Shown here piece after piece: positions 1 through 64,000 of a DNA stretch of 64,000 nucleotides. How positions within the stretch are numbered: the stretch's first letter is position 1; each line of letters begins with the position of its first letter. Position numbers and translations under genes: made by a program. This DNA is from a virus (lineage: Duplodnaviria > Caudoviricetes): the IMG/VR virus record IMGVR_UViG_2974531088_000001, positions 6,708 to 70,707 of that record; one strand, given 5' to 3'. The notes below the pieces were generated by a model. The model made no database searches. It was given only the letters and a program-made list of their open reading frames with translations, and was not told the DNA's origin.

Positions 1-216
1 GACGGGCGGTTCGCTCCCAACGGTGGACGTGTCCGCGATAAGGGCAAGGGCAAAGCCAAGGGCAAGAAAAAGCCCATCAGCAAGTCCGGGTTTGACCGTT
101 GGATGGGCGCCAAAAAGCGCACCGACGCCAAGGAAAAGGCCAAGGGCAAAATCACTGAGGCTGGTTTCAACCGCTGGGCAGACGCCAAAAAGCGCGTTGA
201 GAACCGCAAAAAGTAG
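1..216 (+). CDS. 5'-truncated small Lys-rich basic protein (…DGRFAPNGGRVRDKGKGKAKGKKK…RVENRKK*)
   Basis: Frame 1 is open from base 1 to TAG at 214-216 with phage-like codon use. It carries a xGRF motif like the next gene. Not in the ORF track. Confidence 0.7.
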   Translation, partial: DGRFAPNGGRVRDKGKGKAKGKKKPISKSGFDRWMGAKKRTDAKEKAKGKITEAGFNRWADAKKRVENRKK

Positions 217-226
217 GGGCTGAATC

Positions 227-610
227 ATGGCTGTAAAACGAGATTCAAACGGGCGGTTCACGTCCAGCGGCGGCACCAAGGTGGGCAGCCGTTCGGCAAA
301 GCTGGCCAAGGTCCGGGGCCACAAGAAAGCGGTCCAGGACAACACCAACGCGCGCCACAACCTTGCGCAGGTCCGTAAAAAGGCCGAAAAGGACGACGAC
401 AGGGCGTGGCGCAAGGGCGACAAAGCCGCCATGGCAAAGACGGAAAAGCGCCTCGAAAGCTTCCGCCCCAAAGAATCCAAGCTGATCAAGGAACAAGTGA
501 AGCTTGGGCAGCGAGGCAAGACGGGACAGCGCAAGCTGTTGCCGTTCAAGCCCGAAATTGCCAACAAAAAGGCGCAGGTCAAAAAGCGCCGCGCGAAAGC
601 GGGGAAGTGA
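227..610 (+). CDS. Small basic protein with N-terminal RDxxGRF motif
   Basis: MAVKRDSNGRFTSS…; very K/R-rich; TGA overlaps the next ATG. Confidence 0.75.
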   Translation: MAVKRDSNGRFTSSGGTKVGSRSAKLAKVRGHKKAVQDNTNARHNLAQVRKKAEKDDDRAWRKGDKAAMAKTEKRLESFRPKESKLIKEQVKLGQRGKTGQRKLLPFKPEIANKKAQVKKRRAKAGK

Positions 611-2067
611 TGAAGTTCGCAACCGTTGAGGCCGTGCCCCTGGTCAAGACCGGGACGTGGAACGGGTCCACTGGTGAGAAGGCAATCACCAAGGAAGACC
701 TTGAAGCCATTGTGGAAGCTCACGAGTCCGCCGTTCTTGACAAGGGTGTGCTAAAAAAGGGCCACCTTGACCCGCGTCACCAGAACCCGGCGTGGGACGG
801 CGAACCGGCCTATGGTCAGGTGGACAACCTCCGCTTGTCTGAGGACGGCGAAACGCTGCTGGGTGACTACATCAACGTGCCGGAAGACCTGGCCGAATCG
901 CTGCCGTCTGCGTACCCCAACAGGTCCGCGGAAATCGCGTGGGGCGTCAAGATCAAGGACGCAGCCGGGAAGGTAGCCAAGGAATTCAAGGCAGCCCTTG
1001 CCGGTGTCGCGCTGCTGGGGCGCACACCCCCGGCTGTAAAGGGGCTTGGTGGCCCGGTGTCCGCATTCTCTGCCGGGGCTGTGGAGTTTGACAGCATCGG
1101 CGTGTTTTCCATGGTTACCGAGTTCTCTCTGCCCGGTGGGCTGACCGCCAACGCGCTGCGTGAAGCACTGTCTACGGCGATCACCGACGAATTCAAAGCC
1201 AAGCGCACGCTGGACAGCGAATATGGCGAGTGGCCGTGGATGATCGACTACGACGACACCAAGGCGTGGTTCCGGGCGAACGGCGGCGTGTTCCAGGTTG
1301 GCTACACCGCAAGTGACGCCGGGGTTATCACGCTGAATGACGACGTGACCGAGGTAATCGAAAAGCGCACCTATGTTCCCGTGCCCGACACGGCAACCGT
1401 CCCACAAACGCAGCTTTCAGAAATGGAAGCTAACAACGTACAGGGCGCGTCAAGCGCCACAGAGAACGCTACTAGGGAGGAATCCTCCATGTCCGAGTAC
1501 CTTAAGAAGCTCCGGGACAAGCTGGGCTTGCCTGAGACGGCCACGGAGGAAGAAATCCTTACCGCCGCCGCTGAGGCCGTCCCCGCACCCGCTGCCGACG
1601 ACAAGGGCGCTGCACCCGCTGCCGCCCCCGCCGCTGCCCCCGCCGCCACCACGGCTGAGGTCACCGAACAGACCAACAACAGCGCTGGCAAGCACGCAGC
1701 CGGAACCGCTGGCGACGGCGAGCCGGAAACCGTGATCCTGTCCAAGGCGTCTTTTGCTGAGCTCATGGAAGACAGCAAGCAGACCAAGGCACAGCTTGGC
1801 ACCCTCATGGAGCGCGACCGCAAGGCACGCGTTGAGGCGCTGGTTACCAAGTTCTCTGCCGCCGGCAAGATTCACCCCTCGGAAAAGTCCTACTTCACTT
1901 CCCAGTTGGAGAAGAACGAGGCCGAGACGGTGGCACACCTGGAAGCACGCCAGGGCATCCCCGTTGCCGCTATCGGTTCCGAGAATGTGGATCCGGTGGC
2001 ATTCAGCGAAAACCAGAACTTTGACGACGCGTTCAAGTTCTTCAACCTTCCGATTGGAGGCAACTAA
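610..2067 (+). CDS. Capsid maturation protease-scaffold (Mu gpI-like)
   Basis: ATG 610 overlaps the upstream TGA. N-terminal domain (…KGHLDP…GQVDNLRL…YPNRSAEI…LAGVALLG) is followed by an Ala/acidic helical scaffold. Sits upstream of the capsid genes. Confidence 0.8.
   Translation: MKFATVEAVPLVKTGTWNGSTGEKAITKEDLEAIVEAHESAVLDKGVLKKGHLDPRHQNPAWDGEPAYGQVDNLRLSEDGETLLGDYINVPEDLAESLPSAYPNRSAEIAWGVKIKDAAGKVAKEFKAALAGVALLGRTPPAVKGLGGPVSAFSAGAVEFDSIGVFSMVTEFSLPGGLTANALREALSTAITDEFKAKRTLDSEYGEWPWMIDYDDTKAWFRANGGVFQVGYTASDAGVITLNDDVTEVIEKRTYVPVPDTATVPQTQLSEMEANNVQGASSATENATREESSMSEYLKKLRDKLGLPETATEEEILTAAAEAVPAPAADDKGAAPAAAPAAAPAATTAEVTEQTNNSAGKHAAGTAGDGEPETVILSKASFAELMEDSKQTKAQLGTLMERDRKARVEALVTKFSAAGKIHPSEKSYFTSQLEKNEAETVAHLEARQGIPVAAIGSENVDPVAFSENQNFDDAFKFFNLPIGGN
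1396..1431 (+). promoter_or_regulatory. Late-type promoter inside the protease gene
   Basis: ACCGTCCCACA-N19-GAAGCT; same spacing as five other copies. Confidence 0.55.
1489..2067 (+). CDS. Nested scaffolding protein (internal in-frame start, Mu gpZ-like)
   Basis: AGGGAGG-N8-ATG in frame with the protease; MSEYLKKLRDKLGL…. Confidence 0.65.
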   Translation: MSEYLKKLRDKLGLPETATEEEILTAAAEAVPAPAADDKGAAPAAAPAAAPAATTAEVTEQTNNSAGKHAAGTAGDGEPETVILSKASFAELMEDSKQTKAQLGTLMERDRKARVEALVTKFSAAGKIHPSEKSYFTSQLEKNEAETVAHLEARQGIPVAAIGSENVDPVAFSENQNFDDAFKFFNLPIGGN

Positions 2068-2070
2068 GCC

Positions 2071-2451
2071 ATGGCACAGTTCCAGAACTCAGTTGATGTT
2101 GTCCGCGACCCGGGCAAGAACTACACCGCCAAGACCGGCGCCGCAGCCGTTCGCGGCTCGCGTTTCGTGTCCTACATTGCCGGTGGCACCCGTCAGGTGT
2201 CCAAGGTAGCTGAGGCCACCGCCACGTCCGCCGTCGTCGGTGTCGCCAAGTACGACGCCGCAGCCAACAAAGAGGTGGGCATCCTCAAGGGTGGCGCGGC
2301 TGGCGTTATCGCTGGCGGTGCTGTCGTGGCCGGTGACCGCGTTGTCTCTGACGCGCAGGGCCGTGCTGTAAAGGCCGCGGACGGCGTTCCGTTCGTTGGC
2401 GTCGCCTACACGGATGCCGCCCTCGGCGCCGTCGTCTACATCGACTTCTAA
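2071..2451 (+). CDS. Capsid cement/decoration protein (DUF2190-like)
   Basis: Small G/A/V-rich beta protein (…GAVVAGDRVVSDAQGRAV…) between scaffold and major capsid protein. Confidence 0.75.
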   Translation: MAQFQNSVDVVRDPGKNYTAKTGAAAVRGSRFVSYIAGGTRQVSKVAEATATSAVVGVAKYDAAANKEVGILKGGAAGVIAGGAVVAGDRVVSDAQGRAVKAADGVPFVGVAYTDAALGAVVYIDF

Positions 2452-2475
2452 GCCAGAAAGGCACGGAAAAACATA

Positions 2476-3372
2476 ATGAGCTCTCTCATGTACCCGCCCC
2501 AGGGTCCGACTGTCAACGGTCAGCAAATCACCGTTGATTGGGCACTCAAGACGCCCACTTTCATTTCCAAGGCCGTGACCCTTGCCCTGCAGGGACGGTT
2601 CATTTCTGACTACATTTTCCGCGCCGGTAACGCCGCCGCTGGTGCTGTGGTTTACGAACGGACCCTCGGCCCGAATGAGAAGTACCCGGCAAAGGGCGAC
2701 GTTGAAATCGTCAACCCGGGCGACGAGTTCCCGCTTGTGGACGTTGGCGAGGTTTCCAAGGAAACCGCCATTGTTGACAAGTTCGGTGCCGCCGCGCTGG
2801 TTACTTACGAACAGATTCGTCGTAACCAGACGGACAAGGTGACTGAGGCAATCGTCAAGATTTCCAACGCGATCCTTCGGAAGACCGACAACCGCGCCAT
2901 GGCTGCGCTGGCCAACGACCCTGACAAGCTGGTTGTGGCTGCTGCTTCCGGCTGGGGCACGGCTGACCCGGACCCGTTCGCTGACATCGTTGGGGCCGTT
3001 GGTCTTGGCGAGGGCCAGGAACTGGACTACAACCTCGATACGGTTCTTATCAACCCGCTTGACGCCGCCAAGCTGCTCAAGAACCGCGACATTCGCGACC
3101 AGTTGCCCCGCGAGGCTGTGGCATCCAACCCGCTGCTGACCGGACGCCTGGAAGGTCTTGCCGGCCTGTCCTGGATTCAGACCAACCGCAAGGCGCCGGG
3201 TTCGCTTTACATTCTGCAGCGCAACATCACGGGTGTGCACGCTGAGGAATTGGCGACCTACACCCGCAACATTGATGAAGCCGCCAACGAGCGTTGGCGC
3301 GTCCAGGGTGCCCGTGTTTCGGTGCCCATCATCACTGACCCCAAGTCCATTATCGAACTGACGGGAATCTAG
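2476..3372 (+). CDS. Major capsid protein (HK97 fold)
   Basis: 298 aa; position after scaffold and decoration genes; ends PIITDPKSIIELTGI. Confidence 0.85.
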   Translation: MSSLMYPPQGPTVNGQQITVDWALKTPTFISKAVTLALQGRFISDYIFRAGNAAAGAVVYERTLGPNEKYPAKGDVEIVNPGDEFPLVDVGEVSKETAIVDKFGAAALVTYEQIRRNQTDKVTEAIVKISNAILRKTDNRAMAALANDPDKLVVAAASGWGTADPDPFADIVGAVGLGEGQELDYNLDTVLINPLDAAKLLKNRDIRDQLPREAVASNPLLTGRLEGLAGLSWIQTNRKAPGSLYILQRNITGVHAEELATYTRNIDEAANERWRVQGARVSVPIITDPKSIIELTGI

Positions 3373-3374
3373 CC

Positions 3375-3767
3375 ATGGCCCCCACTGCTGCCCGTAAGGC
3401 ATCGGACGCGCTCAAGGGCGCACCGGCACCGGTTGAGGAAACTCAGCCCAAGTTGACGGATCAGGAACCCACCGAGGCGGAAGCCAAGGCCGCTGCTGAG
3501 AAGGAAGCCGCTGACAAGGCGGCTGCCGAGGAAGCGGAAGCCAAGGAAGCCGCCGAGGCCAAGGTCGCCGCTGACGTGGAGGCCACCAAGGCTGACGAAC
3601 AGGACGACAACGGCGACTTGGTGGAAGCCACCGTCGTTATCGCCATGTTCAACTACTTTGGCGAGGACGGCACCCACCTTTCTGCCCTCAAGGGCCACAA
3701 GGTGCACGTTGATGAAGACACCGCCGCGCGCGGCGTCCGCATCGGCGCGCTGACCGTCCAGGACTAG
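3375..3767 (+). CDS. Acidic Ala/Glu-rich head-associated protein
   Basis: AAEKEAA-type low-complexity linker plus a small C-terminal domain; follows the capsid gene. Confidence 0.65.
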   Translation: MAPTAARKASDALKGAPAPVEETQPKLTDQEPTEAEAKAAAEKEAADKAAAEEAEAKEAAEAKVAADVEATKADEQDDNGDLVEATVVIAMFNYFGEDGTHLSALKGHKVHVDEDTAARGVRIGALTVQD

Positions 3768-3785
3768 CCCGAAAGGCTAAACAAA

Positions 3786-4304
3786 ATGGCTGAGGCCACA
3801 ACGTGGGGTGTCAGCGTCGCAGATATTGCGGCGCTGGCCCCCCATATTGTTATTACCGAATCCGAGGCGGACCCGGCACCCGTGCCACCCGGCCCGGACC
3901 CATTCGCGACCAACGGCGCCACGGTGCGCAAGCTGACCACCAACCAGGTCAACGGGTTCATCAACGACATAACCGCCATGGTGGATATGCGGATCCATGA
4001 GCGCGCGCGCATTGCCGACCCGGTGTTCAGCGCCAAGATTGCTGCCGCCGCCAAGGACGTGGTGAAGAACGGCGCGGGGTCTTACCTCGTGGCTGCCGCG
4101 TTCCCCATCAAAGCCGGACCCAACGAGAACACCAGCTATGCCGCGGAACTCTGGAACCGCTACAAGCTGGGGCTTGAGGAACTGGAAAAGGCTATTGCCA
4201 GCTTCATCAAGGACGGCGTTGGACTCACTCCCGTGGAGGAATCGCCGTCGCGGATCACCAGCTTTTTCCCGCCTGTTCGTTTTGCGGACGATATGAGGTT
4301 TTAG
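3786..4304 (+). CDS. Head-to-tail adaptor
   Basis: Position and size; helical with …WNRYKLGLEEL…. Confidence 0.6.
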   Translation: MAEATTWGVSVADIAALAPHIVITESEADPAPVPPGPDPFATNGATVRKLTTNQVNGFINDITAMVDMRIHERARIADPVFSAKIAAAAKDVVKNGAGSYLVAAAFPIKAGPNENTSYAAELWNRYKLGLEELEKAIASFIKDGVGLTPVEESPSRITSFFPPVRFADDMRF

Positions 4305-4307
4305 CAC

Positions 4308-4775
4308 ATGGGCGCCATATTGCACTTCAAGATTGAGGGCGGCGAGGGGTTCAACCTCATGCTTGACAGGTTCCAAGAGAACTTTCAAGAGGCCGAACCC
4401 GTTTTTGAGGCAATCGCGGATTATCAAAAGGAAATCTGGCGGCGGCAATTTGCCCAAGAGGGTGCCTATACGGGCACCACTTGGGCGGCGCTCTCACCAC
4501 CGTATGCAAAGTGGAAGGCGCGGCACTTCCCGGGCAAGCCCATCTTGCAACTGTCCGGTGACCTCATGGAGTCCCTAACGGAACGCCCCTTTGGTGTGGA
4601 CGAAATCACCCACAACCAAGCCGTAATTGGCACAGCCGTGTCATATAGCGGCTGGCACCAGCACGGCACCGAAACCATGCCGGCGCGCCCCATCGTGCAA
4701 CAGCCGTCTGAGGCTGACCGGCTGCAATACGCCAAGTTCCTCCAGCAATGGATCGTGAAAGGACACATCAGCTAA
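4308..4775 (+). CDS. Virion morphogenesis / tail completion protein (Mu gpG-like)
   Basis: WAALSPPY…ILQLSGDLMESL…IGTAVSYSGWHQHGTETMPARPI signature. Confidence 0.8.
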   Translation: MGAILHFKIEGGEGFNLMLDRFQENFQEAEPVFEAIADYQKEIWRRQFAQEGAYTGTTWAALSPPYAKWKARHFPGKPILQLSGDLMESLTERPFGVDEITHNQAVIGTAVSYSGWHQHGTETMPARPIVQQPSEADRLQYAKFLQQWIVKGHIS

Positions 4776-5392
4776 TGCTTGGACCGGAAGGCGTGGCCCG
4801 TGCTTTGGTGTACCGGCTGCAAGAGAGATTCCCCGGCAAGCTCGCAGAGTTGCGGGCCAGGCTGGCCATAGACGCCGCCGAGCTCCCGGAACTGGCGGCA
4901 CTGTACGCCCACGAGGTGGACCTGCGAGCCGTCAACGAGTACCCGTTCCTATCGGTGGTGGAACTGGACACGTCCGGGCAGCTTGGCAACAGGCAAGTGG
5001 ACACGGACACCGACTATGACGAATACAGCTACCGCTACCGCATGCGCGTGTTCGTGTGGTCCATGGCGTCCGCGCACATTGAGACGGACCTGCTGCGCAA
5101 ACGGCTGGCGCTGGCCGTCCGTGAGGTGCTGTTGAATGACAAGATTCTCTACGACCTCAACGGCCAGTATGCCGAGGTGGACCCTAAGACCCTCAAAGAG
5201 TCCTTTAGTGGGGTGTCCGACATAAAGGACAGCCAGTTCCTTGGGGCGGCGTATCTGGAATTCGAGATTGTCACCCAAGAGACGCTGGCGAGCTTCCAGG
5301 GGCGCGTAAGTGACGACCCGGCGACGATCATTCCCGATTACGGCACCGTAGGCGAGGGCGACACGCACCCCGTCCCCCAACCGGAACCCTAG
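4775..5392 (+). CDS. Tail terminator-like neck protein
   Basis: ATG overlaps the upstream TAA; position before the sheath gene. Confidence 0.6.
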   Translation: MLGPEGVARALVYRLQERFPGKLAELRARLAIDAAELPELAALYAHEVDLRAVNEYPFLSVVELDTSGQLGNRQVDTDTDYDEYSYRYRMRVFVWSMASAHIETDLLRKRLALAVREVLLNDKILYDLNGQYAEVDPKTLKESFSGVSDIKDSQFLGAAYLEFEIVTQETLASFQGRVSDDPATIIPDYGTVGEGDTHPVPQPEP

Positions 5393-5404
5393 ACAAATGA
5401 ACCT
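5369..5404 (+). promoter_or_regulatory. Late-type promoter, leaderless
   Basis: CCCGTCCCCCA-N19-GAACCT-N6-ATG(5411). Confidence 0.6.
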
Positions 5405-5410
5405 ATAGCC

Positions 5411-5686
5411 ATGAGTGAAAAAGTGAGGGTTCATAACCCCAACCCATTTGAAGTGGTCATTGACCTTGAGGGGCACAGCCTTGACGGGCACAGTGCTACG
5501 GACGTGAGCCGGGACACCCTCACGGACCACCTTATTGACACCGGCCAGTTGCTGATCATGCACCCGGCCCCGGCTGAACCATCGACGCCCGTACTGGTGA
5601 CACCCGCCGTGGTGGAATCCAAATCGCGGCGCCGAAACAACAACACCGAAGCCCCCGGCAACGGTTCTGAGACAGGAGAAAACTAA
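5411..5686 (+). CDS. Small hypothetical protein preceding the sheath
   Basis: ORF abuts the sheath ATG; typical small gene before a myovirus sheath. Confidence 0.65.
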   Translation: MSEKVRVHNPNPFEVVIDLEGHSLDGHSATDVSRDTLTDHLIDTGQLLIMHPAPAEPSTPVLVTPAVVESKSRRRNNNTEAPGNGSETGEN

Positions 5687-7134
5687 TGGCTATTGGTGTT
5701 GAGGTCAGCACCTCATTGCGTACCGGCCCCACGAACCCGGGTGCTGTTTCCGGGCGTCTGCAAATCGCCGGTATCACCGAACGTGGTTCGTCCACCGAGT
5801 CCGTACTGGTCAAGTCGCTTGCGCAGTACGAAAGCCTCTACGGCACACGTCAGGCTTACGCGTCCAACATGTACGATTCCGCGCGCACTTTCTTTGAGGA
5901 AGGCGGCTCGGAACTCGTTGTTTCGCGTGCCGTTGGTCCGGCTGCAACTTCCGGCTTCCTGGTCCTCAAGTCCACCGCCGGCACCGTGGACACGCTGCGT
6001 GTGGCTGCCCGGAACCCCGGCGCGCATTCGTCCGCTATCACCGTTGAGGTGACCGTTTCCGGTGGCCTCTACACCATCACGGTTCGGCGTAGCTCTGAGG
6101 TCATTGGCCTGTTCGCCAACCTGACCACCCCGGCTGACGCCGTGGCCGCTGCATCGTCCAACCCTCACGTGGTTATCACGGACATGGGCGACGCGACCGC
6201 AGCACCGGGCAACCAGCCCAAGGCACTGGTCCCCACCGTGCTGTCCGCTGGCATTGACGACCGCGCCGCCGTTACGTCCACCATTGTGGCCGCTGCGCTG
6301 AACAACCCCGGCCCCATCACCCGTGGTGCCGCTGTGGCAGCCCCCGGCTATGCTGCATCGGCCATTGGTGCTGCACTCATTGCCCACGCCAAGGCGAACA
6401 GCAAGATTGCTTTGCTGTCCCCGGCGTCCGGCGCCAACGCTTCCGCGGCTGCCGCTGAGGCAAAGGCGCTGGTTGGTGCTGACGGTGCCTACGCTGGCGT
6501 GTTCTACCCGCACATCGTTATTCCTGACGGCAACGGCACCCGCACGCTGTCGCCGGAAGCCTACGTTGGTGCCGTGCGAGCTCGCAGCCACGTCAACATT
6601 GGTTTCTGGGCTGTCCCCGCCGGCGAACGCGCCCTGCCGCGCTGGATCGTTGGCACCGTCGCGACGATTGACCGCCCCACCAACAACACGCTTGCTGATT
6701 CCCAGTTGAACGGCATTGTGACTGTTGGCGGCAAGCCCCGCCTTTATGGTTGGGCTTCGCTGGCGACCGACCGCGACAACCTGGGCTTGCTGTCCGCTCA
6801 GGACTCGCTCAACAGCCTTGCCGTCCAGGTGGAAGACCTCCTCGAGGAATTCGTTTTCTCCACCATTGACGGGCGTGGCATCCTGTTGAGCCGCGTGGAG
6901 TCCGCAGTTGTTGGACTCTTGGATCCCATTGCGCAAGCAAATGGTTTCTACCCCAAAAAGGTGGGGGATGAAATCGTTGACCCGGGTTACCGGGTCACGG
7001 CTGACGAAACGATCAACACCGCCACGAGCATTGCCAACAACGAGGTCCGCGTTTCCCTCAGTGTTCGCCTTGCTCCCACGGCGGCGCTGCTCAAGGCCGA
7101 AATCATCAAGGTTGCCCTTTCGGCAGCCGTGTAA
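5686..7134 (+). CDS. Contractile tail sheath protein
   Basis: 482 aa; …IAGITERG…YESLYG…ARTFFEEGGSELVVSRAV…; C-terminal VSLSVRLAPTAALLKAEI. Confidence 0.9.
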   Translation: MAIGVEVSTSLRTGPTNPGAVSGRLQIAGITERGSSTESVLVKSLAQYESLYGTRQAYASNMYDSARTFFEEGGSELVVSRAVGPAATSGFLVLKSTAGTVDTLRVAARNPGAHSSAITVEVTVSGGLYTITVRRSSEVIGLFANLTTPADAVAAASSNPHVVITDMGDATAAPGNQPKALVPTVLSAGIDDRAAVTSTIVAAALNNPGPITRGAAVAAPGYAASAIGAALIAHAKANSKIALLSPASGANASAAAAEAKALVGADGAYAGVFYPHIVIPDGNGTRTLSPEAYVGAVRARSHVNIGFWAVPAGERALPRWIVGTVATIDRPTNNTLADSQLNGIVTVGGKPRLYGWASLATDRDNLGLLSAQDSLNSLAVQVEDLLEEFVFSTIDGRGILLSRVESAVVGLLDPIAQANGFYPKKVGDEIVDPGYRVTADETINTATSIANNEVRVSLSVRLAPTAALLKAEIIKVALSAAV

Positions 7135-7155
7135 CCCAAGAAAGGAAACAGGAAC

Positions 7156-7563
7156 ATGACAAAGGCAACTAAGCGCCAATTTATTACCACCATCTTGGGC
7201 ATTACCGGCACTTGGGCGAGCTCCACGGGTGGAACCCTCAACGCTGACGTGACGCGTGACTACGACGGCGGGGCGGCGACGCCTGACCTGATTGGTGGCG
7301 CACCCACGGCGGACGACCTGGAACTGTCGCGAGGCTTTGACCCGGTGCGTGACCTCCCGCTGCTCGCAAAGCTGCGCAAGGAAGTGGGCCGGGGCCGGTA
7401 CACCATCACCAAACAGCCCACGGACGCCAACTTCACCAAGGTGGGCACGCCGCTGACTTACGCCAACTGTGTGCTTATGTCCGTGAATGACCCGGAATCG
7501 GACGCGAATAGCTCCGACATTCCGCTGGTCACTCTCAAGTTCGCTACCACGGGCGCCGTCTAG
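7156..7563 (+). CDS. Tail tube protein
   Basis: 135 aa directly after the sheath, with RBS AAAGGAAA. Confidence 0.8.
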   Translation: MTKATKRQFITTILGITGTWASSTGGTLNADVTRDYDGGAATPDLIGGAPTADDLELSRGFDPVRDLPLLAKLRKEVGRGRYTITKQPTDANFTKVGTPLTYANCVLMSVNDPESDANSSDIPLVTLKFATTGAV

Positions 7564-7579
7564 GCCGGTGGCAGAACGT

Positions 7580-7675
7580 CCCACCCGCGTGCTGGCGCGG
7601 GTGGGCTGAAATGGTGGGACGGGGCACGTCCCGAGTTGTCCGTGCTTGGACACGCGCCCCGTCCCACACCCATTT
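7580..7675. repeat. Two tandem GC-rich inverted repeats
   Basis: CCCACCCGCG/CGCGGGTGGG (7580-7605) and GTGGGACGGGGC/GCCCCGTCCCAC (7614-7667). Confidence 0.8.
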
Positions 7676-7693
7676 AACAAATCAGGTGAGTCT
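7658..7693 (+). promoter_or_regulatory. Late-type promoter for the chaperone/tape-measure operon
   Basis: CCCGTCCCACA-N19-GAGTCT. Confidence 0.55.
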
Positions 7694-7748
7694 GTATGCA
7701 GACCACCCCGCACAAGGCGGGGCGGCGGACTGAACGGACAAACAGGCC

Positions 7749-8300
7749 ATGACTGAAACCACCGAAACCACTTACGGCACCATCCCGGCTGCTCCCGTCG
7801 CTGCTGACGCACCCGCACCGGCTTTTTACACCCCCCAGCACACCGAGCCGGAAGACCGCGAGGAAACCCCGCTTGACGCGCTGCGTGCTGAGGCCAAAAA
7901 GTCCCTTGAGCGGTTCGTCACCTGGAAGGTAGACGGACGCGACGGCTGGGCTGCTACGTTCTCCACGATCATTGAGCCGGAAGACGTGAAGCGCTACCAG
8001 AAAAATGCGCAGGGCAAGCGTAAGAACGTCCAGGACGCGGACCAGATCGTGGCCGCCGGCCAGCCTCTCGTTGAGAACAACCGCGCCATTCTGCGCAACG
8101 GCAAGAAGGTTGCCGCCAGCGACGGCACCGACCTGACGTTCGGCCACAACGAGTTCCAGGAACTCTTTGGCGGCACGGGCGCACTGGACGCCGTGCGCGC
8201 GTTCCTTGGTGCCGGTCAGTTGCTCTCGTGGGGCGGCGCACTGTTCGAGGAAGCCGGGTATGGGGCCGAGGTTGAAGCCGTGGACCCTCTCAAGTCCTAG
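7749..8300 (+). CDS. Tail assembly chaperone (G-like)
   Basis: Lies between the tube and tape-measure genes. Confidence 0.8.
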   Translation: MTETTETTYGTIPAAPVAADAPAPAFYTPQHTEPEDREETPLDALRAEAKKSLERFVTWKVDGRDGWAATFSTIIEPEDVKRYQKNAQGKRKNVQDADQIVAAGQPLVENNRAILRNGKKVAASDGTDLTFGHNEFQELFGGTGALDAVRAFLGAGQLLSWGGALFEEAGYGAEVEAVDPLKS

Positions 8301-8476
8301 CTGAGTTTTTCGAGGAAAGCCCGTGGTTTCGCCGCATGGCGTTGACCGCGGACATTCTCCGACTAGACCCCGTGGTGGTGGTGGACGAACCGAACAGGTT
8401 TTACAGGATCGTTCGCCAAGCCGCCGCCAACGTGGTTGCCGAGGCTAGGGAAAAAGCAAAACAAACGAAAAAGTAA
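8276..8476 (+). CDS. -1 frame extension of the tail chaperone (T-like; …QVLAEFFEESPWFRRM…KQTKK*)
   Basis: Open -1 frame from 8276 to TAA 8474-8476; fills the gap before the tape-measure gene. Confidence 0.65.
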   Translation, partial: SRGPSQVLAEFFEESPWFRRMALTADILRLDPVVVVDEPNRFYRIVRQAAANVVAEAREKAKQTKK

Positions 8477-8492
8477 GCAATGAATTGGAGGG

Positions 8493-11400
8493 GTGCCCGT
8501 GGGGACCACTGAGGAACGGGTTGTCCTTACCGTTGAGACTAAGGACGAACTCACGGCACCCCTTCAAGACATGACCAAAAAGGTGGAAGCCGCCAGCGAC
8601 CGGGTGGCCAAAGCTTCCCAGCGCGAGGCGTCCGCCGTCGAAAAGGCCATGGGCCAGGTCACCAAGTCCACCACCACCGTGGCTGGCGGGTCCGAGAAAA
8701 TGGCGAAAGCCTTTGATCAGGCAACAGGCGGCATGGGGTCCAGCGCCGGCCGCGCGGGCGACGTTATCAACTCCCGGCTTGGCGGCGCCGTTGACCGGGC
8801 CATGCGCAATGTAGCTGCCTCAATCCGGGCAGCCACCCCCGGCATTATCGCCAACGCCGAACGCATCGGCAGCGGCATTGGTTCGGCCCTTGCCGGGGCC
8901 GTCAACACCTCAGTGACCGTTGGCGACAAAATAGGCACCGCCTTGAGTTCCGGCATGGAAACCGCCGGCAAGACCATGGCCATTGGCGGGGCTATCGTGG
9001 GCGGCGTCGTCGCCAAGGCCATTAGCGGTGGCATCAACCGCCAACTGAACATTGAAGACGCCCGGGCTAAGCTGTCCGGTCTTGGCACGGACGCGGCCAC
9101 CGTGAACAGCATCATGGATTCGGCCCTAGCTGCCGTCCAGGGCACCGCGTTTGGGCTGGATTCGGCAGCTACCGCCGCCGCGTCTGCCGTGGCCTCTGGC
9201 ATCCAGCCAGGCAAGGATTTGACCCGCACCCTAAAGCTTGTGGGCGACGCTGCCACCATTGCTGGCACCGACTACGGCGAAATGGGCGCGATCTTCAACA
9301 AGATTTCAGCGTCGGGCGTGATCCAGGGCGAGGAACTGGCGCAGCTTGGCGACCGAGGCATCCCCATTTTGCAGTTGCTTGCCAAGGAAATGGGCGTTAC
9401 CGCGGCTGAGGTCAAAGACCTTGCCTCCAAGGGCAAGGTTGACTTTGCTACCTTCCAGAACGCCATGGAAAAGGGCATGGGTGGCGCTGCCCTCAAGTCC
9501 GGCGAAACGACACGTGGCGCTATGGCCAACATGGGCGCGGCACTCTCTCGCGTGGGTGCCACTCTCACGGCTGGGTTCTTCCCGCTGGCAGTTGGCGGCT
9601 TCAACGAGGTAACCAAGACCCTTGACGGCATGAATAAGGAAATCAAGCCAGCCGCCACGGCGTTTGGTACTTGGTTTGCTGGCAAGGCTGGCCCCGTGGT
9701 GGCCAACTTCTCACAGAACGCCCTCAAAGCCTTTGGTGAAGTAACGGGCGGTTTCGTGGCCATGCGCGCCGCCTACAACTCAGCCGACGACGGCATCACG
9801 TCCAGTGGGCTGCCCGGTTTCATGGAACGCATCGGCATTGCCGCTGGCAAGGTCCGCGACGCCGTGGCTGGCATGAATCCGAACCTTGACAACCTCAAGG
9901 CGCTGGTTGGTCCACTGGCTGGCATGTTCTTGGCCATGGGTTCCGGCCTGTTGGGTAACCTGCCGATCATTGGCCGGTTCCTGCCGGTGCTGAACCCGTT
10001 CTTGGGCATCCTGCTGGGTCTTATCGCAGCGAGCCCGGAACTACGCCGTGCCCTTGGGGACGCATTCAACGCCATTGTTCCCGCGCTGGCTGCCGTAGCG
10101 GCTGCCTTTGCCCCGCTGGTGCCCATCCTGGCTGACGTGGTGGCGTTCGGCGTCGACTTGTTGGTCAACGTGCTGGACAAGCTTGTGCCCATGTTCCCGG
10201 TCCTTGTGCCGCTGGTGGTGGCCTTTGTCGCCGCCGCCAAGCTCGCTGGCCCGGTCATGGCTGCGTGGCGGACGGGCGTAGTGCTGTTCACCGCCGCACA
10301 GGTGGGCTTCCAAGCCGCTATGGGAATCAGCACGGTGCTGACTCAAGCGCAGACCGCAGCGACCGAGCGCGGCACGGCTGGATTTATCGCCATGAAGGTT
10401 GCGCAGTACGGCGCCGTAGTGGCGTTGGCCGTGGCCACCGCAGCGCAGTGGGCTTTCAACGCCGCCCTAACGGCTAACCCCATCGGGCTGATTATCGCCG
10501 CCATTGTGGGCCTGGTAGCTGGCATCATTTGGGCCTATAACAACGTGGGTTGGTTCAAAGACGGCGTAGATGCCGCAATGCGCTGGATTGGCGAGGCGTT
10601 CCAGAACGTAGTCAACTGGTGGAACTCCGATTTCATGCCGGCCCTGTCCGCCGTGGGCCAATGGTTCGTGGACGTGTTCACCAACGTAAGCACATTCCTG
10701 ACGGACACTTTCACGAACATAGGTAACTGGTTCCGCGATTTCATCGGCTTTTTCGTTGACGGCTGGGGCATGCTGGTTGATTTCTGGAACGGCATTTTGC
10801 TGCCAGCAATCCAAGCCGTAGGCGATTTCTTCGCGCCGATCCTTGACTGGATTTCCCGCCTGATTTGGAACGCCACGACCATTGCCGTGGCGCTGTTCCT
10901 CAAGCTGGTGGATTTCTGGAACATGGTCTTGCTCCCGGCCCTGCAAGCCGTAGGTAACTGGTTCCGGGACATTTTCACCTGGATTTACGAAACCATCGTC
11001 CGGCCCGTGGTGGACGGCATAGTTGGCCTGTTCCGCATGGTGGTGGACTGGTGGAACATGACGTTCCTGCCAGCCCTCCAGGCTGTCGGTCAGTGGTTCA
11101 GCGACATTTTTAGCTGGATTTACAACACCATCATTCTGCCGTACATCACTTTTTGGATTGATGCATTCCGTATGGTCACGGACTGGTGGAACATGACGTT
11201 CCTGCCAGCGCTGCAAGCCGTGGGCCAGTGGTTCTCCGACGTGCTGAACTGGATTTACAACGTGATCGTGAAGCCAGTTATCGACCTTGTGGTCGGTGCC
11301 TTTACGGCCCTCACGGACTGGTGGAATAACACCCTTTCGCCCATGATCACCACCGTAGCTGGCTGGTTCCGGGACGGAATCGGTAACGCGATTTCAGGGG

Positions 11401-12029
11401 TCAAGGGCTTCATTGACGACCTGATAAAGGGCTTCGAGGGCTTCATTTCCTTCTGGACGGCGACCCTCAAGCCGGTAGCTGACGCCATAGCTGAAATCTT
11501 CCGCGGCATCGGTGATGCTATCGGAAACGCCCTCGGCAAAATGGGCGAATTCATGAACAACCCTCTTGGTGGCATCCAAGATTGGCTGAACATTGACAAG
11601 GACGAAAACGGGCAAGGTGTCATGCCCGGGGCATCCGGTGGCGGCGTGTTCAGCGGCGGCGGCGTGCTTGGTCTGGACGGCGGCGGCGTCCTCCCGGGCT
11701 ACGCCCCGGGCAAGGACACAATCCCGGCCATGCTGTCCCGCGGCGAGTCCGTGCTGGTCCCCGAGCTCACGGCAGCGATTGGCCCGGGCAACATTATGGC
11801 GCTCAACCGCGAGTTCAGCGGCGGACGCCCTGCCGGGTCCGGCCCGTCCGCGTCGCTGCTGTCCGCAGTAGGCGGCGGCGGTGGCAGCACCATGACGGTG
11901 GAGCGCGGCGCCGTTCAGGTCAACATCACCAACGAGGGCGGCGGGGCTGCCGTTTCGGAAGCTGACATTGAGGCAATCCGCCAAGCGGTAAACGAGGTAT
12001 TCGAGGAAATGCGCAGGAGGGGTTACTAA
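8493..12029 (+). CDS. Tape measure protein
   Basis: 1178 aa, Ala/Gly-rich, with a central tape-measure domain ([12 protein letters not shown]), periodic W/F repeats and a C-terminal [11 protein letters not shown] motif. Confidence 0.92.
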
Positions 12030-12697
12030 TGGTCAGCATCTTGGTGAATAAGCCGCAGTATTGGCACACCATGCGCGTTATCACGCATGACGGGTTTCAG
12101 GGGTCCATGCACTCGACGCCTACGGGCTTTCAGTATGGCGACGTTGCCAAGTACGGGCAGATTGAGCGCGAGGGCAAAAAGGCCATTTCCCGGCTGGTAG
12201 CTCCCGGGCTGCGCACGCTGTCATTCACGCAGACGGTGGCCAGCCTGGACTACCAACAGACCATTGAGCCAATCGTCCAGCGCTTCACCAACTTGTCCGC
12301 CGCCGGCGTCCGGGTCCGCTTCCCCAACGGGTCCGGGCCGTTCGAGCAACCATGCTGGTGGCTCATAAAAGACCTGTCGGTGAACGTCACCCGGCGCGCC
12401 TTGGACAACTCCATAAGCTATGCCACCGTGTCTTGGTCCCTTGAGGAACACGTCGACGTGGCTGCCAACGCGATCCGGCCCCGCCCGGTGCCCAAAGCGC
12501 CCGTAGTGCCGCCCAAGCCGGTGGCCGCGCCGTCGCGCACCTACCGGGTAGTGTCCGGCGATTGCCTGTGGTTCATTGCCCAACGTTTCCTTGGTAACGG
12601 GGCGCGCTGGCCCGAAATTTACAACCTCAACCGGGCCGTCATTGGCGGTAACCCCAATCTGATCTTCCCGGGCCAGGTCTACAGGATTCCGGGGTAA
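12029..12697 (+). CDS. Tail-tube initiator with C-terminal LysM domain
   Basis: [18 protein letters not shown]…IYNLN…[14 protein letters not shown]. Confidence 0.85.
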
Positions 12698-12702
12698 CGG
12701 GC

Positions 12703-14046
12703 ATGGGAAGCACACTTGACGCCAACCGGCTCAAGAACATTTCAGTGACCGGCAAGGGGCTGGACGCTGACCTTGTGGAAGCTTGCATAAAGGCGAGCTT
12801 TTCCACCAGCACGTCCCAGGTAACTGAGTTCTCACTGACGTTCTTGGACACCATGGACCTGCAAACCTTCCGTTCGGGGATCCTCAATTCCGGCGCCACG
12901 GTCAAATATGGTGGCTGGTTCATGGTGTCCCGGGTGGTGTCTTTGGCGTCTGGTCCGGCTGGCCCGGAACTGACGGTAAAAGCGCCGTCCGCGTTTGTGG
13001 AGGGCTTCAAGTCTGAGATTGGGGGCCACTCGTGGGGCGAACAGGACGTCGCCGCGTGGGTGGTAGCTCAAGGCCAGCGCCGGGGCATGGTCACCGTGGT
13101 GCAACCGGGGCTTGGGCGCCGCACCATCGTTAGAGCTGCCTCTGACGGGGACAACAAAGAAAGCACTTGGGACGTCATGGCGGGGCTGGCCACCGCAACG
13201 GGATGCTGGCTGTTCGAGTATGGGTCCGTTATCGTTTTCGCGCGCCCGTCATGGCTCATGAAGGTGGACTGGGGCGGACGGCATTGGCCGTTTTACTGGA
13301 ACCATTGGGCTGACTACAGCGAGGGCTTGCAGGGCATGCCGGCGTACACCAACGACCCGGGCAGCAACCCGGCTGAGTCGTTGACGTTGAAGCTGGTATC
13401 TGCTGACGCTGACGAGGCGCGCCCGGGCGACCGGGTGACCATTGAGGGCGCGGCCGTCGGTTCCATGGCTGGTGAGTGGATCGTTGTAGGGGTCAGCTAC
13501 CCCATGAGCGTCAACGGCGTGGTGACTCTCTCTTGCCAGCGCCCCATTGACCCGGTGATCCCGCCCGAAAACACCGGCACGGGCACCGCCGGCGTGGTAG
13601 CCAAAAAGCCCACCGTGGTGAGTGTGGCCACGAACAAGCCAAGCGCCGGGGCGAACACGTCCGGCGTTGACGCATGGGTTGCCCGGACCAAGGGCCGGTA
13701 CGTTGACACTGACGGCGCCTATGGTGCGCAGTGCGTGGACCTGGTGAGCCTCTATAACACTCAGTTTGTGGGAGGCCGCGCCCTGTTCGGTAACGGCAAT
13801 CAGTGGTACAACAACCCGGCAGCCAGTGCCAGCTACATCAAGGTGCCACCGAGCCAGCGCGCGCAAAAGGGTGACATTGCTTGCTGGGGCGGCGTCTACG
13901 GCGGCGGTTACGGCCACGTGTGCATTGTCATTGAGGATAAGGGCGGTTCTGTCTACACGCTGACGCAGAACCCCGGCCCCGCGCACTTTGAAACCCTCAC
14001 CAAGTCCGGGCTGCAGGGCTACCTCCGACCACGAAAGTTCGCATAA
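12703..14046 (+). CDS. Baseplate hub fused to a CHAP peptidoglycan hydrolase
   Basis: N-terminal hub-like region; C-terminal GAQCVDL…GNGNQW…KGDIACW…YGHVCIV…TQN with intact Cys/His. Confidence 0.85.
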   Translation: MGSTLDANRLKNISVTGKGLDADLVEACIKASFSTSTSQVTEFSLTFLDTMDLQTFRSGILNSGATVKYGGWFMVSRVVSLASGPAGPELTVKAPSAFVEGFKSEIGGHSWGEQDVAAWVVAQGQRRGMVTVVQPGLGRRTIVRAASDGDNKESTWDVMAGLATATGCWLFEYGSVIVFARPSWLMKVDWGGRHWPFYWNHWADYSEGLQGMPAYTNDPGSNPAESLTLKLVSADADEARPGDRVTIEGAAVGSMAGEWIVVGVSYPMSVNGVVTLSCQRPIDPVIPPENTGTGTAGVVAKKPTVVSVATNKPSAGANTSGVDAWVARTKGRYVDTDGAYGAQCVDLVSLYNTQFVGGRALFGNGNQWYNNPAASASYIKVPPSQRAQKGDIACWGGVYGGGYGHVCIVIEDKGGSVYTLTQNPGPAHFETLTKSGLQGYLRPRKFA

Positions 14047-14450
14047 TGACAACCGTTTGGTCTTGGCTGGTCCTGGCTCGCGTTTCCCGGCTGGTCCGGG
14101 ACATTCGGACAGGTGAGGGCACCGACGACGCCCACCGGGGATATGAGGGCATGCGGCTGGCCGTCGCTGAGGCTATCAGTCATGCTTGTGCGCCGGACGG
14201 GCTGAACTGGCCGCGCGAGGATGCCAAGCTGCTGGCTGTCCTGGAACGCGACGGGCACAGCATCCCCGTGGATTCTGCCCCGTATGGTTCAGTGGTGGAA
14301 ACGACCTCCGGGCGGCTGGGAATGGTCACCAATGGTGGGCTTATTGAGTCCAACGGGGATGCCCTGTCCGTGGTGCCGCGCGAGCCGGGGCGCTGGGTCC
14401 GCGCGTGGCTCATTCCCGGCGTTTCGTACTTTGGAAAGGCAACAACGTGA
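14046..14450 (+). CDS. Hypothetical baseplate-region protein
   Basis: Translationally coupled at both ends. Confidence 0.6.
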   Translation: MTTVWSWLVLARVSRLVRDIRTGEGTDDAHRGYEGMRLAVAEAISHACAPDGLNWPREDAKLLAVLERDGHSIPVDSAPYGSVVETTSGRLGMVTNGGLIESNGDALSVVPREPGRWVRAWLIPGVSYFGKATT

Positions 14451-16414
14451 GAAGCGCATTCCAGCAAGCGGTCAAACCCGGGGGGCTTCCACCCGCCCCG
14501 GATTCAGTCCGGGCGCTGTACCGCGGCACGGTCACTGACGTGCACTCTGACGGCATGATTTGGGTACTCGTGCCCCGCTTGTCCGGGGAAACCCCGGTCG
14601 GCCCCATGCCGGCGGCGTCCTACGCCCTGACCGTGGGGGAACGCGTCATTGTGGGCGCAATTGAGGACTCTAAAAGCGACCTCATGATCATTTGCCGCGA
14701 GTTTGGGGAATCAAGCGCGTTCCCGGCATTCGAGGGCGTCCACTTGAAGAACCCGCCCACCGGGCCGGATAACGCCGTGCGGAAGGACTACGCGGACGCG
14801 CTGGGTTCCGTGCTGGCCACGAATGACACGATTGTGCGCCGTGGCGTCACGGGGTCCGTGCTGGTGCAAGAGGCTTACCTCGGCGGCGTCCAGTCCGCAG
14901 CGAACGCGGCCACCCGCAAGAGCTACGTGGACGCCCAAGTTGCGCTGAAAATGCCCAAGGTGCCCACGGCGCTGCCTGGAACCGCGCACGACCTTGACGA
15001 CTTCCAAAGTCAGGACATTCTCCACCAGTCTTTCAACGCCGCTGCGTCAATCAGCATGAACTACCCCGTGGCGTTGGCTGGCCTGTTGGAAGTCTTCGCG
15101 CCGTCTGCCACGTTCATTTACCAGCGGTACACCACCTACAACACCACCACCCGCATTTTCTGGCGCGCCAAGTATTCAACGACAGCGTGGGGTGCCTGGA
15201 AGGAAGTCCAGGACGTTGCATCCTTCCTGACCGCACTGGCTGGCAAGGCCAACACCGCGCACACGCATGTGGCCGGGGACATTACCGGGGGCGTGTTCGC
15301 TGCCGCCCTGTTGCCAGCGGCCACCACCGCGACCCAGGGCGCTATGTCGGCAGCGGACAAAGCCAAGTTGGACGCGGCCACGATCAATGCCACGGCGTCC
15401 ACCATTGCTATGCGCAACAGCGCTGGCGACCTGACGGCCAATAACTACTTCATGCCAGCGGGTAACGCCCAATCGGCGCTTCCTCAGTCCTTGACCCGCC
15501 GTGACTATGTGGACGCTCAAGTTGCCACCAGGGCGGCGAGCTCGCACGGGCACACCTACGCGGACATTTCCGGCACGGTGCCCACGTCCGCGCTGCCGCC
15601 GCTGGCGATCAATGACACGTTCCCGGTGGCAAGCCAAGCCGCCATGCTCGCGCTGACCGCACAACGCGGCGATATGGCCATACGTTCCGACAATGGCCGC
15701 AGCTATGTGCTGTCCACAGACAGCCCGGGCACGCTCGCTGACTGGAAAGAAATTATGGCTGCCGGTCAGGTTCAGTCCGTGGCCGGTAAAACAGGCGTGG
15801 TGGCCTTGGTCAAGGCTGACGTTGGCCTTGGGTCCGTGGACAACACCAGCGACGCAGCCAAGCCGGTCAGCACCGCCACGCAGACCGCTCTCAACGCCAA
15901 GGCGAACACGTCCCACACGCATTTGTGGGCTGACCTCACGGACAAGCCGGCGACGTTCACGCCGTCCGCGCATGTCCACAGCGCCGCGGACCTCACCAGC
16001 GGCACGGTGCCGGTGGCGCGGCTGCCGCTGGCCACCACGTCCGCAGCCGGTGCCATGTCTTCCGCTGACAAGACCCTTTTTGACTCCATCAGCGAGGACA
16101 CGGGTTGGGTCAACGTTCCGCTTACGGCGCCATGGGTGAACTACGACGCCGGGGTGCACGCCACGGCCCAAGTGCGCCGAATCGGGCAAGACGTTGAGCT
16201 CAAGGCGTTTCTGAAGTCAGGATCCTTGGGCACCAACGTGGGTGTTATCCCGGCTGGGTTCCGGCCCGTCTCGCAGCGTTGGGGCACGGCCACATTCCAG
16301 TCCTCAATTGTGGGTTCCACCTTTAGCGTGGTCTACCCGGACGGCACGCTGTTTTTGGTGGGGTCCGGCGCCGTTACTTACGTGTCCATCGAAATGCGGT
16401 TCATGCTGGGTTAG
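14447..16414 (+). CDS. Baseplate spike (gp5/gpV OB-fold) fused to fibre repeats and knob domains
   Basis: GTG overlaps the upstream TGA. N-terminal LYRGTVTDV…VLVPRL…GERVIV; knob-like …QRYTTY…IFWRAKY…WGAWKEV; H-x-H fibre repeats; C-terminal DTGWVNV…RRIGQDVEL…IPAGFRP. Confidence 0.75.
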   Translation: MRSAFQQAVKPGGLPPAPDSVRALYRGTVTDVHSDGMIWVLVPRLSGETPVGPMPAASYALTVGERVIVGAIEDSKSDLMIICREFGESSAFPAFEGVHLKNPPTGPDNAVRKDYADALGSVLATNDTIVRRGVTGSVLVQEAYLGGVQSAANAATRKSYVDAQVALKMPKVPTALPGTAHDLDDFQSQDILHQSFNAAASISMNYPVALAGLLEVFAPSATFIYQRYTTYNTTTRIFWRAKYSTTAWGAWKEVQDVASFLTALAGKANTAHTHVAGDITGGVFAAALLPAATTATQGAMSAADKAKLDAATINATASTIAMRNSAGDLTANNYFMPAGNAQSALPQSLTRRDYVDAQVATRAASSHGHTYADISGTVPTSALPPLAINDTFPVASQAAMLALTAQRGDMAIRSDNGRSYVLSTDSPGTLADWKEIMAAGQVQSVAGKTGVVALVKADVGLGSVDNTSDAAKPVSTATQTALNAKANTSHTHLWADLTDKPATFTPSAHVHSAADLTSGTVPVARLPLATTSAAGAMSSADKTLFDSISEDTGWVNVPLTAPWVNYDAGVHATAQVRRIGQDVELKAFLKSGSLGTNVGVIPAGFRPVSQRWGTATFQSSIVGSTFSVVYPDGTLFLVGSGAVTYVSIEMRFMLG

Positions 16415-16423
16415 ACACCCCAG

Positions 16424-16459
16424 CCCGTCCCACAGTGAAACGCCGTTGCCCTCCACCAT
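16424..16459 (+). promoter_or_regulatory. Late-type promoter, leaderless
   Basis: CCCGTCCCACA-N19-CACCAT-N6-ATG(16466). Confidence 0.6.
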
Positions 16460-16465
16460 GGGGGC

Positions 16466-18403
16466 ATGGCACTTTCCAACACCCCACGCCTTGGGCTTGA
16501 GCAATACAGCGCTGGAACTGACCCGCACCCGGGCCGGACCAAGTTCAACGAGGAACGCGCCCTGCTGGACGCTTTGGTGGCCATTGCGTCCCAGGGCACC
16601 ACCGGGCAGCGTCCGGCAGCCGGTAAGGCGCGTTCGTTCTACTGGGACACCTCAGTCGACAGGCTGTATTTCGACAACGGCACGACCTGGAAGGAAGTCA
16701 CCACCAACGGTGGTGGCGGCGCCGGGTCCACCATTGTGCCGGGTGCTGCCGCTGCTGAGGGCACGTCCGGGCGGTCCGCTCGCGCGGACCACACCCACGC
16801 CCTTGCGCTGGCCACGGCAGCCGTCAACGGTGCCATGTCCGCTGCTGACAAAGCCAAGCTTGACGGCGCCGGCCCCGCCGCGACGGCCAACACCATTGTG
16901 ATGCTGGACGCTGCCGGACGCGCCAAGGTAGCGAACCCGTCCGCGACCACGGACATTGCAAACAAAACCTATGTGGACACCGCAATTGCTACCAAGGCAG
17001 CCACGGACCACGTGCACGACGCCGCAGACGTGACCACTGGCGTGTTCGCCGCCGCCCGTCTGCCGGTGGTTACAACCGCCGTGGCTGGCGCCATGACCGC
17101 TGCTGACAAGGTGAAACTGAACGCAGCCAGCGCGTTGGCGACTCCCAACACTCTGGTGATGCTGGACGCCAACGGGCGCACCCAAGTGGCTGCCCCGTCT
17201 GTTGGCGCGGACACGGCGAACAAGACTTATGTGGACGCTCAAGTTGCCACCAGGGCGGCGACGGCCCACAGCCACGCTTGGGGTGACATTACCAGCGGCG
17301 TTCCGGCGAGCTTTACCCCGTCCGCGCATGTGCACGCGGCTGCCGACGTCACTTCCGGCGTCTTCGCTGCTGCCCGTCTTCCCGCAGCAACTACCGCAGC
17401 GCAGGGCGCCATGAGCGCCGCTGACAAGACCAAGCTGGACGGCGCCACCGCGCTGGCCACCCCGTCAACACTGGTCATGCTGGACGCGTCCGGGCGCGCC
17501 GCCGTCGCTGCCCCCTCCGGTGGTGGAGACATTGCAAACAAGACCTATGTAGACGGTCAGGTTGCCACCAAAGCCAACACCACCCACACCCACACTTGGG
17601 GGCAGATCACGGGCGCGCCGGCAACCTATGCCCCGTCAGCGCACAACCATGATTGGTTCGACCTCACGGGCGTGCCCACGGCTTCCCGGACACAATCCGG
17701 CGTCATGTCCGCTTCCGCTTACGCGCTGCTCTACGACGCCACCGCGGCTTACGCCACAAGCAACATTGTTATGCGCGACGCGAACGGCAATATCGAAATC
17801 AACCGACCCGTCCAGGACATTGACGGCGCAAACAAGCTCTATGTTGACGACCAAATGAACGCGGCGCGCGCTGGCAAGCTGGACGTTTCGACGTTCACGG
17901 ACGCGATTTCCACCAGCGGCACGGCTCGCGCGATCCGGTCCCCCAACCTGGCGGCTTACATGACGTTCCACAACAGTGGCGTGGTGGAGTCGCCCGCGAT
18001 CTACAACACCAACGCGGCCAGCGGATCCAACTTCCGCGCCGTCTGGGTCAACAACACTGGCGGCTTGGGCTATAACCTTTCTTCCGAAAAGTACAAGACC
18101 AACATTCAGCCTTACGAGGTCCCGCTGGAAGTCTTGGAACAGATCGAACCCAAGCGCTTCCAGTACATCGAAAACGTGGAAGAAATGGGCGCTGAGGCTG
18201 CCCCCGTCCGCGTCAACTTCATTGCGGAACACCTCCACGACGCCGGACTAACCGAGTACGTCAGCTATGACGACGAGGGCACCGAGCGGGAGAACTGCCA
18301 AACCATTAACGAACAGCTAATGGTGAATGCGTTGTGGAGTTTCGCACGCCAACAGCAACGGCAGATTGCCGAGCTCCAGAACCACATCAACGGGACGGCA
18401 TAG
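16466..18403 (+). CDS. Tail fibre with C-terminal intramolecular chaperone (peptidase S74-like)
   Basis: Tandem ~100-aa repeats (H-x-H…GAMSAADK…ANKTYVD); C-terminal SSEKYKTNI…IEPKRFQY and a terminal coiled coil. Confidence 0.85.
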   Translation: MALSNTPRLGLEQYSAGTDPHPGRTKFNEERALLDALVAIASQGTTGQRPAAGKARSFYWDTSVDRLYFDNGTTWKEVTTNGGGGAGSTIVPGAAAAEGTSGRSARADHTHALALATAAVNGAMSAADKAKLDGAGPAATANTIVMLDAAGRAKVANPSATTDIANKTYVDTAIATKAATDHVHDAADVTTGVFAAARLPVVTTAVAGAMTAADKVKLNAASALATPNTLVMLDANGRTQVAAPSVGADTANKTYVDAQVATRAATAHSHAWGDITSGVPASFTPSAHVHAAADVTSGVFAAARLPAATTAAQGAMSAADKTKLDGATALATPSTLVMLDASGRAAVAAPSGGGDIANKTYVDGQVATKANTTHTHTWGQITGAPATYAPSAHNHDWFDLTGVPTASRTQSGVMSASAYALLYDATAAYATSNIVMRDANGNIEINRPVQDIDGANKLYVDDQMNAARAGKLDVSTFTDAISTSGTARAIRSPNLAAYMTFHNSGVVESPAIYNTNAASGSNFRAVWVNNTGGLGYNLSSEKYKTNIQPYEVPLEVLEQIEPKRFQYIENVEEMGAEAAPVRVNFIAEHLHDAGLTEYVSYDDEGTERENCQTINEQLMVNALWSFARQQQRQIAELQNHINGTA

Positions 18404-18405
18404 CT

Positions 18406-18693
18406 ATGTTCGCTGATATTCCCTCATGGATTGGCACGGACCTGACGCCGTGGGCGCTGGTCACCCTCGTGGTCCTTTCGATCCTCACGGGCCGGTTCCT
18501 GGTCCCCAAGCTCTACTACAACGAAATCAAGGCTGACCGGGACGCATGGAAGGCCGTTGCTGAGTCTCTGACCGGCGACGTGAAGACCATTAGCGGCGCG
18601 CTGCCCGGGGTGCTGGAAGTGGGCAAGTCCATGGATAAGGTCATGACCGCAGTACGGGAGAAAGCAGACGCGGAACGGGGGTCCGGCGAATGA
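18406..18693 (+). CDS. Membrane protein, lysis cassette
   Basis: N-terminal TM segment WALVTLVVLSILTG followed by a coiled coil. Confidence 0.7.
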   Translation: MFADIPSWIGTDLTPWALVTLVVLSILTGRFLVPKLYYNEIKADRDAWKAVAESLTGDVKTISGALPGVLEVGKSMDKVMTAVREKADAERGSGE

Positions 18694-18911
18694 ATGCGTT
18701 ACTCAGCAAGCTGTTTGGTTGGCAGAAATACACGGTGAGCCCGGAAGAAAAGCTGGCAACGACGGCAGCCATGACGGAAGCGCAACAGGTCAAAAAAGAG
18801 GTGGAAGCCTTGCAAAGCGAGTCTTCCACCGTTGGCGCCCGACAGCGCCACATTCGAGAAGAAAACAACTGGACCAGGTCTCTGGAACACGTATTTAGGG
18901 GTGCGCAATGA
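18690..18911 (+). CDS. Small coiled-coil protein, lysis cassette
   Basis: Overlapping start/stop at both ends. Confidence 0.65.
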   Translation: MNALLSKLFGWQKYTVSPEEKLATTAAMTEAQQVKKEVEALQSESSTVGARQRHIREENNWTRSLEHVFRGAQ

Positions 18912-19312
18912 AACGGGAAATCAGCATTGGGTTGGGGGTAATGCTGCTGACAGCATCGACGTTCCTACTGTCAGTCCACCAGTCAGTTACCGTGGTGCTG
19001 CTGATTCTGCTGGTGAGTTCCCTTGTGGTCCTCACGGCCTACTACATGCGGCGCGCACGGTGGCGCCAGTACCCTTCCGGGCGGGTATTCCTTTACCTGT
19101 TGCTGTCCTTTGACGCCCTGGTTATTTACTGGCTGTTCTCGCGCCTGATCCAAGAACGCGACTTACGAATTTTCGTCTTCAACATTCTTATTGCTGGCCT
19201 CATTGCCTCTATCTGGATGATTACCGCGACTTTCTGGAAAGCACAGCGTCACGCACGGGCCGAACGGTTACGCCGTTTGGATAACAACAAGAAAGAGGAA
19301 AACCAGCCATGA
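18908..19312 (+). CDS. Multi-pass membrane protein, lysis cassette
   Basis: Four hydrophobic segments and a basic C-terminus. Confidence 0.7.
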   Translation: MKREISIGLGVMLLTASTFLLSVHQSVTVVLLILLVSSLVVLTAYYMRRARWRQYPSGRVFLYLLLSFDALVIYWLFSRLIQERDLRIFVFNILIAGLIASIWMITATFWKAQRHARAERLRRLDNNKKEENQP

Positions 19313-20964
19313 CAACAGCACTGCAGGAACGATTCCTGAACGGCGCCGCCGGCAACTACTACGACCCGGACGGCGTGTATGCGTTCCAGTGCGTGGACAC
19401 CGCCATTGCCTACGCCATGGCGTGTTACCCGGACACCCACTGGGAAACCACGTTTGGCCGCGGCAACGCCAAGGACCATTACCCCAAGTCCAACGCCTAC
19501 TTTGATTCCATCCCCAACGTGGTGGGCGACCTGAACAGCTTCCCGCAGCGCGGTGACATTGTGGTGTGGGGCGGCGACAATCTGAACCCCTACGGCCACA
19601 TTGCCGTGGTTCTGTGGGCTGACGGTTATAGCATGCGTGTGCTGCAACAGAACGCTGACGGTTCGGCGCGGCTGCCTACGCAAATAGCAACGGTGAGCTA
19701 CGTCATTCCGGGCGCTGGCGGCGTCGTTGGCTGGCTGCGTCCCAAGGTGTCCGGCACCGTCGCGACCCCGGCCCCGGCCCCGTCCGGCTACCTCAACGGC
19801 ATCGACGTTTCCATGCACCAGGGCACGGCGTTGAGCTTCGCCGCAACAGGTGCGCAGTTCGTCGGCATCAAGGCCACTGAGGGTGTCGGATACACGGATC
19901 CTCAGTACGTCGCGAATGTCGCCAAGGCGCGCCGCGAGGGCTTGCCCATCATGCACTACCACTTCGCGCGCCCGTTCGCCGCTGACGGCAACACCGCCAC
20001 GGCGGAAGCTGACTGGTTCCTTTCCGTGGTCCGGCCCCAGATTGGCCCGGACGACATTCTTGTCCTGGACTTCGAGGCCGAGAACACCCACCGCACGGAT
20101 TGGGCCAACGACTTCCTGGACCTCGTGCACGCCAACACGGAAAAGCGCCCGTGGCTGTACGCCAACCAGACGGTGGCCAATCAGGGCGGGTGGGATGCCG
20201 TCAAGGCAAAGTATCCGCTGTGGTGCGCCCGTTACCCGTCCCCGGGTATTCAGTCCTGGACCCCGCTTAATGCGGCGCCGTCCGTTCCGGGCTGGAACTT
20301 GGTTATGTGGCAGTATTCGCAGACGGGCCGGTTGCCCGGTTACGGCGGCGACCTTGACCTGAATGTCTTCTACGGCGACCGCGGCGCGTGGCAGGTTCTT
20401 GCTGCTGGTGGCAACTTCATTGCCCCGGTTCCTCCGGTCAGCGTCACCCCGCCTGTTGGCGGCACGGCGACACAGTGCATTGTGGACCCGGGCGACACTC
20501 TGAGCTCCATAGCTGCACAGTTCGGCGTTGACCTTTCGGCCCTTATCAAGGCCAACCCGGGAATCAACCCTGACCTGATCTACCCGGGTCAGGTCTTGAA
20601 CCTCCCGGGCGGTGGTCCGCTGTCCGTGCCGGGTGCTGTCAGCCAGTGCATTGTTGACGCCGGGGACACGCTCGCGGGTATCGCTGACCAGTTCGGCGTT
20701 GACCTCAACGCGCTGGTGTCCCTCAACGGCATCATCAACCCGGACCTGATCTTCCCGGGCCAGTTGCTCAACCTGCCGGCGCAAGCTGCTGTGGCCCCGG
20801 CCCCGGCACCCGCCCCGGCTGTTCGACAGGTGGTGGTTGACCCGGGCGACACCTTGGGCGGCATTGCCACTCAGTTTGGCGTCAACGTGGGCGACCTGGC
20901 CCGTGTCAACGGAATTACCAACCCGGACTATATCCAGGCCGGTCAAGTTCTCAACCTCCCGTAA
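19309..20964 (+). CDS. Endolysin: CHAP + GH25 muramidase + 3 LysM
   Basis: QCVD…GDIVVW…YGHIAVV (CHAP); GIDVSMHQG…IKATEG…LDFE…WQYS…DLDLNVF (GH25); three VDPGDTL…NPDLI.PGQ.LNLP repeats. Confidence 0.92.
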   Translation: MTTALQERFLNGAAGNYYDPDGVYAFQCVDTAIAYAMACYPDTHWETTFGRGNAKDHYPKSNAYFDSIPNVVGDLNSFPQRGDIVVWGGDNLNPYGHIAVVLWADGYSMRVLQQNADGSARLPTQIATVSYVIPGAGGVVGWLRPKVSGTVATPAPAPSGYLNGIDVSMHQGTALSFAATGAQFVGIKATEGVGYTDPQYVANVAKARREGLPIMHYHFARPFAADGNTATAEADWFLSVVRPQIGPDDILVLDFEAENTHRTDWANDFLDLVHANTEKRPWLYANQTVANQGGWDAVKAKYPLWCARYPSPGIQSWTPLNAAPSVPGWNLVMWQYSQTGRLPGYGGDLDLNVFYGDRGAWQVLAAGGNFIAPVPPVSVTPPVGGTATQCIVDPGDTLSSIAAQFGVDLSALIKANPGINPDLIYPGQVLNLPGGGPLSVPGAVSQCIVDAGDTLAGIADQFGVDLNALVSLNGIINPDLIFPGQLLNLPAQAAVAPAPAPAPAVRQVVVDPGDTLGGIATQFGVNVGDLARVNGITNPDYIQAGQVLNLP

Positions 20965-20978
20965 GGAATAAATAAATC

Positions 20979-21434
20979 ATGATTGTTTTCGACATTCCCC
21001 AGTGGCAGTTCTTTGTCCAACTGTTCGGCGGCACCGTCATGACGCTGCTGGTGGGTCTTGTGACCACGCGCGTGACGGCTTCCAGCACGCGCGCCCTCCT
21101 GTTGGCGGCGCTGTCGGTCCTATCGTCCATCGTTACCGAGCTTGTGGCGGCGCTACAGACCAACACGCCCTATAACTTGGGCACCGCGCTGGCGTTCGGC
21201 CTCTTGACGTTCCTTGTGGCCGTTGGCACTCACTATGGCTTGCTGAAACACACCAGCCTTGAAACCGCCGCACAGAACACCCTTGTGACCGCTTCCCCCG
21301 CTGAGGTCCGCGCCCATGAGCAAGCTCAAGCCCTGGAACTGCTGGCAAAGGCTGGCGTGAAGACCACGGAAACCGCTGCTGAGGACGCCCCCGCTTTGTC
21401 GGTCAAGTACGTGCCCTTGCACCGCAAAGAGTAG
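20979..21434 (+). CDS. Holin
   Basis: Three TM segments; directly follows the endolysin. Confidence 0.75.
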   Translation: MIVFDIPQWQFFVQLFGGTVMTLLVGLVTTRVTASSTRALLLAALSVLSSIVTELVAALQTNTPYNLGTALAFGLLTFLVAVGTHYGLLKHTSLETAAQNTLVTASPAEVRAHEQAQALELLAKAGVKTTETAAEDAPALSVKYVPLHRKE

Positions 21435-21443
21435 CTAGACGCG

Positions 21444-21478
21444 AGAAAGCCCCCACCAAACGGTGGGGGCTTTCTTGT
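21444..21478. terminator. Bidirectional intrinsic terminator
   Basis: AGAAAGCCCCCACC-aaac-GGTGGGGGCTTTCT between convergent genes. Confidence 0.9.
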
Positions 21479-21486
21479 GTCCGGGT

Positions 21487-21693
21487 TTAGTTCGTGTTGA
21501 CGGTGGCTTGAACGGTGGCCAGCAAATGGGAGTAGTCCCCGCTGGTGGCTTCCTTTTGGAAGGCGTCTATGTCTTCCTTGGGGATGCCCTCCCGCCGCAT
21601 GGCTTTCATGGCGCGGCCCACGATCATGAAGCCGTTACCGTCTTCACCGAGCAAGGGAACGTGGACCTTGGGGAACTTAGGCGTTGCGGTCAA
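21487..21693 (-). CDS. Small conserved-looking phage protein (…LLGEDGNGFMIVG…EATSGDYSHLL…)
   Basis: TTG start with a GAAAGG RBS; last gene of the inverted cassette. Confidence 0.7.
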   Translation of the reverse strand: MTATPKFPKVHVPLLGEDGNGFMIVGRAMKAMRREGIPKEDIDAFQKEATSGDYSHLLATVQATVNTN

Positions 21694-21850
21694 TGGTCTG
21701 CCTTTCGAGTACGGCCCCACCTATTTGGTAAGTGCCAAAGTTGAAGCGTTGGGCCTTGCGGTTGCAGTAAAAGCACTTGTTCAGCGTGCCTTGGGTGGTC
21801 ACTATGAAGTAGTGGCCGGGGACGCTGCAGGGGCTTTTCAGTTGCCCCAC
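21677..21850 (-). CDS. 57-aa putative Zn-binding protein (CSVPGH…CFYC)
   Basis: Read by hand; fills the gap between neighbours; not in the ORF track. Confidence 0.5.
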   Translation of the reverse strand: MGQLKSPCSVPGHYFIVTTQGTLNKCFYCNRKAQRFNFGTYQIGGAVLERQTIDRNA

Positions 21851-22146
21851 GTCGTCACCGTGTCGGTGGCCTCAACTTGGAGTATCTGACGCACGCCGTC
21901 CACTTCCAGCCCCCAGCGGTCCCCCAACGGGTAGCTGGCTGTGACGGTCAGGGGTTTGTTGGGTGAGTCCGTGGTGAAAATCTTGTCACCGGGGATGATT
22001 TCGCTGGCGGTCTTGGTGCTTTTCATGGTGGTGCCTTTCGGTTCGTTGTGGCGGTTCTTTTGAGCGAGGTCATAGCGGATAGCTGAGGGAATGCGGATCC
22101 CGACGAAAACGAGAGCAACGAGCATGACGATTACGAGGGCGTGCAC
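21838..22146 (-). CDS. Hypothetical protein; N-terminal TM segment, second in-frame start at 22026
   Basis: Internal GCCACAACGAA…GAAAGG-N7-ATG. Confidence 0.6.
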   Translation of the reverse strand: MHALVIVMLVALVFVGIRIPSAIRYDLAQKNRHNEPKGTTMKSTKTASEIIPGDKIFTTDSPNKPLTVTASYPLGDRWGLEVDGVRQILQVEATDTVTTWGN

Positions 22147-22149
22147 GGC

Positions 22150-22458
22150 TTAGACCTCCACTTGCCATGTGTGGCGGTCATTGGATTGCACTTGCCATGT
22201 GGGGTTGCCGTCCCCGTCGCGTCCGCACCAACTGACCGGGAAGTTAGCGGCGGCGGCTTCCTCCGGGTTCAGGACGGTGCCCACGGACCAAAACACCAAC
22301 GGCGGGTGACCCTCACGCTTGAGGTCTTCCTCTTGCCCGTAGGCGGGTGCGCTTTTTACCTCATTGAGGCGGACCCGCAGCTGCCAAGTGTGCACAATGT
22401 CGCCGGTCTTGAGTTCGGAAGCTTTGCGGGGTTCGGTCTTGAAATCAGCGGTGGTCAT
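22150..22458 (-). CDS. Hypothetical SH3-like protein (KASELKTGD)
   Basis: ATG 22458 with AAGGA RBS and the GCCACAAC leader motif. Confidence 0.7.
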   Translation of the reverse strand: MTTADFKTEPRKASELKTGDIVHTWQLRVRLNEVKSAPAYGQEEDLKREGHPPLVFWSVGTVLNPEEAAAANFPVSWCGRDGDGNPTWQVQSNDRHTWQVEV

Positions 22459-22495
22459 GTCCGTGGTCCTTAGTGTTGTGGCGGGGCGGGGCGAG

Positions 22496-22975
22496 CTACG
22501 GGCGGGGTTCGACGTAGTAGCTGATCTTGTAGTCCGATTCGAGGCGAGCGTAACCGTCTGCGATTTCGTCAGCTTCCTTGCGGGTTGCAATGCCGGTTTC
22601 ACATTCCCAAGTGTTGAAAGTCAGGGTGTTTTCGCCCATGACCCGGAACGTTTCCGTGGCGTCTTCCGTGGTTTCGCCCTTGTGCTCCCGGTAGGCGGCG
22701 GCGGCGGCTTTGGCAATGTCAGCGGCAGCGGTTCCGGGTTCGATCCACACGGCGTCGCCGTCTTCCCAAACGTCGCCGTTGTCGTCGGTGGTGTAGAAAC
22801 CGTAGCTGAGTTCTTCCGTATCGAAACCTTCGCCAATGACGCCCGGGCCAACCTGCATGCGGCCACCGTCAACAACGAGGGTTGCGCAGCCGCCGCCCGT
22901 GTCTTCTACGGTGCCGTTGATGCCCTCAGCCTTGAAGGCTTCAATGAGTTCGTTGAAGGTGATTGCGGTGGTCAT
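22496..22975 (-). CDS. Acidic early protein
   Basis: First gene after a sigmaA promoter, with a strong RBS. Confidence 0.8.
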   Translation of the reverse strand: MTTAITFNELIEAFKAEGINGTVEDTGGGCATLVVDGGRMQVGPGVIGEGFDTEELSYGFYTTDDNGDVWEDGDAVWIEPGTAAADIAKAAAAAYREHKGETTEDATETFRVMGENTLTFNTWECETGIATRKEADEIADGYARLESDYKISYYVEPRP

Positions 22976-23012
22976 GGCGTCCTCTTTCGTTGTGGCTAAC
23001 TACTACATAAAG

Positions 23013-23042
23013 AATGTAGCACCCCACTACAGAACTATGCAA
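23013..23042 (-). promoter_or_regulatory. SigmaA-type promoter with palindromic operator
   Basis: TTGCAT-N18-TACATT; TGTAG-N7-CTACA at 23015-23031. Confidence 0.8.
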
Positions 23043-23256
23043 CCCGCTTGTGAAATCCGCCCGGTTTTCCGGTCCGCTGGACGTGATCAATGAAGGGGTG
23101 GATTGTGTCAGGCTTCCACGCCGGGGAATGGCTCACCTCATAGTCGGGGGTGGGCATGTTGCCGCGCATCTTCCAAGCGCGCACGGTCTTGACCTCTACC
23201 TTGAGCAGGTTGGCAATTTCGCTGTAGCCAATCAGGCGAACAGGTTTCTTGGGCAT
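23035..23256 (-). CDS. HTH DNA-binding protein (MerR/AlpA/excisionase-like)
   Basis: LIGYSEIANLLKVEVKTVRAWKMRGNMPTPD…PAW; GGAGG RBS. Confidence 0.8.
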   Translation of the reverse strand: MPKKPVRLIGYSEIANLLKVEVKTVRAWKMRGNMPTPDYEVSHSPAWKPDTIHPFIDHVQRTGKPGGFHKRVA

Positions 23257-23324
23257 GTGGCCCCTCCAATGCATAGTTGTGGTCCTATCAGCGTAGCGCC
23301 TTGCTACAACCACCCGCAACGGCC

Positions 23325-23360
23325 CCCATCCCCCAACGCCCGGGCGCTGGCTGCCATGAT
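23325..23360 (+). promoter_or_regulatory. Late-type promoter, leaderless
   Basis: CCCATCCCCCA-N19-CATGAT-N7-ATG(23368). Confidence 0.6.
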
Positions 23361-23367
23361 TGGCCTC

Positions 23368-23709
23368 ATGGCTAATGGCGTACTCTCTTTCCCGTTCCGG
23401 CTGAACGCAGACGGCACCGCCGCAACTGTGGGCTACGGCGCGGACGGCGAGGTGGACGAAGCTATCGCGGTGCTGGTCCTCACCCACCTTGGGGAACGGC
23501 TCATGCACCCCAGCTTTGGCGTGCCTGACCCCGCCTTTGCCGGGTTGGACGTGGGAGACATTCAAGTGGGGCTAGACCAGTACGGCCCCGCTGGAATCAC
23601 GATTCAATCAGTGACCCAAGAACCCGTAGACGGGACAGACCAGGTTGTCCGCGCCGTTGTGGCGTGGCGGCGCAACTCAGACGGAACAGGAAACAGTAAC
23701 AATGGCTGA
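23368..23709 (+). CDS. Baseplate wedge protein (gp25/W-like)
   Basis: LSFPFRL…IAVLVLTHLGERLMHPSFGVPDP. Confidence 0.88.
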   Translation: MANGVLSFPFRLNADGTAATVGYGADGEVDEAIAVLVLTHLGERLMHPSFGVPDPAFAGLDVGDIQVGLDQYGPAGITIQSVTQEPVDGTDQVVRAVVAWRRNSDGTGNSNNG

Positions 23710-24823
23710 CGTGCCCGAATATGAGGCGTTGAACCTACTCAACTTTGGAACCGAACCGGACATTGTGAGCGCCGGGACGGCCTACGCCATGGCCGCGCTG
23801 CCCGAATGGCAGCCCCGGGCCGGGAATACTGAAATGGTCCTCATGGAATCCCTGGCTGTGATGCTGGGGCCGGAAATCATGGCCATTCAGATGCTGCCCG
23901 GGCAGATCGTGGAACAGTTGATGAAGCTCTACGGTGTAGCACGCAGCGAGGGCGCGCCCGTGCTTGGCCGCGCCTTGTTCACCGTGACCAACAGCGCCCC
24001 GACGCAGGTTATCCCCGCTGGCACCCGGCTGCGTCTGCCCATCCCGGGCACGGGCGAAACCGTGGATTTCCTCACGCAGGATGAACTCCAAATCATCACG
24101 TCTGAGACGCTGACCGGACAGGTGGACGTGTACGCCGAATACTTGGGGCCGGTGGGCAACTCCACCCCGGCCAACACGGTGCTTGACGTGGTAGACACGC
24201 TGCCGTTCGTTGAGTCGGTCAAGACGGTGGGCGTCATGTCCGGGGGCGCTGGCCCGGAAGTCGACCAGGAGTTCCAAGGGCGAGCTTCCGCAACGCTCGC
24301 GCGCCTGACTTCCACCCTTGTGCTGCCGGAATCCTTCCAGTACGCCGCCGCGTCACGCCCGGAAGTTGGCCGCGCCAAGGTCTTTGACCTCTACAACCCG
24401 GCCCAACCGCTGGTGAACCCCGCCGTGGGCCATGTGACCGTGGCCCTGGCCGGAAAGAATGGCGAGGTGCTGCCCCCGGCGACGACGGCGGACATTGCCG
24501 CGTGGCTGGCCGGTCAGGCGTTGAGCTCGCTCAAGGTCAACGTCATTGACCCCACTTACACCACGGTAAATATCACCGTGAGCGTCAAGCCCTCCATTGG
24601 GTTCACGACGGCGCAAGTCCAGGCGTCCGTTATCGCCGTCCTGACCGAGTGGCTGAACCCCAAGACGTGGGACTGGAACCCGGTAGTGGGCCAGTACGCC
24701 ATTGCGGCAAAGGTTGGCGCTGCTGCCGGTGTTGGTGAAGTGGTCAGCGTCCCGGCCAACATTGCCCTTGCTGGCAAGGCGCCGCTGCCGAACGTCGGCA
24801 CCATCACCGTGAACGTGGTCTAG
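23702..24823 (+). CDS. Baseplate J-like protein
   Basis: …IPAGTRL…GGAGPEVDQEF…TLVLPESFQYAA…GHVTVAL…. Confidence 0.88.
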   Translation: MADVPEYEALNLLNFGTEPDIVSAGTAYAMAALPEWQPRAGNTEMVLMESLAVMLGPEIMAIQMLPGQIVEQLMKLYGVARSEGAPVLGRALFTVTNSAPTQVIPAGTRLRLPIPGTGETVDFLTQDELQIITSETLTGQVDVYAEYLGPVGNSTPANTVLDVVDTLPFVESVKTVGVMSGGAGPEVDQEFQGRASATLARLTSTLVLPESFQYAAASRPEVGRAKVFDLYNPAQPLVNPAVGHVTVALAGKNGEVLPPATTADIAAWLAGQALSSLKVNVIDPTYTTVNITVSVKPSIGFTTAQVQASVIAVLTEWLNPKTWDWNPVVGQYAIAAKVGAAAGVGEVVSVPANIALAGKAPLPNVGTITVNVV

Positions 24824-24832
24824 GGGGCTTCC

Positions 24833-26689
24833 GTGGCAATTCTTCGCAACAGCAACACCAACCCGGACATGGTGGGCAGCAACGGCACTACCACCGTCCT
24901 GACCAACTTTGTGGGCAACTCCCGTGGCCCCGCCACGACCTATTGGAGCGTGTCCCCGGGCGTCGGTGGTTCGGCCACCCGTGAGGCCATTCTGGTGGGT
25001 GGCCCGGACCCGCTCATGCCGGAAGGCGGCGGGTTCATCCGGTACACCCAGACCGTGGCGAACACTGGCGGAAGCTGTGGCGCCTACTACCGGGACACCG
25101 CAGCGCTGACCCCTGGACTGGCCGGGGATACCCGTTATTGGCAAGCGTGGGTTCGGCCCTCAGTCACCCGGTCCTTTCGCATGTCCGGCGCGTTCAAGGA
25201 CAACGCCGCGGCGGACATTACGACGGGCACGGGCGTGTTCCAGGAATGCCCCGCCGGCGAATGGACCCCGCTTCCGGCGCTGGCGATCACCGCAACAGGC
25301 GACTATGTGAAGCTGCAAGCGTGGCCGGTCACGGTTGGCCCCATTGCCGCTGGCGAGACTTTCGACGTGGTTACTTGGGTCACCCAAGCCCCGTGGCCGT
25401 TGTTTGACGGCTACACACCCAACAACGACGAGTTCAGCACCTCATGGGTGGGCAGCCCCGGGGTGTCCCTCACGACGCTGACGGCCAACACGGTCACGGG
25501 CATGAGCAACAGCGCTGGCACGGGCGGCGCTATGCGCGTGTGGCAATCCCTTGACGCTCCGATGAACTCAAGCCGGTCTATGAAGTCGCTGCAAACCGTG
25601 GCGAGCACGGGCGGGTCCGCTGGCATCATCCACCAAAGCAACATTGGCGGCGTGGCCGGGGAAGTGAGGTCGGCCAGCTATTGGGTGAAGTACAACAAAG
25701 ACCGCTACGTCCGCCCCCTATTCCGGCTGCGCAACGGCTCAACCTTGGTGTCTACGGACATTCCAGGCAACACGGTGTTTATCCCGGCGAACACTTGGGG
25801 TGAACTCAAGGTTGAGGGCGTCGTCGCGAATCAGGACTACACCAACATTCAGGTGTGGCCATGGATTCAAGCCCCAACGGGCACCCTGGACGTGGGCGAC
25901 ACCATGCAGTTGGCGCGCATCCTCATTACGGACGGCGACAAGCTGCCCCCGGACGGCTGGTGGGACGGCGACGAACCCGGCAGCGGCAAATACGTGTTTA
26001 AGTGGGACGGTGAGCCGAACGCGTCCACCTCCACACGCATGGACCGGCTGGACCTGATCCACTGGTGGACCCGTTTCTGGTACGGGTTCTTGCCGGTGGC
26101 CTACCGGGAAATTGATGCCGTGACGCAGCCCGAAAACGGGGCGTTCCCCATGCTGAGGTTCATGGACGGCGCGGGGCAGATTGCGGGGCAAGGGCGCGAC
26201 CTGTCAGACCTCATGCGCAGCGGTGCATTCATGGACCCGGCCACCACGCCGGACTACGCCGTGCGCTGGCTTGCGCAGCTTATGGGCGTCAACGCGAAAC
26301 AGCGAGCCATTGACGTGCCGGCGCTGCGTGCCTACATGCTGGACCTTGTGGCGTCCGGGCGTCCCGCCGTGGGCACCACCCAAAGCATTGTGGACGCCGC
26401 CAAGCGGTTCCTGATTGGTGATCGACAGGTAACGGTGATCCCGTCCCCCACGGTGGCCCACACCATTTTGGTGCTGGCTCGCGCCGATGAAGTGCCAGGA
26501 TCGTTGGCCACGCTGGTGACGCAGATTAGGTCTACGGGCGTTATCCCGGCTGGCCACAACCTCGTGGCACAGTACGCCACAGCCACGTGGGACCAGTACG
26601 AGGCCGCAGCCGGGGCCACCTGGTCCGTGGCAGATGCCAACCAGCCCACATGGCGTGCGTCCGAAAGTCTTGGAATCACACTGGAATGA
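24833..26689 (+). CDS. Baseplate wedge (P2 gpI-like C-terminus) with two N-terminal carbohydrate-binding-like repeats
   Basis: C-terminal LPVAYREID…DPATTPDYAVRWLAQLMGV; N-terminal duplicated beta-sandwich-like units. Confidence 0.7.
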   Translation: MAILRNSNTNPDMVGSNGTTTVLTNFVGNSRGPATTYWSVSPGVGGSATREAILVGGPDPLMPEGGGFIRYTQTVANTGGSCGAYYRDTAALTPGLAGDTRYWQAWVRPSVTRSFRMSGAFKDNAAADITTGTGVFQECPAGEWTPLPALAITATGDYVKLQAWPVTVGPIAAGETFDVVTWVTQAPWPLFDGYTPNNDEFSTSWVGSPGVSLTTLTANTVTGMSNSAGTGGAMRVWQSLDAPMNSSRSMKSLQTVASTGGSAGIIHQSNIGGVAGEVRSASYWVKYNKDRYVRPLFRLRNGSTLVSTDIPGNTVFIPANTWGELKVEGVVANQDYTNIQVWPWIQAPTGTLDVGDTMQLARILITDGDKLPPDGWWDGDEPGSGKYVFKWDGEPNASTSTRMDRLDLIHWWTRFWYGFLPVAYREIDAVTQPENGAFPMLRFMDGAGQIAGQGRDLSDLMRSGAFMDPATTPDYAVRWLAQLMGVNAKQRAIDVPALRAYMLDLVASGRPAVGTTQSIVDAAKRFLIGDRQVTVIPSPTVAHTILVLARADEVPGSLATLVTQIRSTGVIPAGHNLVAQYATATWDQYEAAAGATWSVADANQPTWRASESLGITLE

Positions 26690-26690
26690 G

Positions 26691-26720
26691 TTGGTAAAAC
26701 CTCTACCCACCCCCTATAGT
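26691..26720 (+). promoter_or_regulatory. SigmaA-type promoter
   Basis: TTGGTA-N18-TATAGT. Confidence 0.65.
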
Positions 26721-26767
26721 CTTTGGAAGACCCCCGGGGCTATATTGGGGGTAGGGGTTGAGGCAGC

Positions 26768-26807
26768 AAAAAGCCCCCGCGTCGATTGCTCGACGCAGGG
26801 GCTTTTT
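26768..26807. terminator. Intrinsic terminator (A-tract/U-tract on both sides)
   Basis: AAAAAGCCCCCGCGTCG-attgct-CGACGCAGGGGCTTTTT. Confidence 0.85.
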
Positions 26808-26908
26808 CAGTAATCGCCACAACTACTGGTGTCAGTCTATCAGCGGCACCACAAGATATGCCCTCGGAAGTATCGCCACATACAACTACAGAGAAAGGCC
26901 AATAGGCC

Positions 26909-27154
26909 ATGTTGAAGTTCCGCAATGCGCTGGCGCGTTTCGCCGCCTGGTTCGCCGGCAATCCACCTGTTCACACGCCCCCGGCGCCGCCCAAGACCCG
27001 GCTGGAAGAGCTCCACGACCAGCGCATGGAAAAGGTCTATGCCCGGGCCATGGCTGCGCTTGAGTCCCGGCCCAAGGACATGACCGACAAAGACCGGCTG
27101 ATTTTCGCGCGCTCCATCGTCAACATGCTGGAAAGGAACGTCCATGCGAGTTGA
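26909..27154 (+). CDS. Hypothetical protein
   Basis: RBS GAAAGG; coupled to the next gene. Confidence 0.65.
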   Translation: MLKFRNALARFAAWFAGNPPVHTPPAPPKTRLEELHDQRMEKVYARAMAALESRPKDMTDKDRLIFARSIVNMLERNVHAS

Positions 27155-27368
27155 GTTGATCGGCGGACCCGCTGACGGCACCAAGTTTGAGTTGGCGGAC
27201 GACCTGCAAGCGTTCCACGTCCCGTGCACCGTGGTAACTGACAACCCCGCGTTTCAGTCCAAGGAAATCGGCCCGGGCTTCCCGTGCGTCGCTACCTACG
27301 CCCTTTTCCAGACCCTTGCGAACGGCACCCGGATTTTCCGGCTGTCCGGGATTCACAGCAAAGCATGA
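27144..27368 (+). CDS. Hypothetical protein (IGGPADG motif)
   Basis: The GGP.DG motif is common in small actinophage proteins. Confidence 0.7.
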   Translation: MRVELIGGPADGTKFELADDLQAFHVPCTVVTDNPAFQSKEIGPGFPCVATYALFQTLANGTRIFRLSGIHSKA

Positions 27369-28777
27369 TTGCCCCCGGCAGCGAGGTGGTGCGCAAACGA
27401 AACCACCAGCTTGGCAAGGTGCTAGGGCTTGTCCCGGGCGGCTATGAGGTCATGTGGGCCGGGTCCAAAGCCATTACCTATGAAGACGAACACACCATTG
27501 AATTGCGATTCCCCGACGACGAAAGAGAACCCATGGAAAGCTTGAAAGTCATTGCCCTGCAAGCCGAGAACGTCAAGCGCCTTACCGCCGTATCCCTCAG
27601 TTTTGACGGCACCTTGCAAGTCATTGGAGGGGACAACGGCGAGGGTAAATCCTCAGTCCTGGATGCCATTTGGTTGGCCATTGGTGGCCGTCAGGCTGTC
27701 AGCGAGACTAAGACCGTTCGGCCCATCCACGACGGCGAGGACGTGGCCACGGCCACCGTGGACCTTGGCGAAATCATCGTGACCCGGACGTGGAAACGGG
27801 GGAAGGCTGGATCCGTCAAGGTCACCACCCGGGAAGGGGCAGAACACAAGTCGCCCCAAGCGATCCTTGACGCCCTCACGGCCAACGTGGGCATGGACCC
27901 GCTCGCGTTCACCCAGCTATCGGACAAAGCCCAAGTAGCGCAGTTGCTTGAGCTTGTGGACCTTCCTTTCGTCCCGGCTGAGTTGGACGCCCGGTATGAC
28001 GAAACGTTCAAGGAACGGACGGCCGTAAACCGCCGTGTTGAGGAAATCACAGCGCAGCTTTTGGCATTCCCGCAGCCCCCGGAAGGTCTGCCGGACCAAG
28101 AGATCGACGTCGCGGACTTGGTGGCTGAATTGCGCCGGGTGGACAACCTCAACCGCGATTGCCACCGCGCCGAAATGGACTATCAGGAAGCCATAGCCAG
28201 CCGCCGCTACTTCGAGGAACAGCTGGAAGCTGCCAAGAAAGCAGAGGCAGCCGCCGCGCTCGCGCTGGACCACAAGCGCAGCGAGGTGGAAACGTCCCCC
28301 AACGTGGAAGGACTCCAAGGCAAGCTGGACACCGTGGGCGAAACGAACAAGGCCGTGCGTCTTGAGAACCAGCGGCGTCAAGGCGTCAAGCTGCTGGCAC
28401 AGCACAAGGCCAAAGCTCAAGAGCTCACGGCAACCCTGGAAGGCATCAAGGACCAGCGGCGCGAGGGACTGGCGCAAGCCAAGTGGCCCATTGAGGATTT
28501 GGGCTTTGACGCTGACGGCCTGACCTACAAGGGCGTGCCTTTCAAGCAAGCCTCAAGCGCTGAACAGATCAGGGTGAGCATGGCCATGGCCATGGCACTG
28601 CAGCCCACCCTCAAGACCCTGTTCATTCGCGACGGCTCACTCTTGGACGGCAAGAACATGGCCATGGTGGCGGATTTGGCAGCCAAGCACGGCTTCCAAG
28701 TGATCATGGAACGCGTGGGCGACCAGGACAAGGGCGCAATCATCATTGAAGACGGAACAGTAAAGGCAGCATCCTAA
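27365..28777 (+). CDS. Rad50/SbcC/RecF-like ABC ATPase with coiled coil (possible main start 27533)
   Basis: Walker A GDNGEGKSS, coiled coil, signature-like ASSAEQ, Walker-B-like FIRDGSLLD. Confidence 0.85.
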   Translation: MIAPGSEVVRKRNHQLGKVLGLVPGGYEVMWAGSKAITYEDEHTIELRFPDDEREPMESLKVIALQAENVKRLTAVSLSFDGTLQVIGGDNGEGKSSVLDAIWLAIGGRQAVSETKTVRPIHDGEDVATATVDLGEIIVTRTWKRGKAGSVKVTTREGAEHKSPQAILDALTANVGMDPLAFTQLSDKAQVAQLLELVDLPFVPAELDARYDETFKERTAVNRRVEEITAQLLAFPQPPEGLPDQEIDVADLVAELRRVDNLNRDCHRAEMDYQEAIASRRYFEEQLEAAKKAEAAAALALDHKRSEVETSPNVEGLQGKLDTVGETNKAVRLENQRRQGVKLLAQHKAKAQELTATLEGIKDQRREGLAQAKWPIEDLGFDADGLTYKGVPFKQASSAEQIRVSMAMAMALQPTLKTLFIRDGSLLDGKNMAMVADLAAKHGFQVIMERVGDQDKGAIIIEDGTVKAAS

Positions 28778-28779
28778 CC

Positions 28780-29034
28780 ATGACACTCAAAGTTGACCCG
28801 GCAGAGGTTCCCCGGTTGCTGTCCGCTGTGAAGCGCGGCACCGCGCGCAGTGGACGGCTAAGGGCGCAAGCTGAGGCACGCTATAAGCGCGACCTTGCAC
28901 GGGCCAACGAACCCCGCCGCAAGGCGGTTATAGCGGCACGGGACGCCGGTATCAAACGCGAGGAAATCGCGGCTGCTGCTGGCGTCTCAGTGCCCCGCCT
29001 TTACCAGATCATTGAGGGTTCGCAGGACGAATAA
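28780..29034 (+). CDS. HTH DNA-binding protein
   Basis: GIKREEIAAAAGVSVPRLYQII. Confidence 0.75.
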   Translation: MTLKVDPAEVPRLLSAVKRGTARSGRLRAQAEARYKRDLARANEPRRKAVIAARDAGIKREEIAAAAGVSVPRLYQIIEGSQDE

Positions 29035-29051
29035 AACGTCAAGGGGGGGAC

Positions 29052-29081
29052 TTGGTAAATGTCAGCCCCTTGGCATAAGGT
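29052..29081 (+). promoter_or_regulatory. SigmaA-type promoter for the recombination/replication operon
   Basis: TTGGTA-N18-TAAGGT, followed by ATCGCCACA. Confidence 0.6.
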
Positions 29082-29127
29082 AAACCCGTTAGATAAATCG
29101 CCACAAACTACAAGGACGTGATTCTCT

Positions 29128-29481
29128 TTGGACCCGATCCAAGCCGCCCACACGATCCCGCAATTGACGCGGGAACAGGGCAAAGCTGTTGTGCTGGAAT
29201 CCCTACGCATGACCTATGAAGAACTGCCAGCGGACGCCCCCATTGAACAGACAGCCCGGGCCGTCGCCTTGTTATTGCGTGGCGACGTTTCAGCCCGGGA
29301 CATGGAGGACGCCGCAGCGCTGTGGGTGCTGCGCTTCCAGATTGCCGAACCCACGGGCGACCTTGAGTGGTTGCTGGACCTCCCGAACACGGAAGCCAAC
29401 CGCGAGGCCGAAACCGCAAAAGCTGAGGGCAACCTCATGGCAGCCATTGACGCCATTCTTGACAAGGCTGGCGTCAAGTGA
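29128..29481 (+). CDS. Hypothetical helical protein
   Basis: TTG start with an AAGGA RBS. Confidence 0.65.
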   Translation: MDPIQAAHTIPQLTREQGKAVVLESLRMTYEELPADAPIEQTARAVALLLRGDVSARDMEDAAALWVLRFQIAEPTGDLEWLLDLPNTEANREAETAKAEGNLMAAIDAILDKAGVK

Positions 29482-30431
29482 CGGCGGTTGCTGAGGCAAC
29501 TCAGTACGTCGACCACTCCATCCCCGGACACAAGCCCGGTAGCGAGGAATGGGTGAAATACCTCACGGCCTCCAAAATCGCGGCAATCATGGGCCACAGC
29601 GCCTACGACAGCTATTTCAGCATGTGGCACCGCATGGCCGGGACCATTGAGCCGGACGAAGCCAGCGAGGAAGCCCTGCGAGGCCACTACCTTGAGCCGT
29701 CTATTGCTGCATGGTTTGGCGACCAAATGCCCGGTTACAAGCTGCTTCCAACGGGCATGTGGGTGGCCAAAGACGACCCACGGTTCGCCGCCACCCCTGA
29801 CCGCTTTATGATCCCCCTGGAACGTGGTTTGCCCCTCTCGCTTGGCGAGGTCAAAAGCTCCAATAACGATTGGGAGTGGGGCACCGAGGACACGGAAGAA
29901 ATCCCGCTTGGATACTACGACCAAACACAGTGGCAAATGCGCTGCATCCGTACCTACTACCCGGAAATTGAGGGCGTGCACGTTCCCGTGCTGACCACCG
30001 GGCTGAACTTCGCCAAGTATTACGTCCCATGGGACCCGGACTATGTGGAAATCCTGGAAGCCAAAGCCAACGAGTTCATGGGCAAGCTGGAAGCCGGGGA
30101 AACCCCCAGCATTGACCCGCTGGACGGACACATTCAGACCTACACGGCTATTCGGAAGCTCCACCCGGACATTGACCCCCGCAGCGTGGACATAACCGAC
30201 GCTGAGGCCCGGGCGTTCTTCGACGCCCACGCGCAGGACAAGGAACTTGCCCTAAAGCTGCAAGCCGCCAAGAACGTCATTGCCGCCAAGATGGGCAACG
30301 CCCAAACAGCGAAATGGCGGGGCCGGAAGATATTCACCCGCATGTCCAAGCAAGGTGGCACGCCCTACCTGACCGCAGCCCGGGGACTTCCCACTGCAGA
30401 CCTCTTGAAAGAAATGGAACCCGCCGCATGA
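29478..30431 (+). CDS. YqaJ/RecE-like exonuclease
   Basis: LTASKIAAIMG…RGHYLEP…ATPDR…EVK…YYDQTQWQM. Confidence 0.9.
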   Translation: MTAVAEATQYVDHSIPGHKPGSEEWVKYLTASKIAAIMGHSAYDSYFSMWHRMAGTIEPDEASEEALRGHYLEPSIAAWFGDQMPGYKLLPTGMWVAKDDPRFAATPDRFMIPLERGLPLSLGEVKSSNNDWEWGTEDTEEIPLGYYDQTQWQMRCIRTYYPEIEGVHVPVLTTGLNFAKYYVPWDPDYVEILEAKANEFMGKLEAGETPSIDPLDGHIQTYTAIRKLHPDIDPRSVDITDAEARAFFDAHAQDKELALKLQAAKNVIAAKMGNAQTAKWRGRKIFTRMSKQGGTPYLTAARGLPTADLLKEMEPAA

Positions 30432-31384
30432 CCGAGCAAGCACAGAACCCCGCCGTGTCCCGGGCATTGGTCCAGCAGGAACAAGTCCGTGGCATCCTGT
30501 TGACCTATCGCCGTCAGTTGACCAGCACGCTGCCGTCCCACCTCAAGGACAAGGGCGACGCGTGGCTGTCCAGCGCCATGGCAGCTATCCAGCGTGACCC
30601 CAAGCTCATTGCGGCCACCATTGCCGCCCCCGAAACCCTCATTTCGGCGCTGTCGGAATCCGCCCAAAAGGGTCTTGCCCCTGGAACCCCGGAATACTAC
30701 CTGACCCCGCGCCGGAACAAGGGCCGGGACGAAATCCTTGGTATCACCGGCTATCAGGGTGAGATTGAGCTCATTTACCGGGCCGGTGCCGTGGCCACCG
30801 TGGTGGCTGAGGTTGTCCACGCCAATGACGAATACCAGTATGAGCGAGGCGTCGACCCGCGCCCCGTCCACCGCATCCCGGGCGGCAACTTCGGCAGCCG
30901 CAAGGACCGTGGCGAAATGATCGGCGTCTATGCCTACTGCATCATGAAAGACGGCAGCTACAGCCGTGTCATTGAGCATGGCAAGGACCATATCCAGGAC
31001 GTTATGGCCACGGCCCAAGGTGCGAACAGCGATTACAGCCCGTGGAAGAAATGGCCGGACCAGATGTGGCTCAAGACCGCCGTCCACTCACTCAGCAAGT
31101 GGGTGCCCACGTCCGCCGAGTACATCAGGGAACAGCACCGCGCCGTGGCCGTTGGGACCGCCACCGCCGTGCCGAAAGCCGCAACCGGCACCGCTGGGCA
31201 AGCACCTGTTGGCGACACGCCCCGGCCGGCACCCGCCAATATCAATGACGACCCCAACGCGGGTGGACAATTTGAAGACCTTGGCGAAACTCAGACCGTC
31301 CACACCGGAACCGGCGAGACGTTCGAGAATGACCCAACCGCTGCGTCTTGGGGTCTTGGGGATCCCGAATCGCAGCAAGCATAA
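30428..31384 (+). CDS. recT: RecT single-strand annealing protein
   Basis: …GLAPG…YYLTPR…ITGYQGEIELIYRAG…WPDQMWLKTAV…; adjacent to the exonuclease. Confidence 0.9.
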   Translation: MTEQAQNPAVSRALVQQEQVRGILLTYRRQLTSTLPSHLKDKGDAWLSSAMAAIQRDPKLIAATIAAPETLISALSESAQKGLAPGTPEYYLTPRRNKGRDEILGITGYQGEIELIYRAGAVATVVAEVVHANDEYQYERGVDPRPVHRIPGGNFGSRKDRGEMIGVYAYCIMKDGSYSRVIEHGKDHIQDVMATAQGANSDYSPWKKWPDQMWLKTAVHSLSKWVPTSAEYIREQHRAVAVGTATAVPKAATGTAGQAPVGDTPRPAPANINDDPNAGGQFEDLGETQTVHTGTGETFENDPTAASWGLGDPESQQA

Positions 31385-31416
31385 CCGCCACAACGAACAA
31401 AGGAACGATAGTAAAA

Positions 31417-31572
31417 ATGGTCTCTGGGGCTGAAAATCACGTATTGGTGGGAGTCCGCGACTCCCGCACCTGGCCGCGTCACAAGACAAAGGCTGTATCC
31501 CGAAAAGCACGACGGGCAGCCATTGCCCGTGCCGCCCAAGCGAAGCGTGACGCTATCCGGGGTGATCGGTAG
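31417..31572 (+). CDS. Small basic protein
   Basis: GCCACAACGAA leader plus AAAGGA RBS. Confidence 0.55.
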   Translation: MVSGAENHVLVGVRDSRTWPRHKTKAVSRKARRAAIARAAQAKRDAIRGDR

Positions 31573-31574
31573 TC

Positions 31575-31817
31575 ATGGGCGCAACACTGGGAGGGTTGCG
31601 TCAAGGACACGGCACGATCACTGGCACGTCAGTGGGCTTTTCCGGCATGGAATTGCGCATTGCCGACAACGCGTTCCTCAAGTGCTGCCGCCGTTGCGGT
31701 AACACCTATGAGACGCAAACCCGGCGCCAGCCGGTCATGAAGCTTTGCCGGGACTGCAAGGACGTGCTGAGTCCGCAGGAACGGCGCGGGTACATGGACC
31801 GGAGCGTGACGGCATGA
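31575..31817 (+). CDS. Zn-ribbon protein
   Basis: CRRC…CRDC. Confidence 0.65.
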   Translation: MGATLGGLRQGHGTITGTSVGFSGMELRIADNAFLKCCRRCGNTYETQTRRQPVMKLCRDCKDVLSPQERRGYMDRSVTA

Positions 31818-32143
31818 GTGAAACACCGGCCCCACAAGAGGACGCCAAACCTGTTTGGCGCGGCCCTGCACCCCACAGCGTCAACGGTCTTGCCTACCAG
31901 GACAACGAGGCTGAAATACGGGCGGCGTATGTGGAAGCGCTAGAGTCCGTTCGTGAGCTTATGCCACGACGGGCAGAGCTCACAGAGAAGGTCCGTTATC
32001 TGTACGGGCGCACCGAGTACACGCTGAACTACGACGCGTGTAACGGCCTCTCTGACATTCAGAAAGTGGCTTTGGCCTACGGCGGCATACCCCCGTTTGG
32101 TGGGAGTGTGCGAGGCATCCGGGTGACTGTCTTCAACGACTGA
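31814..32143 (+). CDS. Hypothetical protein
   Basis: ATGA overlap with the upstream gene. Confidence 0.65.
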   Translation: MSETPAPQEDAKPVWRGPAPHSVNGLAYQDNEAEIRAAYVEALESVRELMPRRAELTEKVRYLYGRTEYTLNYDACNGLSDIQKVALAYGGIPPFGGSVRGIRVTVFND

Positions 32144-32209
32144 CCCGCTCTACCTCTCACCACACATCACCAAACCGCCGCACGACACACCACCAAAAAG
32201 GGGGACTCT

Positions 32210-32740
32210 ATGCCATTGCAACACGCCATGGAGTCCCCCACTGTGTCGCGCCCACGCTCGCTCAAAAGCGGGGGAAAGACGCCGCCAATGTCAGGCAAGG
32301 ACACACGCGCCTACATCACAGTGACCAATGAACTGTTTGACCATCCCAAGTTCAAGCGCATAAAGAACCCCTGGGCACGGTTGCACCTCATTGAACTGTG
32401 GACCTACTGCAACAGGTACAAGACCGATGGAGTGATTGACGAGGACGCCCTCATGGAAAAGGGCGACGACGTGGGCGAGGAACTGCTCAAGCGGGGATGG
32501 GTCCACGGGCCGAATGCTGACGGTGATTACCAGATGCACGACTACCTCAAGCACCAGAAAAGCAAGGCTGAAATAGAGGGACTGACGCGCCACCGGACCA
32601 CCGCGGCGCAGTACGGCAACCACACCCGCTGGCATGAAGCTAAGGACGTTTTCGAGGCGTCCTGTGGGTTCTGTACCGGCGATTTGGAAGCACCCAAGGG
32701 GAAAACCCGGAAAACCAGCGTTGGCCCTCATTCCAGCTAA
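32210..32740 (+). CDS. Replication initiator-like protein (winged-helix N-terminal domain)
   Basis: YITVTNELFDHPKF…LIELWTYC…TDGVI…ELLKRGWV…YQMHDYLKHQKSKAEI; iterons directly downstream. Confidence 0.75.
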   Translation: MPLQHAMESPTVSRPRSLKSGGKTPPMSGKDTRAYITVTNELFDHPKFKRIKNPWARLHLIELWTYCNRYKTDGVIDEDALMEKGDDVGEELLKRGWVHGPNADGDYQMHDYLKHQKSKAEIEGLTRHRTTAAQYGNHTRWHEAKDVFEASCGFCTGDLEAPKGKTRKTSVGPHSS

Positions 32741-32781
32741 CACACAGCTAATCCCACGCAACACACAGGAAACTCACAGCG

Positions 32782-32940
32782 ACATTTTGAGGGTCAAAAA
32801 CCCCTAGAATCCGCTGATCTATCGCAAGTGCGATCACAAAAGCGATCACAAATGTGATCACAAACCGTATCGCAAACGCATCACAAAACCGTCGCACCAT
32901 AACCAGAACCAGAACCACAACCAGAACCACAACCAACAAA
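32782..32940. repeat. Putative replication origin: 12-bp-period iterons plus 6-bp repeats
   Basis: GCGATCACAAAA GCGATCACAAAT GTGATCACAAAC CGTATCGCAAAC GCATCACAAAAC (32830-32889); (ACCAGA/ACCACA)n at 32902-32935; TTTTGA-GGG-TCAAAA palindrome. Confidence 0.7.
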
Positions 32941-33036
32941 ACAGTGTGGGTCACCTTTCGTACTTGTAGAGGTGCTGAGAGATTCAAAACGTCCAGTTAG
33001 TTAACGCGCGAGCCAGCGCAGAAAGCGAGCAACCCG

Positions 33037-33426
33037 ATGCCCGACATGTCCAACGCTCAATTGGCCCTCATGGCTGCTGCGAGCTACACCACGCCAGAGT
33101 TCGACACCATAGACGGTGTGACCTCAGTAGCGGACTCGTTCCTTATCTGGCTGGACCAGAAAGACGCGAGCTACCAGGCAGCCAGCCGCGTCAAGTGCCC
33201 CACCTGTTCCGCAGCCGCCGGCAACGTCTGCCGCGACCGCTGGAACGGCGTAATGGGAACCATGCACCCTGACCGCATCAGCGCAGCCGCCGCAGCCCCA
33301 CCACGCGGCCCACTGTCCGTGGCATGCGTCTACTGCCTAGCGGGGATAGGCGAACCCTGCAAGGAAGCCAGCGGGTTTGTGTTCGGCGGGTTCCACACCT
33401 CACGAGAACAGGAAGCCACCAAGTGA
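33037..33426 (+). CDS. Double zinc-finger protein
   Basis: CPTCSAAAGNVC and CVYCLAGIGEPC repeats. Confidence 0.7.
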   Translation: MPDMSNAQLALMAAASYTTPEFDTIDGVTSVADSFLIWLDQKDASYQAASRVKCPTCSAAAGNVCRDRWNGVMGTMHPDRISAAAAAPPRGPLSVACVYCLAGIGEPCKEASGFVFGGFHTSREQEATK

Positions 33427-33755
33427 CCATGACCAACAACCAAGCTGCCTTGTTGGCCGCATGCACCGCCAACGCCGGACACCCCCAGTTCGACACGGCC
33501 ATGGCTATCAAGGCCACCAAGGGATTCAAGGCGATCCTTGACGCCATGGACAAGGAAGACGCAACCACACAAGCGGAAGCGAGGGAATCCGCCCTACCAG
33601 CCCACTGCCGCCGCCACATGAGAGAGCAATACACCGACGTTTGGCAACGCGACGCCCCCCAAATACGCAGAACCAAACCCGGCGAAATCTGCCAAACCCC
33701 CGGATGCCACCACCTGGAACCCGCCACAACCAACGAGGAAGACCAAAACCAATGA
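33423..33755 (+). CDS. Hypothetical protein
   Basis: Coupled start/stop; C-x2-CH-like C-terminus. Confidence 0.6.
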   Translation: MTMTNNQAALLAACTANAGHPQFDTAMAIKATKGFKAILDAMDKEDATTQAEARESALPAHCRRHMREQYTDVWQRDAPQIRRTKPGEICQTPGCHHLEPATTNEEDQNQ

Positions 33756-34486
33756 CAACCCACACAAACCCCACAAGCGACACACTCACCCAGACACCCA
33801 TCCACAATGTGCAAAACCCTGTGGAAAACCTCATAAAAGCTATCCAGGCAACGCCGGGTGAGCTTTCCCCAGCAAAAGCACTGGCGTTGGTTCAAGACAC
33901 GTTGGCTGGCCTCACGGAAGTGCTGCCAGAGGAAGCCCGGGAACGGCTGTCCCGGCTCGCGAGGGCTTGGGAAGCATCCACGCCCACCGCAGCGTTGCGA
34001 GACGCTGAGGCGGTCAGGCACCGGCATGACGCCAAGCGCTGGGCTGCTCAAGCGCGAGTGGCTGAGGAAAAGGCCAACCGATTCTTTGCCATGACCCCAG
34101 AGGAATGGCAGCTGCACAAGGCCACCACTGAACTGGAACAAGCCAAAAAGTCCGCAGACCGGCAGGAAGCCCGGGACGGGGCCGTGATGGTGGACATTGA
34201 CACGCACATAACCGACACGGTGCGTGTGGAGCAATCAGAGATGAGGGCAGCCGGCTGGCACCACAACTCCGAGTGCAAGAAATTTGACCCGGACGCCGTG
34301 ACGGACAGTGACGACCGTCTGCAGATGATTGAGGCAGCCCGGGCGCTGCGTGCTGACACCCATTACGCCCTCCAGGATTGGCACGACCGGGCGCACGGCC
34401 TCACCTCGTGGGCGAACTGCCCCAATGAGCCGTGCAAGCTGCTGCCGGAAGCCGCCAAGGTCTTCAAGATCGGTGGCCGGTCATGA
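33752..34486 (+). CDS. Hypothetical coiled-coil protein
   Basis: GAGGAAG RBS; ATGA overlaps. Confidence 0.7.
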   Translation: MTTHTNPTSDTLTQTPIHNVQNPVENLIKAIQATPGELSPAKALALVQDTLAGLTEVLPEEARERLSRLARAWEASTPTAALRDAEAVRHRHDAKRWAAQARVAEEKANRFFAMTPEEWQLHKATTELEQAKKSADRQEARDGAVMVDIDTHITDTVRVEQSEMRAAGWHHNSECKKFDPDAVTDSDDRLQMIEAARALRADTHYALQDWHDRAHGLTSWANCPNEPCKLLPEAAKVFKIGGRS

Positions 34487-34944
34487 GCATTCGAGAGGCT
34501 TACACATGCGCCGGGAAAATCCACGACGCGATAGACGACGGGACACTCAAGAACGTGCGCGTGGTGGAGGTCCGCAGCAACGGCAGCGTTGAGGCATGGA
34601 CCAACTGGGACGGCTTGAGTGGTGGCACCCTGGAAAAGGACGCTGAGGACGTGGCGGAAATCGCTAACCTGTTCCCGGGCGGCAGGTTCCAGCGCATGGG
34701 TCTACAGCACAAGGGCGGGAAGTTCTCCAAGCCCACCGACCGGGCGCGCTACATCAACAACCGGGGCCCCGTGATAGTGATCTTCAACTACTACGTGGCC
34801 CACGAGTGCCGGGACTTCACCGGGCGCGCCGATTTCGGCGGCAAACCCAAATGGTGGTGTGTGTCCTGCAAGAAACCCGTCACCACGACCAGGGCGCGGG
34901 AAATCGGACTCTTGCCCAAGCTCGCGCGCAAGGGCACCAAGTGA
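34483..34944 (+). CDS. Hypothetical protein with C-terminal Zn ribbon
   Basis: HEC…WWCVSC. Confidence 0.65.
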   Translation: MSIREAYTCAGKIHDAIDDGTLKNVRVVEVRSNGSVEAWTNWDGLSGGTLEKDAEDVAEIANLFPGGRFQRMGLQHKGGKFSKPTDRARYINNRGPVIVIFNYYVAHECRDFTGRADFGGKPKWWCVSCKKPVTTTRAREIGLLPKLARKGTK

Positions 34945-35060
34945 GGTGGCTAGCGCGCCTGTTCCGGCGCCATAACTCACGGTCAGCCGGCTGCCGCTAT
35001 TTCTGCTGGTCCTTTGACACGCTGGCTGAGGTCTGCGAAGTCTGCGAGGTGAACAAGTGA
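34941..35060 (+). CDS. 39-aa Cys-rich protein
   Basis: GTGA overlap; C-x3-C…CEVC. Confidence 0.45.
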   Translation: MRWLARLFRRHNSRSAGCRYFCWSFDTLAEVCEVCEVNK

Positions 35061-35233
35061 AGGTTCAGCGGGTCCGGCGCGGCGAGATAGACCCCGATGG
35101 GCTGGACGTTCCCGCTGGCACTGAGGTGTTCGTGACGTGCACCATGGGCGCTATCAAGCTTGTGGAGGACGAATTTAGCGGCGTGCTGTACGTCTCCCAC
35201 ATACGCGGCGGCGTCGTCGTCACGGACGAATAA
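35057..35233 (+). CDS. 58-aa hypothetical protein (MKVQRVRRGE…VVVTDE)
   Basis: Read by hand; GTGA overlap; fills a gap. Confidence 0.55.
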   Translation: MKVQRVRRGEIDPDGLDVPAGTEVFVTCTMGAIKLVEDEFSGVLYVSHIRGGVVVTDE

Positions 35234-35256
35234 CCAAACAATTTGGGGGTGCGAGC

Positions 35257-35283
35257 AAAAACAGGCACGCGCCCCCATAGGTT
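35257..35283 (+). promoter_or_regulatory. Middle-type promoter
   Basis: AAAAACAGGCAC-N9-TAGGTT. Confidence 0.75.
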
Positions 35284-35322
35284 GGAATAGTTCGGTAATC
35301 ACCACAACGAAAAGAGGAAACC

Positions 35323-35412
35323 ATGCCCGTTATCTTGCTTATCCTGGACCTGACCCTTGCCGTGACCGGCTTCATGGCCAACCGCGAGAAACAGCGCAAC
35401 CGCCGCAAGTAG
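35323..35412 (+). CDS. 29-aa membrane peptide MPVILLILDLTLAVTGFMANREKQRNRRK
   Basis: CCACAACGAAAAGAGGAAACC-ATG leader/RBS. Confidence 0.65.
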   Translation: MPVILLILDLTLAVTGFMANREKQRNRRK

Positions 35413-35415
35413 CCA

Positions 35416-35458
35416 CCCCCCCCCCCGGGGCGTGGGCTTCCCCCCTAGCCCACGCCCC
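35416..35458. repeat. C11 run plus perfect 12-bp hairpin
   Basis: GGGGCGTGGGCT-N8-AGCCCACGCCCC. Confidence 0.8.
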
Positions 35459-35493
35459 ACCCCCAGCACCCGCCACAACGAAAGAACCCGACC

Positions 35494-35934
35494 ATGAAAC
35501 TGACCCACCGCGACGCCAAGTTCGACGTCCAGGTCTTGGGCGAGCTCCGCCAGTTCACCATCGAAACCCGCAACGGCGCCGTGATCAGTGTGAGCGAGGG
35601 CGCGGACGGCTCGCTAAGCCTCCACGAGGGAAGCCACCGCAACCTCCGCATTGTGCCCGTAGTGGCCAACAGCGTGCGCATAGACATAGTGGACCCATTC
35701 CTCGAGACAGCCGCCCCCATGACCCCGATAGCGACCGAGGACGCTCTCTCGCGCATCCCGCGCGGGGCCAAGGTCTACAGCGTCCGAACCAAAAGCCTGT
35801 GGGACTGGTGGGGCGCAAACGAACGGCTTGTGGCGAGCAACAACACGGGCTATACAGGCGAAACCTACACAAGCTTTACCGCATTTTGGGCAGCGGAAGC
35901 GCCCCTCCTGCTGGCAGCGCGGCCCAATGACTAA
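35494..35934 (+). CDS. Hypothetical protein
   Basis: GCCACAACGAAAG leader. Confidence 0.7.
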   Translation: MKLTHRDAKFDVQVLGELRQFTIETRNGAVISVSEGADGSLSLHEGSHRNLRIVPVVANSVRIDIVDPFLETAAPMTPIATEDALSRIPRGAKVYSVRTKSLWDWWGANERLVASNNTGYTGETYTSFTAFWAAEAPLLLAARPND

Positions 35935-36211
35935 ACGACGCGCCTACCTCAAAGAACCCATCATTGAGAACCAGGAACAGCTAGACGCCCTCCCGCTAGG
36001 GTCAGTGGTCATTGACAGCTACGGCTACCGAAAGCCAGCGTTCCATGGTGACGTTTACCGCTCAAGTATCAGCGAGGGGGCGTGGGCGTGGTGGCAAGCC
36101 GGACCACAAGGCAAGTTCCAAACCGTCTGTTTCCCCGCCAAAGTCCTCTTGAGGGGCACAGGACCAAACCGCCAAGAACTGATAAAGCAACTCATGGAAG
36201 GCAGCAAGTAA
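35927..36211 (+). CDS. Hypothetical protein (QLDALPLGSVVID motif)
   Basis: Operon coupling. Confidence 0.65.
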   Translation: MTKRRAYLKEPIIENQEQLDALPLGSVVIDSYGYRKPAFHGDVYRSSISEGAWAWWQAGPQGKFQTVCFPAKVLLRGTGPNRQELIKQLMEGSK

Positions 36212-36400
36212 ATGGCTTGGGAATATCACACGGAAGGCAGCCCCGCGCACGTATGGCCGCAAGGGGACACCATCGAACACGACACCACCGACGACAACGG
36301 CGGCTGTATCTGCAAACCCAGGACCGAGGAAGTGCCCCGGGAAGACGGCACAACAGGCCACGTAATCAGCCACAACGCAATGGACGGACGCCCCGAATGA
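36212..36400 (+). CDS. Small His/Cys protein (HDTTDDNGGCICKP…VISHNAMDGR)
   Basis: Resembles a recurrent actinophage mini-domain. Confidence 0.7.
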   Translation: MAWEYHTEGSPAHVWPQGDTIEHDTTDDNGGCICKPRTEEVPREDGTTGHVISHNAMDGRPE

Positions 36401-36900
36401 CCGCAGACCTGACAGCCCTGGACGCAATCCGGGAACGCACCCGCTCATGGGCAGCCGGCAAGCTGCGCACCGCCCGGATAGTCAAAAGCCCACAGACCGG
36501 GCGCTTTGCTGTCCTCAACGGCGTCACCCCGGAAGGCATCGAACTGAACATGGTCATGGTCAACCACGACCCAGGGGGCACCAAAACGCCCGTGTTCGAG
36601 GTGGAAAAAGCGGAAGCCATTGTGGCCGCAGCCCGGGACGCCAAAGCCCTCATGACCCTTGTGGACACCCTCAGAACCCAGTTCAAGCACGAGGCCGAAC
36701 AACTCCGAATCACAGCCGACCGGCTCACCCAAGACTCGCTACACCCGCCAATTGACCGCGACAAGGCAGGACGGCAGGAAGCACGCGAAACCGCCGAACG
36801 CTACCGCAACTTTTCCAGTTGGGCCGACTCAGTGGCCTACAAAATGGACAAAACCATTGACGACGTACTGAACCCCAAGGAAGACCGCCCCAATGAGTAA
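36397..36900 (+). CDS. Hypothetical protein
   Basis: ATGA overlap. Confidence 0.65.
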   Translation: MTADLTALDAIRERTRSWAAGKLRTARIVKSPQTGRFAVLNGVTPEGIELNMVMVNHDPGGTKTPVFEVEKAEAIVAAARDAKALMTLVDTLRTQFKHEAEQLRITADRLTQDSLHPPIDRDKAGRQEARETAERYRNFSSWADSVAYKMDKTIDDVLNPKEDRPNE

Positions 36901-37126
36901 GAACCTCAAGCCCCAGCAAGCGCCCATTCAGGTCAAACAGGCCAGCCCCCGCATTGTGGTGGACGCAGACGCCAAGACCGTCATTCTGGACCTGCAAATG
37001 GACGGGGTGTTCCTCAAGATGGACCCCGAAACCGCACGCAAGCTGGGGGCTGCGCTGGCAGCCGGGGCAGCGAAAGCGGAAGGCCGCACCAAGGGCCACG
37101 TGTTCATGATTGACGGGGGCGAGTAA
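36893..37126 (+). CDS. Hypothetical protein
   Basis: AAGGAAG RBS. Confidence 0.65.
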   Translation: MSKNLKPQQAPIQVKQASPRIVVDADAKTVILDLQMDGVFLKMDPETARKLGAALAAGAAKAEGRTKGHVFMIDGGE

Positions 37127-38085
37127 TGAGCTCACTCACTGACCCCAAGGGCATCAAGCGCACCGTTGCCGCGATCTACTACGGCGGACGGGAACACCCG
37201 CTTGCTAACCTGGCCCGACTCATTGACGGCGCAATCAGCGACGCCCAATTCCAAGGGCTTGGACAGTTCGACGTAGCCCGGTGGGTGGCCCACGCGATCA
37301 CCGAGGACCAGAAAGCCCGGGTTGCCGAGGCCGACAAGACAGCACCCCACGGCCAGTTCGTGCGCAACCCACCCGCGCCCACCCCCGGCGATCCTGAACA
37401 CCGGGCAGCCGCGCAAGCCCTACGCGACGCCTTGCCCAAGCCCGGACTGTGGGACTTCCTCAAGGACTTGCCCACCATTCCTGACCTTGACAGCGTGCGC
37501 ACCCCTGGCCCCCACAAGTTCGAGGACTTCAAGCCCGGGTTCGTGGCCTTTGGTGAAATGCCGGAACTCCCGCCCTTCCCCAAGCTGGACCTGTCAGGCA
37601 TCCCCGCCATGCCCGTGGACATAAAAGAGAGCTTGGAACGCGCGAGCGAGCAACTACGCGAGAGCATGGAACGCGCCGCCAAGGCTGTCCGCAAGGGCAT
37701 TGACGACGCCCGGGCAGCGGAAGCGCGCCGAATCCTGGCAGCGCAACCCCACGAACACATTTACGGGCGCGGCTCTAACGGCTTGTGCCGTATCTGTGGG
37801 GCAGAGTCCAACAGCCGGCGCGCGAGGGCCAAACGCCGCGAAATCAACAACACCAAAGCCAAAGCCGCCGCCCAATACCCCCGGCACGCCGTTGGCGAGA
37901 GGGTCACGCACCTTTCCACCGACTCAAAGGGCACGGTCCTTGAACCCGCAGACCACAACGGCAAGGTCCAGGTCATTTGGGACACCACGGGAAACACCAC
38001 AGCCGTCTACGTGAACACCCTCAGTGCCCCCGAATCCCGGCTTTACGAGGCGTTGAAGAACAAGGGTGACGGCGTTGACGGCTGA
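37126..38085 (+). CDS. Hypothetical protein, Pro-rich centre and SH3/KOW-like C-terminus
   Basis: TAATG overlap; VGERVTH…GTV…KVQVIWD. Confidence 0.7.
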   Translation: MSSLTDPKGIKRTVAAIYYGGREHPLANLARLIDGAISDAQFQGLGQFDVARWVAHAITEDQKARVAEADKTAPHGQFVRNPPAPTPGDPEHRAAAQALRDALPKPGLWDFLKDLPTIPDLDSVRTPGPHKFEDFKPGFVAFGEMPELPPFPKLDLSGIPAMPVDIKESLERASEQLRESMERAAKAVRKGIDDARAAEARRILAAQPHEHIYGRGSNGLCRICGAESNSRRARAKRREINNTKAKAAAQYPRHAVGERVTHLSTDSKGTVLEPADHNGKVQVIWDTTGNTTAVYVNTLSAPESRLYEALKNKGDGVDG

Positions 38086-38224
38086 CGTTCAGGAAGCCCT
38101 CTATGCGTGGTGCCCGTCCTGTTCCATGGGCAGCGACGTGGGCATCATGCGCGCGGAAGCTGAGGCATGGGCCAGCCAGCACAACGAGGACAACCATGGA
38201 GAGGACGCGGAACATGTGGGCTGA
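38075..38224 (+). CDS. 49-aa protein (WCPSC…WASQHN)
   Basis: Read by hand; its CxxC…W…HN pattern recurs in the 38804 protein. Confidence 0.5.
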   Translation: MTADVQEALYAWCPSCSMGSDVGIMRAEAEAWASQHNEDNHGEDAEHVG

Positions 38225-38318
38225 GGCGCTGGTCGAATCCCTCCCGGGGCTGGCCGGGGTGCTGGTGGGCATAGCGGTGGTTCTCTACATGCGGCGCCGG
38301 GACTGGTGGAAGCGGTGA
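38214..38318 (+). CDS. 34-aa single-TM peptide
   Basis: GGAGAGG RBS; hydrophobic stretch followed by RRRDWWKR. Confidence 0.55.
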   Translation: MWAEALVESLPGLAGVLVGIAVVLYMRRRDWWKR

Positions 38319-38773
38319 CGGGCTGGGAAAACCCGCCACTGTGGGAGGACGCTATCGGTGACTTGGCTAGAGCGTGGGAAGCCGCGGCCAACCAGCCCCT
38401 TGAGCCGTTCGTGCCGGTCATGCCGCCCACGGAACAGGAAAAGCTACTTGAGGCCGTGAACGTTCCTCGAGCTCTGCCCGTGTCCTGGGACGGCATCCCC
38501 ATGGAATGGCGGGAATGGCACGCAGAGAACCAAATCACGATATGCCCACCCATCCCACGCGAGCCATGCCCCCACTGTGGCTTTGACGACGCCCCGCGCT
38601 CAATGTGCCGGGGCGTCCGGGTGGGTTCCAAGCTACTGGGGCCACTCTTTGCGTTCCGCTGCCAAGCATGCGGCGGCGACACCGTGCACGACCTCCAAGC
38701 CGGCGATACGTGGATCCTTGAGCTAGACGACTACGGCCCGGAAGGCAGCAACAACGTGAGGCTTACCGACTAA
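38315..38773 (+). CDS. Zn-ribbon protein
   Basis: CPHCG…CQACG. Confidence 0.65.
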   Translation: MTGWENPPLWEDAIGDLARAWEAAANQPLEPFVPVMPPTEQEKLLEAVNVPRALPVSWDGIPMEWREWHAENQITICPPIPREPCPHCGFDDAPRSMCRGVRVGSKLLGPLFAFRCQACGGDTVHDLQAGDTWILELDDYGPEGSNNVRLTD

Positions 38774-38797
38774 AACAGGCACGCGCGGGGGCAGACT
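38772..38797 (+). promoter_or_regulatory. Middle-type promoter, leaderless
   Basis: AAAACAGGCAC-N9-CAGACT-N6-ATG. Confidence 0.75.
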
Positions 38798-38803
38798 TGG
38801 ACT

Positions 38804-39061
38804 ATGACCAATGAACTGCCGGACCTTTCCGACGAATCCCGGTGCATCCCTTTGGCTCAATGCCCGGAATGCCCCAAGCTCATGCCAGCGGACCAAGTGC
38901 GCTGCCAAGCCCACGAGGTGAAAGCCGTAGTGGAACCCACCACCGTGCCCCGGCGCCACCGCGCGTGGTGCGACGCCCACCAGGACGGGTGGAACGGCAC
39001 CAAGCGCACCGCAGAAAAGTGGGCTGCCAAGCACAACGCCGAACACCACCCGGAAGCCTGA
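38804..39061 (+). CDS. Cys/His-rich hypothetical protein
   Basis: Leaderless start. Confidence 0.65.
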   Translation: MTNELPDLSDESRCIPLAQCPECPKLMPADQVRCQAHEVKAVVEPTTVPRRHRAWCDAHQDGWNGTKRTAEKWAAKHNAEHHPEA

Positions 39062-39066
39062 CACCC

Positions 39067-39261
39067 ATGTTGAGCCTGACCCGTAAGGAACGTGAGAGAA
39101 ACCTCGTTTGCCAGCACTGTGGGCGCCCGATTGTCCGCAACACCGGCCCCCGGCACCGTTGGGCGCGCGCCTTGCCCAAGCTCGAATGGCTGCATAACGC
39201 CAAGGACTTTGACCCCACCAAGCCCATTGATTGCTTCACCCCCGAACCCAAGGAAGACTGA
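39067..39261 (+). CDS. Zn-ribbon mini-protein (CQHCGRPI…WLH…C..PEP)
   Basis: Operon position. Confidence 0.6.
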   Translation: MLSLTRKERERNLVCQHCGRPIVRNTGPRHRWARALPKLEWLHNAKDFDPTKPIDCFTPEPKED

Positions 39262-39263
39262 CC

Positions 39264-39782
39264 ATGCCTGAATTCGCCACAGCACGCCAAAGAATCACCG
39301 AATACTTGCGCCAACGCCGGATGCAGACCCGCGACTTGGGCAACGCTATCCACGTCACCTACACAGACCCCAAGGGCCACCCCGCCGAGCTCACATATTC
39401 GGACCTTGACGAGGTTATGTTGACCTCAACAGGGCTGCCGTCCTGGACGTTCTTCTACGCATTCCACGCAGCCATGGACGCCCTCAAGGACCACGAGGCA
39501 TGGGCTATGGGACGCGGGGAAGACCTGACCGGAAACGGCACCATCAGTTACCCCGTGAGGTGCGTTAGCTGCCCCGGCCAGTGGCACACCTACGCCCTGC
39601 ACCCGGAAGACGCCCGGGAACTGTTCCGCGGCCACCAAGCCGGGATAATCGCCGCGCGCATGCGTGACACCTTCCAAAACCCAGACAAGGCAGAGGAACA
39701 ACAGCTAATCCTTGACCGGGTATGGCATGAAGGCTGGGACGCCAACGACGGCGACGAAAGCCCCTATGGAGTGGCCGAATGA
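39264..39782 (+). CDS. Hypothetical protein
   Basis: AAGGAAG RBS. Confidence 0.65.
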   Translation: MPEFATARQRITEYLRQRRMQTRDLGNAIHVTYTDPKGHPAELTYSDLDEVMLTSTGLPSWTFFYAFHAAMDALKDHEAWAMGRGEDLTGNGTISYPVRCVSCPGQWHTYALHPEDARELFRGHQAGIIAARMRDTFQNPDKAEEQQLILDRVWHEGWDANDGDESPYGVAE

Positions 39783-40648
39783 GCGCCACCATTGCCACTG
39801 TCCTTGCCGCCCACCCTGACTGGGGTTACAAGCCTGTTCTGACCGCTGACGAACTGGGGACCGTAATCCACTGCATGGGCGAGGGGTGCACCTGGAAGGC
39901 TGAAAACCCGCCCCTCACCTTGAAGGGCAACGAGTTGTTCCGCGCCCACCAAGCTGAGGAACTGGCCAAAGCCCTTGAGTTCAAGCCTGTTGAGCTCGCA
40001 ACCAAGCCGCTGACGTTCAACAGCACCCAGCGCCCGGAAGTGTTGCGCCGATTCAACAGCGACATTGAGGGCGGCACGCTCAAGCTCATGCACGATCAGG
40101 GGCTTATCCGGCACCTGACCTTCCGCCCCCGCAAGGGTAATTTCTGCTGGTTCGACATAATCACCAGCCCCGGGCAACTCACCATCAGGGGCGACATGGG
40201 CGACTTTGTATTCGTGCGCGAGCCGGACATGCTGAGGGACTTTTTCAGCCGCGACGTGAACCCCCATTACTGGCGGGAAAAGCTGGTGGCACAAGACGTT
40301 TCCACCCCTGCATGGCAATATGAGCGCGAGCTATACACCAAGTACGTGGCCCAACACTTCTGGGACCGCCGCACCAAGTACACCCCGGACGTGGCAGCCG
40401 CCCTATGGCGCGAAATCCGGGAGACTGGCCCACTGAGTGACTGGGCAGACGCCCACGACGCCACAAGCGCATGGACCACCCTAGACGCGTTCGTTGGCGA
40501 GCATGCGCCCTACCGTTACGAATCCGATTACGAGGAAGACTTCCACGATTACAGCTACCAATATCTGTGGTGCTGCCATGCCGTGCTACTGGCTTGCCGT
40601 GCGTATCGTGAACACCACCGAACCATCAACCAGGAAGTGAGCCAATGA
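39779..40648 (+). CDS. Hypothetical protein (RHLTF…TSPGQLTIRGDMG…DMLRDFF…YWREKL)
   Basis: Resembles a recurrent phage domain of unknown function. Confidence 0.7.
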   Translation: MSATIATVLAAHPDWGYKPVLTADELGTVIHCMGEGCTWKAENPPLTLKGNELFRAHQAEELAKALEFKPVELATKPLTFNSTQRPEVLRRFNSDIEGGTLKLMHDQGLIRHLTFRPRKGNFCWFDIITSPGQLTIRGDMGDFVFVREPDMLRDFFSRDVNPHYWREKLVAQDVSTPAWQYERELYTKYVAQHFWDRRTKYTPDVAAALWREIRETGPLSDWADAHDATSAWTTLDAFVGEHAPYRYESDYEEDFHDYSYQYLWCCHAVLLACRAYREHHRTINQEVSQ

Positions 40649-41061
40649 GCGTTGCACCCATCACACAAGCCGAAATCAACAACGTAGTAGTGACCCGCAA
40701 CGGGGTGACGTTGAGCGTTGGCGAGGAATCCGGGAACGTCATAAAGACCACCGTGGGGGAAGCGCCGGACAAGCTCCGAACCCGCGCCGTCTACCTGTTG
40801 GCACTTGCCAACTACATTGACAACCCCCCGGCGCCGCCGTTCGACTTCCCGCCCAACCATGCCGCTGTGATCACTGGCGAAATCGACGTCGAGGGCTCTT
40901 TCAGCGTCGTGCGCTTCACCCGCCTAGAGGATGCCGGCTGGTTCTCTCGTGGCTTTGGGTGGAAGGACGAGGCAGCTATCCGCCGCGACTTCCACAATCT
41001 GCGTGTGGTCAGCGAGGGCGTCCCCAACGAAACCCCCGCTGAGGAAGCCCCCGGCGAGTAA
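40645..41061 (+). CDS. Hypothetical protein
   Basis: CAGGAAG RBS. Confidence 0.65.
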   Translation: MSVAPITQAEINNVVVTRNGVTLSVGEESGNVIKTTVGEAPDKLRTRAVYLLALANYIDNPPAPPFDFPPNHAAVITGEIDVEGSFSVVRFTRLEDAGWFSRGFGWKDEAAIRRDFHNLRVVSEGVPNETPAEEAPGE

Positions 41062-41073
41062 CGACACCCAAAA

Positions 41074-41118
41074 GCCCCGTGACGCATCCCACACTGTCAC
41101 GGGGCATTTGCGTACCGT
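41074..41118 (+). promoter_or_regulatory. Hairpin plus late-type promoter
   Basis: GCCCCGTGAC/GTCACGGGGC stem; CGCATCCCACA(41083)-N19-TACCGT. Confidence 0.5.
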
Positions 41119-41147
41119 CAGCCCACCAGCAAACAAAGAGGTTGACC

Positions 41148-41369
41148 ATGGCAAAGCACCGCGTAACCCACCTGACCAAGTGCCATGAGTGCGCCACACT
41201 CGTTGAGGAACCATGCCGGGGCGCATTCGATTACGCCCTATGTTCCAGGCATCGTGATTGCCAATCTTGCCCAATTCGAGGCATCCAGCAAAAACCGGCA
41301 CAACCGCTGGTTAGCTTGGACTATGACAACAAAGCAGAACCCGACCAGCCCTTCCCCCAAGCCGCCTAA
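41148..41369 (+). CDS. Cys-rich small protein
   Basis: AAAGAGG RBS; CHEC…C…C…CQSC; 3' end overlaps the next promoter and gene. Confidence 0.55.
   Translation: MAKHRVTHLTKCHECATLVEEPCRGAFDYALCSRHRDCQSCPIRGIQQKPAQPLVSLDYDNKAEPDQPFPQAA
41290..41317 (+). promoter_or_regulatory. Middle-type promoter, leaderless
   Basis: AAAAACCGGCAC-N10-TAGCTT-N5-ATG (variant spacing). Confidence 0.6.
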
Positions 41370-41778
41370 GCCCAACAGGCGCGCCCAACTCATTGACCAC
41401 GCACGCACCCTGGGTGATCCGAACTGGTCCTTGAGCGTCCCCAGCGCGGCGAAAGACCTGATCAACGCCCTTGCCGAACAGGTGGCCATTTCCATGCCGC
41501 CCCCACAGGCTGTGATCCCGGAAGACAAGCCCCGCGACCCCATTGTCACGCTCGCGAACAGCGCCAAAAGCTATCTGGAATACCGCAAGGGCAAGCTTGA
41601 GGACACCCTCGCTAACCTGGAACGCACCATTGCCGACTTGCGCCGCTACCCCGGCAGCGACGGCGTGAACCTCATGACCCGCGCCGCCGAGGCAGCCAAC
41701 GCCGCCACCCAACTGCAAGACGCCATGGAACACGCCGAACAGTTCGCCTATCTCGTGGGAGAACGCACCAATGACTAA
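41323..41778 (+). CDS. Hypothetical helical protein
   Basis: Start inferred from the promoter motif. Confidence 0.65.
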   Translation: MTTKQNPTSPSPKPPKPNRRAQLIDHARTLGDPNWSLSVPSAAKDLINALAEQVAISMPPPQAVIPEDKPRDPIVTLANSAKSYLEYRKGKLEDTLANLERTIADLRRYPGSDGVNLMTRAAEAANAATQLQDAMEHAEQFAYLVGERTND

Positions 41779-42340
41779 GCGCCAATTCCTTGTGACCGTT
41801 GAGGGCGACGCCGCCAGCGACGACAAAATAGCGGCCCTCATAAGGGGCGTCCTTGACGGCAAAGTTTCGGTGTCCCTACTCGCTGACAAGGTGGGTGGAC
41901 TCGCTGCCCACTGGGACGCTGACGCCCCACCGGGCAGCATTATGGTGTTCCAGGCTGACAAGCGGGAACCCGTCGAATACATCACCGCACCCGGCAAGGA
42001 CTACGGACCAACCCCGGAAGAATGGGACCAGCTACGGGAACGCGTCAAAGACATGGTGAGGGGCAACCCTTGGGGCCATGTTGAGGTGATGCAACCAGAC
42101 GGCACCATGGCCCCGCCACCTGTTCCCGGGGCGATCCTTGGGACTGGCGGCTGGGTGGTGCAAGACCCGCCCCCGTCGCGCTACACCACGCACCCTTTCA
42201 AGGTCACCAACGGCCCGGATAGCTCGCTGGGCAGCTTCCGGGACCGGGCAACAGCGGAACAGTACGCAGACCAGTGGAACAAAGACCCCATGCACACCGG
42301 CCAACTGCGTGCTGAGGTCAAGGACACCCGGCATGACTGA
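41771..42340 (+). CDS. Hypothetical protein
   Basis: GGGAG RBS. Confidence 0.65.
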   Translation: MTKRQFLVTVEGDAASDDKIAALIRGVLDGKVSVSLLADKVGGLAAHWDADAPPGSIMVFQADKREPVEYITAPGKDYGPTPEEWDQLRERVKDMVRGNPWGHVEVMQPDGTMAPPPVPGAILGTGGWVVQDPPPSRYTTHPFKVTNGPDSSLGSFRDRATAEQYADQWNKDPMHTGQLRAEVKDTRHD

Positions 42341-42494
42341 CGGACAGCGCTTCCCCGTGTGCGTCAACTGCCACCACATGATTCTTGTATTCGAGGACCA
42401 CGCCCAAAGCTGCGTAACCCGCTTAGGCGCGTATCAACTCCCAAAGCTTCCCCCCGGATTCCTGCAACCCAAGGACAAAGACCATGAGAACTGA
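42333..42494 (+). CDS. 53-aa Cys-containing protein
   Basis: AAGGA RBS; CVNC. Confidence 0.5.
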   Translation: MTDGQRFPVCVNCHHMILVFEDHAQSCVTRLGAYQLPKLPPGFLQPKDKDHEN

Positions 42495-43027
42495 ACCGCT
42501 GCCCCACGAGGACAAAGCCCAATTCGAGCTTGCCCGGGCCGTGTTCGAGGCGGACAACGGGTGCCGCCAAAGACCCTGCATATGAATGGGAGGTAGCCCA
42601 GCCAGAACTCACGGAATATGCGTTTGGCATTGCCGCTGGCCTCTTGCGCCGGGGCTACAGCAAGGCCACGGGCGACCTTGTGCGCGTGGAGGAAGTCCGG
42701 CCCATCATTGCCGAAATCCTGGACAGTGAGCCATGCGACCGGGACCATAACGGCGGCTGCCAAGCGCACGGTTACTATGGCCTCACGCCCGGGGAACTCT
42801 GCCCCCAGCAAACCGCCAAGCACTGGCTGGAAACCCACCCGGCACCAGTCCAGGACAAACCCGGGGACGGCGATCTTGTCTGCAGCGGCTGCTCCACATT
42901 CACCAGTTGGGTGGACGCCCCGGAAAAGGGCTGGAAGATCACCCACCGGGGGCCGGACGGCAAAGCCAACATACTGGCCGCGTGGTGCCCCAACTGCGAG
43001 CCTTGGGCACACCTTGCCAAGGATTGA
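42484..43027 (+). pseudogene. Frameshifted hypothetical gene (extra G at about 42558)
   Basis: The frame from ATG 42484 stops at 42585; the +1 frame continues as a coherent protein to 43027. Confidence 0.6.
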
Positions 43028-43172
43028 GCTCATAAGAGACCACCGTGGCCACATAGCTGGACATGTGGCCACGGTTACCAAGGAAGAACAGGAAGCCGCG
43101 GACAAGCGCGCGGCTGAACTCAAGGCGTACTACGCAGACGCCGCAGACTATGACGATTGGATCGACTGGTGA
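43014..43172 (+). CDS. 52-aa hypothetical protein
   Basis: TTG start; fills a gap. Confidence 0.45.
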   Translation: MPRIELIRDHRGHIAGHVATVTKEEQEAADKRAAELKAYYADAADYDDWIDW

Positions 43173-43405
43173 AACAAGGAAAGTATTGGTGCCTGGCACT
43201 CGCTGCCGTGGCTTTGCTGCTGTTCGGCGCCCTGATTTGGACGGGTGACGGACGCTATGGCGGGTTGGCGTGGCTGGCCGTCGTCGGTGCGATCATTGCC
43301 GGGTTGGTGGGCATCACTCAAGCCGTCAAAAGCGAAACCCAGGAACTCAAAAAACACCCCGCGTTGGGCTGGGAGGAAGAACAGGCACGGAAGGCCACAG
43401 ACTAG
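43169..43405 (+). CDS. Two-TM membrane protein
   Basis: Two hydrophobic helices. Confidence 0.65.
   Translation: MKQGKYWCLALAAVALLLFGALIWTGDGRYGGLAWLAVVGAIIAGLVGITQAVKSETQELKKHPALGWEEEQARKATD
43377..43403 (+). promoter_or_regulatory. Middle-type promoter, leaderless
   Basis: AAGAACAGGCAC-N9-CAGACT-N6-ATG, embedded in the upstream CDS. Confidence 0.7.
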
Positions 43406-43409
43406 AACC

Positions 43410-43589
43410 ATGGCAGATAACCAGCATCCCGACATTCCGAAAGTCTCACCCCTCGTGGCGGACGCCATGGCCCTTGGTGAGGTCTTGCAAGCGTTCGTTG
43501 AAGCCGGGTGGAACAAAGACGACGCAATAAAGTACATGGCCATTCAATCCGCAACCAGGGGGGTGCAACGTGAACAGCTTGGACTTTGA
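43410..43589 (+). CDS. 59-aa protein ending in EQLGL
   Basis: Leaderless start; …FVEAGWNKDDAI…. Confidence 0.65.
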   Translation: MADNQHPDIPKVSPLVADAMALGEVLQAFVEAGWNKDDAIKYMAIQSATRGVQREQLGL

Positions 43590-44169
43590 GCCACGCGCCG
43601 CCGGCGACGTGGTGCCGGACCCGTTTGTTGAGAACACCACAAACAGGTGGATGCCCTTCGATCCCATCAAAGCCGCCTTGGGCTACCACGCAGCCCGGGC
43701 GCTGGCGTACAGCCGCCAAACCGAGCTTGAGCCGGACAACACCAACGCGGTGGCGCTCATGGTCACTGAGTACCACATTGCGAGCCTCTACTACGCGCAA
43801 GCTACCGGGGGCATGACACCCAAGGCCATAAAGAACTTCAACATTGGCATGCGGGAACGCCCTTACGCGACCTTGCACAACATCATCCACATGCTGACGT
43901 TCCTGGGCATCGACCCCCGGGAAATCAAGGCGTTTCGATCCCCGGAAAGGGTCCAACGCGAGGCACTGGAAGGACTTGTGCAGGATTTACTCCACCACCA
44001 AGACGTTGAGGGTGAAGCCGTAGACGTTCGTGGCCCCCACGGCTGGTACGACGTAGTAAGCGTGATCCAAGGGGCACTTCACCCCGACGCCCGAAAGGGT
44101 GACCCCGCCCTGCTGCCCGGAATCCGGGCCAAACTCGCAAACCTCAAAGAACAGGACACCACCGAATGA
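43570..44169 (+). CDS. Hypothetical protein
   Basis: ORF track; coding-like composition. Confidence 0.65.
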   Translation: MNSLDFEPRAAGDVVPDPFVENTTNRWMPFDPIKAALGYHAARALAYSRQTELEPDNTNAVALMVTEYHIASLYYAQATGGMTPKAIKNFNIGMRERPYATLHNIIHMLTFLGIDPREIKAFRSPERVQREALEGLVQDLLHHQDVEGEAVDVRGPHGWYDVVSVIQGALHPDARKGDPALLPGIRAKLANLKEQDTTE

Positions 44170-45206
44170 CCTCCTGCATTGACATAATCGAACAGCACGC
44201 CCCCGACGCGCCCAAGGGTTCGTTCTACACGTGCCCCCATTCCAGGCTGTACCGGCTCAAGGCCAAAGGCTGGCGCATTGTGCGCAACCCCTGGCTTAAG
44301 CGCAGCGTCAAACGCCAGCAATGGGCAGCCATGCAGCTTGAGCTCCTGAAAATGACCCACCACTTGGTCAGCGAAACCCAACAGCTACGCGACATTGCCG
44401 ACGCCAAAGGCAAACACTCAATCGTGAACGTCTCATGGACCCCGGACCCGGACAGCGACGGCTACAAGGTAGGCGTTGACCCGGCAGGGCCGGAAGGGTT
44501 CGAGGTGACCCGGGTAGTGGCAAAGCACGACGCCAAACCCGGCGAAACCATCAATGCTGACTTCCGCAAAGACCCCGAATATCAGGAAGCCCTCAAGGAA
44601 TGGAAGGCATCCCAAGCCGCCAACGTCGTCACTGAGGTGTCAGTCAGGGAAACCGAGGACGGCGGACTTGAACAGGACGGACCCATGGTCACCACCATTG
44701 AGGGCCACGACATAAGCACCGTAGAGCAAGCGGAAGCCGTCCGTGAGTTCTACCAGGCCGAATATCAGCGCTTGAAGCATGAGGGCAAGGCCGCTGGCCG
44801 GTGTGAGTACATGGTCGGCAGGCTGGATAAGTTCCTCGGTTACCAGTTCGGACGCATCCCCGTGACCAAGCTTGACGGCACCTACCTGACCGAGGACGAA
44901 ATCCGGGACGCCGCCGCCAAGCTCAACCTGGACGTGGCCCTTGACGTGTCCGCTGGCAGCGCTCACCCTGACGTGATCACGACCCCGGACTGGACCCGGG
45001 TAGCGAACCCCGACGAATACGCGGCGAACTTGGACATTGACCCCAAGAACCGCCCCAAGGCAGCCGGCGGCGTGATCACTGACCCGCCCTTGCCCCCGGG
45101 CACTATCAGTGTCCAGCTTTCCGCCGGCAGCTATGAGAACCGGGAGGAAACGGCCGCGCGTATCGCTGACGCCGTAATTGACCAGCAAATCAGGTACGGG
45201 CTGTGA
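44166..45206 (+). CDS. Hypothetical protein
   Basis: CAGGA RBS; ATGA overlap. Confidence 0.7.
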   Translation: MTSCIDIIEQHAPDAPKGSFYTCPHSRLYRLKAKGWRIVRNPWLKRSVKRQQWAAMQLELLKMTHHLVSETQQLRDIADAKGKHSIVNVSWTPDPDSDGYKVGVDPAGPEGFEVTRVVAKHDAKPGETINADFRKDPEYQEALKEWKASQAANVVTEVSVRETEDGGLEQDGPMVTTIEGHDISTVEQAEAVREFYQAEYQRLKHEGKAAGRCEYMVGRLDKFLGYQFGRIPVTKLDGTYLTEDEIRDAAAKLNLDVALDVSAGSAHPDVITTPDWTRVANPDEYAANLDIDPKNRPKAAGGVITDPPLPPGTISVQLSAGSYENREETAARIADAVIDQQIRYGL

Positions 45207-45595
45207 CCTATCAGCACCCGGTTATCGACTTCCTGGAAGCCCGACTTGAGGAACAGGAAGCCCTAGCCAAGACGTGCCTACTGCCGGAACACACGCACCC
45301 CTACGGTGACGAAAGGATCCCGGCCTCACGCCCGGACCAGTGGGCAAGGGACTTGGATAACTACCTCGGCGGACCCTACGGCAAGCACACGGGCTATTGG
45401 TCCCCCACGCAAGTGCTGGCCGAAATCCACACCAAGCGCGAGGTGATCCGAAAGCTTCGCCTGTTCGTGGAGCAAGGCAAAGAAAGCCCGGTGATTGAGT
45501 CCCACAGCGTTGGGCTGCTTATCGCCGTCAAGCTGCTTTGCCAGCCCTATCAGGACCACCCGGACTTCCGCCAGATCGTGGACTATCTGCCCTGA
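45203..45595 (+). CDS. DUF6221-like protein
   Basis: FLEARLEEQE…PTQVLAEIHTKR…LLCQPYQDHPDF. Confidence 0.7.
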   Translation: MTYQHPVIDFLEARLEEQEALAKTCLLPEHTHPYGDERIPASRPDQWARDLDNYLGGPYGKHTGYWSPTQVLAEIHTKREVIRKLRLFVEQGKESPVIESHSVGLLIAVKLLCQPYQDHPDFRQIVDYLP

Positions 45596-45642
45596 CCTTG
45601 TGTTAATGTGGTCCTACTCCTTTCGAGTTGTGGGGCTGCTGA

Positions 45643-45683
45643 GAAAGCCCCCCGGTGACGCCAAGTAACCGGGGGGCTTTTTT
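45643..45683. terminator. Intrinsic terminator
   Basis: GAAAGCCCCCCGGT…ACCGGGGGGCTTTTTT. Confidence 0.88.
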
Positions 45684-45693
45684 CATGCCCCCA

Positions 45694-45753
45694 TGTAAAG
45701 AATCGGGCCGTTTTCTTACACGTCCCGGCAACTTGTAAAGCTTCCTTACACGT
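45694..45753. repeat. Two TGTAAAG…CTTACACGT units
   Basis: Direct repeats, each an imperfect palindrome. Confidence 0.65.
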
Positions 45754-45773
45754 TGCCCCCGGCGAGCCCCGGC

Positions 45774-45800
45774 AAAAACAGGCACGCGGACCCAGAGAAT
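45774..45800 (+). promoter_or_regulatory. Middle-type promoter, leaderless
   Basis: AAAAACAGGCAC-N9-GAGAAT-N6-ATG. Confidence 0.8.
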
Positions 45801-45806
45801 AGAACC

Positions 45807-46616
45807 ATGACCACTACACCGATGATTGAGAGCTTCCGGGCACTCATTGAAGCCAACGGGCACACCCTCCCTGCTGAACTCAAAAGCGCTGAACTGTTCG
45901 CCGGGTACGGCGGCTTAGCCCAAGCCATTGAACGGGGCTTTGGAGCTCGCAGCGTGTGGCTTAGCGAGTTCGACCCGGCACCCTCCAAAATCCTTGCCCA
46001 CCACTTCCCGGGGATCCCCAATCTGGGGGACGTGACCAAAATTGATTGGGACGCAATCGCCGCGGACCCGCTCATGCGCCCCCACATCATGGGCGGCGGG
46101 TTCCCCTGCCAGGACGTGAGCCTTGCCGGTCTGCGCAAGGGGCTGACCTCAAGCACCCGGTCAGGTCTGTGGTTCCACTTCCTCAAAGGCATAGTGGCCC
46201 TGCAGCCCGAGTTCGTGCTATTCGAGAACGTCCGGGGCATCCTTTCCGCCAAGTCAGTCAGGGACATGGAAAGCACCCCCGAATCGTTGGCCCTAGACGC
46301 CGAAATTGAAGAACTGACCACCCGCCGCGAAATCCTCCACACAGAATTGGACCACCTCTATGACTCCGCTGCCCACGCTGAATTCAACGCCCTTGAGGAC
46401 CGAATTTCTGGCCTCCTGGAACAGCGAGACGGGATTGTGGGAGACGGGGCAAGCGGACCTGTTCAGCGAGCACTTGGAACCGTTCTCGGAGACTTGGCCG
46501 ATGCAGGGTATGACGCGCAATGGGCTGGCCTACGCGCTGCCGACGTGGGCGCCCCCCATGGGCGTTTCCGCGTCTTCGGCCTTGGAATCCGGCGCGACCT
46601 CCTCAACGCTGCTTAA
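45807..46616 (+). CDS. DNA cytosine-C5 methyltransferase, N-terminal (catalytic) subunit
   Basis: Motif I ELFAGYGG, IV GGFPCQ, VI ENV, VIII HGRFRVF; motifs IX-X absent. Confidence 0.9.
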   Translation: MTTTPMIESFRALIEANGHTLPAELKSAELFAGYGGLAQAIERGFGARSVWLSEFDPAPSKILAHHFPGIPNLGDVTKIDWDAIAADPLMRPHIMGGGFPCQDVSLAGLRKGLTSSTRSGLWFHFLKGIVALQPEFVLFENVRGILSAKSVRDMESTPESLALDAEIEELTTRREILHTELDHLYDSAAHAEFNALEDRISGLLEQRDGIVGDGASGPVQRALGTVLGDLADAGYDAQWAGLRAADVGAPHGRFRVFGLGIRRDLLNAA

Positions 46617-47847
46617 GACACCCACCAGCCAACTGGCGGTGAATGGTGGCAGTCAGCACCCGGACAAGCGCAAAGCCGGGGGCCATGGCCCGACGCTGGC
46701 GGACGAAATCGAACACACCTTGCCGCCCATCGACGCCGTGCCCGAAAGCTCGCTGCTCATGACGCCGGTAGCCATTGAGGGCACCAAGCCAAGCAACGTG
46801 ATGGGCGTCAACCGCCGCCTTTCAACAGGGCAAGTGTTCCTGACCAACCAGATTGTGACCCTCATGGGGCTGGACCCCTCAGAACATGAGGACGCCAAGC
46901 TGCTGCCGACGCCCACGACGCAGGAAACCAAGTCCGGGCCGTCCCAGGCGAACCGCAACACGCCCCCGCTCAATCAGGTGGTCACGGACTTGCTGCCCAC
47001 CCCCATTGCTTCTGACGGGAAGGGCACCGGACCAGCGGACGCCCACCGGGCCACCGTCCAGCTACGCGCCATTGGTGAGCTCTTGCCCACCCCCATGTGT
47101 GGAGACGCCAAGCAAGCCCGGAACAGCACCGCCAACCGCAACAAGATTCCACCTACCGGCATTCACGCCGGGGACACCCTCACGGACGTGTTCGTGCCCA
47201 ACGGGAATACCCCCATCCTGCCCACACCCAAGGGCAGCGACGGCGAGAAGGGCGGACCCAACCAGCGCGGCTCAAGCGGGGACTACGCACTACCCGCCAT
47301 TGGCCACCTGTTGCCCACCCCGGCAGCCAACGACAGCGGCAACACCCCGGAAGAACACCTACGCAAAAAGCCCGGGCGCACGCAGGTAACCAGCTTGCAG
47401 GTCATAGCTGACCATGGCCTCATTGAGACGGGCGGCAAGATTCTGCCGACGCCTACCGTGGGCAATGCAACGGGCGGGAATGCGCAGCGAGGCGGCGACC
47501 GTTCGGACGAAAAGCTTTTGCCCGGACTGGCCGTCGAAATGACCGAGAAAGACCCGCGCGAGGTCAACTGGGGTGCCTACGCCCCGGCCATTCGCCGCTG
47601 GGAACGTATCAGTGGCCGCATGGCACCGCCCCCGACGATCCCCACCGGGCGCGACGGCGCGCAACGACTCAACCCGGCCTTTGTGGAATGGATGATGGGA
47701 CTAGAGGCGGGGCACGTCACTGACGTGGATATTCCCCGGTCAGCCATGCTCAAAGCCCTGGGCAACGGCGTATGCCCCCAGCAAGCTGAGGTAGCCATTC
47801 ACCACCTGTTGGGCATGTTCGTGCGAGCTTACGGACTGGCAGCATGA
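46360..47847 (+). CDS. C5 methyltransferase second subunit (variable region repeats plus motifs IX-X)
   Basis: C-terminal RLNPAFVEWMMGL…LKALGNGV; eight LLPTP-like repeats; overlaps the first subunit by 257 bp. Confidence 0.8.
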   Translation: MTPLPTLNSTPLRTEFLASWNSETGLWETGQADLFSEHLEPFSETWPMQGMTRNGLAYALPTWAPPMGVSASSALESGATSSTLLKTPTSQLAVNGGSQHPDKRKAGGHGPTLADEIEHTLPPIDAVPESSLLMTPVAIEGTKPSNVMGVNRRLSTGQVFLTNQIVTLMGLDPSEHEDAKLLPTPTTQETKSGPSQANRNTPPLNQVVTDLLPTPIASDGKGTGPADAHRATVQLRAIGELLPTPMCGDAKQARNSTANRNKIPPTGIHAGDTLTDVFVPNGNTPILPTPKGSDGEKGGPNQRGSSGDYALPAIGHLLPTPAANDSGNTPEEHLRKKPGRTQVTSLQVIADHGLIETGGKILPTPTVGNATGGNAQRGGDRSDEKLLPGLAVEMTEKDPREVNWGAYAPAIRRWERISGRMAPPPTIPTGRDGAQRLNPAFVEWMMGLEAGHVTDVDIPRSAMLKALGNGVCPQQAEVAIHHLLGMFVRAYGLAA

Positions 47848-48131
47848 AGGCTAAGCGCGAGCCACGCACGTTCGATTTCCGGGAAACCTACTGGGGCCAC
47901 AATTTCGGCGTGTCCGGCGTCCCGACCAAACGGAACCCGGGCAAATGGAAGCGGGGCAAGTTCACGGGCTGGACGATTTCCACGCCGCGACCGCAGCCCG
48001 GTGACCTCATGATTTGGGCGACCAAGCTAGGCCACATCGTCGCCAAAATCACCCATGTGGACCCCTACCGCGACCCCGACGACATGGCCAAAATCAAGGG
48101 CAAGATCGTGGAGCGAGTCAGGAAAGAGTAA
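47844..48131 (+). CDS. Hypothetical protein
   Basis: ATGA overlap. Confidence 0.65.
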   Translation: MKAKREPRTFDFRETYWGHNFGVSGVPTKRNPGKWKRGKFTGWTISTPRPQPGDLMIWATKLGHIVAKITHVDPYRDPDDMAKIKGKIVERVRKE

Positions 48132-48133
48132 GG

Positions 48134-48164
48134 GAAAGCCCCCGTCAGATTGGCGGGGGCTTTT
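48134..48164 (+). terminator. Intrinsic terminator
   Basis: GAAAGCCCCCGTCA-gat-TGGCGGGGGCTTTT. Confidence 0.85.
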
Positions 48165-48173
48165 CGCTGCCGC

Positions 48174-48200
48174 AAAAACAGGCACACCCGCTGACAGAAT
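48174..48200 (+). promoter_or_regulatory. Middle-type promoter, leaderless
   Basis: AAAAACAGGCAC-N9-CAGAAT-N6-ATG. Confidence 0.8.
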
Positions 48201-48206
48201 GAACTC

Positions 48207-49784
48207 ATGACCAATGACACCCCCATATTCCCGCTGTCCGATGCCGAGATTCAGGAAGCCTACGCGCCCGAACTCCACTACCAGGACAGCCATGTGACCT
48301 TGTGGCATGGCGATTGCGTGGACGTTCTCAAGACCCTGCCGGACAACAGCGTCGACGCCGTCGTCACAGACCCGCCCTACGGTATCCGCTTCATGGGCAA
48401 GGCATGGGACGGCGAGGACATAGAGGAAATGACCCGCAAGCGCCGCGAGTCCAAGCCCATGCCTGACGGTGCCGGTGGCCCCAACGGCGGGTATCAGTCC
48501 GCCAGCACTGAGGCCGGACGCTACAACCAGACCCTCACAGCGAACCAGGCATTTGGGGAATGGTGCCTCGAGTGGACGCGCGAGTGCTTCCGTGTCCTCA
48601 AACCGGGTGGCCACATTCTCGCGTTCGGCGGTTCCAGGACATGGCACCGGCTCGCGTCCGCCGTTGAAGATGCTGGCTTTGAAATCCGGGACTCAATCGC
48701 ATGGCTCTACGGTTCCGGGTTCCCAAAATCCATGGACATTTCCAAGGCAATCGACAAAATGCGCCACGAGTCAGCGGACAAGCTCAAAGTCACCTCGTGG
48801 CTGGCTGACCAAGCCGACGCTAACAACATCACCCGGCGCATGCTGGACATTGCCATGGGAACCAGCGACATGGGCGGCTGGTGGCTGTCCCGCCTGGAAC
48901 ACCGCTGCCAAGTGCCCACCATGGAGCAAATCCCCCGCGTGCTGGCCACCCTTGGGGTTGAGGCTGAGGACGTGCCGGCCGACATTCAGGAACTCATTTT
49001 TGAGCTCAACGGCGCCAAGGGCACCCCGGGCAAGGCATGGCTTGAGCGCGAGGTAATCGGCACACGCGAAACAGGCGACGCGCTGGGCTGGCTGCAATCC
49101 ACTGGCAGCATTACCAAGACCGTGGACGTGACCACCGCAGCGTCCGACGCAGCCAAGCAATGGGAGGGCTGGGGCACCACGTTGAAGCCGTCCTTTGAAC
49201 CCGTCGTCGTGGGACGCAAGCCCATGCGCCTGACCACAGCGGCCAACGTCCTCAAGCACGGCACCGGGGGCATGAACATTGCCGCCACCAGGGTGGGCGA
49301 CGAACTGCGCACCAACAGCGCTGGCGGGGTGTCCAGTCTTCACGCCGTCAGCCGGGTGGAACAGGGCTACCGCGAGAACGTCAGCGAATGCGAGGGCGAG
49401 GCATCCAGCGTGAACGGGCGCTGGCCCACCAACGTGCTGCTGGACGATTTCACCGCGGAACTGCTGGACGCCCAAGAACGCGACGCGTCCCAGTTCTTCC
49501 CCATCTTCCGCTATGAAGCCAAAGCCCCCGCGTCCGAACGGCCCAACGTGGACGGCACCATGCACCCCACCGTCAAACCCCTGGACCTCATGCGCTGGCT
49601 TATCAAGCTGGTCACGCCCCCGGGCGGCACCGTCCTGGAACCCTTCGCCGGGTCCGGCACGACCGCTGAGGCATGCGTCATGGAGAACATGCACTGCATA
49701 GCCATTGAGCGCGAGGCCGACTATCTGCCCCTGATCCGGCACCGCCTTGAAAAGCCCATTGAGGTGGCCCTTTTCAACGTCTGA
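48207..49784 (+). CDS. DNA amino-methyltransferase (N6A/N4C, beta class) with internal insertion
   Basis: DPPY near the N-terminus; HPTVKP…VLEPFAGSGTT near the C-terminus. Confidence 0.92.
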   Translation: MTNDTPIFPLSDAEIQEAYAPELHYQDSHVTLWHGDCVDVLKTLPDNSVDAVVTDPPYGIRFMGKAWDGEDIEEMTRKRRESKPMPDGAGGPNGGYQSASTEAGRYNQTLTANQAFGEWCLEWTRECFRVLKPGGHILAFGGSRTWHRLASAVEDAGFEIRDSIAWLYGSGFPKSMDISKAIDKMRHESADKLKVTSWLADQADANNITRRMLDIAMGTSDMGGWWLSRLEHRCQVPTMEQIPRVLATLGVEAEDVPADIQELIFELNGAKGTPGKAWLEREVIGTRETGDALGWLQSTGSITKTVDVTTAASDAAKQWEGWGTTLKPSFEPVVVGRKPMRLTTAANVLKHGTGGMNIAATRVGDELRTNSAGGVSSLHAVSRVEQGYRENVSECEGEASSVNGRWPTNVLLDDFTAELLDAQERDASQFFPIFRYEAKAPASERPNVDGTMHPTVKPLDLMRWLIKLVTPPGGTVLEPFAGSGTTAEACVMENMHCIAIEREADYLPLIRHRLEKPIEVALFNV

Positions 49785-49810
49785 GAAACAGGCACGCACG
49801 CACTTACGCT
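49785..49810 (+). promoter_or_regulatory. Middle-type promoter
   Basis: GAAACAGGCAC-N9-TACGCT, then a GCCACAACGAAAGG leader. Confidence 0.75.
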
Positions 49811-49841
49811 GGAACTATCAGCCACAACGAAAGGGCCAACC

Positions 49842-50411
49842 ATGGCATTGCAAGAGACATACACGGACGGGGCTGCTGCCCCGGAATGGGTGAAAGAGGG
49901 CGGCACCGTCGCCGTCTGCCAGCGCACCCGTTGGGGTGCCGGTCACAGCGTCAACAAAGGCTATGTGGAGCGCATGACCAAGACCCAAGTCATTTTGAAT
50001 GACGGGCAGCGGTTCAGCCTCAAGAACGGCTTACGGGCTGTAGGGGACTCCAAACGCGACCCCTACGGACCCGGGCCGTTGTTCCTGGCTGACTGGGAAT
50101 CCAACGAGGTCAAGTCAGCTCTACGGGAACAATTCCTGCGGAACGCCGCCACGCAGATTGCCCACCAAGCGCGCGCGTTCGAGAAAGAACCCACCGGGCA
50201 GAAAGCCCACGAACTCATGGGGCTGCTGGCCCAATGGCTGCGCAAGGACGGCACCGTGGTGGAGTGGGGCACCAACTACGGGGCGGACGGGCGCATATAC
50301 CCGGCACCAAACGAGGCCGACGCCCGACTCAAGGCCAAACTAGACGGCGTGGACCTCTACATGCGCGCGCCCGGGGTGCTGGCTGGTAACTGGGTCATGG
50401 TGGCCGAATGA
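49842..50411 (+). CDS. Hypothetical protein
   Basis: Leader motif plus RBS. Confidence 0.7.
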   Translation: MALQETYTDGAAAPEWVKEGGTVAVCQRTRWGAGHSVNKGYVERMTKTQVILNDGQRFSLKNGLRAVGDSKRDPYGPGPLFLADWESNEVKSALREQFLRNAATQIAHQARAFEKEPTGQKAHELMGLLAQWLRKDGTVVEWGTNYGADGRIYPAPNEADARLKAKLDGVDLYMRAPGVLAGNWVMVAE

Positions 50412-50845
50412 GCTTGCACCTGTTCAAGGCCATTGAGGAACTGGCGAGCCGTTGCGAGGCTGCCGGACTCGTTGACGCTGCCGAGGTGGGCGCCGAGCTC
50501 CGCGCGATCCTGGAACGCTACCCGCTGCCCCCGGAAGACGCAGACGAACGCGACTCAACGCACTGGCTGTTCCAGCGCCACAGTGAAACCCTCACCCGGG
50601 TGGCCAACGCCGTCAACGGCCCACCCAAGCCGCTGTGGAGTCATTCCCACCATGACCTTGGTGAGAAAGCCGAGGAACTGGCAGCCAAGCACGCCGCCGC
50701 CCTCAACCCATCCCCGGCCCTGTTGGACGCCGTGGCCGAAAGCGTGATGCTTGATTTCAACATTCCAAGCATGCGCTTTGCACGCCAAGAGGTCCGGGCC
50801 ACCCTCAAGCACCTTGAGAACGGGCTGGCCAATGGCCTCCGGTAG
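50408..50845 (+). CDS. Hypothetical protein
   Basis: ATGA overlap. Confidence 0.65.
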   Translation: MSLHLFKAIEELASRCEAAGLVDAAEVGAELRAILERYPLPPEDADERDSTHWLFQRHSETLTRVANAVNGPPKPLWSHSHHDLGEKAEELAAKHAAALNPSPALLDAVAESVMLDFNIPSMRFARQEVRATLKHLENGLANGLR

Positions 50846-51197
50846 TCGCCACAAGACCGTGGAGGACTCCCGGGAATGCCTCCACTGTGGGCAGACCCGG
50901 GGGCAAGTCCGGGCCGAACGGACATATTGCGCCACAGTGTCAGTGGGCGAGACGGTGGAAGCCCTGGACGAATGGGACACCCACCGTTGGGCGGACTGGA
51001 AAGACGCCGAAATCCCCAACTTCATCAAACCGGAAGCCAAAAAGAACTACCGGCGCACCCGCGTTGACGACTTCCAGTGGGCTGCCTGTGACGACACCAC
51101 CACCGGCCACAAGTACCCGGTCACCGATGAAGACAAGTCATTTTTCCAAGCCGGCCAATGCATCTTTTGCGGAATAGAGGAACCCACCAATGCGTGA
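50832..51197 (+). CDS. Cys-rich hypothetical protein
   Basis: CLHC…CIFC. Confidence 0.65.
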   Translation: MASGSRHKTVEDSRECLHCGQTRGQVRAERTYCATVSVGETVEALDEWDTHRWADWKDAEIPNFIKPEAKKNYRRTRVDDFQWAACDDTTTGHKYPVTDEDKSFFQAGQCIFCGIEEPTNA

Positions 51198-51615
51198 CGA
51201 TCACCAGGTAAAGGCCACGCTTTCGTTCACCTTTGAGGAACTGGACGAAAACGGCACCGTGGTGCGCCGGTCCACTGAAAAGCACGGCGTAAGCCACACC
51301 ATGACCACCACCAACATGGTGCGTACCCGCTTTCCCGACATGGAAGCGCAATGGGTGGCGCGGAAGTTCGGCCAAAGCGTCGCTGACCTCTTGGGCAACG
51401 TCCTGCCCCCGTTCCTGGACGGCAAGACCGGGCAAGCGTTCTGCCCCTCCACCATCCACAAGGGCAAAGAGATTCCCGCGCCCATTCCCGGGATGTTCAT
51501 CAACTATCTGACCCCCGGCGTGGAAACCCGGGTTTCGTACTGCCTGGAGTGCGCCGAAATGGGCGAGTTCACGGGCATGTTCAGGCCAGATAAGGACGCA
51601 GCTAATGGCAACTGA
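51190..51615 (+). CDS. Hypothetical protein
   Basis: GAGGAA RBS. Confidence 0.65.
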   Translation: MRDDHQVKATLSFTFEELDENGTVVRRSTEKHGVSHTMTTTNMVRTRFPDMEAQWVARKFGQSVADLLGNVLPPFLDGKTGQAFCPSTIHKGKEIPAPIPGMFINYLTPGVETRVSYCLECAEMGEFTGMFRPDKDAANGN

Positions 51616-51895
51616 GGTCTACACCCCGGAACCCGTCCAGGGGCACACCATGCACCCCGATATTGAGATTGACCAGGACGGCGTAACGTGGCTGTTCATC
51701 GAATCCCAGTTCGGAAGCTTCAAGGCGAATCACGCGACATTGACGGCGCCGCCGTTCTCCACCATTGCTGACCCCATCACCCGGAACATGGGCTTTGACC
51801 CGGGCCATATCAGCGCGGACAGCATCCTTTACGCCCACGCCGCTGCAAGCGTCCTACGGGACAAGCCGGGGCCGTTCACGGGCAACGTGCTGTGA
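51605..51895 (+). CDS. Hypothetical protein
   Basis: AAGGA RBS. Confidence 0.6.
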   Translation: MATEVYTPEPVQGHTMHPDIEIDQDGVTWLFIESQFGSFKANHATLTAPPFSTIADPITRNMGFDPGHISADSILYAHAAASVLRDKPGPFTGNVL

Positions 51896-51994
51896 TTCCC
51901 AAGCCCACGCCGCTGCGCTGGCCTAACCCCTACACAGACCCCCGGGGCATCTACCTAGTGACCCGGATTATCGAACGAAAGAGAGAAAAAGAGA

Positions 51995-52228
51995 ATGAGC
52001 GAGTACAGCCCCAGAATCGGTGACGTTGTGGAATACACGACCCTTGACGGCATCCAAGTGCCGGCCATGATTACCGCCGTCGTCAACAGCGCCAACGCCG
52101 TTGACCTGGATATTCGTTACCCCAAGACCGTGGCCGAGGATCCCATCCCGGAAGGCCACAACCCTGACCTTATTTGCTATTTGCCGTCCGACGAACCAAA
52201 GCCCGGGCGCTGGCAGGTCCGTAAGTAA
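51995..52228 (+). CDS. SH3-like small protein (PRIGDVVEY…PAMITAV…GRW)
   Basis: Purine-rich RBS. Confidence 0.7.
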   Translation: MSEYSPRIGDVVEYTTLDGIQVPAMITAVVNSANAVDLDIRYPKTVAEDPIPEGHNPDLICYLPSDEPKPGRWQVRK

Positions 52229-52254
52229 AAAACAGGCACGGCGCTGCATAGGCT
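52228..52254 (+). promoter_or_regulatory. Middle-type promoter
   Basis: AAAAACAGGCAC-N9-TAGGCT-N7-ATG. Confidence 0.8.
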
Positions 52255-52261
52255 GGGAGGT

Positions 52262-52636
52262 ATGAGCCACAATTACCCCCCAGCGCTGACCGCTTTGGCG
52301 GAAAAGATCATGACAGCGCAACACACCTGGACAAACGAGGCCGAACTGCAAGCCTCAATAGACGCCGCACTCAAGACCGCTGGATACAGCCCCACCCGCG
52401 AGGTGGCATTATCCAGCGGTCTTGGGCGTGTCGACCTTATGGTCGGCAAGGTGGGCATTGAGGTGAAGATTGCCGGGTCATGGCAGCAACTCACCCGGCA
52501 GGTCATGCGGTACACCCACGCCCCCGAAATCGGGGCGGTGCTGGTGGTCACCACCAAGGCAGCGCACGCCCGAAATGTGCCCGTCCAGGCGAACGGCAAA
52601 CCAATCCTTACTATCTTCCTGAATGGGGCATTTTGA
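52262..52636 (+). CDS. PD-(D/E)xK nuclease-fold protein
   Basis: E…RVDLMV…IEVK…QVMRY. Confidence 0.75.
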   Translation: MSHNYPPALTALAEKIMTAQHTWTNEAELQASIDAALKTAGYSPTREVALSSGLGRVDLMVGKVGIEVKIAGSWQQLTRQVMRYTHAPEIGAVLVVTTKAAHARNVPVQANGKPILTIFLNGAF

Positions 52637-54378
52637 GCGTCCACCAACTCGAATTGCCGTTGACCGCCCCCCGGACATACGGCTGGTACGAATACACAGA
52701 CCATGGCAAGCGCGGCAAGTGGACCCTACGCATGGAACCCGCCGTCGCTTCCCGCGTGAAGCGCATCTTTGCCCGTGTCCGCTGGACCACAGCTGGAACC
52801 GTGGAAATCTGGGACTCGCTGGACGTAACCCGCGACCTGGAATGGATTCTTGAGCGCTGGCCAATGACCCCAGCCAATCAGGCGACCGCGGAACGGCTCT
52901 ATGGTGGTGCCCGGGCGCACCGACGCCGTGAGGAAACCATTCAGCGCGTCATTTCCGGGGAACGCCGTCTTGAGCTCCCACGCGACCCGGCCAAAGCCCC
53001 GCGTGATTACCAGCTAACCGCCGTGGACCTGTTGCGGCAGACCGGCCGGCTGCTGCTCACTGACTCCCGGGGCTTGGGCAAGACCTACACGGGCTTGCTC
53101 AACGGCACCCATGAGGACGCCCTGCCCATACTCGTGGTGCCCCCGGCGCACTTGCCCGGGCGGTGGATGCTAGAGGCGCACGAGGCGTTCCCGTTCCTAA
53201 GCGTCAAGATAGCCAAGAAAGGCAAACCCCCGGAAAACTGGACTCCCGACGACTTGCCCGACGTCATGATCGTGCCGTATTCCAAGCTGGACGGGTGGGC
53301 TGACTACCTGGCCGGGAACATCAACACCATTGTGTTTGATGAAGTGCAAGACCTCCGAACAGGTAAGGGCACCCGCAAGGGCCACGCCGCTGGCATTCTC
53401 TGCGAGGAAGCCACCTATAGGCTGGGGCTGACCGCCACCCCCATTTACAACTACGGCGGCGAAATCTGGAACATTATGGACATTCTGGCGCCGGGGGAAT
53501 TGGGCACGAGTGACGAATTTACCCGCGAATGGGGTTCGGTCAACTTCAACGGCAAGACCGTGATCAAGGATCCCGCCGCATTGGGCAGCTACTTGCGCGA
53601 GCAAGGTTTGATGCTGGGCCGGACCCGCAAGGACGTGGGCCGTGAGCTTCCGGCCCACGTGACCGTTCCCGTGACCGTGGAGAGCGACCCGGAAGCCCTG
53701 GACAAGGTGAAGGGCGACGCCCGGGCCATGGCTGAACTGATCCTTTCAGCGAACACCACCAGCTTTGACCGCATGAAGGCAGCCGGGGAACTGGACTGGA
53801 AGCTACGCGAGGCCACCGGCATTGCCAAAGCCCCATACGTTGCCGAGTTTGCGCGCCTGTTGCTGGAATCTGAGAACAAAATCTTGCTGTTCGGTTGGCA
53901 CCGCGCCGTTTATGACATTTGGATGGACTTGCTCAACGAGTTCCAGCCGGTCATGTATACGGGCAGCGAGTCCGCCGCGCAAAAGGATGCTGCGGCCGCT
54001 GAGTTCATCAAGGGTGACGCCCGAATCCTGATCATGTCCCTACGTTCCGGCAGCGGCGTGGACGGGCTGCAAGAGGCGTCAAAGGTCTGCGTGTTCGGTG
54101 AACTGGACTGGTCCCCTCAAGTGCACTTGCAGGGCATTGGCCGTCTGGACCGTGACCCCGCAGACCCCGGCGTCGACCTCACCCAAGTGGAACCCACCGT
54201 CGCTTACTACCTGACCACCGAGGACGGCAGCGACCCGGTGATCATGGAAACCCTTGGTATCAAACGCAACCAGTCCGAACCCATGCTGAACCCTGACGGG
54301 AAACTCACCAGCAACGCCACCCCCGATGCAGGGCGCGCCCGTGCCCTTGCCCAACAAATCCTTGGAGTCACCGCATGA
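52633..54378 (+). CDS. SNF2-family helicase/ATPase
   Basis: PRDYQ, Walker A GLGKT, DEVQ, LTATP, GSGVDGLQ, QGIGRLDR. Confidence 0.92.
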   Translation: MSVHQLELPLTAPRTYGWYEYTDHGKRGKWTLRMEPAVASRVKRIFARVRWTTAGTVEIWDSLDVTRDLEWILERWPMTPANQATAERLYGGARAHRRREETIQRVISGERRLELPRDPAKAPRDYQLTAVDLLRQTGRLLLTDSRGLGKTYTGLLNGTHEDALPILVVPPAHLPGRWMLEAHEAFPFLSVKIAKKGKPPENWTPDDLPDVMIVPYSKLDGWADYLAGNINTIVFDEVQDLRTGKGTRKGHAAGILCEEATYRLGLTATPIYNYGGEIWNIMDILAPGELGTSDEFTREWGSVNFNGKTVIKDPAALGSYLREQGLMLGRTRKDVGRELPAHVTVPVTVESDPEALDKVKGDARAMAELILSANTTSFDRMKAAGELDWKLREATGIAKAPYVAEFARLLLESENKILLFGWHRAVYDIWMDLLNEFQPVMYTGSESAAQKDAAAAEFIKGDARILIMSLRSGSGVDGLQEASKVCVFGELDWSPQVHLQGIGRLDRDPADPGVDLTQVEPTVAYYLTTEDGSDPVIMETLGIKRNQSEPMLNPDGKLTSNATPDAGRARALAQQILGVTA

Positions 54379-54620
54379 TCAAGCTCTTTCGCCGCCGCCG
54401 CTACACCGTCCAGGCGTTCCACCCCTCCGACTACGGCCCCTTTGGGCACATGAAGTTCCACCACGCATACCAGGTGAGTGACTACATGACCTTTATTCGC
54501 CGCAGCTACCCGCACACCGAGTTCTTGGTGCGGGACCGCGAAACAGGCAAGGTGGGCCACGACTACCCCGCCAAGAACGGGAACCCTGGCACCCACTGGA
54601 CGGCCAGAATTGGCCGCTGA
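54375..54620 (+). CDS. Hypothetical protein
   Basis: GGAG RBS. Confidence 0.6.
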   Translation: MIKLFRRRRYTVQAFHPSDYGPFGHMKFHHAYQVSDYMTFIRRSYPHTEFLVRDRETGKVGHDYPAKNGNPGTHWTARIGR

Positions 54621-54972
54621 CACATGGCCCCGGGACGCCGCCGGCAACATACGCATGGTGCTGTATGTTGCCGGTCCCATGTCCGGGCTACCGGCCTACA
54701 ACCGCCCCAAATTCAACGAGGTAACCGACGAATTACGGCGCTTTGGGTACTACGTGTTAAATCCGGCACGGCAGCCATTAGGTTTGGAATATAACGACTA
54801 CATGAGGCGCGGCATCAACGACGTTCACAAGTCAGACGGGGTGGCACTACTCCCGGGCTGGGAACAATCGAACGGTGCACGCCTGGAACACCTGATAGCC
54901 AGAAAGCTGGGGCTGGAATGCCGGCCCTATACCGACTGGGAAAACCTTTACGAACAGGAACCGCCACAATGA
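54610..54972 (+). CDS. DUF4406 / nucleoside deoxyribosyltransferase-like protein
   Basis: YVAGPMSGLPAYNRPKF…VLNPA…LLPGWEQSNGARLEH. Confidence 0.85.
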   Translation: MAADTWPRDAAGNIRMVLYVAGPMSGLPAYNRPKFNEVTDELRRFGYYVLNPARQPLGLEYNDYMRRGINDVHKSDGVALLPGWEQSNGARLEHLIARKLGLECRPYTDWENLYEQEPPQ

Positions 54973-55574
54973 GCAACCCCATCAAGGAATACCTGAACTA
55001 CACCAACGACGACGGCACCCGCGCGCTGACCGTCAACCCCCAAGCTGACGGCGGGGTGTTCCTCAAACTGTCCACCGTCCTGCCGAACGGCCAGCAACAG
55101 CTTGGCAGCATCATTGTGACCCACGACGCCGTGCCCCGCGTCCTCTTTGAAATCGCTGGCGGCAACCCCACCGAACAGGACGTGGAGGAAGCCCGGGCAA
55201 TCGCTGAGTCAATCGCGACCGGCGACCAGTCCCTCTTGAACATTGGGGCACTCGCGCGCCGCGTGCTACTGGCCCTCCACTTCAACATTCACGGCATCCC
55301 CCCGCGCGAGGAAGTCCCGGCGCCGGACGCCGAACCGTCGCGCTGCGCTGGCTGCGCTTCCGTGGATGAAGCCTACGCAGACGCCGCCCACGACAGCCAC
55401 GCCACGGAAGCCATGGCCACCATGCAAGACCCGGACTATGACCCCAACGCTGAGGAACTGGCGGACCCGGTGGACGATACCAACTACGTGGCCAAACTCG
55501 CTGCCGAGAACGCGAGCTTGAGGAACAAGCTTGCCGCCATTCAAGCGCTCACCAGCCCCCACGTGAACCTCTGA
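54969..55574 (+). CDS. Hypothetical protein
   Basis: CAGGAA RBS. Confidence 0.65.
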   Translation: MSNPIKEYLNYTNDDGTRALTVNPQADGGVFLKLSTVLPNGQQQLGSIIVTHDAVPRVLFEIAGGNPTEQDVEEARAIAESIATGDQSLLNIGALARRVLLALHFNIHGIPPREEVPAPDAEPSRCAGCASVDEAYADAAHDSHATEAMATMQDPDYDPNAEELADPVDDTNYVAKLAAENASLRNKLAAIQALTSPHVNL

Positions 55575-55578
55575 ACCC

Positions 55579-55869
55579 ATGGCCAACAAAGCTGGAACCC
55601 CACAGCCCAACTCCCGCTGTAATGGCAACTGCACCAACCCGGAATGTGGACGCCCCACCCGCACCAGCGGCAGAGTCACCCCCGAAACCAAAGGCATGCC
55701 CCGCAGCAACAAAGCCGGGGTATGCGCACGCTGCGAATACGCGGGATACACCCCAGACCCCGACGCCATGAGCGACGCCCAACTATTCGAGGGCTTCACA
55801 TGGTCCCCTGAACTCCTGGCCGACGCCGTGGACTACGCCCTCGAGGAAATTCTCTATGATGCTGCATAA
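55579..55869 (+). CDS. Cys-rich hypothetical protein
   Basis: CTNPEC…CARC. Confidence 0.6.
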   Translation: MANKAGTPQPNSRCNGNCTNPECGRPTRTSGRVTPETKGMPRSNKAGVCARCEYAGYTPDPDAMSDAQLFEGFTWSPELLADAVDYALEEILYDAA

Positions 55870-56269
55870 CCCGCCCCTCATAATCGTGGCCCACGTGCCC
55901 ATGGTGGACGCCCTGAACGCAAACAAGGGCGGACACTGGGGCAGCACCAGCCCCAAGGTCAAGGTGTTGCGCGAGCAAGGCGGCTGGCTCATGCGCGAAA
56001 AGCACAAGGGCCGGAACGTCTACTTTGAACGCTGCCACATCAACGTCCGGGTGCTGTTCCCGAACAAGGACCGCAACCGCGACACCATGAACTACTACCC
56101 CACCAGCAAAGCCCACGTAGACGGGTTCATTGACGCCAAGCTAGCGGCGAATGACCATGAGGGCATTGTTATTGGACCCCACCTGTGGCCCACCCGGGAA
56201 CTGTCCGGCATCCCCCGCATAGCCAAGTTCATCTATACGATTCACCACCTGGACAGTACCTATGAGTGA
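55856..56269 (+). CDS. Hypothetical protein
   Basis: GAGGAA RBS. Confidence 0.6.
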   Translation: MMLHNPPLIIVAHVPMVDALNANKGGHWGSTSPKVKVLREQGGWLMREKHKGRNVYFERCHINVRVLFPNKDRNRDTMNYYPTSKAHVDGFIDAKLAANDHEGIVIGPHLWPTRELSGIPRIAKFIYTIHHLDSTYE

Positions 56270-56465
56270 CCACATAGCGGCTATCCGCGCTGACCTTGAC
56301 CACGACCGCATGAAGCTGTTGGCCGAGCTCAACGCGGAAGCCCACACCCCGGCCTATTACCGGCCCCCACGCAACGAACACCCCAGCGTTGGCCAACGCC
56401 GCGCCGAACAACTCCGACACGAAAACGCCGCGTTCTACGCTGCAAGGAAGGCAAAAACCCAATGA
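56262..56465 (+). CDS. Hypothetical protein
   Basis: Operon coupling. Confidence 0.55.
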   Translation: MSDHIAAIRADLDHDRMKLLAELNAEAHTPAYYRPPRNEHPSVGQRRAEQLRHENAAFYAARKAKTQ

Positions 56466-56845
56466 GCATGCACTACAGCCGCCACCAGCGCCGCCGCGAC
56501 CGTCACAAGGGGTTGCTGTTCGGCGTGTTCCTACTTGTGGCCATGGTGCTGGTTGGCGTCGTCGCCGTCACGCAGAACGCCAGCAAACAGGCGCAGCTTT
56601 GCACCGTGTCCGGCAAGCACATGACCAGCGACGTGCAAGACGGGCAGAATATCCGCGTCTACCAGGTGGAAACCACCAACTGTGGCGTGCTGCGCATTGA
56701 AGACAACGCACTGCAGGGCGTCTTCAACAGCGCGGACCTGTTCGCAGCCGTCCAAGAGGGCCAGCGCTACCGCTTCACCACAGTAGGGTGGCGGATCCCG
56801 TTTCTGAGCCAGTTCCCCAGCGTCGTCAAGGTAGAGAGTGCCTAA
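56462..56845 (+). CDS. Membrane-anchored/secreted OB-like protein
   Basis: N-terminal TM, then CTVSGK…YQVETTNCG…D…FNSADLFA…YRFTTVGWRIPFLSQFP. Confidence 0.75.
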   Translation: MSMHYSRHQRRRDRHKGLLFGVFLLVAMVLVGVVAVTQNASKQAQLCTVSGKHMTSDVQDGQNIRVYQVETTNCGVLRIEDNALQGVFNSADLFAAVQEGQRYRFTTVGWRIPFLSQFPSVVKVESA

Positions 56846-57110
56846 GCGGGTGCGCGTCCGCTACTTCAACGCGGACGCGCGCCCGTGGTTCGTCACCCCA
56901 GCCGAACAAGCCTATGCCGACAGCTTCAACACCCCCGTGGTCTGCGTCTGCGTGGATAGCTGCCCGGAAAGCTGGGAAGACAACAAATGCGCGTTCTGCC
57001 GAGAACTCGACATATACGACCCGTGCCCCGTCATTGGCTTTGGCTGTGGCAGCGCATGCGACGACTTGGAACATTGCACCCTGGAACAGCGAAAGGCTGC
57101 CGACTCTTGA
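56838..57110 (+). CDS. Cys-rich protein
   Basis: About ten Cys residues in 90 aa. Confidence 0.55.
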   Translation: MPKRVRVRYFNADARPWFVTPAEQAYADSFNTPVVCVCVDSCPESWEDNKCAFCRELDIYDPCPVIGFGCGSACDDLEHCTLEQRKAADS

Positions 57111-57475
57111 ACTACCGTGACCCCAGCACCCGCAAGAACGCCACAAGGGGACGCCGCGCGCCCGACGCCGCACCCGCACCCCTGGAACCCCGCAACGGGC
57201 GTGGACCCGGCAAGCCCAAGCCCGTGGTCAGGACCACCCAGCCGGCACGCGAAAACCACTGGATGAAAGACCTCTACCTAGCCACCCCCGAACCGCCCCG
57301 CGACCCCGCCACGATCCGGGCAGACCTCATGGAAGCCGAGAAACTGACCCACGACCCTGACGTCGTGCATGAGGAAGGCAGCTGGGGCAGCAACGAATGC
57401 CCCCGCTGCGCAGCCATGGAACCCCTCAGCAACGAACTACTACGCGCCACACTGAGGGGGCCAAATGCGGGGTAA
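57107..57475 (+). CDS. Hypothetical protein
   Basis: TTGA overlap; GAAAGG RBS. Confidence 0.55.
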   Translation: MNYRDPSTRKNATRGRRAPDAAPAPLEPRNGRGPGKPKPVVRTTQPARENHWMKDLYLATPEPPRDPATIRADLMEAEKLTHDPDVVHEEGSWGSNECPRCAAMEPLSNELLRATLRGPNAG

Positions 57476-57977
57476 CAAGCTGCCCCTGGAACAGCGATTT
57501 TGGGCCAAGGTTGCCGTCAAAGAGCCGCGCGAGTGCTGGCCATGGACGGGAAGCATGCACGCGCAAGGCTATGGGAAGCTGGGGGCAGGGAAGCGGGGCA
57601 AGTCATTTTTGGCCCACCGTTTCGCCTATGAGCTCACCAACGGCCCGATTCCTGACGGGCTGCATATAGACCACACATGCCACAACGGCACGGACTGCCC
57701 TGGCGGCAAGACCTGCCAACACCGGAAATGCTGCAACCCGTCCCACCTGGAAGCCGTGGAACCAGTGGAGAATGTGAGCCGGTCCCACAACGCAAACGAA
57801 CACAAGACCCATTGCCCAAAGGGCCACGAGTACACCCCGGAAAACACCTATCGGCAGCCGTCCAAACCGAACGCGCGCCGCTGCCGACGTTGCGCGGCGA
57901 TCTTGGACGCGCAACCCCACCGCACGCGCGCCGGACGGCGCGAGACGAAACGAAAGAGGCAAGAACATGGCCGGTGA
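57465..57977 (+). CDS. HNH homing endonuclease
   Basis: RFWAKV…CWPWTG…GYG…AHRFAYE…IDHTC…[10 protein letters not shown]…EN. Confidence 0.92.
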
Positions 57978-58539
57978 AACCACCATCACGGTGATTGGCA
58001 ATCTGACGACGGACCCCGAGCTTAGATTCGTACCTTCCGGCAGCGCGGTGGCCAACTTCACCATTGCCAGCACCCCGCGCACCTTTGACCGTCAGAGCAA
58101 CGAGTGGAAGGACGGGGAAACCCTCTTTTTGCGTGCGTCTATCTGGCGTGAGGCTGCCGAGAACGTGGCCGAGTCGCTGACCAAGGGCATGCGCGTGATT
58201 GTGTCCGGGCGGCTCAAGTCCCGCAGCTATGACACCAAGGAAGGCGAAAAGCGCACGGTCATTGAGCTTGAGGTGGACGAAATCGGCCCCAGCTTGCGCT
58301 ACGCCCAAGCCAAGGTGAACCGGACGCAGCGCAGCAACAACAACCAGGGTGGCGGGTTCGGCGGCGGTAACGGCGGGTCACAAGGCGGCTTTGGTGGTGG
58401 GGGCGGATATAGTAATCAAGGCGGTTTTGGTGGCGGTGCGAGTAGCGCGCCGGCCAACGCGGACGATCCGTGGGCCACTCCCGGTGTCAGCAATGCTGGC
58501 GGCTGGGGGAATGGCCCCGATTCCGAACCGCCCTTTTAG
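57967..58539 (+). CDS. ssb: Single-stranded DNA-binding protein
   Basis: [15 protein letters not shown]…[20 protein letters not shown]…; Gly-rich tail ending DSEPPF. Confidence 0.97.
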
Positions 58540-58590
58540 CTTCCAGTTGGTCCGGTTAGGTGCGTTTGGGTGTAGTGGAGGTAGTACGCC

Positions 58591-58644
58591 ATGAATCCCC
58601 AAGATGATGTAGACGTTGCCAGCGATCCGGTAGCCAACAGGTGA
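58591..58644 (+). CDS. Possible 17-aa acidic peptide MNPQDDVDVASDPVANR
   Basis: GGAGGT-N8-ATG; lies between ssb and the terminator. Confidence 0.35.
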   Translation: MNPQDDVDVASDPVANR

Positions 58645-58683
58645 AGGCAGAGGACGCAGGGCGTTGCGTTGGAAGCCTGACGG

Positions 58684-58720
58684 GAAAGCCCCCGGCGCAC
58701 GCTCGCGCTGGGGGCTTTTT
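58684..58720. terminator. Intrinsic terminator
   Basis: GAAAGCCCCCGGCGC…GCGCTGGGGGCTTTTT. Confidence 0.88.
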
Positions 58721-58731
58721 CGTGTCTTCAC

Positions 58732-58761
58732 TTGTGCCATTCTGTAGTGGGGTGCTACATT
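58732..58761 (+). promoter_or_regulatory. SigmaA-type promoter with palindromic operator
   Basis: TTGTGC-N18-TACATT; 22 bp identical to the 23013-23034 reverse complement. Confidence 0.8.
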
Positions 58762-58801
58762 TCTTGTATTGCAGTAATCGCCACAGCAAAGGACCAAGAC
58801 C

Positions 58802-59608
58802 ATGCCGACCTACACCACCAGCAACACAGACGTTTACCAGGGTGCGACCATGACCAACGACGAAACCGGGCACTCAGTCAAGGAAGCTGACTATGTGACC
58901 GTGGGCAAGTCCAAAAACGAGTGGTTCGTAAACCGGGTTCTGTGGCATGGGCTTGTGGAGATTGAACGCCAAAAGCCCAAGGGTGGCCTGACCCACCGCC
59001 GTGTGTGCATTGACGACCTCACGGTCACGCTGACCACCCGCACGGACGCCGAATATGAGGAAGTCCCCATGAAGGCCACAGAGGACGCGTGGCCCACCGC
59101 CGCTGACCTTGTGGCACACGCTCAAGCGTTGCTGGATAGCGGCGAGGCTGTGGACCTTGACGACGCGCTAGACGCTGCCGACGATTTGTTCCCGGAAGTT
59201 CCAGACGGCGACGACGAACGCCGCGCGTTCCACCGCCGCGCTGAGGGCATCATGCAGGAAGCGGTCAAGATCATGGAAGCGCGAGCGGTTACAGACACCC
59301 CCACGCCGCTACTCCACCCCAAGCGCGAGGTGTTCGACGTGAAAGCGAGCTTGGACGGCAAGAGGGTAGTGGAGACAATCACCGTGCAGGGTAACATCAA
59401 GCGCGCCCGGTCTGTGGCTGACATGCTCGCATGCAAGCACGGGTTCGGGCCGTTGGTGACCGAATTTCACACCAATTCCCTTGAGTGCCACCAAGGGCGA
59501 GACGGCGGCGTGGTTGAGATTGAGGATATGGACGCGGACTTCCCCGAAACCGGGCCGTGGGATGAAGAAATGACCTACGAACGCAGCGTAATTGACGCCG
59601 ATTACTAG
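58802..59608 (+). CDS. Acidic early protein (monocistronic)
   Basis: Has its own promoter, leader and terminator. Confidence 0.75.
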   Translation: MPTYTTSNTDVYQGATMTNDETGHSVKEADYVTVGKSKNEWFVNRVLWHGLVEIERQKPKGGLTHRRVCIDDLTVTLTTRTDAEYEEVPMKATEDAWPTAADLVAHAQALLDSGEAVDLDDALDAADDLFPEVPDGDDERRAFHRRAEGIMQEAVKIMEARAVTDTPTPLLHPKREVFDVKASLDGKRVVETITVQGNIKRARSVADMLACKHGFGPLVTEFHTNSLECHQGRDGGVVEIEDMDADFPETGPWDEEMTYERSVIDADY

Positions 59609-59626
59609 ACCACCCCAACCCGCAAT

Positions 59627-59651
59627 AGCCACCCCGTGAGGGTGGCTTTTT
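59627..59651 (+). terminator. Intrinsic terminator
   Basis: AGCCACCC-cgtga-GGGTGGCTTTTT. Confidence 0.8.
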
Positions 59652-59663
59652 GCGTACCCCGAC

Positions 59664-59690
59664 AAAAACCGGCACGCACGCAGAGAGAAT
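59664..59690 (+). promoter_or_regulatory. Middle-type promoter, leaderless
   Basis: AAAAACCGGCAC-N9-GAGAAT-N6-ATG. Confidence 0.8.
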
Positions 59691-59696
59691 TAGACC

Positions 59697-59936
59697 ATGG
59701 ACGCTTTCGAGTATCAGACAGTGAAAGTCCCCCGCGACGCCAAGGGACGCAGCAAAGCGCTGACGGCCTACGGTGCGCAGGGGTGGGAAGTCACGGACAC
59801 CAAGGACGCATGGCAAAAGACGGTCACCGTGACCATGCGCCGTGTGGTTCCAGGTGGCGCGAAAATCAAGCCCAAGACCCCGGGACTGTTCGCCCTGATA
59901 TTCGGGGCACTGACCCGCCACAACACCGCTAAGTAA
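59697..59936 (+). CDS. Small protein resembling DUF4177-type domains (FEYQTV…L..YGAQGWEV)
   Basis: Leaderless start. Confidence 0.65.
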   Translation: MDAFEYQTVKVPRDAKGRSKALTAYGAQGWEVTDTKDAWQKTVTVTMRRVVPGGAKIKPKTPGLFALIFGALTRHNTAK

Positions 59937-59948
59937 AGGAACCCAGCT

Positions 59949-61064
59949 TTGAAACTCACCATTGATTCCACCGCGCTGAACGACGCCGTGGCGTTCGCTT
60001 CCCGGGCCGTGAACCCCCGCCATACCGTCGCAACGTTGACGGGTCTTGTCCTGGAAGCTTCCCGGGGGGTGCTGTCCATTAGTGGCTTTGATCAGACCAA
60101 GGCCAATGCTGTGGAAATCGCCGCTGACATTGAGGAAGACGGCAAGGCGCTTTTGCCCGGTGTTGTGCTGGCCAACATGCTCAAGACCCTGCCGAATAAC
60201 AAGCCCTTGGACTTGGAAGTTGGCGACAGGGCCACCCTCAAGGTGGGGCGCGCTAAGTTCTCCACCCCGGTTATGCCCATGAATGACTACCCCACTTTGC
60301 CGGGGCTGCCCCAGCGGCTTGGGTCCGTGGATTCGGACCTTTTCGCCAAGGCCGTGGCTCAAGTCCAGCACGCTGCCGGCCGGAACTCTGACGTGGAGGT
60401 GCTGAACGGCATCTTGGTGGAGCTCCGGGGCGACACTTTGGGGTTCGTGTCCACTGACCGTTACCGCATGGCCGTGGCTGAGGTTCCCATCACCCGCTAT
60501 GAGGGCACGCCGGACGTGGCGGACTTCCTTGTGCTGGCTGAGGTTATCGCCAACGCTGCGAGGGCGAACAGCGGCAACATGGACGTGCTTGGTTCGGAAG
60601 CCCGTATTGGGTTCGTGTCCGCGACCAGGACAAGCACGGCCAACCTCATGGGCGGCAAGTATCCGAACGTCAGGGCACTGTTTCCGGCTGACCACCAGAT
60701 TGCGAACACGGCCACCATTGACGTTGACGCGCTGCTGGGGGCTGTGACTCGCGCCGCCGTCGTCGTGGACGGCAAGAACCCCATTCGCCTGACGTTCCAC
60801 CCGGGTGAGGTCATTGTCGACGCTGGCCGCGCTGACTCCAACGCTGGTGAGGAAGCGGTGGAGTGCTGGCACGACTTCGAGACGGTATCCGCTGCCGGGT
60901 TCAACCCCACCTATTTGGCTGAGGGCTTGCGCTCGCTGACGACACCCCAAGCGCACTTTGGGTTCAACATTGAAACGACGCTCAAGCCGGTCCTGTTGAC
61001 CGAGCCGGGACCGAAGCCCACGGCGCGCCAACTGCTCATGCCAATGCGACTTACCAGCGTCTAG
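59949..61064 (+). CDS. dnaN: DNA polymerase III beta sliding clamp
   Basis: 371 aa; LTGLVLEA…STDRYRMA…GKYPNVRAL…GFNPTYLAEGL…KPVLL…LLMPMRL. Confidence 0.93.
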   Translation: MKLTIDSTALNDAVAFASRAVNPRHTVATLTGLVLEASRGVLSISGFDQTKANAVEIAADIEEDGKALLPGVVLANMLKTLPNNKPLDLEVGDRATLKVGRAKFSTPVMPMNDYPTLPGLPQRLGSVDSDLFAKAVAQVQHAAGRNSDVEVLNGILVELRGDTLGFVSTDRYRMAVAEVPITRYEGTPDVADFLVLAEVIANAARANSGNMDVLGSEARIGFVSATRTSTANLMGGKYPNVRALFPADHQIANTATIDVDALLGAVTRAAVVVDGKNPIRLTFHPGEVIVDAGRADSNAGEEAVECWHDFETVSAAGFNPTYLAEGLRSLTTPQAHFGFNIETTLKPVLLTEPGPKPTARQLLMPMRLTSV

Positions 61065-61118
61065 CGCGTGTTAATCTAAGAGTCCTTCCTGCGTCGGGTT
61101 GCGAGGGGTCATAGAGGG

Positions 61119-61149
61119 AACCGGGGTTATGCAAATGCCCCGGTTTTTT
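61119..61149 (+). terminator. Intrinsic terminator
   Basis: AACCGGGG…CCCCGGTTTTTT. Confidence 0.75.
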
Positions 61150-61156
61150 CTTGCCC

Positions 61157-61183
61157 AAAAACAGGCACAACAGCGCATAGCTT
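61157..61183 (+). promoter_or_regulatory. Middle-type promoter, leaderless
   Basis: AAAAACAGGCAC-N9-TAGCTT-N5-ATG. Confidence 0.75.
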
Positions 61184-61188
61184 TGAGA

Positions 61189-61665
61189 ATGTACCGACAC
61201 CGACGAATTGAGGATCCATTGATTCCCGTAGACCAGACCATTTTTGCTGACCCGGCATCTAACGACGGCAACGCTGCTGACGGCACCCCGGGCAACTGCT
61301 TCCAGGCGTGTGTTGCTTCGCTGCTGGAACTGCCCCTTGAGGACGTGCCCCACTTCATCACGCATGAGGACTGGTGGGAGGTCACCAAGGCTTTCGTGTC
61401 CGCGCACAAGCCGGGGTGGACCATTGAGCATTTCGATACTGTGTTCCCGGCCTACCAAGACCCGGACCACCCGGAAGCGCCCACCCATGTGATTGGGTCC
61501 GGGAAGTCCCCGCGCGGCGACTTCTACCACGCGGCGATTGTGGACGCTGTGACGGGCGAGCTCGCGCACGACCCGCACCCGTCCCGGGCCGGTTTCTTGG
61601 GTGAGATGGATAGCATGTTTGCCCTCGTGGCTAAGCCCACGGTTGAACAGGTGGCAGGGAATTGA
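61189..61665 (+). CDS. Papain/peptidase-C39-like fold hypothetical protein (GNCFQACVASLL…HA…HDPHP)
   Basis: Cys…His…Asp pattern; fold assignment is an inference. Confidence 0.6.
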   Translation: MYRHRRIEDPLIPVDQTIFADPASNDGNAADGTPGNCFQACVASLLELPLEDVPHFITHEDWWEVTKAFVSAHKPGWTIEHFDTVFPAYQDPDHPEAPTHVIGSGKSPRGDFYHAAIVDAVTGELAHDPHPSRAGFLGEMDSMFALVAKPTVEQVAGN

Positions 61666-62009
61666 GCTACGACATTCACGCCGTGGTTCCCGCGCGCGAG
61701 GGCTGCTGTGCATGCCATGGTGGCGAGAACCTGGACATTGGGAACACCACCAGCAACACGTCCCCGCTGTGGCGCCACGCCGCCCCGCAGACGGACGGGC
61801 TGGCCGGAATCCATGGCAAGGCCGGCGGCGAGTTCGCCGCGTATCTGCGCACCAGCCTGGAACACATGAAAGCCCACCGACCAGAGTACGAACCACTGGT
61901 GAGGGGCGGCGGCGAGTGGGGCACTTATGACACCGCTGTTGAGTACATGACCCGGGTTGTGGAAGCCGCCGAGAAGCACCCCACGGCACGGTTTTACGTC
62001 AGCACCTAA
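61662..62009 (+). CDS. Hypothetical protein (MSYDI…N…WGTYD)
   Basis: TTGA overlap. Confidence 0.65.
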   Translation: MSYDIHAVVPAREGCCACHGGENLDIGNTTSNTSPLWRHAAPQTDGLAGIHGKAGGEFAAYLRTSLEHMKAHRPEYEPLVRGGGEWGTYDTAVEYMTRVVEAAEKHPTARFYVST

Positions 62010-62016
62010 TAGACCC

Positions 62017-62043
62017 AAAAACAGGCACGCAGCGTGTCACGCT
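62017..62043 (+). promoter_or_regulatory. Middle-type promoter
   Basis: AAAAACAGGCAC-N9-CACGCT. Confidence 0.75.
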
Positions 62044-62083
62044 TGAAGTAACGACACCCAGCCCCACAAGAAAGACCCACCCC

Positions 62084-62464
62084 ATGGATTTGTTCACTAT
62101 CTGGTTCCACGTTTTCCCCTGGATTTCCCTTTTCGCGTGCGTGTGCTTGGCGCTCATTGTGGTTTGGATGTGGTTTCCGCGGCCCAACGCCGTGGACGGC
62201 GCACGCAAGGCGGGTTTCCGCGACGGCTACAGCACCGGCCACAAGGACGGCGTGAAAGAGGGCTACAAGGCCGGGGCTGAGGATAAGCACCTCGAGGAAG
62301 GGCACTTTATCAAGTGCCCCGAGTGCGACCATGCGATCCACATTCCCACCATCCTGCATGTGAACGGCGCGCCCGGGGAACAGACCATTGATTGTGAGCC
62401 GGACACCACGGAATTGTGGCTGCACATTGAGGGCCACAAGACAGGGACAGTGGACCATGCCTGA
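62084..62464 (+). CDS. Membrane-anchored protein with Zn ribbon
   Basis: N-terminal TM; CPECDH. Confidence 0.65.
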   Translation: MDLFTIWFHVFPWISLFACVCLALIVVWMWFPRPNAVDGARKAGFRDGYSTGHKDGVKEGYKAGAEDKHLEEGHFIKCPECDHAIHIPTILHVNGAPGEQTIDCEPDTTELWLHIEGHKTGTVDHA

Positions 62465-62591
62465 GCCCCGGCCCCTGGAAGTCCCCCCGGGGCCAATTAC
62501 CGAACCGGCCTACTGCAACCATTGCGGTCAGGGCTACATACTCCAACAGTTCGCTGACGAATGCCCCTGCAGGAAGGAACCAAAGCCGTGA
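62457..62591 (+). CDS. 44-aa Cys protein
   Basis: CNHC…CPC. Confidence 0.45.
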   Translation: MPEPRPLEVPPGPITEPAYCNHCGQGYILQQFADECPCRKEPKP

Positions 62592-62731
62592 TTATCACCT
62601 ACGCCAGCACCAACGACGACTTGAAGTATCTAACCAGCTTGGGCGTCCCCTTGGAGGACGTAGCCCACCGCATGGGACGCAGCCCGGACGCCGTGCAAAC
62701 CATGCTGACCAAAGACGAACCGGAAGACTGA
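62588..62731 (+). CDS. 47-aa HTH protein
   Basis: Read by hand: LTSLGVPLEDVAHRMGRSPDAVQTML; AAGGAA RBS. Confidence 0.6.
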   Translation: MIITYASTNDDLKYLTSLGVPLEDVAHRMGRSPDAVQTMLTKDEPED

Positions 62732-62733
62732 GA

Positions 62734-63030
62734 ATGCAAAAGCAATGGAGCGCCGAAACCCTCAAGCTGCGTGCTGAGGCCGGGGAAGCGATAGACAAGC
62801 TCGCGCGGTCAATGTCAAAGGACCGCGACGACTGGGGCGACCGCAACGACTGGACCGACGAGGAACGGGAAACCGCGCTGGTCAAGGCCCACCAAACAAC
62901 GGCATGGGTGGCCATGGTCCAAATGCAAAGCTTTGACGACTTGGAACACAGCGTTGAGGTGCACATATCCAGCGGCGCCACGCACGCCACAAACCGTGGC
63001 CTAGCTGAACACCTGGCCGAAATCTACTAA
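62734..63030 (+). CDS. Hypothetical protein
   Basis: ORF track; coding-like composition. Confidence 0.65.
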   Translation: MQKQWSAETLKLRAEAGEAIDKLARSMSKDRDDWGDRNDWTDEERETALVKAHQTTAWVAMVQMQSFDDLEHSVEVHISSGATHATNRGLAEHLAEIY

Positions 63031-63047
63031 CTGAAAGGCTCACGGAC

Positions 63048-63605
63048 ATGGGCAAGATCACCGATTTTTTCCGCAAGATTTGGCAGGGCAACAGCATGGG
63101 CCATGTGCCCGGGCAGGTCAGTTCCCAAGACGCTGAGGACGCCATGGCAGCGGCGGCGCGACTCGTGCAACCCAGCGAGCTCACCCGCCGCATGGACTAT
63201 GAGGCAGCCGTCCGCAGCTTCATTCCCGCATGGGAGGGGCGCGACGCCCCCAGCGAGGCTTACGGGCCACAGTCCCCGGCGCTCATTCAAGAGTTCATGA
63301 GGTGGGCCACTGACAACGACGAATGGACGTGGCCGGCGTTCAACGCGGCGGACTTGGCGGACCACCCGGACGCTTTGGCGCCGTATTTCTTCCGGCTGCC
63401 AGCCACCGCGAGCGTTCGCTACGGCGACATTGTGGTGCAAGGCCGTGACGAACTCCACCCGTTCGGGAATGTGGGCATTGCTGCCCGGGCTTTCGTGGTC
63501 AACGGCTATGTGGACCTGTTCACGCAGACCTACACGAACGGGTGCCAGATCGTGACCGAACCAGCGAACATTACGGCGGTATTCCGCAAGAGTCATGCTG
63601 CGTAA
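63048..63605 (+). CDS. Degenerate (catalytically inactive) CHAP-like protein
   Basis: Aligns by eye with the endolysin CHAP domain but has Ser for Cys and Asn for His. Confidence 0.6.
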   Translation: MGKITDFFRKIWQGNSMGHVPGQVSSQDAEDAMAAAARLVQPSELTRRMDYEAAVRSFIPAWEGRDAPSEAYGPQSPALIQEFMRWATDNDEWTWPAFNAADLADHPDALAPYFFRLPATASVRYGDIVVQGRDELHPFGNVGIAARAFVVNGYVDLFTQTYTNGCQIVTEPANITAVFRKSHAA

Positions 63606-63945
63606 GTTCAAAAAGGCGGACTACCCCCTAGACCTTGACCAGCAAGCCATTTACGTCCAGGACCGCATAGAGGTTGAGGACGGGCACCACATTTGGCAGC
63701 TGGCACTCCACAAGGTCTGGGGGTATCCCCGGGGTGGTCAGCCTATCGGTTACAAGATTGCCTACCGTGCCGCGTGGGAGGTTGAGCATGGGGAACGTCT
63801 GCCGTCCAACGTGCTGATTCTGCCGACGTGCGAACGGCCCGAATGCGTGAACCCGGCGCACATGGTCAAGTCCACCTTGAACCCGGGCGCGTTACCAAAG
63901 ATCACCGCCGCGCGGCTTGAGCGCTTGACCGGGGAAAACAGTTAA
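63595..63945 (+). CDS. HNH-like protein, degenerate
   Basis: HIWQLAL…AYRAAWE…ILPTCERPECVNPAHM. Confidence 0.65.
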   Translation: MLRKFKKADYPLDLDQQAIYVQDRIEVEDGHHIWQLALHKVWGYPRGGQPIGYKIAYRAAWEVEHGERLPSNVLILPTCERPECVNPAHMVKSTLNPGALPKITAARLERLTGENS

Positions 63946-64000
63946 GATAGGTGTCAAGACCCCCCGTATAGAAATACCGAGAGCATGAATGGAAGGTGAC

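Follow-up and report, generated by a model that had tools for sequence, protein, structure and literature searches.

Putative phage-specific late promoters of Arthrobacter myophages, with a conserved element in place of the -35 region

Described promoter systems and the phage element

Little is understood of how actinobacteriophages control late transcription. Among the closest described systems are the leaderless sigmaA promoters of Actinobacteria, which combine a TANNNT -10 element (with A-11 and T-7) with a start codon 6-7 nt past the hexamer and no Shine-Dalgarno sequence, and the middle promoters of phage T4 (MotA/AsiA), in which the -10 element is of the host type and the -35 element is replaced, at a fixed distance, by the MotA box, centred near -30 and 11-13 bp from the -10 element. 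A further group comprises the activators of late genes in temperate phages: C/Mor of Mu, Ogr of P2 and the RinA/ArpU/LtrC superfamily (PMC3753634, PMC3152322). They are small phage proteins, encoded just before the packaging genes, that act at -35 or upstream of it to switch on morphogenesis and lysis operons, usually at one or a few late promoters and typically upstream of terS.

We have analysed 64,000 nucleotides (the window, bases 6708-70707) of the 70.7-kb genome of an Arthrobacter myophage (Klausavirus, cluster AR), in which a motif recurs with the consensus [GACAC-N4]-CCSK-TCCCMCA (core at -42 to -32), followed by a 19-nt spacer and the hexamer SANNNT. Its sites resemble the leaderless sigmaA promoters in having A-11 and T-7, a start codon 6-7 nt past the hexamer and no Shine-Dalgarno sequence, but differ from them in that T-12 is almost absent and in having a strict upstream element that is absent from hosts. 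As in T4 middle promoters, a host-type -10 follows a phage element that takes the place of -35 at a fixed distance, and a factor would be expected; here, however, the core TCCCMCA lies at -38 to -32, the centre of the element is at about -35 to -37 and the spacer is 19 nt, and Pfam scans of 77 ORFs found no member of the MotA or AsiA families. A different motif, found in Klausavirus only and probably of the middle class (AAACAGGCAC, 9 nt from -10), is nearer to MotA geometry than is the late motif. In contrast to the temperate late activators, the Arthrobacter phage would have at least seven promoters spread across the virion module, the first of them after terL; a gene position similar to that of RinA/ArpU-type activators, of which there are four families, is found for the candidates discussed below, and gp1, gp2 and the right-end ORFs matched no Pfam family.

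Canonical sigmaA/sigma70 promoters fit less well. In place of a TTGACA-like -35 element 16-18 nt from the hexamer there is TCCCMCA with a strict 19-nt spacer, and a search for the canonical consensus in positions 1-20000 of the window gave 2 sites against 3.5 expected, with no excess in the virion module. Of the TG at -15/-14 that marks extended -10 promoters, G-14 is present in 68 of 109 sites (62%) and T-15 in only 9. The ECF consensus has GGAAC at -35 and CGT at -10; neither was seen in the 109-site profile.

Occurrence, geometry and gene context of the sites

Exact copies of CCCRTCCCMCA number five in the window (5369, 7658, 16424, 23325 and 26440), all on the plus strand, against 0.37 expected from shuffles. 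The stricter pattern TCCCMCA-N19-NANNNT has seven matches, again all on the plus strand (0.91 expected; no shuffle reached seven). Across seven genomes, all 65 matches fall on the coding strand; the hexamer stands at exactly 19 nt for 65 of 96 cores, and of the remaining spacer lengths between 10 and 30 nt none accounts for more than six. ATG or GTG follows at exactly 6 nt in 34 of the 65 sites and at 7 nt in another four, so that the sequence geometry of leaderless actinobacterial genes is present in 38 of 65.

A position profile was built from 109 non-redundant sites, in which A-11 and T-7 are fixed by the selection pattern. Conservation extends to positions outside that selection: CC at -41/-40, GACAC at -51 to -47, G-14, C-1, A+1, T+2 and G+3, as well as -12, where 101 sites have C or G and a single site has T. 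The core is nearly constant, with the lineage-specific variants TCCCACC and TCCCCCA besides TCCCACA; these would constitute a natural specificity series.

An earlier note on this DNA had listed six copies of CCCRTCCCMCA. Four are exact, and those at 1396 (ACCGTCCCACA) and 41083 (CGCATCCCACA) have one mismatch each; the list also missed the copy at 26440, which we do not regard as a site because of its place inside a gene and the letters standing where the hexamer should be (Table 1). In all six listed sites NANNNT does start exactly 30 nt from the start of the motif, and the three ATGs that had been placed 6-7 nt past a hexamer are there, at 5411 and 16466 (6 nt) and 23368 (7 nt). None of these three has a Shine-Dalgarno sequence, nor has the fourth predicted leaderless start, at genome position 2813. 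The assignment of sites to virion sub-modules agrees with the annotation of phages Lymara and ArV1 (the GenBank record of the latter has CDS features only).

Table 1. Predicted promoters, other motif matches and candidate genes (window positions unless stated)
Feature	Position	Strand	Details
Candidate factor phrog_5264 (gp1), zinc ribbon	genome 1-657 (outside window)		most strongly conserved candidate; no known fold
Predicted late promoter inside gene 10 (protease/scaffold)	1387-1431	+	GACAC 1387-1391; core ACCGTCCCACA 1396-1406; hexamer GAAGCT 1426-1431
Nested in-frame ORF, C-terminal part of gene 10	1489-2067	+	192 aa; GGGAGG before ATG 1489
Predicted late promoter, gp17/tail sheath operon	5360-5404	+	GACAC 5360-5364; core CCCGTCCCCCA 5369-5379; hexamer GAACCT 5399-5404
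Predicted hairpin	7580-7605	+	11-bp G+C stem, no U-tract; fold of 7560-7660
Predicted late promoter, tail chaperone/tape measure operon	7649-7693	+	GACAC 7649-7653; core CCCGTCCCACA 7658-7668; hexamer GAGTCT 7688-7693
Predicted late promoter, tail fibre and lysis operon	16414-16459	+	GACAC 16414-16418 (N5); core 16424-16434; hexamer CACCAT 16454-16459
Xis/MerR-like HTH gene (phrog_597), weaker candidate factor	23035-23256	-	not found in the G006 prophage genome
Predicted late promoter, baseplate operon	23325-23360	+	core CCCATCCCCCA 23325-23335; hexamer CATGAT 23355-23360
Exact 11-mer, not a promoter	26440-26450	+	inside tail gene; GGTGCT at hexamer position
Intragenic match in SMC-like ATPase gene	28291-28326	+	AACGTCCCCCA-N19-CAAGCT; matching site in Lymara
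Doubtful site	41083-41118	+	CGCATCCCACA in hairpin loop, then TACCGT at correct spacing
Candidate factor, mini HTH (phrog_7351)	62588-62731	+	42-47 aa three-helix core, acidic tail

At 5369 and 16424, the ATG following at 6 nt would itself be +1; the former site has a counterpart in a Pseudarthrobacter prophage. At 23325, which is divergent from the leftward HTH gene, the interval is 7 nt, and the Lymara orthologue has AACCAT, 6 nt and ATG. Just upstream of the window, a site at genome position 2771, before the portal gene, has CACCAT followed after 6 nt by ATG. The sites at 1396, 7658 and genome 6605 have no such geometry: the last, also just upstream of the window, stands after a terminator and before gp7, and at 7658 the predicted start (about 7700) precedes the gene start at 7749. 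Directly after the tail tube gene, upstream of this promoter, is a strong predicted hairpin that is probably a terminator or attenuator.

The site within gene 10 is kept, hexamer included, in five Klausavirus genomes, and Beans, Abba, Vibaki and the genomes G004 and G005 have equivalents in the corresponding gene position. Its predicted start is at about 1438, and the first in-frame start codon beyond this, ATG 1489, has a strong Shine-Dalgarno sequence. By analogy with nested protease/scaffold genes, the ORF that begins there probably encodes the scaffold and is expressed from the internal promoter, which would give a separate scaffold mRNA.

We regard 41083 as doubtful: a terminator-like hairpin (11 bp, about 41074-41105; z = -4.5 for the fold) has it in its loop, and no other site has T at -12. 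Lymara retains the site, with the stem altered by a G-U change, and its CGCA variant is found at a leaderless Abba site.

Distribution in phages, prophages and hosts

The motif is conserved in relatives, a point on which the earlier note had let its proposal depend: five Klausavirus genomes retain the orthologous sites, with spacers that diverge, and the motif recurs in the Arthrobacter phages Lymara, ArV1, Beans, Abba and Vibaki, as well as in metagenomic contigs and Micrococcaceae prophages. Among 59 IMG/VR matches to the upstream half, 49 have the hexamer at N19. Prophages that encode phrog_5264 have 6-11 strand-specific sites nearby in all five testable cases. The matches in Mycobacterium phages are only short stretches of tape measure.

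We found no host regulon of the motif in 101 Micrococcaceae genomes or in 596 Gb of prokaryotic genomes. The former contain 45 matches, several of them in conserved coding sequence, against roughly 25 for a reversed control pattern; the latter contain only 10 matches to the full pattern, one of which is a prophage, and phrog_5264 is absent from the three non-prophage genomes with such a match that were tested. Literature searches on the motif string and on Arthrobacter-phage promoters gave nothing relevant; the earlier note, too, knew of no description of the element.

Candidate factors and rival readings

The spacing, strand, gene position, ATG at +1 and conservation of the sites all uphold the part of the earlier proposal that called them promoters, and from the sequence patterns the repeated motif is very probably a phage-specific promoter class of Arthrobacter myophages (the term 'late' being assigned from gene content alone). 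The other part of that proposal, a phage factor acting with sigmaA, is consistent with several findings: no sigma r2 or r4 domain was found in the genome, A-11 and T-7 are invariant (as the selection pattern dictates), G-14 is enriched and there is no host regulon. We judge it reasonably likely that a phage factor and a host sigma read the promoters, and the overall explanation, factor-dependent late promoters using a sigmaA-type -10, seems to us a good deal more probable than not.

According to this explanation, a phage-encoded factor, postulated because the host does not use the element, would bind TCCCMCA at -38 to -32, which replaces the usual -35, always 19 nt from the -10 element, and has CC beside it at -41/-40 and in many cases GACAC at -51 to -47. 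It would thereby recruit or re-target the host RNA polymerase, the sigmaA-type subunit of which would read the -10; the avoided T at -12 may keep the promoters silent until the factor is made. Polymerase would start 6-7 nt past SANNNT, and at about half of the sites the start base would be the A of ATG, giving leaderless mRNAs, among them those of the portal, sheath, tail-fibre/lysis and baseplate operons.

As candidates for this factor, phrog_5264 (gp1) and phrog_7351 (mini HTH) stand foremost; their genes close the preceding gene block and lie immediately ahead of those for the terminase. It is possible, though we would put it no higher, that one or both of them are the factor. Three HTH genes had been put forward earlier. 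That at 62588-62731 (phrog_7351) was found in all complete motif-bearing genomes searched; Beans, Abba, Vibaki, G004, G005, the G108 provirus and the prophages have it, always near phrog_5264. That at 28780-29034 was found in Klausavirus only, and that at 23035-23256 is less consistently present. The co-occurrence of the motif with phrog_5264 and phrog_7351 may reflect descent alone, as the motif-bearing genomes all share one virion module. The fold of the mini HTH matches just generic three-helix HTH domains, with non-significant E-values, and its predicted recognition helix varies among lineages, in contrast to the nearly constant DNA core.

phrog_5264 was not on the earlier list. A quick comparison of the core variants with its GHPSHLAR motif showed no simple pattern of covariation, and gp1 gave no usable Atlas match and an empty PDB-sequence profile search. 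The P2 activator Ogr, too, is a zinc protein. That gp1 is a small terminase is unlikely, because the distance between phrog_5264 and terL is 2-5 kb in Beans, Abba and Vibaki, and in the first two of these it is a gp2-like gene that immediately precedes terL. The more specific suggestion, that phrog_5264 and the adjacent phrog_7351 jointly re-target host sigmaA polymerase to TCCCMCA with 19-nt spacing, in place of -35 recognition, as a new late system of Micrococcaceae myophages giving mostly leaderless mRNAs, is speculative and should be held doubtful.

The rival that survives best, unlikely as it is, is a phage sigma-like protein, too divergent to be recognized, that takes the place of sigmaA and reads TCCCMCA as well as SANNNT. 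Great divergence is seen in phage sigmas such as T4 gp55, many ORFs of this phage belong to no family, and the preference for C or G over T at -12 departs from the sigmaA consensus. Against it, six-frame searches with PF04542 and PF04545 found no sigma70 r2/r4 protein, the sole PF08281 match (11.8 bits) being in an HTH gene, and the gp1 model (pLDDT 80) had no sigma-like fold match (Foldseek against PDB, none at E <= 0.001; VIA wide, best Z 3.4), although neither the profile searches nor this one fold search need have caught a very divergent sigma. Moreover, the Klausavirus-only middle motif has the same NANNNT/6-nt/ATG geometry, which suggests one shared -10 reader for both classes.

Improbable, in our estimation, is factor-independent recognition by the host sigmaA holoenzyme or a group-2 sigma, with CCCACA as an odd -35 at 19-nt spacing and expression as soon as infection begins. 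The -35 elements of Actinobacteria are loose, ACA is like the end of TTGACA, and the invariant A-11/T-7 and enriched G-14 would suit such a reading; yet T at -12 is avoided, and an element nearly invariant in phage has almost no such sites in host genomes. It is likewise improbable that an infection-induced host alternative sigma or host activator reads the motif, although phages with several Arthrobacter and Pseudarthrobacter hosts have it: the 101 Micrococcaceae genomes have no enrichment beyond conserved coding matches, and the 596-Gb matches, bar the prophage, look like chance. Finally, a non-promoter signal (an RNA processing site, translation element or structural protein-binding site) might be argued from sites that would be transcribed by read-through and from the hairpin loop at 41083, but has very little to recommend it, as no common RNA structure was found at the sites (folds z = -0.05, -0.7 and -1.45) and the fixed spacing to an A-11/T-7 hexamer, with ATG exactly 6 nt on, is promoter geometry.

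What these predicted late promoters offer is a cis element that is narrowly defined, conserved over a wide range of genomes and accompanied by exact start-site predictions, and two uncharacterised proteins as candidates for its recognition; the internal promoter also points to a nested scaffold gene within the protease/scaffold gene. If confirmed, they would improve the annotation of gene starts and operons in at least three Arthrobacter phage groups and in prophages, would give Arthrobacter genetics tight promoters that depend on infection, and might reveal a new way to re-target actinobacterial RNA polymerase.

Sequence and spacing of the putative late-promoter motif

The virus record is complete at 70,707 bp (the window being its bases 6708-70707), with all genes but five oriented rightwards (PMC5513430), and its virion module is 78-86% identical to those of the Klausavirus (cluster AR) Arthrobacter myophages ArV1, Lymara, PrincessTrina and DrYang. 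The window contains five exact copies of CCCRTCCCMCA, where 0.37 would be expected, and every one is on the + strand. Of the six copies listed in the earlier note, four are exact and those at 1396 and 41083 have one mismatch each; a further exact copy, at 26440, falls within a tail gene and lacks the hexamer. The geometry claimed for the six proved sound, as NANNNT begins exactly 30 nt from the motif start in every case, and the ATGs at 5411, 16466 and 23368 do lie 6-7 nt past the hexamer. The minimal form, TCCCMCA-N19-NANNNT, has seven matches in the window, again only on the + strand (0.91 expected). All four leaderless genes of this phage lack a Shine-Dalgarno sequence.

Predicted late promoter sites, sites of a second promoter-like class and genes for candidate trans factors (window coordinates unless marked "genome", which refers to the full record)
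Feature	Position	Strand	Context
gp1 (phrog_5264)	genome 1-657 (L088:1-654), outside window		candidate trans factor
Portal gene site	genome 2771, upstream of window, end of terL		CACCAT, 6 nt, then portal ATG
gp7 site	genome 6605, upstream of window		directly past terminator, 5' of gp7
Site inside gene 10	1396	+	precedes C-terminal part of gene 10
Sheath site	5369	+	precedes gp17 and tail sheath; ATG 5411
Chaperone site	7658	+	precedes tail chaperone and tape measure
Fibre site	16424	+	precedes tail fibre, endolysin and holin; ATG 16466
Baseplate site	23325	+	precedes baseplate; ATG 23368
Mini HTH (phrog_7351)	62588-62731		42-47-aa three-helix HTH, acidic tail
Second class, examples	38772, 43377, 45774, 48174, 59664		

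The site inside gene 10, found in all relatives examined, has a predicted start at about 1438, and 51 nt further on there is an in-frame ATG (1489) with a GGGAGG Shine-Dalgarno, which suggests a nested scaffold product (1489-2067). The site at 41083 is doubtful as a promoter: an 11-bp hairpin (z = -4.5) has the core in its loop, and the hexamer, unlike those of other sites, starts with T. Lymara keeps this site, and a leaderless site in Abba has the CGCA variant seen at 41083.

Canonical promoters are not in excess within the virion module. No RNA structure common to the sites was found. Individually, the portal promoter spacer (genome 2782-2800; also 2782-2800 in Lymara) contains a 4-bp inverted repeat differing on both arms between the two phages (CCGG...CCGG versus CCCC...GGGG), and in the gp7 promoter (genome 6609-6640; stretch L003) the core CCCAC can pair with GTGGG just 5' of the hexamer, a pairing conserved in all five Klausavirus genomes. 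A strong G+C hairpin of 11 bp with no U-tract (7580-7605) lies immediately past the tail tube gene and 5' of the chaperone promoter.

Conservation and spread

Every orthologous site is kept in the five Klausavirus genomes, with diverged spacers. The pattern was scanned in seven genomes (the present phage, Lymara, Beans, Abba, Vibaki, and the metagenomic G004 and G005), in the last five of which the shared virion module is only 30-58% identical at the amino-acid level. All 65 occurrences of the minimal pattern were on the coding strand. Among 96 coding-strand cores, 65 had a spacer of exactly 19 nt, and any other length between 10 and 30 nt accounted for at most six; an ATG or GTG lay exactly 6 nt past the hexamer in 34 of the 65 sites, and 7 nt past it in four more. 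In a profile built from 109 non-redundant sites, and read at positions outside the selection pattern, conservation extended to GACAC at -51 to -47 (53-68%), C at -41 (85%) and -40 (97%), G or T at -39, G at -14 (62%), C or G at -12 (T in one site of 109), and C-1, A+1, T+2 and G+3.

When IMG/VR was scanned with the upstream half only (GACAC-N4-CCCGTCCCMCA, the hexamer being left out of the query), NANNNT was found at N19 in 49 of 59 matches, and several contigs carried 3-9 strand-specific sites each. By comparison, 596 Gb of prokaryotic genomes yielded just 10 matches to the full pattern, one of them in a Pseudarthrobacter prophage, at the promoter of the sheath operon. The remainder look like chance, and phrog_5264 is absent from all three of the genomes concerned that were checked; a single full-pattern match in Actinomadura rupiterrae (L070: TACGAT, 6 nt, ATG; no phrog_5264) is probably fortuitous, though it resembles a good leaderless promoter. 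The 10-mer plus hexamer gave 45 matches in 101 Micrococcaceae genomes, against about 25 for a reversed control, several of the 45 being conserved coding sequence. A strand- and position-specific element with promoter geometry lies 5' of the operons for virion and lysis genes. Distant relatives keep it and host genomes lack it, and as a cis element it is well established. Reading by a host factor and a non-promoter role are rival explanations.

How the motif might be read

Transcription would start 6-7 nt past the hexamer, and the sites would be late promoters. The bases A-11, T-7 and G-14 suggest that a sigmaA-type subunit reads the -10, while a phage protein would read TCCCMCA in place of -35 recognition; avoidance of T at -12 would hold basal activity low. 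Two rivals bear on the polymerase itself. Were the reader a very divergent phage sigma, it would have escaped both Pfam scans of 77 non-structural ORFs of the phage and six-frame searches with sigma70 r2, r4 and r4_2 profiles, neither of which found a sigma factor. The other is that these are factor-independent sigmaA promoters.

The earlier note had listed three phage HTH genes to be tested with reporters. The one at 62588-62731 is present in all complete motif-bearing genomes searched; the other two fit less well, the Xis/MerR-like HTH (23035-23256) being less consistent in occurrence and that at 28780-29034 found only in Klausavirus. Besides SSB, the only non-virion proteins of this phage present wherever searched in such genomes are the two candidate readers, phrog_7351 and phrog_5264. 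In every genome, and likewise in the prophages, their genes adjoin closely; they close the non-structural block, immediately 5' of the terminase genes. In phrog_5264, a variable basic linker joins an N-terminal CxxC...CxxCxGxG zinc ribbon to a nearly invariant C-terminal block (RP..RG.P.LSA.GHPSHLAR..DP); the model of this protein (pLDDT 80.5) matched no solved fold. Since all motif-bearing genomes derive from one virion-module lineage, common ancestry, and not a shared function, may explain why these proteins accompany the motif.

A further class of promoter-like sites, AAACAGGCAC-N9-NANNNT, many with an ATG 6 nt past the hexamer, is spread over 35257-62043, with 13 + strand copies in this genome and 13 in Lymara. 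It was found only in Klausavirus; Beans, Abba, Vibaki, G004 and G005 have essentially none. Its -10 and leaderless geometry are identical to those of the late class, but its upstream box is much nearer the -10.

Relation to known systems, and natural variants

In logic the late-motif system resembles sigma appropriation by T4 MotA/AsiA and the late activators Mu C/Mor, P2 Ogr and the RinA/ArpU superfamily (PMC3753634, PMC3152322). By the features that could be compared it appears to belong to none of these: element, position and spacing all differ, no homologues were detected, and the present phage would have many late promoters, versus one before terS. No description of the motif was found in the searchable literature, and the ArV1 record has no regulatory features annotated.

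A phrog_5264 homologue is encoded in eight of 401 Micrococcaceae genomes, each time next to a mini HTH gene, and the five loci with enough readable flank each have 6-11 gene-strand sites and 0-1 opposite within the surrounding 40-80 kb. Core variants track lineage, being TCCCCCA in one genome with related prophages (G303, stretches L101/L102) and mostly TCCCACC in another (G088, L107/L108), with the 19-nt spacing unchanged in both. These prophage variants provide a natural series for locating the specificity determinant.

Follow-up and report, generated by a model that had tools for sequence, protein, structure and literature searches.

The middle promoters of phage T4 carry a MotA box, which has its own consensus and is centred at -30, and the Thermus phages P23-45 and phiYS40 use promoters without a -35 element, with an extended -10 and with many leaderless mRNAs. 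In mycobacteriophage L5 and other cluster A phages, stoperators are asymmetric 13-bp repressor sites that lie in short intergenic gaps and are oriented with transcription. The SAS and ESAS sequences of cluster K mycobacteriophages lie 3 to 8 nt from the start codon, inside the mRNA. Beyond repressors, transcription control in actinobacteriophages is poorly mapped, and we know of no phage factor that redirects an actinobacterial housekeeping sigma factor to a private promoter class. The Thermus phage protein gp39 displaces sigma region 4 (PMC3950348), and PafBC promoters combine a -26 element with a -10 and have no -35 (PMC8635444). Actinobacterial sigmaA promoters use TANNNT, and among genes whose primary start has been mapped, about one quarter are leaderless; moreover, actinobacterial RNA polymerase can use promoters that have only a -10, and many promoters have no -35 consensus (PMC3898074).

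Here we describe a set of repeated promoter-like sites in an Arthrobacter phage of cluster AR (genus Klausavirus). We analysed a 64-kb stretch of its DNA, hereafter the window, and the whole genome of 70,707 bp. When at most one mismatch is allowed, AAAAACMGGCAC has 12 matches in the window, compared with 1.1 expected, and none of 100 shuffles reaches 12; 11 of these matches are on the + strand, between 35257 and 62028. The pattern AACMGGCAC-N9/10-NANNNT occurs in the whole genome 11 times forward and never in reverse, and a reversed-pattern control also gives zero. These counts agree with a sequence-only reading of the window, which had reported 11 copies, all on the coding strand of the right arm. 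Its coordinates also agree, except that aligned 12-mers place two starts 1 base earlier, at 38771 and 49784, where the first bases are T and AG, respectively. Eleven or 12 gene blocks are headed by the box, the twelfth depending on a weaker site at 54758 (Table 1). That site scores 22 to 24 bits, compared with 28 to 47 for the others, and is conserved in all four phage genomes; it is possibly an internal promoter, although its conservation is ambiguous since it lies within coding sequence.

Table 1. Predicted box promoters and the candidate factor gene, in window coordinates.
Feature	Coordinates	Strand	Elements	Predicted start	Remarks
Box promoter 1	35257..35292	+	AAAAACAGGCAC-N9-TAGGTT	has leader	orthologous sites in PrincessTrina, ArV1, DrYang
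Box promoter 2	38771..38806	+	TAAAACAGGCAC-N9-CAGACT-N6-ATG	leaderless, ATG 38804	
Box promoter 3	41290..41325	+	AAAAACCGGCAC-N10-TAGCTT-N5-ATG	leaderless, ATG 41323	
Box promoter 4	43377..43412	+	AAGAACAGGCAC-N9-CAGACT-N6-ATG	leaderless, ATG 43410	
Box promoter 5	45774..45809	+	N9-GAGAAT-N6-ATG	leaderless, ATG 45807	C5 cytosine methyltransferase gene downstream
Box promoter 6	48174..48209	+	N9-CAGAAT-N6-ATG	leaderless, ATG 48207	N6/N4 methyltransferase gene downstream
Box promoter 7	49784..49819	+	AGAAACAGGCAC-N9-TACGCT	leader ..AGCCACAACGAAAGGGCCAACC then ATG 49842	
Box promoter 8	52228..52264	+	N9-TAGGCT-N7-ATG	leaderless, ATG 52262	Cas4-like nuclease + SNF2 helicase operon
Weaker variant site	54758..54793	+	TAAATCCGGCAC-N9-TAGGTT		inside a gene
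Box promoter 9	59664..59699	+	AAAAACCGGCAC-N9-GAGAAT-N6-ATG	leaderless, ATG 59697	79-aa gene + beta-clamp
Box promoter 10	61157..61221	+	N9-TAGCTT	leader likely, start TTG 61219	after terminator hairpin
Box promoter 11	62017..62086	+	N9-CACGCT	leader, ATG 62084	
84-aa protein, early operon	28780..29034	+			one long helix + helix-turn-helix; Pfam HTH_23/HTH_28 below family cut-offs

The anatomy of the sites was derived from 45 examples in five genomes. The box is an asymmetric word of 12 to 13 bp with the consensus (A/T)RRAACMGGCAC(G/A), spanning -33 to -21, with its core CAGGCAC at -28 to -22. Its positions carry 1.7 to 2.4 bits each, whereas those of the spacer carry 0.04 to 0.6 bits; the spacer is G+C-rich, and its sequence is free, drifting between relatives. 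The sequence-only reading had given the spacer as 9 nt, and this is so at ten sites; the one at 41290 has 10 nt, or 9 nt with a poorer hexamer. In the -10 hexamer, A(-11) is present at 42 of the 45 sites and T(-7) at 43, and the first T is indeed often missing, as had been noticed: T(-12) occurs at 5 of the 11 sites in this phage and 21 of 45 across relatives. A GGGA-like discriminator follows (G 31/45, R 44/45, R 44/45, A 35/45). The predicted start has a pyrimidine at -1 (41/45) and a purine at +1 (39/45), and at leaderless-type sites the ATG comes exactly 7 nt past T(-7). The -10 elements are weak and of the sigmaA type. A consensus scan bore out the claim that a TTG -35 is lacking, finding no TTGNNN 16 to 19 nt upstream of the -10 at box sites. 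The other promoters of the phage are canonical TTGNNN-N18-TANNNT (TTGGTA-N18-TATAGT, TTGGTA-N18-TAAGGT and TTGTGC-N18-TACATT), and such -35/-10 promoters lie at 26691, 29052 and 58732.

Eight leaderless sites had been claimed. An ATG does lie at box +32 to +34 at eight sites (the seven listed as leaderless in Table 1, and 61189), and seven of these are convincing. The ATG at 61189 is absent from the orthologous site in PrincessTrina and ArV1, and the start of PrincessTrina gp106 corresponds to 61219; the gene of box promoter 10 therefore more likely starts at TTG 61219, which would give this promoter a leader. At the other seven sites we infer that +1 is the A of the ATG, so that the mRNA would have neither a leader nor a ribosome-binding site. 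In four cases the ORF offers no earlier start than this ATG, and a stop lies in frame 6 to 36 nt upstream (33 nt at box promoter 2, 15 nt at 6, 36 nt at 8 and 6 nt at 9); at box promoter 2, the stop codon of the upstream gene is the TAA of the box, and there is no alternative upstream start. There is no room for an SD sequence before the box-proximal ATGs. Amino-acid conservation sets in 1 to 3 codons past the ATG: for example, the peptide NQHPD is conserved from codon 3-4 on in the gene of box promoter 4, and MDAFEYQTVKV is conserved in that of box promoter 9, where codon changes are synonymous. SEA-PHAGES annotators set the PrincessTrina gene starts on the same ATGs. Four sites have a short leader with the phage's usual translation signal, CCACAACGAAAGG. 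At box promoter 1, for which +1 is predicted near 35290, a leader containing ..CACCACAACGAAAAGAGG.. precedes ATG 35311.

The boxes at 48174, 59664 and 61157 come straight after terminator-like hairpins, as expected from the earlier remark that several boxes follow a terminator directly. At 45774 a strong terminator hairpin is set back by about 90 nt, and the hairpin before 49784 is weak. The box at 35257 is located in the loop of a conserved hairpin. The targets had been correctly listed as both methyltransferases, the nuclease-helicase pair and the clamp operon. The operon of box promoter 11 includes a 56-aa HTH gene (62561-62731).

Motif searches in related phages and in the host genome had been proposed as checks. 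PrincessTrina, ArV1 and DrYang have the box at matching gene junctions; it also occurs in a metagenomic contig of about 72% identity and, as a variant, in a relative that is further removed. Some relatives differ in the N-terminus or gene that follows, and the box persists there too. The conserved features are the box, A(-11), T(-7), the GGGA-like discriminator and the pyrimidine/purine pair at -1/+1. When four phage genomes and one contig were scanned with a position weight matrix, every match scoring more than 12 bits was on the coding strand, and in IMG/VR only Klausavirus-type contigs carry several copies of the box. The fixed distance, the single orientation and the conservation at orthologous junctions support the view that box and hexamer together form a dedicated promoter-like class. 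Comparison with relatives also supports the prediction that the majority of its mRNAs are leaderless.

No enrichment was seen in host genomes: 61 genomes of one Micrococcaceae genus, a sample that was reached via an SSB match and may omit the isolation strain ATCC 21022, contain 195 matches, compared with 198 for a control, which is chance level. The density is about 0.7 per Mb in these genomes and 156 per Mb in the phage. This result supports the box being private to the phage rather than a host-type element. A host factor with very few chromosomal sites may also be compatible with the genome counts.

We propose, with a probability of roughly 0.6, that these sites are a hybrid promoter class private to the phage, in which a host sigmaA-type -10 is combined with a box read by an early phage factor. 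The -10 and discriminator would be read by the host sigmaA holoenzyme. The box, at -33 to -21 in the normal place of the -35, would be read by a phage factor made early, which would replace or reposition sigma region 4, much as in MotA/AsiA appropriation or PafBC adaptation, the two systems to which the class comes closest in architecture. The class would then activate the DNA-metabolism operons of the right arm once the early genes, with their TTGNNN-N18-TANNNT promoters, had been expressed. Start sites and timing are predictions of this scheme, and so are the requirement for a factor and what that factor is. The middle timing and the complete three-step cascade put forward in the sequence-only reading are likewise putative. 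The box may modulate initiation rather than enable it, given that actinobacterial RNA polymerase can use -10-only promoters.

Our search for the factor covered about 75 phage products, with structural genes included in part, and Pfam detected no Sigma70, WhiB, WYL, MotA or AsiA domain among them. The best lead is the 84-aa HTH protein (Table 1), which is conserved in all relatives. Its structure model (pLDDT 90.8) has a weak fold likeness to HTH domains of the resolvase/Hin and sigma-4/LuxR types. Only its position and fold make it a candidate for reading the box, and we treat it as a lead; its distant relatives adjoin RecE/RecT genes, a neighbourhood that may point to another role. More generally, a small Klausavirus protein without homology to MotA/AsiA or PafBC might dock on the box and adapt or appropriate region 4 of the host housekeeping sigma. 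We offer this version, with the 84-aa protein as its best lead, tentatively and at somewhat less than even odds.

Host RNA polymerase with sigmaA (or sigmaB) might instead use these promoters unaided, the -10 and discriminator sufficing and the box acting as a -35 substitute or as a bent A-tract or UP-like element that strengthens binding. Many actinobacterial promoters consist of a -10 only (PMC3898074), A(-11), T(-7) and the discriminator are well conserved, and scans of about 75 products yielded no phage activator. However, a contiguous, invariant word of 12 to 13 bp at a fixed distance goes far beyond the needs of an A-tract, the box is unused in the host-genus genomes, ordinary TTGNNN -35 elements exist elsewhere in the same phage, and T(-12) is missing at half of the sites. 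We consider unaided use by the host enzyme unlikely. The rigid 9-nt distance and phasing to the -10, typical of promoter elements and activator sites, would be unneeded if the box were the operator of a phage repressor that jointly shuts constitutive -10-only promoters in the manner of L5 stoperators. An asymmetric site that recurs in one orientation and overlaps the core promoter would suit an operator, as would the several small HTH proteins that the phage encodes. Yet each box has its -10-like hexamer, these hexamers are weak, and no integrase or immunity repressor was recognizable among the roughly 75 products scanned, so an operator seems improbable to us.

Phage sigma factors can escape profile searches by divergence, as T4 gp55 and SPO1 gp34 do, and about half of the scanned products have no family match. 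A divergent sigma-like factor that is invisible to Pfam could thus replace the host sigma and use the box as its -35-type element. We give this only a slim chance: the approximately 75 products yielded no match to Sigma70_r2 or Sigma70_r4, the -10, discriminator and start features look like those of a primary sigma, and the box, rather than being a hexamer 16 to 18 nt from the -10, is an uninterrupted word of 13 bp that stops 9 nt short of it. The phage also has three methyltransferases, RecE/RecT and an origin with iterons, and the box might be a recombination, replication, packaging or methylation site that lies between genes by chance and has no role in transcription. Such a site would leave unexplained the fixed distance to NANNNT, the Y/R start and the ATG, as well as the single orientation along transcription and the placement after terminators; we regard it as very improbable.

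If a small Klausavirus protein does dock on the box and adapt or appropriate the host sigma, no activator system of this sigma-redirecting kind would have been described earlier for an actinobacteriophage, and leaderless expression would be a systematic part of it. The sequence-only reading had called the regulon undescribed, which holds for the literature searched, the ArV1 paper (J Virol 2017) lying outside it. The class is unusually well defined: each genome has 11 to 12 sites, whose core does not vary and whose geometry is fixed. For at least seven genes per genome, the box would also settle which start codon is the true one. Because the class is found in SEA-PHAGES isolates that can be cultivated on a laboratory host, a hunt for the factor and mapping of start sites are directly feasible. 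The class would also supply compact (about 33 bp), possibly inducible, leader-free promoters for Arthrobacter and related Micrococcaceae. Its significance is limited in that T4, PafBC and Thermus phages already provide the principle of a box in place of the -35 and of phage genes without leaders.

Among the actinobacteriophage elements, L5 stoperators share the many asymmetric 13-bp copies along transcription. However, stoperators are scattered and are not known to keep a set distance from a -10 or from a start codon, whereas every Klausavirus box is phased to a -10. SAS and ESAS likewise are conserved short words repeated just upstream of gene starts, but the Klausavirus box stops 21 nt short of the ATG, and a -10-like hexamer comes in between. 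Thermus phages P23-45 and phiYS40 share phage classes expressed from -35-less promoters, starts at or next to the start codon and a host in which leaderless mRNAs are common; unlike those of Klausavirus, their promoters are not known to have a conserved upstream box.

The analogy to T4 middle promoters, already drawn from the sequence, stands in part. In both systems, a phage-specific box replaces the -35 and the host primary-sigma -10 is kept (in T4 through the MotA box and AsiA, by sigma appropriation; PMC7403470), and the class drives phage genes expected after the early ones, a timing that is predicted here. The word itself differs, with AAAAACAGGCAC at -33 to -21 and a box centre near -27 in Klausavirus, and neither the MotA nor the AsiA family was found among the products scanned. 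The Klausavirus host is actinobacterial, and many of the transcripts are predicted to be leaderless. The second analogy drawn, to actinobacterial WhiA/WhiB sites, is unsupported because the scanned phage products contain no WhiB domain. The PafBC element, tGTCgg, differs from the phage A-tract plus CAGGCAC, in which no GTC triplet is conserved, and PafBC itself, which responds to single-stranded DNA as its activating signal, is a heterodimer of host proteins with WYL domains (PMC8635444), whereas WYL domains are absent from the scanned phage products and host-genus genomes show no excess of the phage box. Nevertheless, the hybrid PafBC promoters of mycobacteria, which belong to the same phylum, have an element at -28 to -23, about 10 nt, tANNNT and no -35, and they keep the housekeeping sigmaA holoenzyme (PMC8635444), as is proposed for the box promoters. 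The PafBC -26 element with sigma adaptation is a closer actinobacterial counterpart in architecture than WhiA/WhiB.

The window comprises bases 6708-70707 of a virus record of 70,707 bp, and in sequence comparisons the right arm is mostly 80-85% identical to Arthrobacter myophages of the genus Klausavirus (cluster AR), among them PrincessTrina, ArV1, DrYang, Lymara, and KBurrousTX, whose isolation host is mostly Arthrobacter sp. ATCC 21022. The repeated box described in the sequence-only reading is confirmed: allowing at most one mismatch, AAAAACMGGCAC occurs 12 times versus 1.1 expected, and 0 of 100 shuffles reach 12. Eleven of these 12 matches are on the + strand at 35257-62028. The combined pattern AACMGGCAC-N9/10-NANNNT has 11 forward matches in the whole genome, with none on the other strand and none in a reversed-pattern control. 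A PWM built from the box sites was run on this genome, the genomes of three relatives, and a single metagenomic contig; all of its matches are on the coding strand, and it contributed an additional conserved, weaker site at 54758. The box coordinates assigned earlier are correct to within one base. A motif scan of genome contigs yielded single chance matches only, among the matches listed. The box promoter class is solid as an observation, and the reading of its mechanism is weaker.

The anatomy of these promoters was derived from an alignment of 45 sites from five genomes, in which position 0 is the first base of the box. The hexamer was set at -12 to -7, which makes position 33 the predicted +1 and places the box at -33 to -21. 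The box occupies positions 0-11 (-33 to -22), each of which carries 1.7-2.4 bits and hardly varies; G or A follows at position 12. The spacer (positions 12-20) is G+C-rich and otherwise free (0.04-0.6 bits per position). In the hexamer, -11 (position 22) is A in 42 sites and -7 (position 26) is T in 43, and -12 (position 21) is T in only 21. A discriminator follows at positions 27-30, with G, R, R, and A in 31, 44, 44, and 35 of the sites, respectively. A GGGA discriminator has been described as contacting sigma region 1.2 in Thermus and E. coli. Of the 45 sites, 41 have a pyrimidine at position 32 (-1) and 39 have a purine at position 33 (+1), and +4 to +6 are A, C, and C in 33, 25, and 31. 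A second candidate for the -10 element, nAnnAT at -4 to +2 with TG before it, was rejected, because initiation would fall within genes. Its A and T are also accounted for by the ATG itself, and of the four groups of leader-bearing sites, two lack it.

Many of these promoters appear to drive leaderless mRNAs. Eight leaderless ATGs had been proposed, of which seven stand (38804, 41323, 43410, 45807, 48207, 52262, and 59697). At these sites, the A of the ATG is at position 33, or position 34 for the box at 52228. An earlier start is impossible at four of the seven, where a stop codon closes the frame 6-36 nt upstream of the ATG. Among orthologous leaderless genes, peptide conservation begins within the first few codons: MDAFEYQTVKV is retained with synonymous changes, as is NQHPD. 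Differences in codons 2-11 are distributed as 161/170/209 over the three codon positions, and N-termini diverge with indels. Gene starts annotated in PrincessTrina are the same ATGs. The eighth proposed start, ATG 61189, did not hold up, as it is missing at the orthologous sites of PrincessTrina and ArV1; the gene after box 61157 more likely starts at TTG 61219, which has GAGGA ahead of it. Boxes 35257, 49784, and 62017 are followed by leaders of approximately 20-35 nt, each containing the recurrent phage translation signal CCACAACGAAAGG. We also observed that ATG-ACC/ACA (Met-Thr, often Met-Thr-Thr) is strongly favored in leaderless genes (38804, 41323, 45807, 48207, and orthologues), a bias that may stem from either the initially transcribed sequence or leaderless translation.

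The box-class genes encode a C5 methyltransferase, an N6/N4 methyltransferase, the beta-clamp, and many small proteins of no assigned function, as well as a block that runs from a Cas4-like nuclease and SNF2 helicase on through RusA, HNH, and SSB. As had been noted, several boxes directly follow terminators: strong T-run hairpins end just before 48174, 59664, and 61157. Folding also places a strong hairpin approximately 90 nt upstream of 45774 and predicts a weak one ahead of 49784; it revealed + strand terminators that the T-run rule of a simple terminator scanner had missed. At 38771, 49784, and 52228, the box shares bases with the stop codon of the gene before it, so that the entire promoter fits within a gap of 30-60 nt. 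Another hairpin, at window positions 35240-35285, has a stem of approximately 10 bp (GGGGGTGCG...CGCGCCCCC; -23.7 kcal/mol as RNA), with the first box in its loop and the promoter spacer as the 3' arm of the stem. This stem is kept in PrincessTrina, ArV1, and DrYang, with substitutions that preserve pairing. Because no T-run follows the stem, the structure is not a plain terminator.

Searches of related phages located the box at orthologous junctions of PrincessTrina, ArV1, and DrYang, where the spacers between box and hexamer vary freely. The box is kept even where the downstream N-terminus differs or the protein has been replaced, as with the N6 methyltransferase and the gene after 38771. 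The N6/N4 methyltransferase (48207) is without the N-terminal part that opens MTLCDPCQ in PrincessTrina (L001 27561) and MPLCPPCQ in DrYang (L003 29333); homology begins at residue 20 here versus 94-103 codons into their genes, under the same box promoter. Judged from these alignments, box promoters mark junctions of changing gene content. In two motif scans of IMG/VR, the multi-copy contigs were Klausavirus isolates and one metagenomic contig only, the latter with approximately 72% identity in the helicase, SSB, and clamp genes. In a still more distant relative, which shares the iteron type and has HTH-RecE-RecT, the sites read AACAGGCAC-N10-TAATGT and AACCGGCAC-N9-TAACGT. Downstream of the replication-initiator gene, the iterons themselves (GATCACAAA / GATCGCAAA, approximately 12-bp period) occupy window positions 32820-32900 and are followed by an ACCA/AACC-rich stretch, an arrangement that recurs at 3770-3860 of L352, a distant metagenomic relative.

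Because the same phage also has canonical promoters (see table), the box promoters constitute a distinct second class. The canonical promoters precede operons for the SMC-like ATPase, RecE/RecT, and the replication initiator, plus two other blocks. For the box class, "middle" is a reasonable label for the presumed timing. In 26691-26909, the canonical promoter is followed approximately 60 nt on by a strong, terminator-like T-run hairpin, beyond which comes the first early gene with its leader; this could represent an attenuator or a short RNA. Both TACATT promoters have 18-nt spacers and share a palindrome, TGTAG-N7-CTACA, that covers the spacer and -10 (23013-23034, minus strand; 58740-58761, plus strand). 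The proposed "late" motif, CCCGTCCCACA, is present at 1396, 5369, 7658, 16424, 23325, and 41083, but its length was understated: GACAC usually lies 4-6 nt upstream, and the conserved element is thus longer than first reported.

Canonical promoters of the phage and candidate DNA-binding proteins
Feature	Position	Strand	Remarks
Canonical promoter TTGGTA-N18-TATAGT	26691
Canonical promoter TTGGTA-N18-TAAGGT	29052
Canonical promoter TTGTGC-N18-TACATT	58732
Canonical promoter	near 23040	minus
84-aa HTH protein	28780-29034		early operon; kept in all relatives
73-aa excisionase/MerR-like HTH protein	23035-23256	minus	kept in all relatives
56-aa HTH protein	62561-62731		itself downstream of box 62017; kept in all relatives

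A promoter element in contact with a protein that also touches RNA polymerase would be expected to have these properties of the box: a rigid 9-nt distance, one orientation only, and a location at -33 to -21. Rival explanations are that sigmaA initiates at these promoters unaided, that the box is a shared repressor operator, that a cryptic phage sigma factor reads it, or that it is a signal unrelated to transcription. A consensus scan for sigma-70 promoters found no TTG-type -35 element at the box sites, and Pfam scans of approximately 75 predicted products found no Sigma70, WhiB, WYL, MotA, or AsiA domains. The origin of the reading protein was addressed with a host sample. Over its full length, the phage SSB (window 57967-58539) shares approximately 80% identity with the SSB encoded on Micrococcaceae chromosomes (Arthrobacter/Pseudarthrobacter), which suggests a fairly recent capture from a host, and its matches led to two host-family genomes and then to 61 genomes of their genus. 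In these 61 genomes, the motif is not enriched (195 matches versus 198 for the reversed control), and its density is approximately 0.7 per Mb versus 156 per Mb in the phage. A stricter form gave 40 matches versus 17 for the control, with repeated matches that look like one orthologous coding site. The word is not in use as a promoter element in the host genus and the box is private to the phage, which favors a reader made by the phage. A host factor whose chromosomal sites number just one or two is a possible alternative.

For a phage-made reader, three DNA-binding candidates are conserved in all relatives. A zinc-finger protein (33037-33426) was rejected as the factor because it is missing from PrincessTrina, where boxes persist, and a 268-aa early protein (58802-59608) has no informative match. 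The 84-aa protein is modeled with confidence (pLDDT 90.8): a single helix of 49 residues precedes an HTH. Word searches find its relatives within Klausavirus only, and its nearest neighbors are small HTH_23, HTH_28, or Sigma70_r4-like proteins. A fold search returned nothing significant; the best match was the helix E plus HTH of gamma-delta/Hin-type recombinases (E=0.45). Domains of this type recognize asymmetric half-sites of 12 bp, placing an arm in the minor groove of an A-tract. By analogy, a resolvase-type domain would suit the AAAAA+CAGGCAC box, and we regard this as a lead rather than as evidence. Distant relatives of the 84-aa protein adjoin RecE/RecT or SMC-like ATPase genes, a neighborhood that may equally indicate a role in recombination.

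The box motif is undescribed in the accessible literature, outside which the original ArV1 description lies. Klyczek 2017 (PMC5513430) says nothing about promoters, a full-text search for AACAGGCAC matched unrelated primer sequences only, among the matches listed, and the genus name Klausavirus gave no match in a literature search. The box class is readily testable, given a cultivable phage-host system. The closest known architectures are T4 MotA/AsiA (PMC7403470) and the PafBC promoters of mycobacteria, which have tGTCgg-N10-tANNNT with the element at -28 to -23, no -35 element, and an activator wedged between DNA and sigmaA region 4 (PMC8635444). Because both the sequence and the proteins differ from those of the box class, the relationship to either system is one of functional analogy, not membership.

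Follow-up and report, generated by a model that had tools for sequence, protein, structure and literature searches.

Candidate clamp-docking tails on an amino-methylase and an SNF2 translocase of a Klausavirus-type phage

ZRANB3 and related SNF2 fork remodellers are recruited by PCNA through PIP and APIM motifs, and we know of no SNF2-family client of the bacterial beta clamp. The known beta-clamp clients with QL[SD]LF or QLxLx[LF] peptides include Pol II, Pol III alpha and delta, Pol IV, Pol V, MutS, MutL and Hda, and both penta- and hexapeptide forms of the motif have been described (PMC11139829). The motif of Hda sits in a disordered N-terminus, phage display selected LQLELDF, and replacement of Gln by Glu or Ala in QLDLF greatly lowered binding to the clamp (PMC11139829). 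Methyltransferases are not mentioned as clamp clients in this 2024 review of the beta clamp. Among phages, T4 gp45 has the clients gp43, gp33 and gp55, and MuC of phage Mu uses the beta clamp of the host (PMC7892883, PMC12867686).

We analysed a 64,000-nucleotide stretch of DNA (the window) from a Klausavirus-type Arthrobacter myophage that encodes its own beta clamp. The original prediction presented this clamp as a hub for four clients, each with a clamp-binding-like motif: a C5-methylase, an amino-methylase, an SNF2 helicase and a 59-aa protein. The coordinates of dnaN and of the four candidate motifs were all confirmed. Our comparisons point to a narrower set of candidates.

The phage clamp and its gene neighbourhood

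The dnaN gene (59949..61064, + strand, TTG start) encodes a beta sliding clamp of 371 aa with the Pfam domains PF00712, PF02767 and PF02768. All three DNA_pol3_beta domains of the protein (~370 residues) scored above the Pfam cut-offs, and its closest solved structure was M. tuberculosis DnaN (3rb9, E=1e-57, residues 10-351). The cleft segments TDRYRMA, FNPTYL and LLMPMRL were identical to the consensus of 83 homologues; we take the peptide-binding cleft to comprise T172-L177, N320/Y323 and M362-L366 in E. coli numbering. By these comparisons the clamp gene is intact and canonical, with a predicted peptide-binding cleft that matches the family consensus, and the coordinates and the three Pfam domains bear out the intact dnaN originally predicted here. 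PolA, PolB and PolC-alpha were not found when A-, B- and C-family polymerases were sought in the complete 70.7-kb genome, and no clamp-loader gene was annotated among the relatives of the phage. Beta clamps are ring dimers that a clamp loader puts on DNA, and we assume that the host loader places the phage clamp onto DNA.

The sequence AAACAGGCACGC occurred in eight copies, where 1.7 would be expected, and every copy was on the + strand; none of 100 shuffles reached eight. Seven of the copies lay 20-55 nt 5' of a start codon. They preceded the starts of the C5-methylase (45807), the amino-methylase (48207), the nuclease/helicase pair (52262) and the 59697/dnaN pair, as well as those at 38804, 49842 and 62084. 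One of the eight copies of the shared element AAACMGGCACGC, located by sequence match, is at 59666..59677 (+ strand), and the others are at 35259, 38773, 45776, 48176, 49786, 52230 and 62019 on the same strand. From this distribution, AAACMGGCACGC is an upstream element that the gene groups of the methylases, the helicase and dnaN have in common. None of the eight AAACAGGCACGC copies in the window lay near the 59-aa gene; of the five genes for which a single promoter class was proposed, four share this upstream motif.

Terminal tails of the amino-methylase and the helicase

The beta-class N6/N4 amino-DNA-methyltransferase (48207..49784, + strand, 525 aa) matches PF01555 (E=9e-31). In its translation DPPY comes first and FAGSGTT lies near the C-terminus, fitting the beta-class order of DPPY before FxGSG, and its best solved relative is CcrM (6pbd). 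The C-terminal tail KPIEVALFNV (49752..49781, + strand) holds EVALF at residues 519-523 of 525 (49761-49775, + strand), the local form, with Glu in first place, of a family-wide motif written [QE]xx[LMF]F or [QE]xx[LFM]x[FL]. Such a tail was present in 113 of the 121 homologues, the median distance to the C-terminus being 6 residues; judged from the remaining parts of these proteins, only ~0.002-0.005 per tail would be expected. The variants cover both penta- and hexapeptide forms (QQGLF, QISLF, QPDMF, QLGLDF), and phage amino-methylases of distant subfamilies end in QQALF, QSALF, QMCLDF, QIRFDF or QASLL. Gln occupied the first position in 79 of the 121 family members (for example KPVQQGLFGLEAGA), while this position was Glu in the window and in most Klausaviruses and Ala in KBurrousTX, so that the Gln of the consensus, which determines affinity, is missing here. 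In the AF2 model the tail comes after the last helix of the fold, with a short helix at 518-523 and a mean pLDDT that falls from 77 (residues 511-520) to 39 (residues 521-525).

The tail thus belongs to a C-terminal motif that is strongly conserved and agrees with the consensus for clamp binding, and a putative dock on the clamp is plausible. Most carriers of the motif appear to lack an accompanying clamp gene and to lie either on actinobacterial chromosomes, probably in prophages, or in phages. A clamp supplied by the phage is therefore not needed for the tail, which weakens the idea of the phage clamp as the platform for the amino-methylase. The weak EVALF motif of the original prediction hence gains from the conserved family tail and loses from the absent Gln and from carriers that mostly appear clampless.

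The SNF2-family helicase/translocase (52633..54378, + strand, TTG start, 581 aa; PF00176, PF04851, PF00271) follows a Cas4-family nuclease gene (52262..52636, + strand) that was recognised from the ORF list, the sequence and the annotation of orthologues. The stop codon of the Cas4-like nuclease overlaps the TTG start of the helicase by 4 nt (TTGA), which suggests translational coupling of the pair. PF00176 and PF00271 correspond to the SNF2-related N-lobe and the helicase C-lobe. The helicase model reached a mean pLDDT of 89.5 (AF2), and its best Foldseek matches were the SNF2 motors CHD1, Mot1, ISW1, CSB and the Sulfolobus SWI2/SNF2 core, the top ones with E ~1e-21. QLELPL, at residues 5-10 (52645..52662, + strand), lies in a low-confidence N-terminal tail, and the folded domain begins at about residue 16. 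Residues 1-10 had a mean pLDDT of 51, a value that is also lowered by the few alignment rows there, and the tail is probably flexible.

QLELP was kept in all Klausaviruses, and its codons differed only synonymously across the Klausaviruses and one further locus (L020); on this codon evidence QLELP is under purifying selection. At the position of QLELPL the sister helicase clade carries QKPI[DN]F. Gln-1 and Leu/Ile-4 were kept in all nine clade members, whereas position 6 was L, V, M, A, D or F, and the tail as a whole was less conserved than the remaining protein. The tail was present at seven of the eight clamp-positive helicase loci (the exception being L041) but at none of the 74 clamp-negative loci. 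In P0134, a sister sequence with dnaN missing from its neighbourhood out to 10 kb, the tail was degenerate (AALERPT). The N-terminal extension was seen only in a clade whose examined members all belong to dnaN-encoding phages, and since the tail arose once, in that one clade, phylogeny confounds its association with dnaN. The expected co-occurrence of motif and dnaN across phages was thus found in the counts, but it reflects a single evolutionary gain. As an Hda-like N-terminal peptide, the tail is a plausible candidate for clamp docking: it is terminal, the window has Gln-1 and hydrophobic residues at positions 4 and 6, and across the clade Gln-1 and Leu/Ile-4 persist and position 6 varies.

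Motif counts were taken over the proteome of the window (78 proteins, 17,374 aa). QL.L.[LF] had one match where 0.41 would be expected (P=0.35, or P=0.15 when only the 40 aa next to a terminus are counted). Q[LA][SDE]L[FL], a pattern composed after the hit had been seen, had two matches against 0.13 expected (P=0.003). The combined pattern of the original prediction gave 5 matches against 2.4 expected, and within 20 residues of either end [QE]xx[LIMF](x)[FL], a more general pattern for termini, gave 5 against 5.3 expected. Among these 78 proteins clamp-type motifs were not enriched at the proteome level, and terminal counts equalled chance. The support for the putative clamp-docking tails is comparative and does not come from motif counts in this proteome.

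The motifs, their terminal positions, their conservation, the low model confidence at both protein ends and the intact cleft of the clamp are observations. Our preferred reading, to which we assign a probability of roughly 40%, is that the terminal peptides of the amino-methylase and the SNF2 translocase dock in the beta clamp and that QADLF and EQLGL do not. [quoted passage not shown] Clamps remain on newly made DNA, and docking would therefore concentrate the amino-methylase on nascent, unmodified phage DNA and bring the translocase to forks or gaps. We infer clamp binding by the tails, together with any consequence for methylation or for escape from restriction. A wider proposal, which we consider rather doubtful, is that a large beta-class amino-methylase family, found in actinobacterial phages and in what look like prophages, is clamp-tethered through its C-terminal motif, which would couple methylation of new DNA to replication in a bacterial counterpart of DNMT1-PCNA, and that the Klausaviruses have added an orphan clamp and a clamp-docking SNF2 translocase.

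The leading alternative, unlikely in our judgement, is that no peptide binds the clamp: the phage clamp would serve replication only, by recruiting or boosting host Pol III, and the tails would be chance look-alikes or would have no docking role. The chance-level terminal counts and the hexapeptide P value in this proteome agree with it, as do the missing Gln of the Klausavirus amino-methylase tail and the variable position 6 and single gain of the helicase tail; moreover, in a phage without a polymerase, replication alone already accounts for the clamp. Such look-alikes fit poorly with a tail that recurs in 113 of 121 amino-methylases and in distant subfamilies, switching between penta- and hexapeptide forms, and with purely synonymous codon changes in QLELP.

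The tails could also be real short linear motifs with another partner, which we regard as a distinctly weaker prospect. The amino-methylase tail might act in autoinhibition, dimerisation, DNA contact or as a degron, and the helicase tail might contact SSB or the translationally coupled Cas4-like nuclease, whose stop codon the helicase gene overlaps. Each tail is conserved and falls where the model has low confidence, and in CcrM the chain goes on beyond the equivalent position, presumably as a DNA-binding domain. No specific alternative partner is indicated, however, and the sequence pattern, with its optional residue inserted ahead of the final Phe/Leu, matches that reported for clamp ligands (PMC11139829).

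QADLF and EQLGL

The first subunit of the C5-methyltransferase (45807..46616, + strand; PF00145, E=4e-30) comprises motifs I-VIII, and its translation shows FAGYGG, FPCQ, ENV and an RFRVF region. The second subunit (46360..47847, + strand, ATG start), with LLPTP-type modules and motifs IX-X, lies in the +1 frame and overlaps the first by 257 nt. Within the overlap, GC3 in five phages was 0.75-0.83 in the +1 frame versus 0.56-0.60 in the frame of the first ORF. More than 60 gene-called homologues begin with the N-terminal module of the second subunit, and two single-chain C5-methylases (P0123 and P0126) carry this module in frame after motif VIII. Judged from these sequence features, QADLF (residues 31-35 of the second subunit; 46450..46464, + strand) is really translated, in a dual-coding overlap.

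QADLF belongs to a module found across the family, W-E-T-x(3-5)-[LIM]-[FLC]-[CSG]-[EG]-H, with the consensus W-E-T/R-x-E/Q-x-x-[LIM]-[FLC]-[CSG]-[GE]-H. Its Gln and Phe are unconserved: most of the family has Glu or another residue at the Gln position and Cys or Leu at the Phe position, many members have Glu and Cys, and WERPETNILCGH is the most frequent form. RitaG, MelBins, PFR2 and xhp1 have the module as well, in the +1 frame of their methylase genes, and dnaN is absent from the complete genomes of these four phages. We discarded QADLF on these grounds; it is an intrinsic part of the C5-methylase family module and probably not a clamp motif. The 59-aa ORF (43410..43589, + strand) ends in EQLGL (43572-43586, its last five residues). 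In the three orthologues from PrincessTrina, KBurrousTX and DrYang, EQLGL is absent and the C-termini read Cys-x-x-Cys-Gly, unrelated to it. By this comparison EQLGL is not a clamp motif, and it was likewise discarded.

The full hub, in which the phage clamp would tether both methylases (QADLF, EVALF), the helicase and the 59-aa protein, is highly improbable, for although every motif is in place, four of the five genes share the upstream motif and QADLF resembles QADMF of Pol III alpha (PMC11139829), the Glu/x and Cys/Leu positions of the QADLF module, its presence in dnaN-less phages and the loss of EQLGL in orthologues leave a plausible tether for the amino-methylase and the translocase alone.

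Comparison with known clamp clients

The two candidates resemble bacterial clamp clients in carrying a short motif of the type Gln-1 plus one hydrophobic residue at position 4 and another at 5 or 6, although position 6 of the helicase motif varies. The positions of the motifs are those of Pol II and Pol IV (C-terminal tail) and of Hda (disordered N-terminus), and penta- and hexapeptide forms are interchangeable in both cases. In contrast to these clients, the candidates are a DNA methyltransferase and an SNF2 translocase, and the methylase tail of the window carries Glu rather than Gln.

The C5-methylase pair resembles split C5-methyltransferases of the M.AquI type and the overlapping methylase gene pair gp6/gp7 of the actinophage Corndog (PMC4351075), with motifs I-VIII and IX-X on two ORFs and coding potential in both overlap frames; this likeness concerns the location of QADLF only and involves no clamp link. 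The T4 gp45 clients and MuC, like the candidates, are phage proteins with clamp-binding (here candidate) peptides, and they use a sliding clamp beyond polymerase processivity. They differ in serving late transcription, whereas here the clamp is of the bacterial type and the phage lacks a polymerase of its own.

DNMT1 and PCNA offer a parallel in which a DNA methyltransferase carries a clamp-docking peptide (a candidate in our case) and newly replicated DNA is methylated preferentially, according to work cited in PMC9690074. DNMT1 is a C5 maintenance enzyme that uses a PIP box on eukaryotic PCNA, whereas here an orphan phage beta-class amino-methylase would use a bacterial beta clamp, and the purpose would be restriction escape. 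If the amino-methylase tail binds the clamp, methyltransferases would form a new class of bacterial clamp client, and the speed with which orphan phage methylases shield fresh DNA ahead of host restriction would be accounted for. The tail motif spans probable Mycobacteroides abscessus prophages and many actinophages used in phage work. If binding fails, consensus-like terminal peptides, even conserved ones, are insufficient to call a clamp client.

The translocase compares most directly with ZRANB3, also an SNF2-family translocase with a clamp-docking peptide, here a candidate. ZRANB3 is eukaryotic and uses PIP and APIM motifs, and the sequence relation is limited to the SNF2 core. A clamp-docked SNF2 translocase in this phage would be a prokaryotic parallel to the fork remodellers recruited by PCNA.

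Phage clamp and genome setting

The product of dnaN (59949-61064) matched all three beta-clamp Pfam domains, and its best solved relative was DnaN of M. tuberculosis (E=1e-57). When it was aligned with 82 homologues, the cleft-lining segments TDRYRMA and FNPTYL and the C-terminal LLMPMRL were identical to the family consensus, and there was no sign of a changed peptide-binding site. JayCookie was considered as a Klausavirus lacking dnaN, but the gene is present there.

Klausavirus myophages of Arthrobacter (such as PrincessTrina, Conboy and ArV1) share 80-86% identity with the window over the 16 kb around these genes. Their annotation includes RecE/RecT, an initiator, SSB, RusA, a Cas4-type nuclease, the SNF2 helicase, three methylase ORFs and the beta clamp, while a polymerase is absent from their annotated genes. 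Searches of the complete virus record (70.7 kb, of which the window covers bases 6708-70707) gave zero matches to Pol III alpha, family A and family B polymerases, and the control genomes were matched. Thus, a complete 70.7-kb myophage of lytic type has genes for a beta clamp, SSB, RecET and an initiator, yet none for a DNA polymerase of family A, B or C. Because the genome lacks its own polymerase, the clamp is an orphan that depends on host enzymes; its main role is most likely replication by the host polymerase.

The original prediction held that the phage clamp tethers methyltransferases and a translocase behind the fork, and that the five genes concerned lie in operons under one class of middle promoter. 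The latter remark fits four of them but not the fifth: the AAACAGGCACGC element, with eight copies on the + strand only, is found ahead of both methylases (C5 and amino), of the nuclease/helicase pair and of the gene that precedes dnaN. The 12-nt sequence AAACMGGCACGC starts at 35259, 38773, 45776, 48176, 49786, 52230, 59666 and 62019 on the + strand (8 copies vs 1.7 expected). For seven of them, a start codon follows 20-55 nt downstream, frequently at exactly 20 nt, and the sequence could be a promoter or leader element. The gap upstream of the C5-methylase (45596-45752) contains a GC-rich hairpin and then a T run, resembling a terminator, followed by two copies of TGTAAAG...CTTACACG that are dissimilar to the AAACAGGCACGC element.

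C-terminal tail of the amino-methylase

Clamp-like motifs were not enriched within the window's single proteome, so support has to come from comparing relatives. Of all candidate motifs, EVALF at the end of the amino-methylase, the weakest item of the original prediction, gained the best comparative support, although Klausaviruses have Glu or Ala at the Gln position. Their amino-methylases carry a C-terminal KPIEVALF(N/Q)V throughout, with KPIAVAMF in KBurrousTX. We surveyed the best 120 homologues of the C-terminal region, and nearly all of these finish with the same type of tail. Judged by source name, most are chromosomal genes of Mycobacteroides, Gordonia, Rhodococcus and Cellulosimicrobium, or phage genes; the chromosomal ones probably belong to prophages. 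The most frequent tails were KPVQQGLFGLEAGA and KPVQAGLFGLEAGA, and others included KPIEVGFDF.., KPMQLGLDFGG.., KPIQISLFGE.. and KPIQPDMFGA...

The count was taken over 121 proteins, of which 65 had a tail of the form Qxx[LMF]F and 14 of the form Qxx[LFM]x[FL]. The corresponding Glu forms, Exx[LMF]F and Exx[LFM]x[FL], were found in 8 and 26 proteins, respectively, and 8 had no such motif. The median distance between the motif end and the C-terminus was 6 residues, and the background of the same patterns elsewhere in these 121 proteins was about 0.0001-0.0002 per residue. Among the phage loci examined, more distant amino-methylases had the termini QQALF, QSALF, QMCLDF, QIRFDF, QASLL and QTSLL. 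The tail comes after the final helix of the fold, up to which the alignment with CcrM extends. An AF2 model of moderate quality (mean pLDDT 70) placed the tail in a short low-confidence helix, with confidence falling.

We regard the amino-methylase tail as a probable clamp-docking peptide, with a probability of about 0.5 for the Gln-type tails of the family. Replacement of Gln by Glu or Ala greatly weakens a consensus clamp peptide (PMC11139829), and the Klausavirus tails have Glu or Ala at precisely the position where a clamp motif needs Gln. That the window's own Glu-form tail serves as a docking peptide is a more tentative proposal, with the odds somewhat against it. Most tail carriers apparently lack a phage clamp, which implies that the tail, if it is a clamp motif, would primarily address the host clamp. 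The choice between Gln and Glu did not correlate with the presence of a phage clamp: clamp-less phages have both, and Klausaviruses Glu or Ala.

A metagenomic 69.7-kb phage, L011 (8212-8934, 16642-17748), belongs to the sister clade described below for the helicase and also encodes dnaN. Its amino-methylase of 240 aa has PLSLF in the C-terminal tail, 20 residues from the end.

N-terminal tail of the SNF2 helicase

With the helicase start at TTG 52633, which overlaps the nuclease stop codon, QLELPL occupies residues 5-10. Among the Klausaviruses and the metagenomic locus L020, the QLELP codons showed synonymous changes only (CAA/CAG, CTC/CTT/CTG, GAA/GAG, TTG/CTA/CTT and CCG/CCC/CCT), which means that the peptide is translated and constrained. 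Motif position 6 varies between L, V, M, A and D. If translation began at Leu-10, QLELP would not be made; this reading was rejected since the codon is not conserved as a start: among relatives it reads TTG, GTT, CTA, GCC, GTA or GAC. TTG, GTG or ATG starts further upstream overlap the nuclease stop codon.

The sister clade (64% identity overall) has QKPI[DN]F, which is QKPIDF in L011, at the same spacing from a conserved RTYG anchor; this form retains Gln-1, with position 4 aliphatic and Phe in position 6. The tail is less conserved than the remaining protein. AF2 predicted a confident SNF2 fold (mean pLDDT 89.5) with an average pLDDT of 51 for the first ten residues, and the structural neighbours of the model were ordinary SNF2 motors.

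The co-occurrence of motif and dnaN across phages was borne out in number but not in independence. Among 82 loci with helicase homologues, most of which start directly at the RTYG anchor, an N-terminal extension with the Gln motif was found in 7 of the 8 clamp-encoding loci vs 0 of the 74 others. When 25 related records were searched over their full length, those of L020 and L041 alone contained dnaN. In the tree, however, the Gln-tail helicases group in a single clade (support 99), to which P0134 is sister, so that the association rests on one gain, perhaps with one decay, and is inseparable from common descent. P0134 (L013:10001-11758) is the closest helicase outside this clade; its extension is present but degenerate (AALERPT), and dnaN is absent within 10 kb of its gene. 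It is located on a 29-kb contig, probably a provirus, next to genes for an NAD-dependent ligase and hydrolases. On these comparisons, the helicase tail is possibly a clamp-docking peptide, with the odds somewhat against it.

Remaining motifs and known clamp clients

QADLF lies inside the 257-nt overlap of the two ORFs of the split C5-methylase, of which ORF1 contains motifs I-VIII; repeated LLPTP-type modules and motif X are encoded by ORF2, which is in the +1 frame. In single-chain methylase genes, tblastn matched this stretch in the +1 frame, and QADLF was therefore first suspected to be an artefact of reading the conserved motif VII/VIII region out of frame. Three lines of evidence rule this out and argue for translation of the +1 frame. 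In five phages, GC3 of the overlap was 0.75-0.83 in the +1 frame vs 0.56-0.60 in the ORF1 frame; >60 gene-called homologues open with the same N-terminal module as ORF2; and in the single-chain enzymes P0123 and P0126 the module follows motif VIII in frame. For the Corndog gp6/gp7 overlap, both frames were noted earlier to have coding potential (PMC4351075).

The module consensus is W-E-T/R-x-E/Q-x-x-[LIM]-[FLC]-[CSG]-[GE]-H, most frequently WERPETNILCGH, which implies that the Gln and Phe required by the clamp are not conserved in the C5-methylase family. Moreover, RitaG, PFR2 and xhp1 carry variants such as QMDLF, QPDLL and QMDLL, and dnaN is absent from the complete genomes of these phages and of MelBins. 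QADLF is really translated but belongs to an intrinsic module of the C5-methylase family, and a role in clamp binding is improbable.

In the single-chain C5-methylase genes of RitaG, MelBins, PFR2 and xhp1, a +1-frame ORF stays open across motif VII/VIII and further (L008:2440-2900, L009:2440-2900, L007:2440-2950, L010:2400-2860; compare 46360-46616 in the window). It encodes the same N-terminal module and complete LLPTP-type recognition modules, and the RitaG module with GNSPEAHLRKKPGR matches in-frame modules of other phages. Frame switching or a second product may account for this ORF.

The 59-aa protein has orthologues in three other Klausaviruses (PrincessTrina, KBurrousTX, DrYang) that have the first ~45 residues in common and end in unrelated Cys-x-x-Cys-Gly C-termini in place of EQLGL. 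The motif is therefore not conserved, and we treat it as a chance match. The window copy (43410-43589) appears truncated or replaced at its C-terminus. With neither EQLGL nor QADLF conserved as a clamp motif, a hub of four clients on the phage clamp is very improbable.

Clamp binding by either remaining tail is what we infer from sequence comparison; such docking would place the amino-methylase and the helicase on clamps remaining on new DNA. Our literature search found no interaction between a bacterial or phage methyltransferase and the beta clamp. Two reviews mention DNMT1-PCNA, and no bacterial methyltransferase is among the clamp clients that they name (PMC9690074, PMC11139829). In T4 and Mu, clamps are put to other phage tasks (PMC7892883, PMC12867686). 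Beta-clamp ligands occur as pentapeptides or as hexapeptides that have one added residue before the last Phe/Leu (PMC11139829), and the methylase tails show this same alternation.
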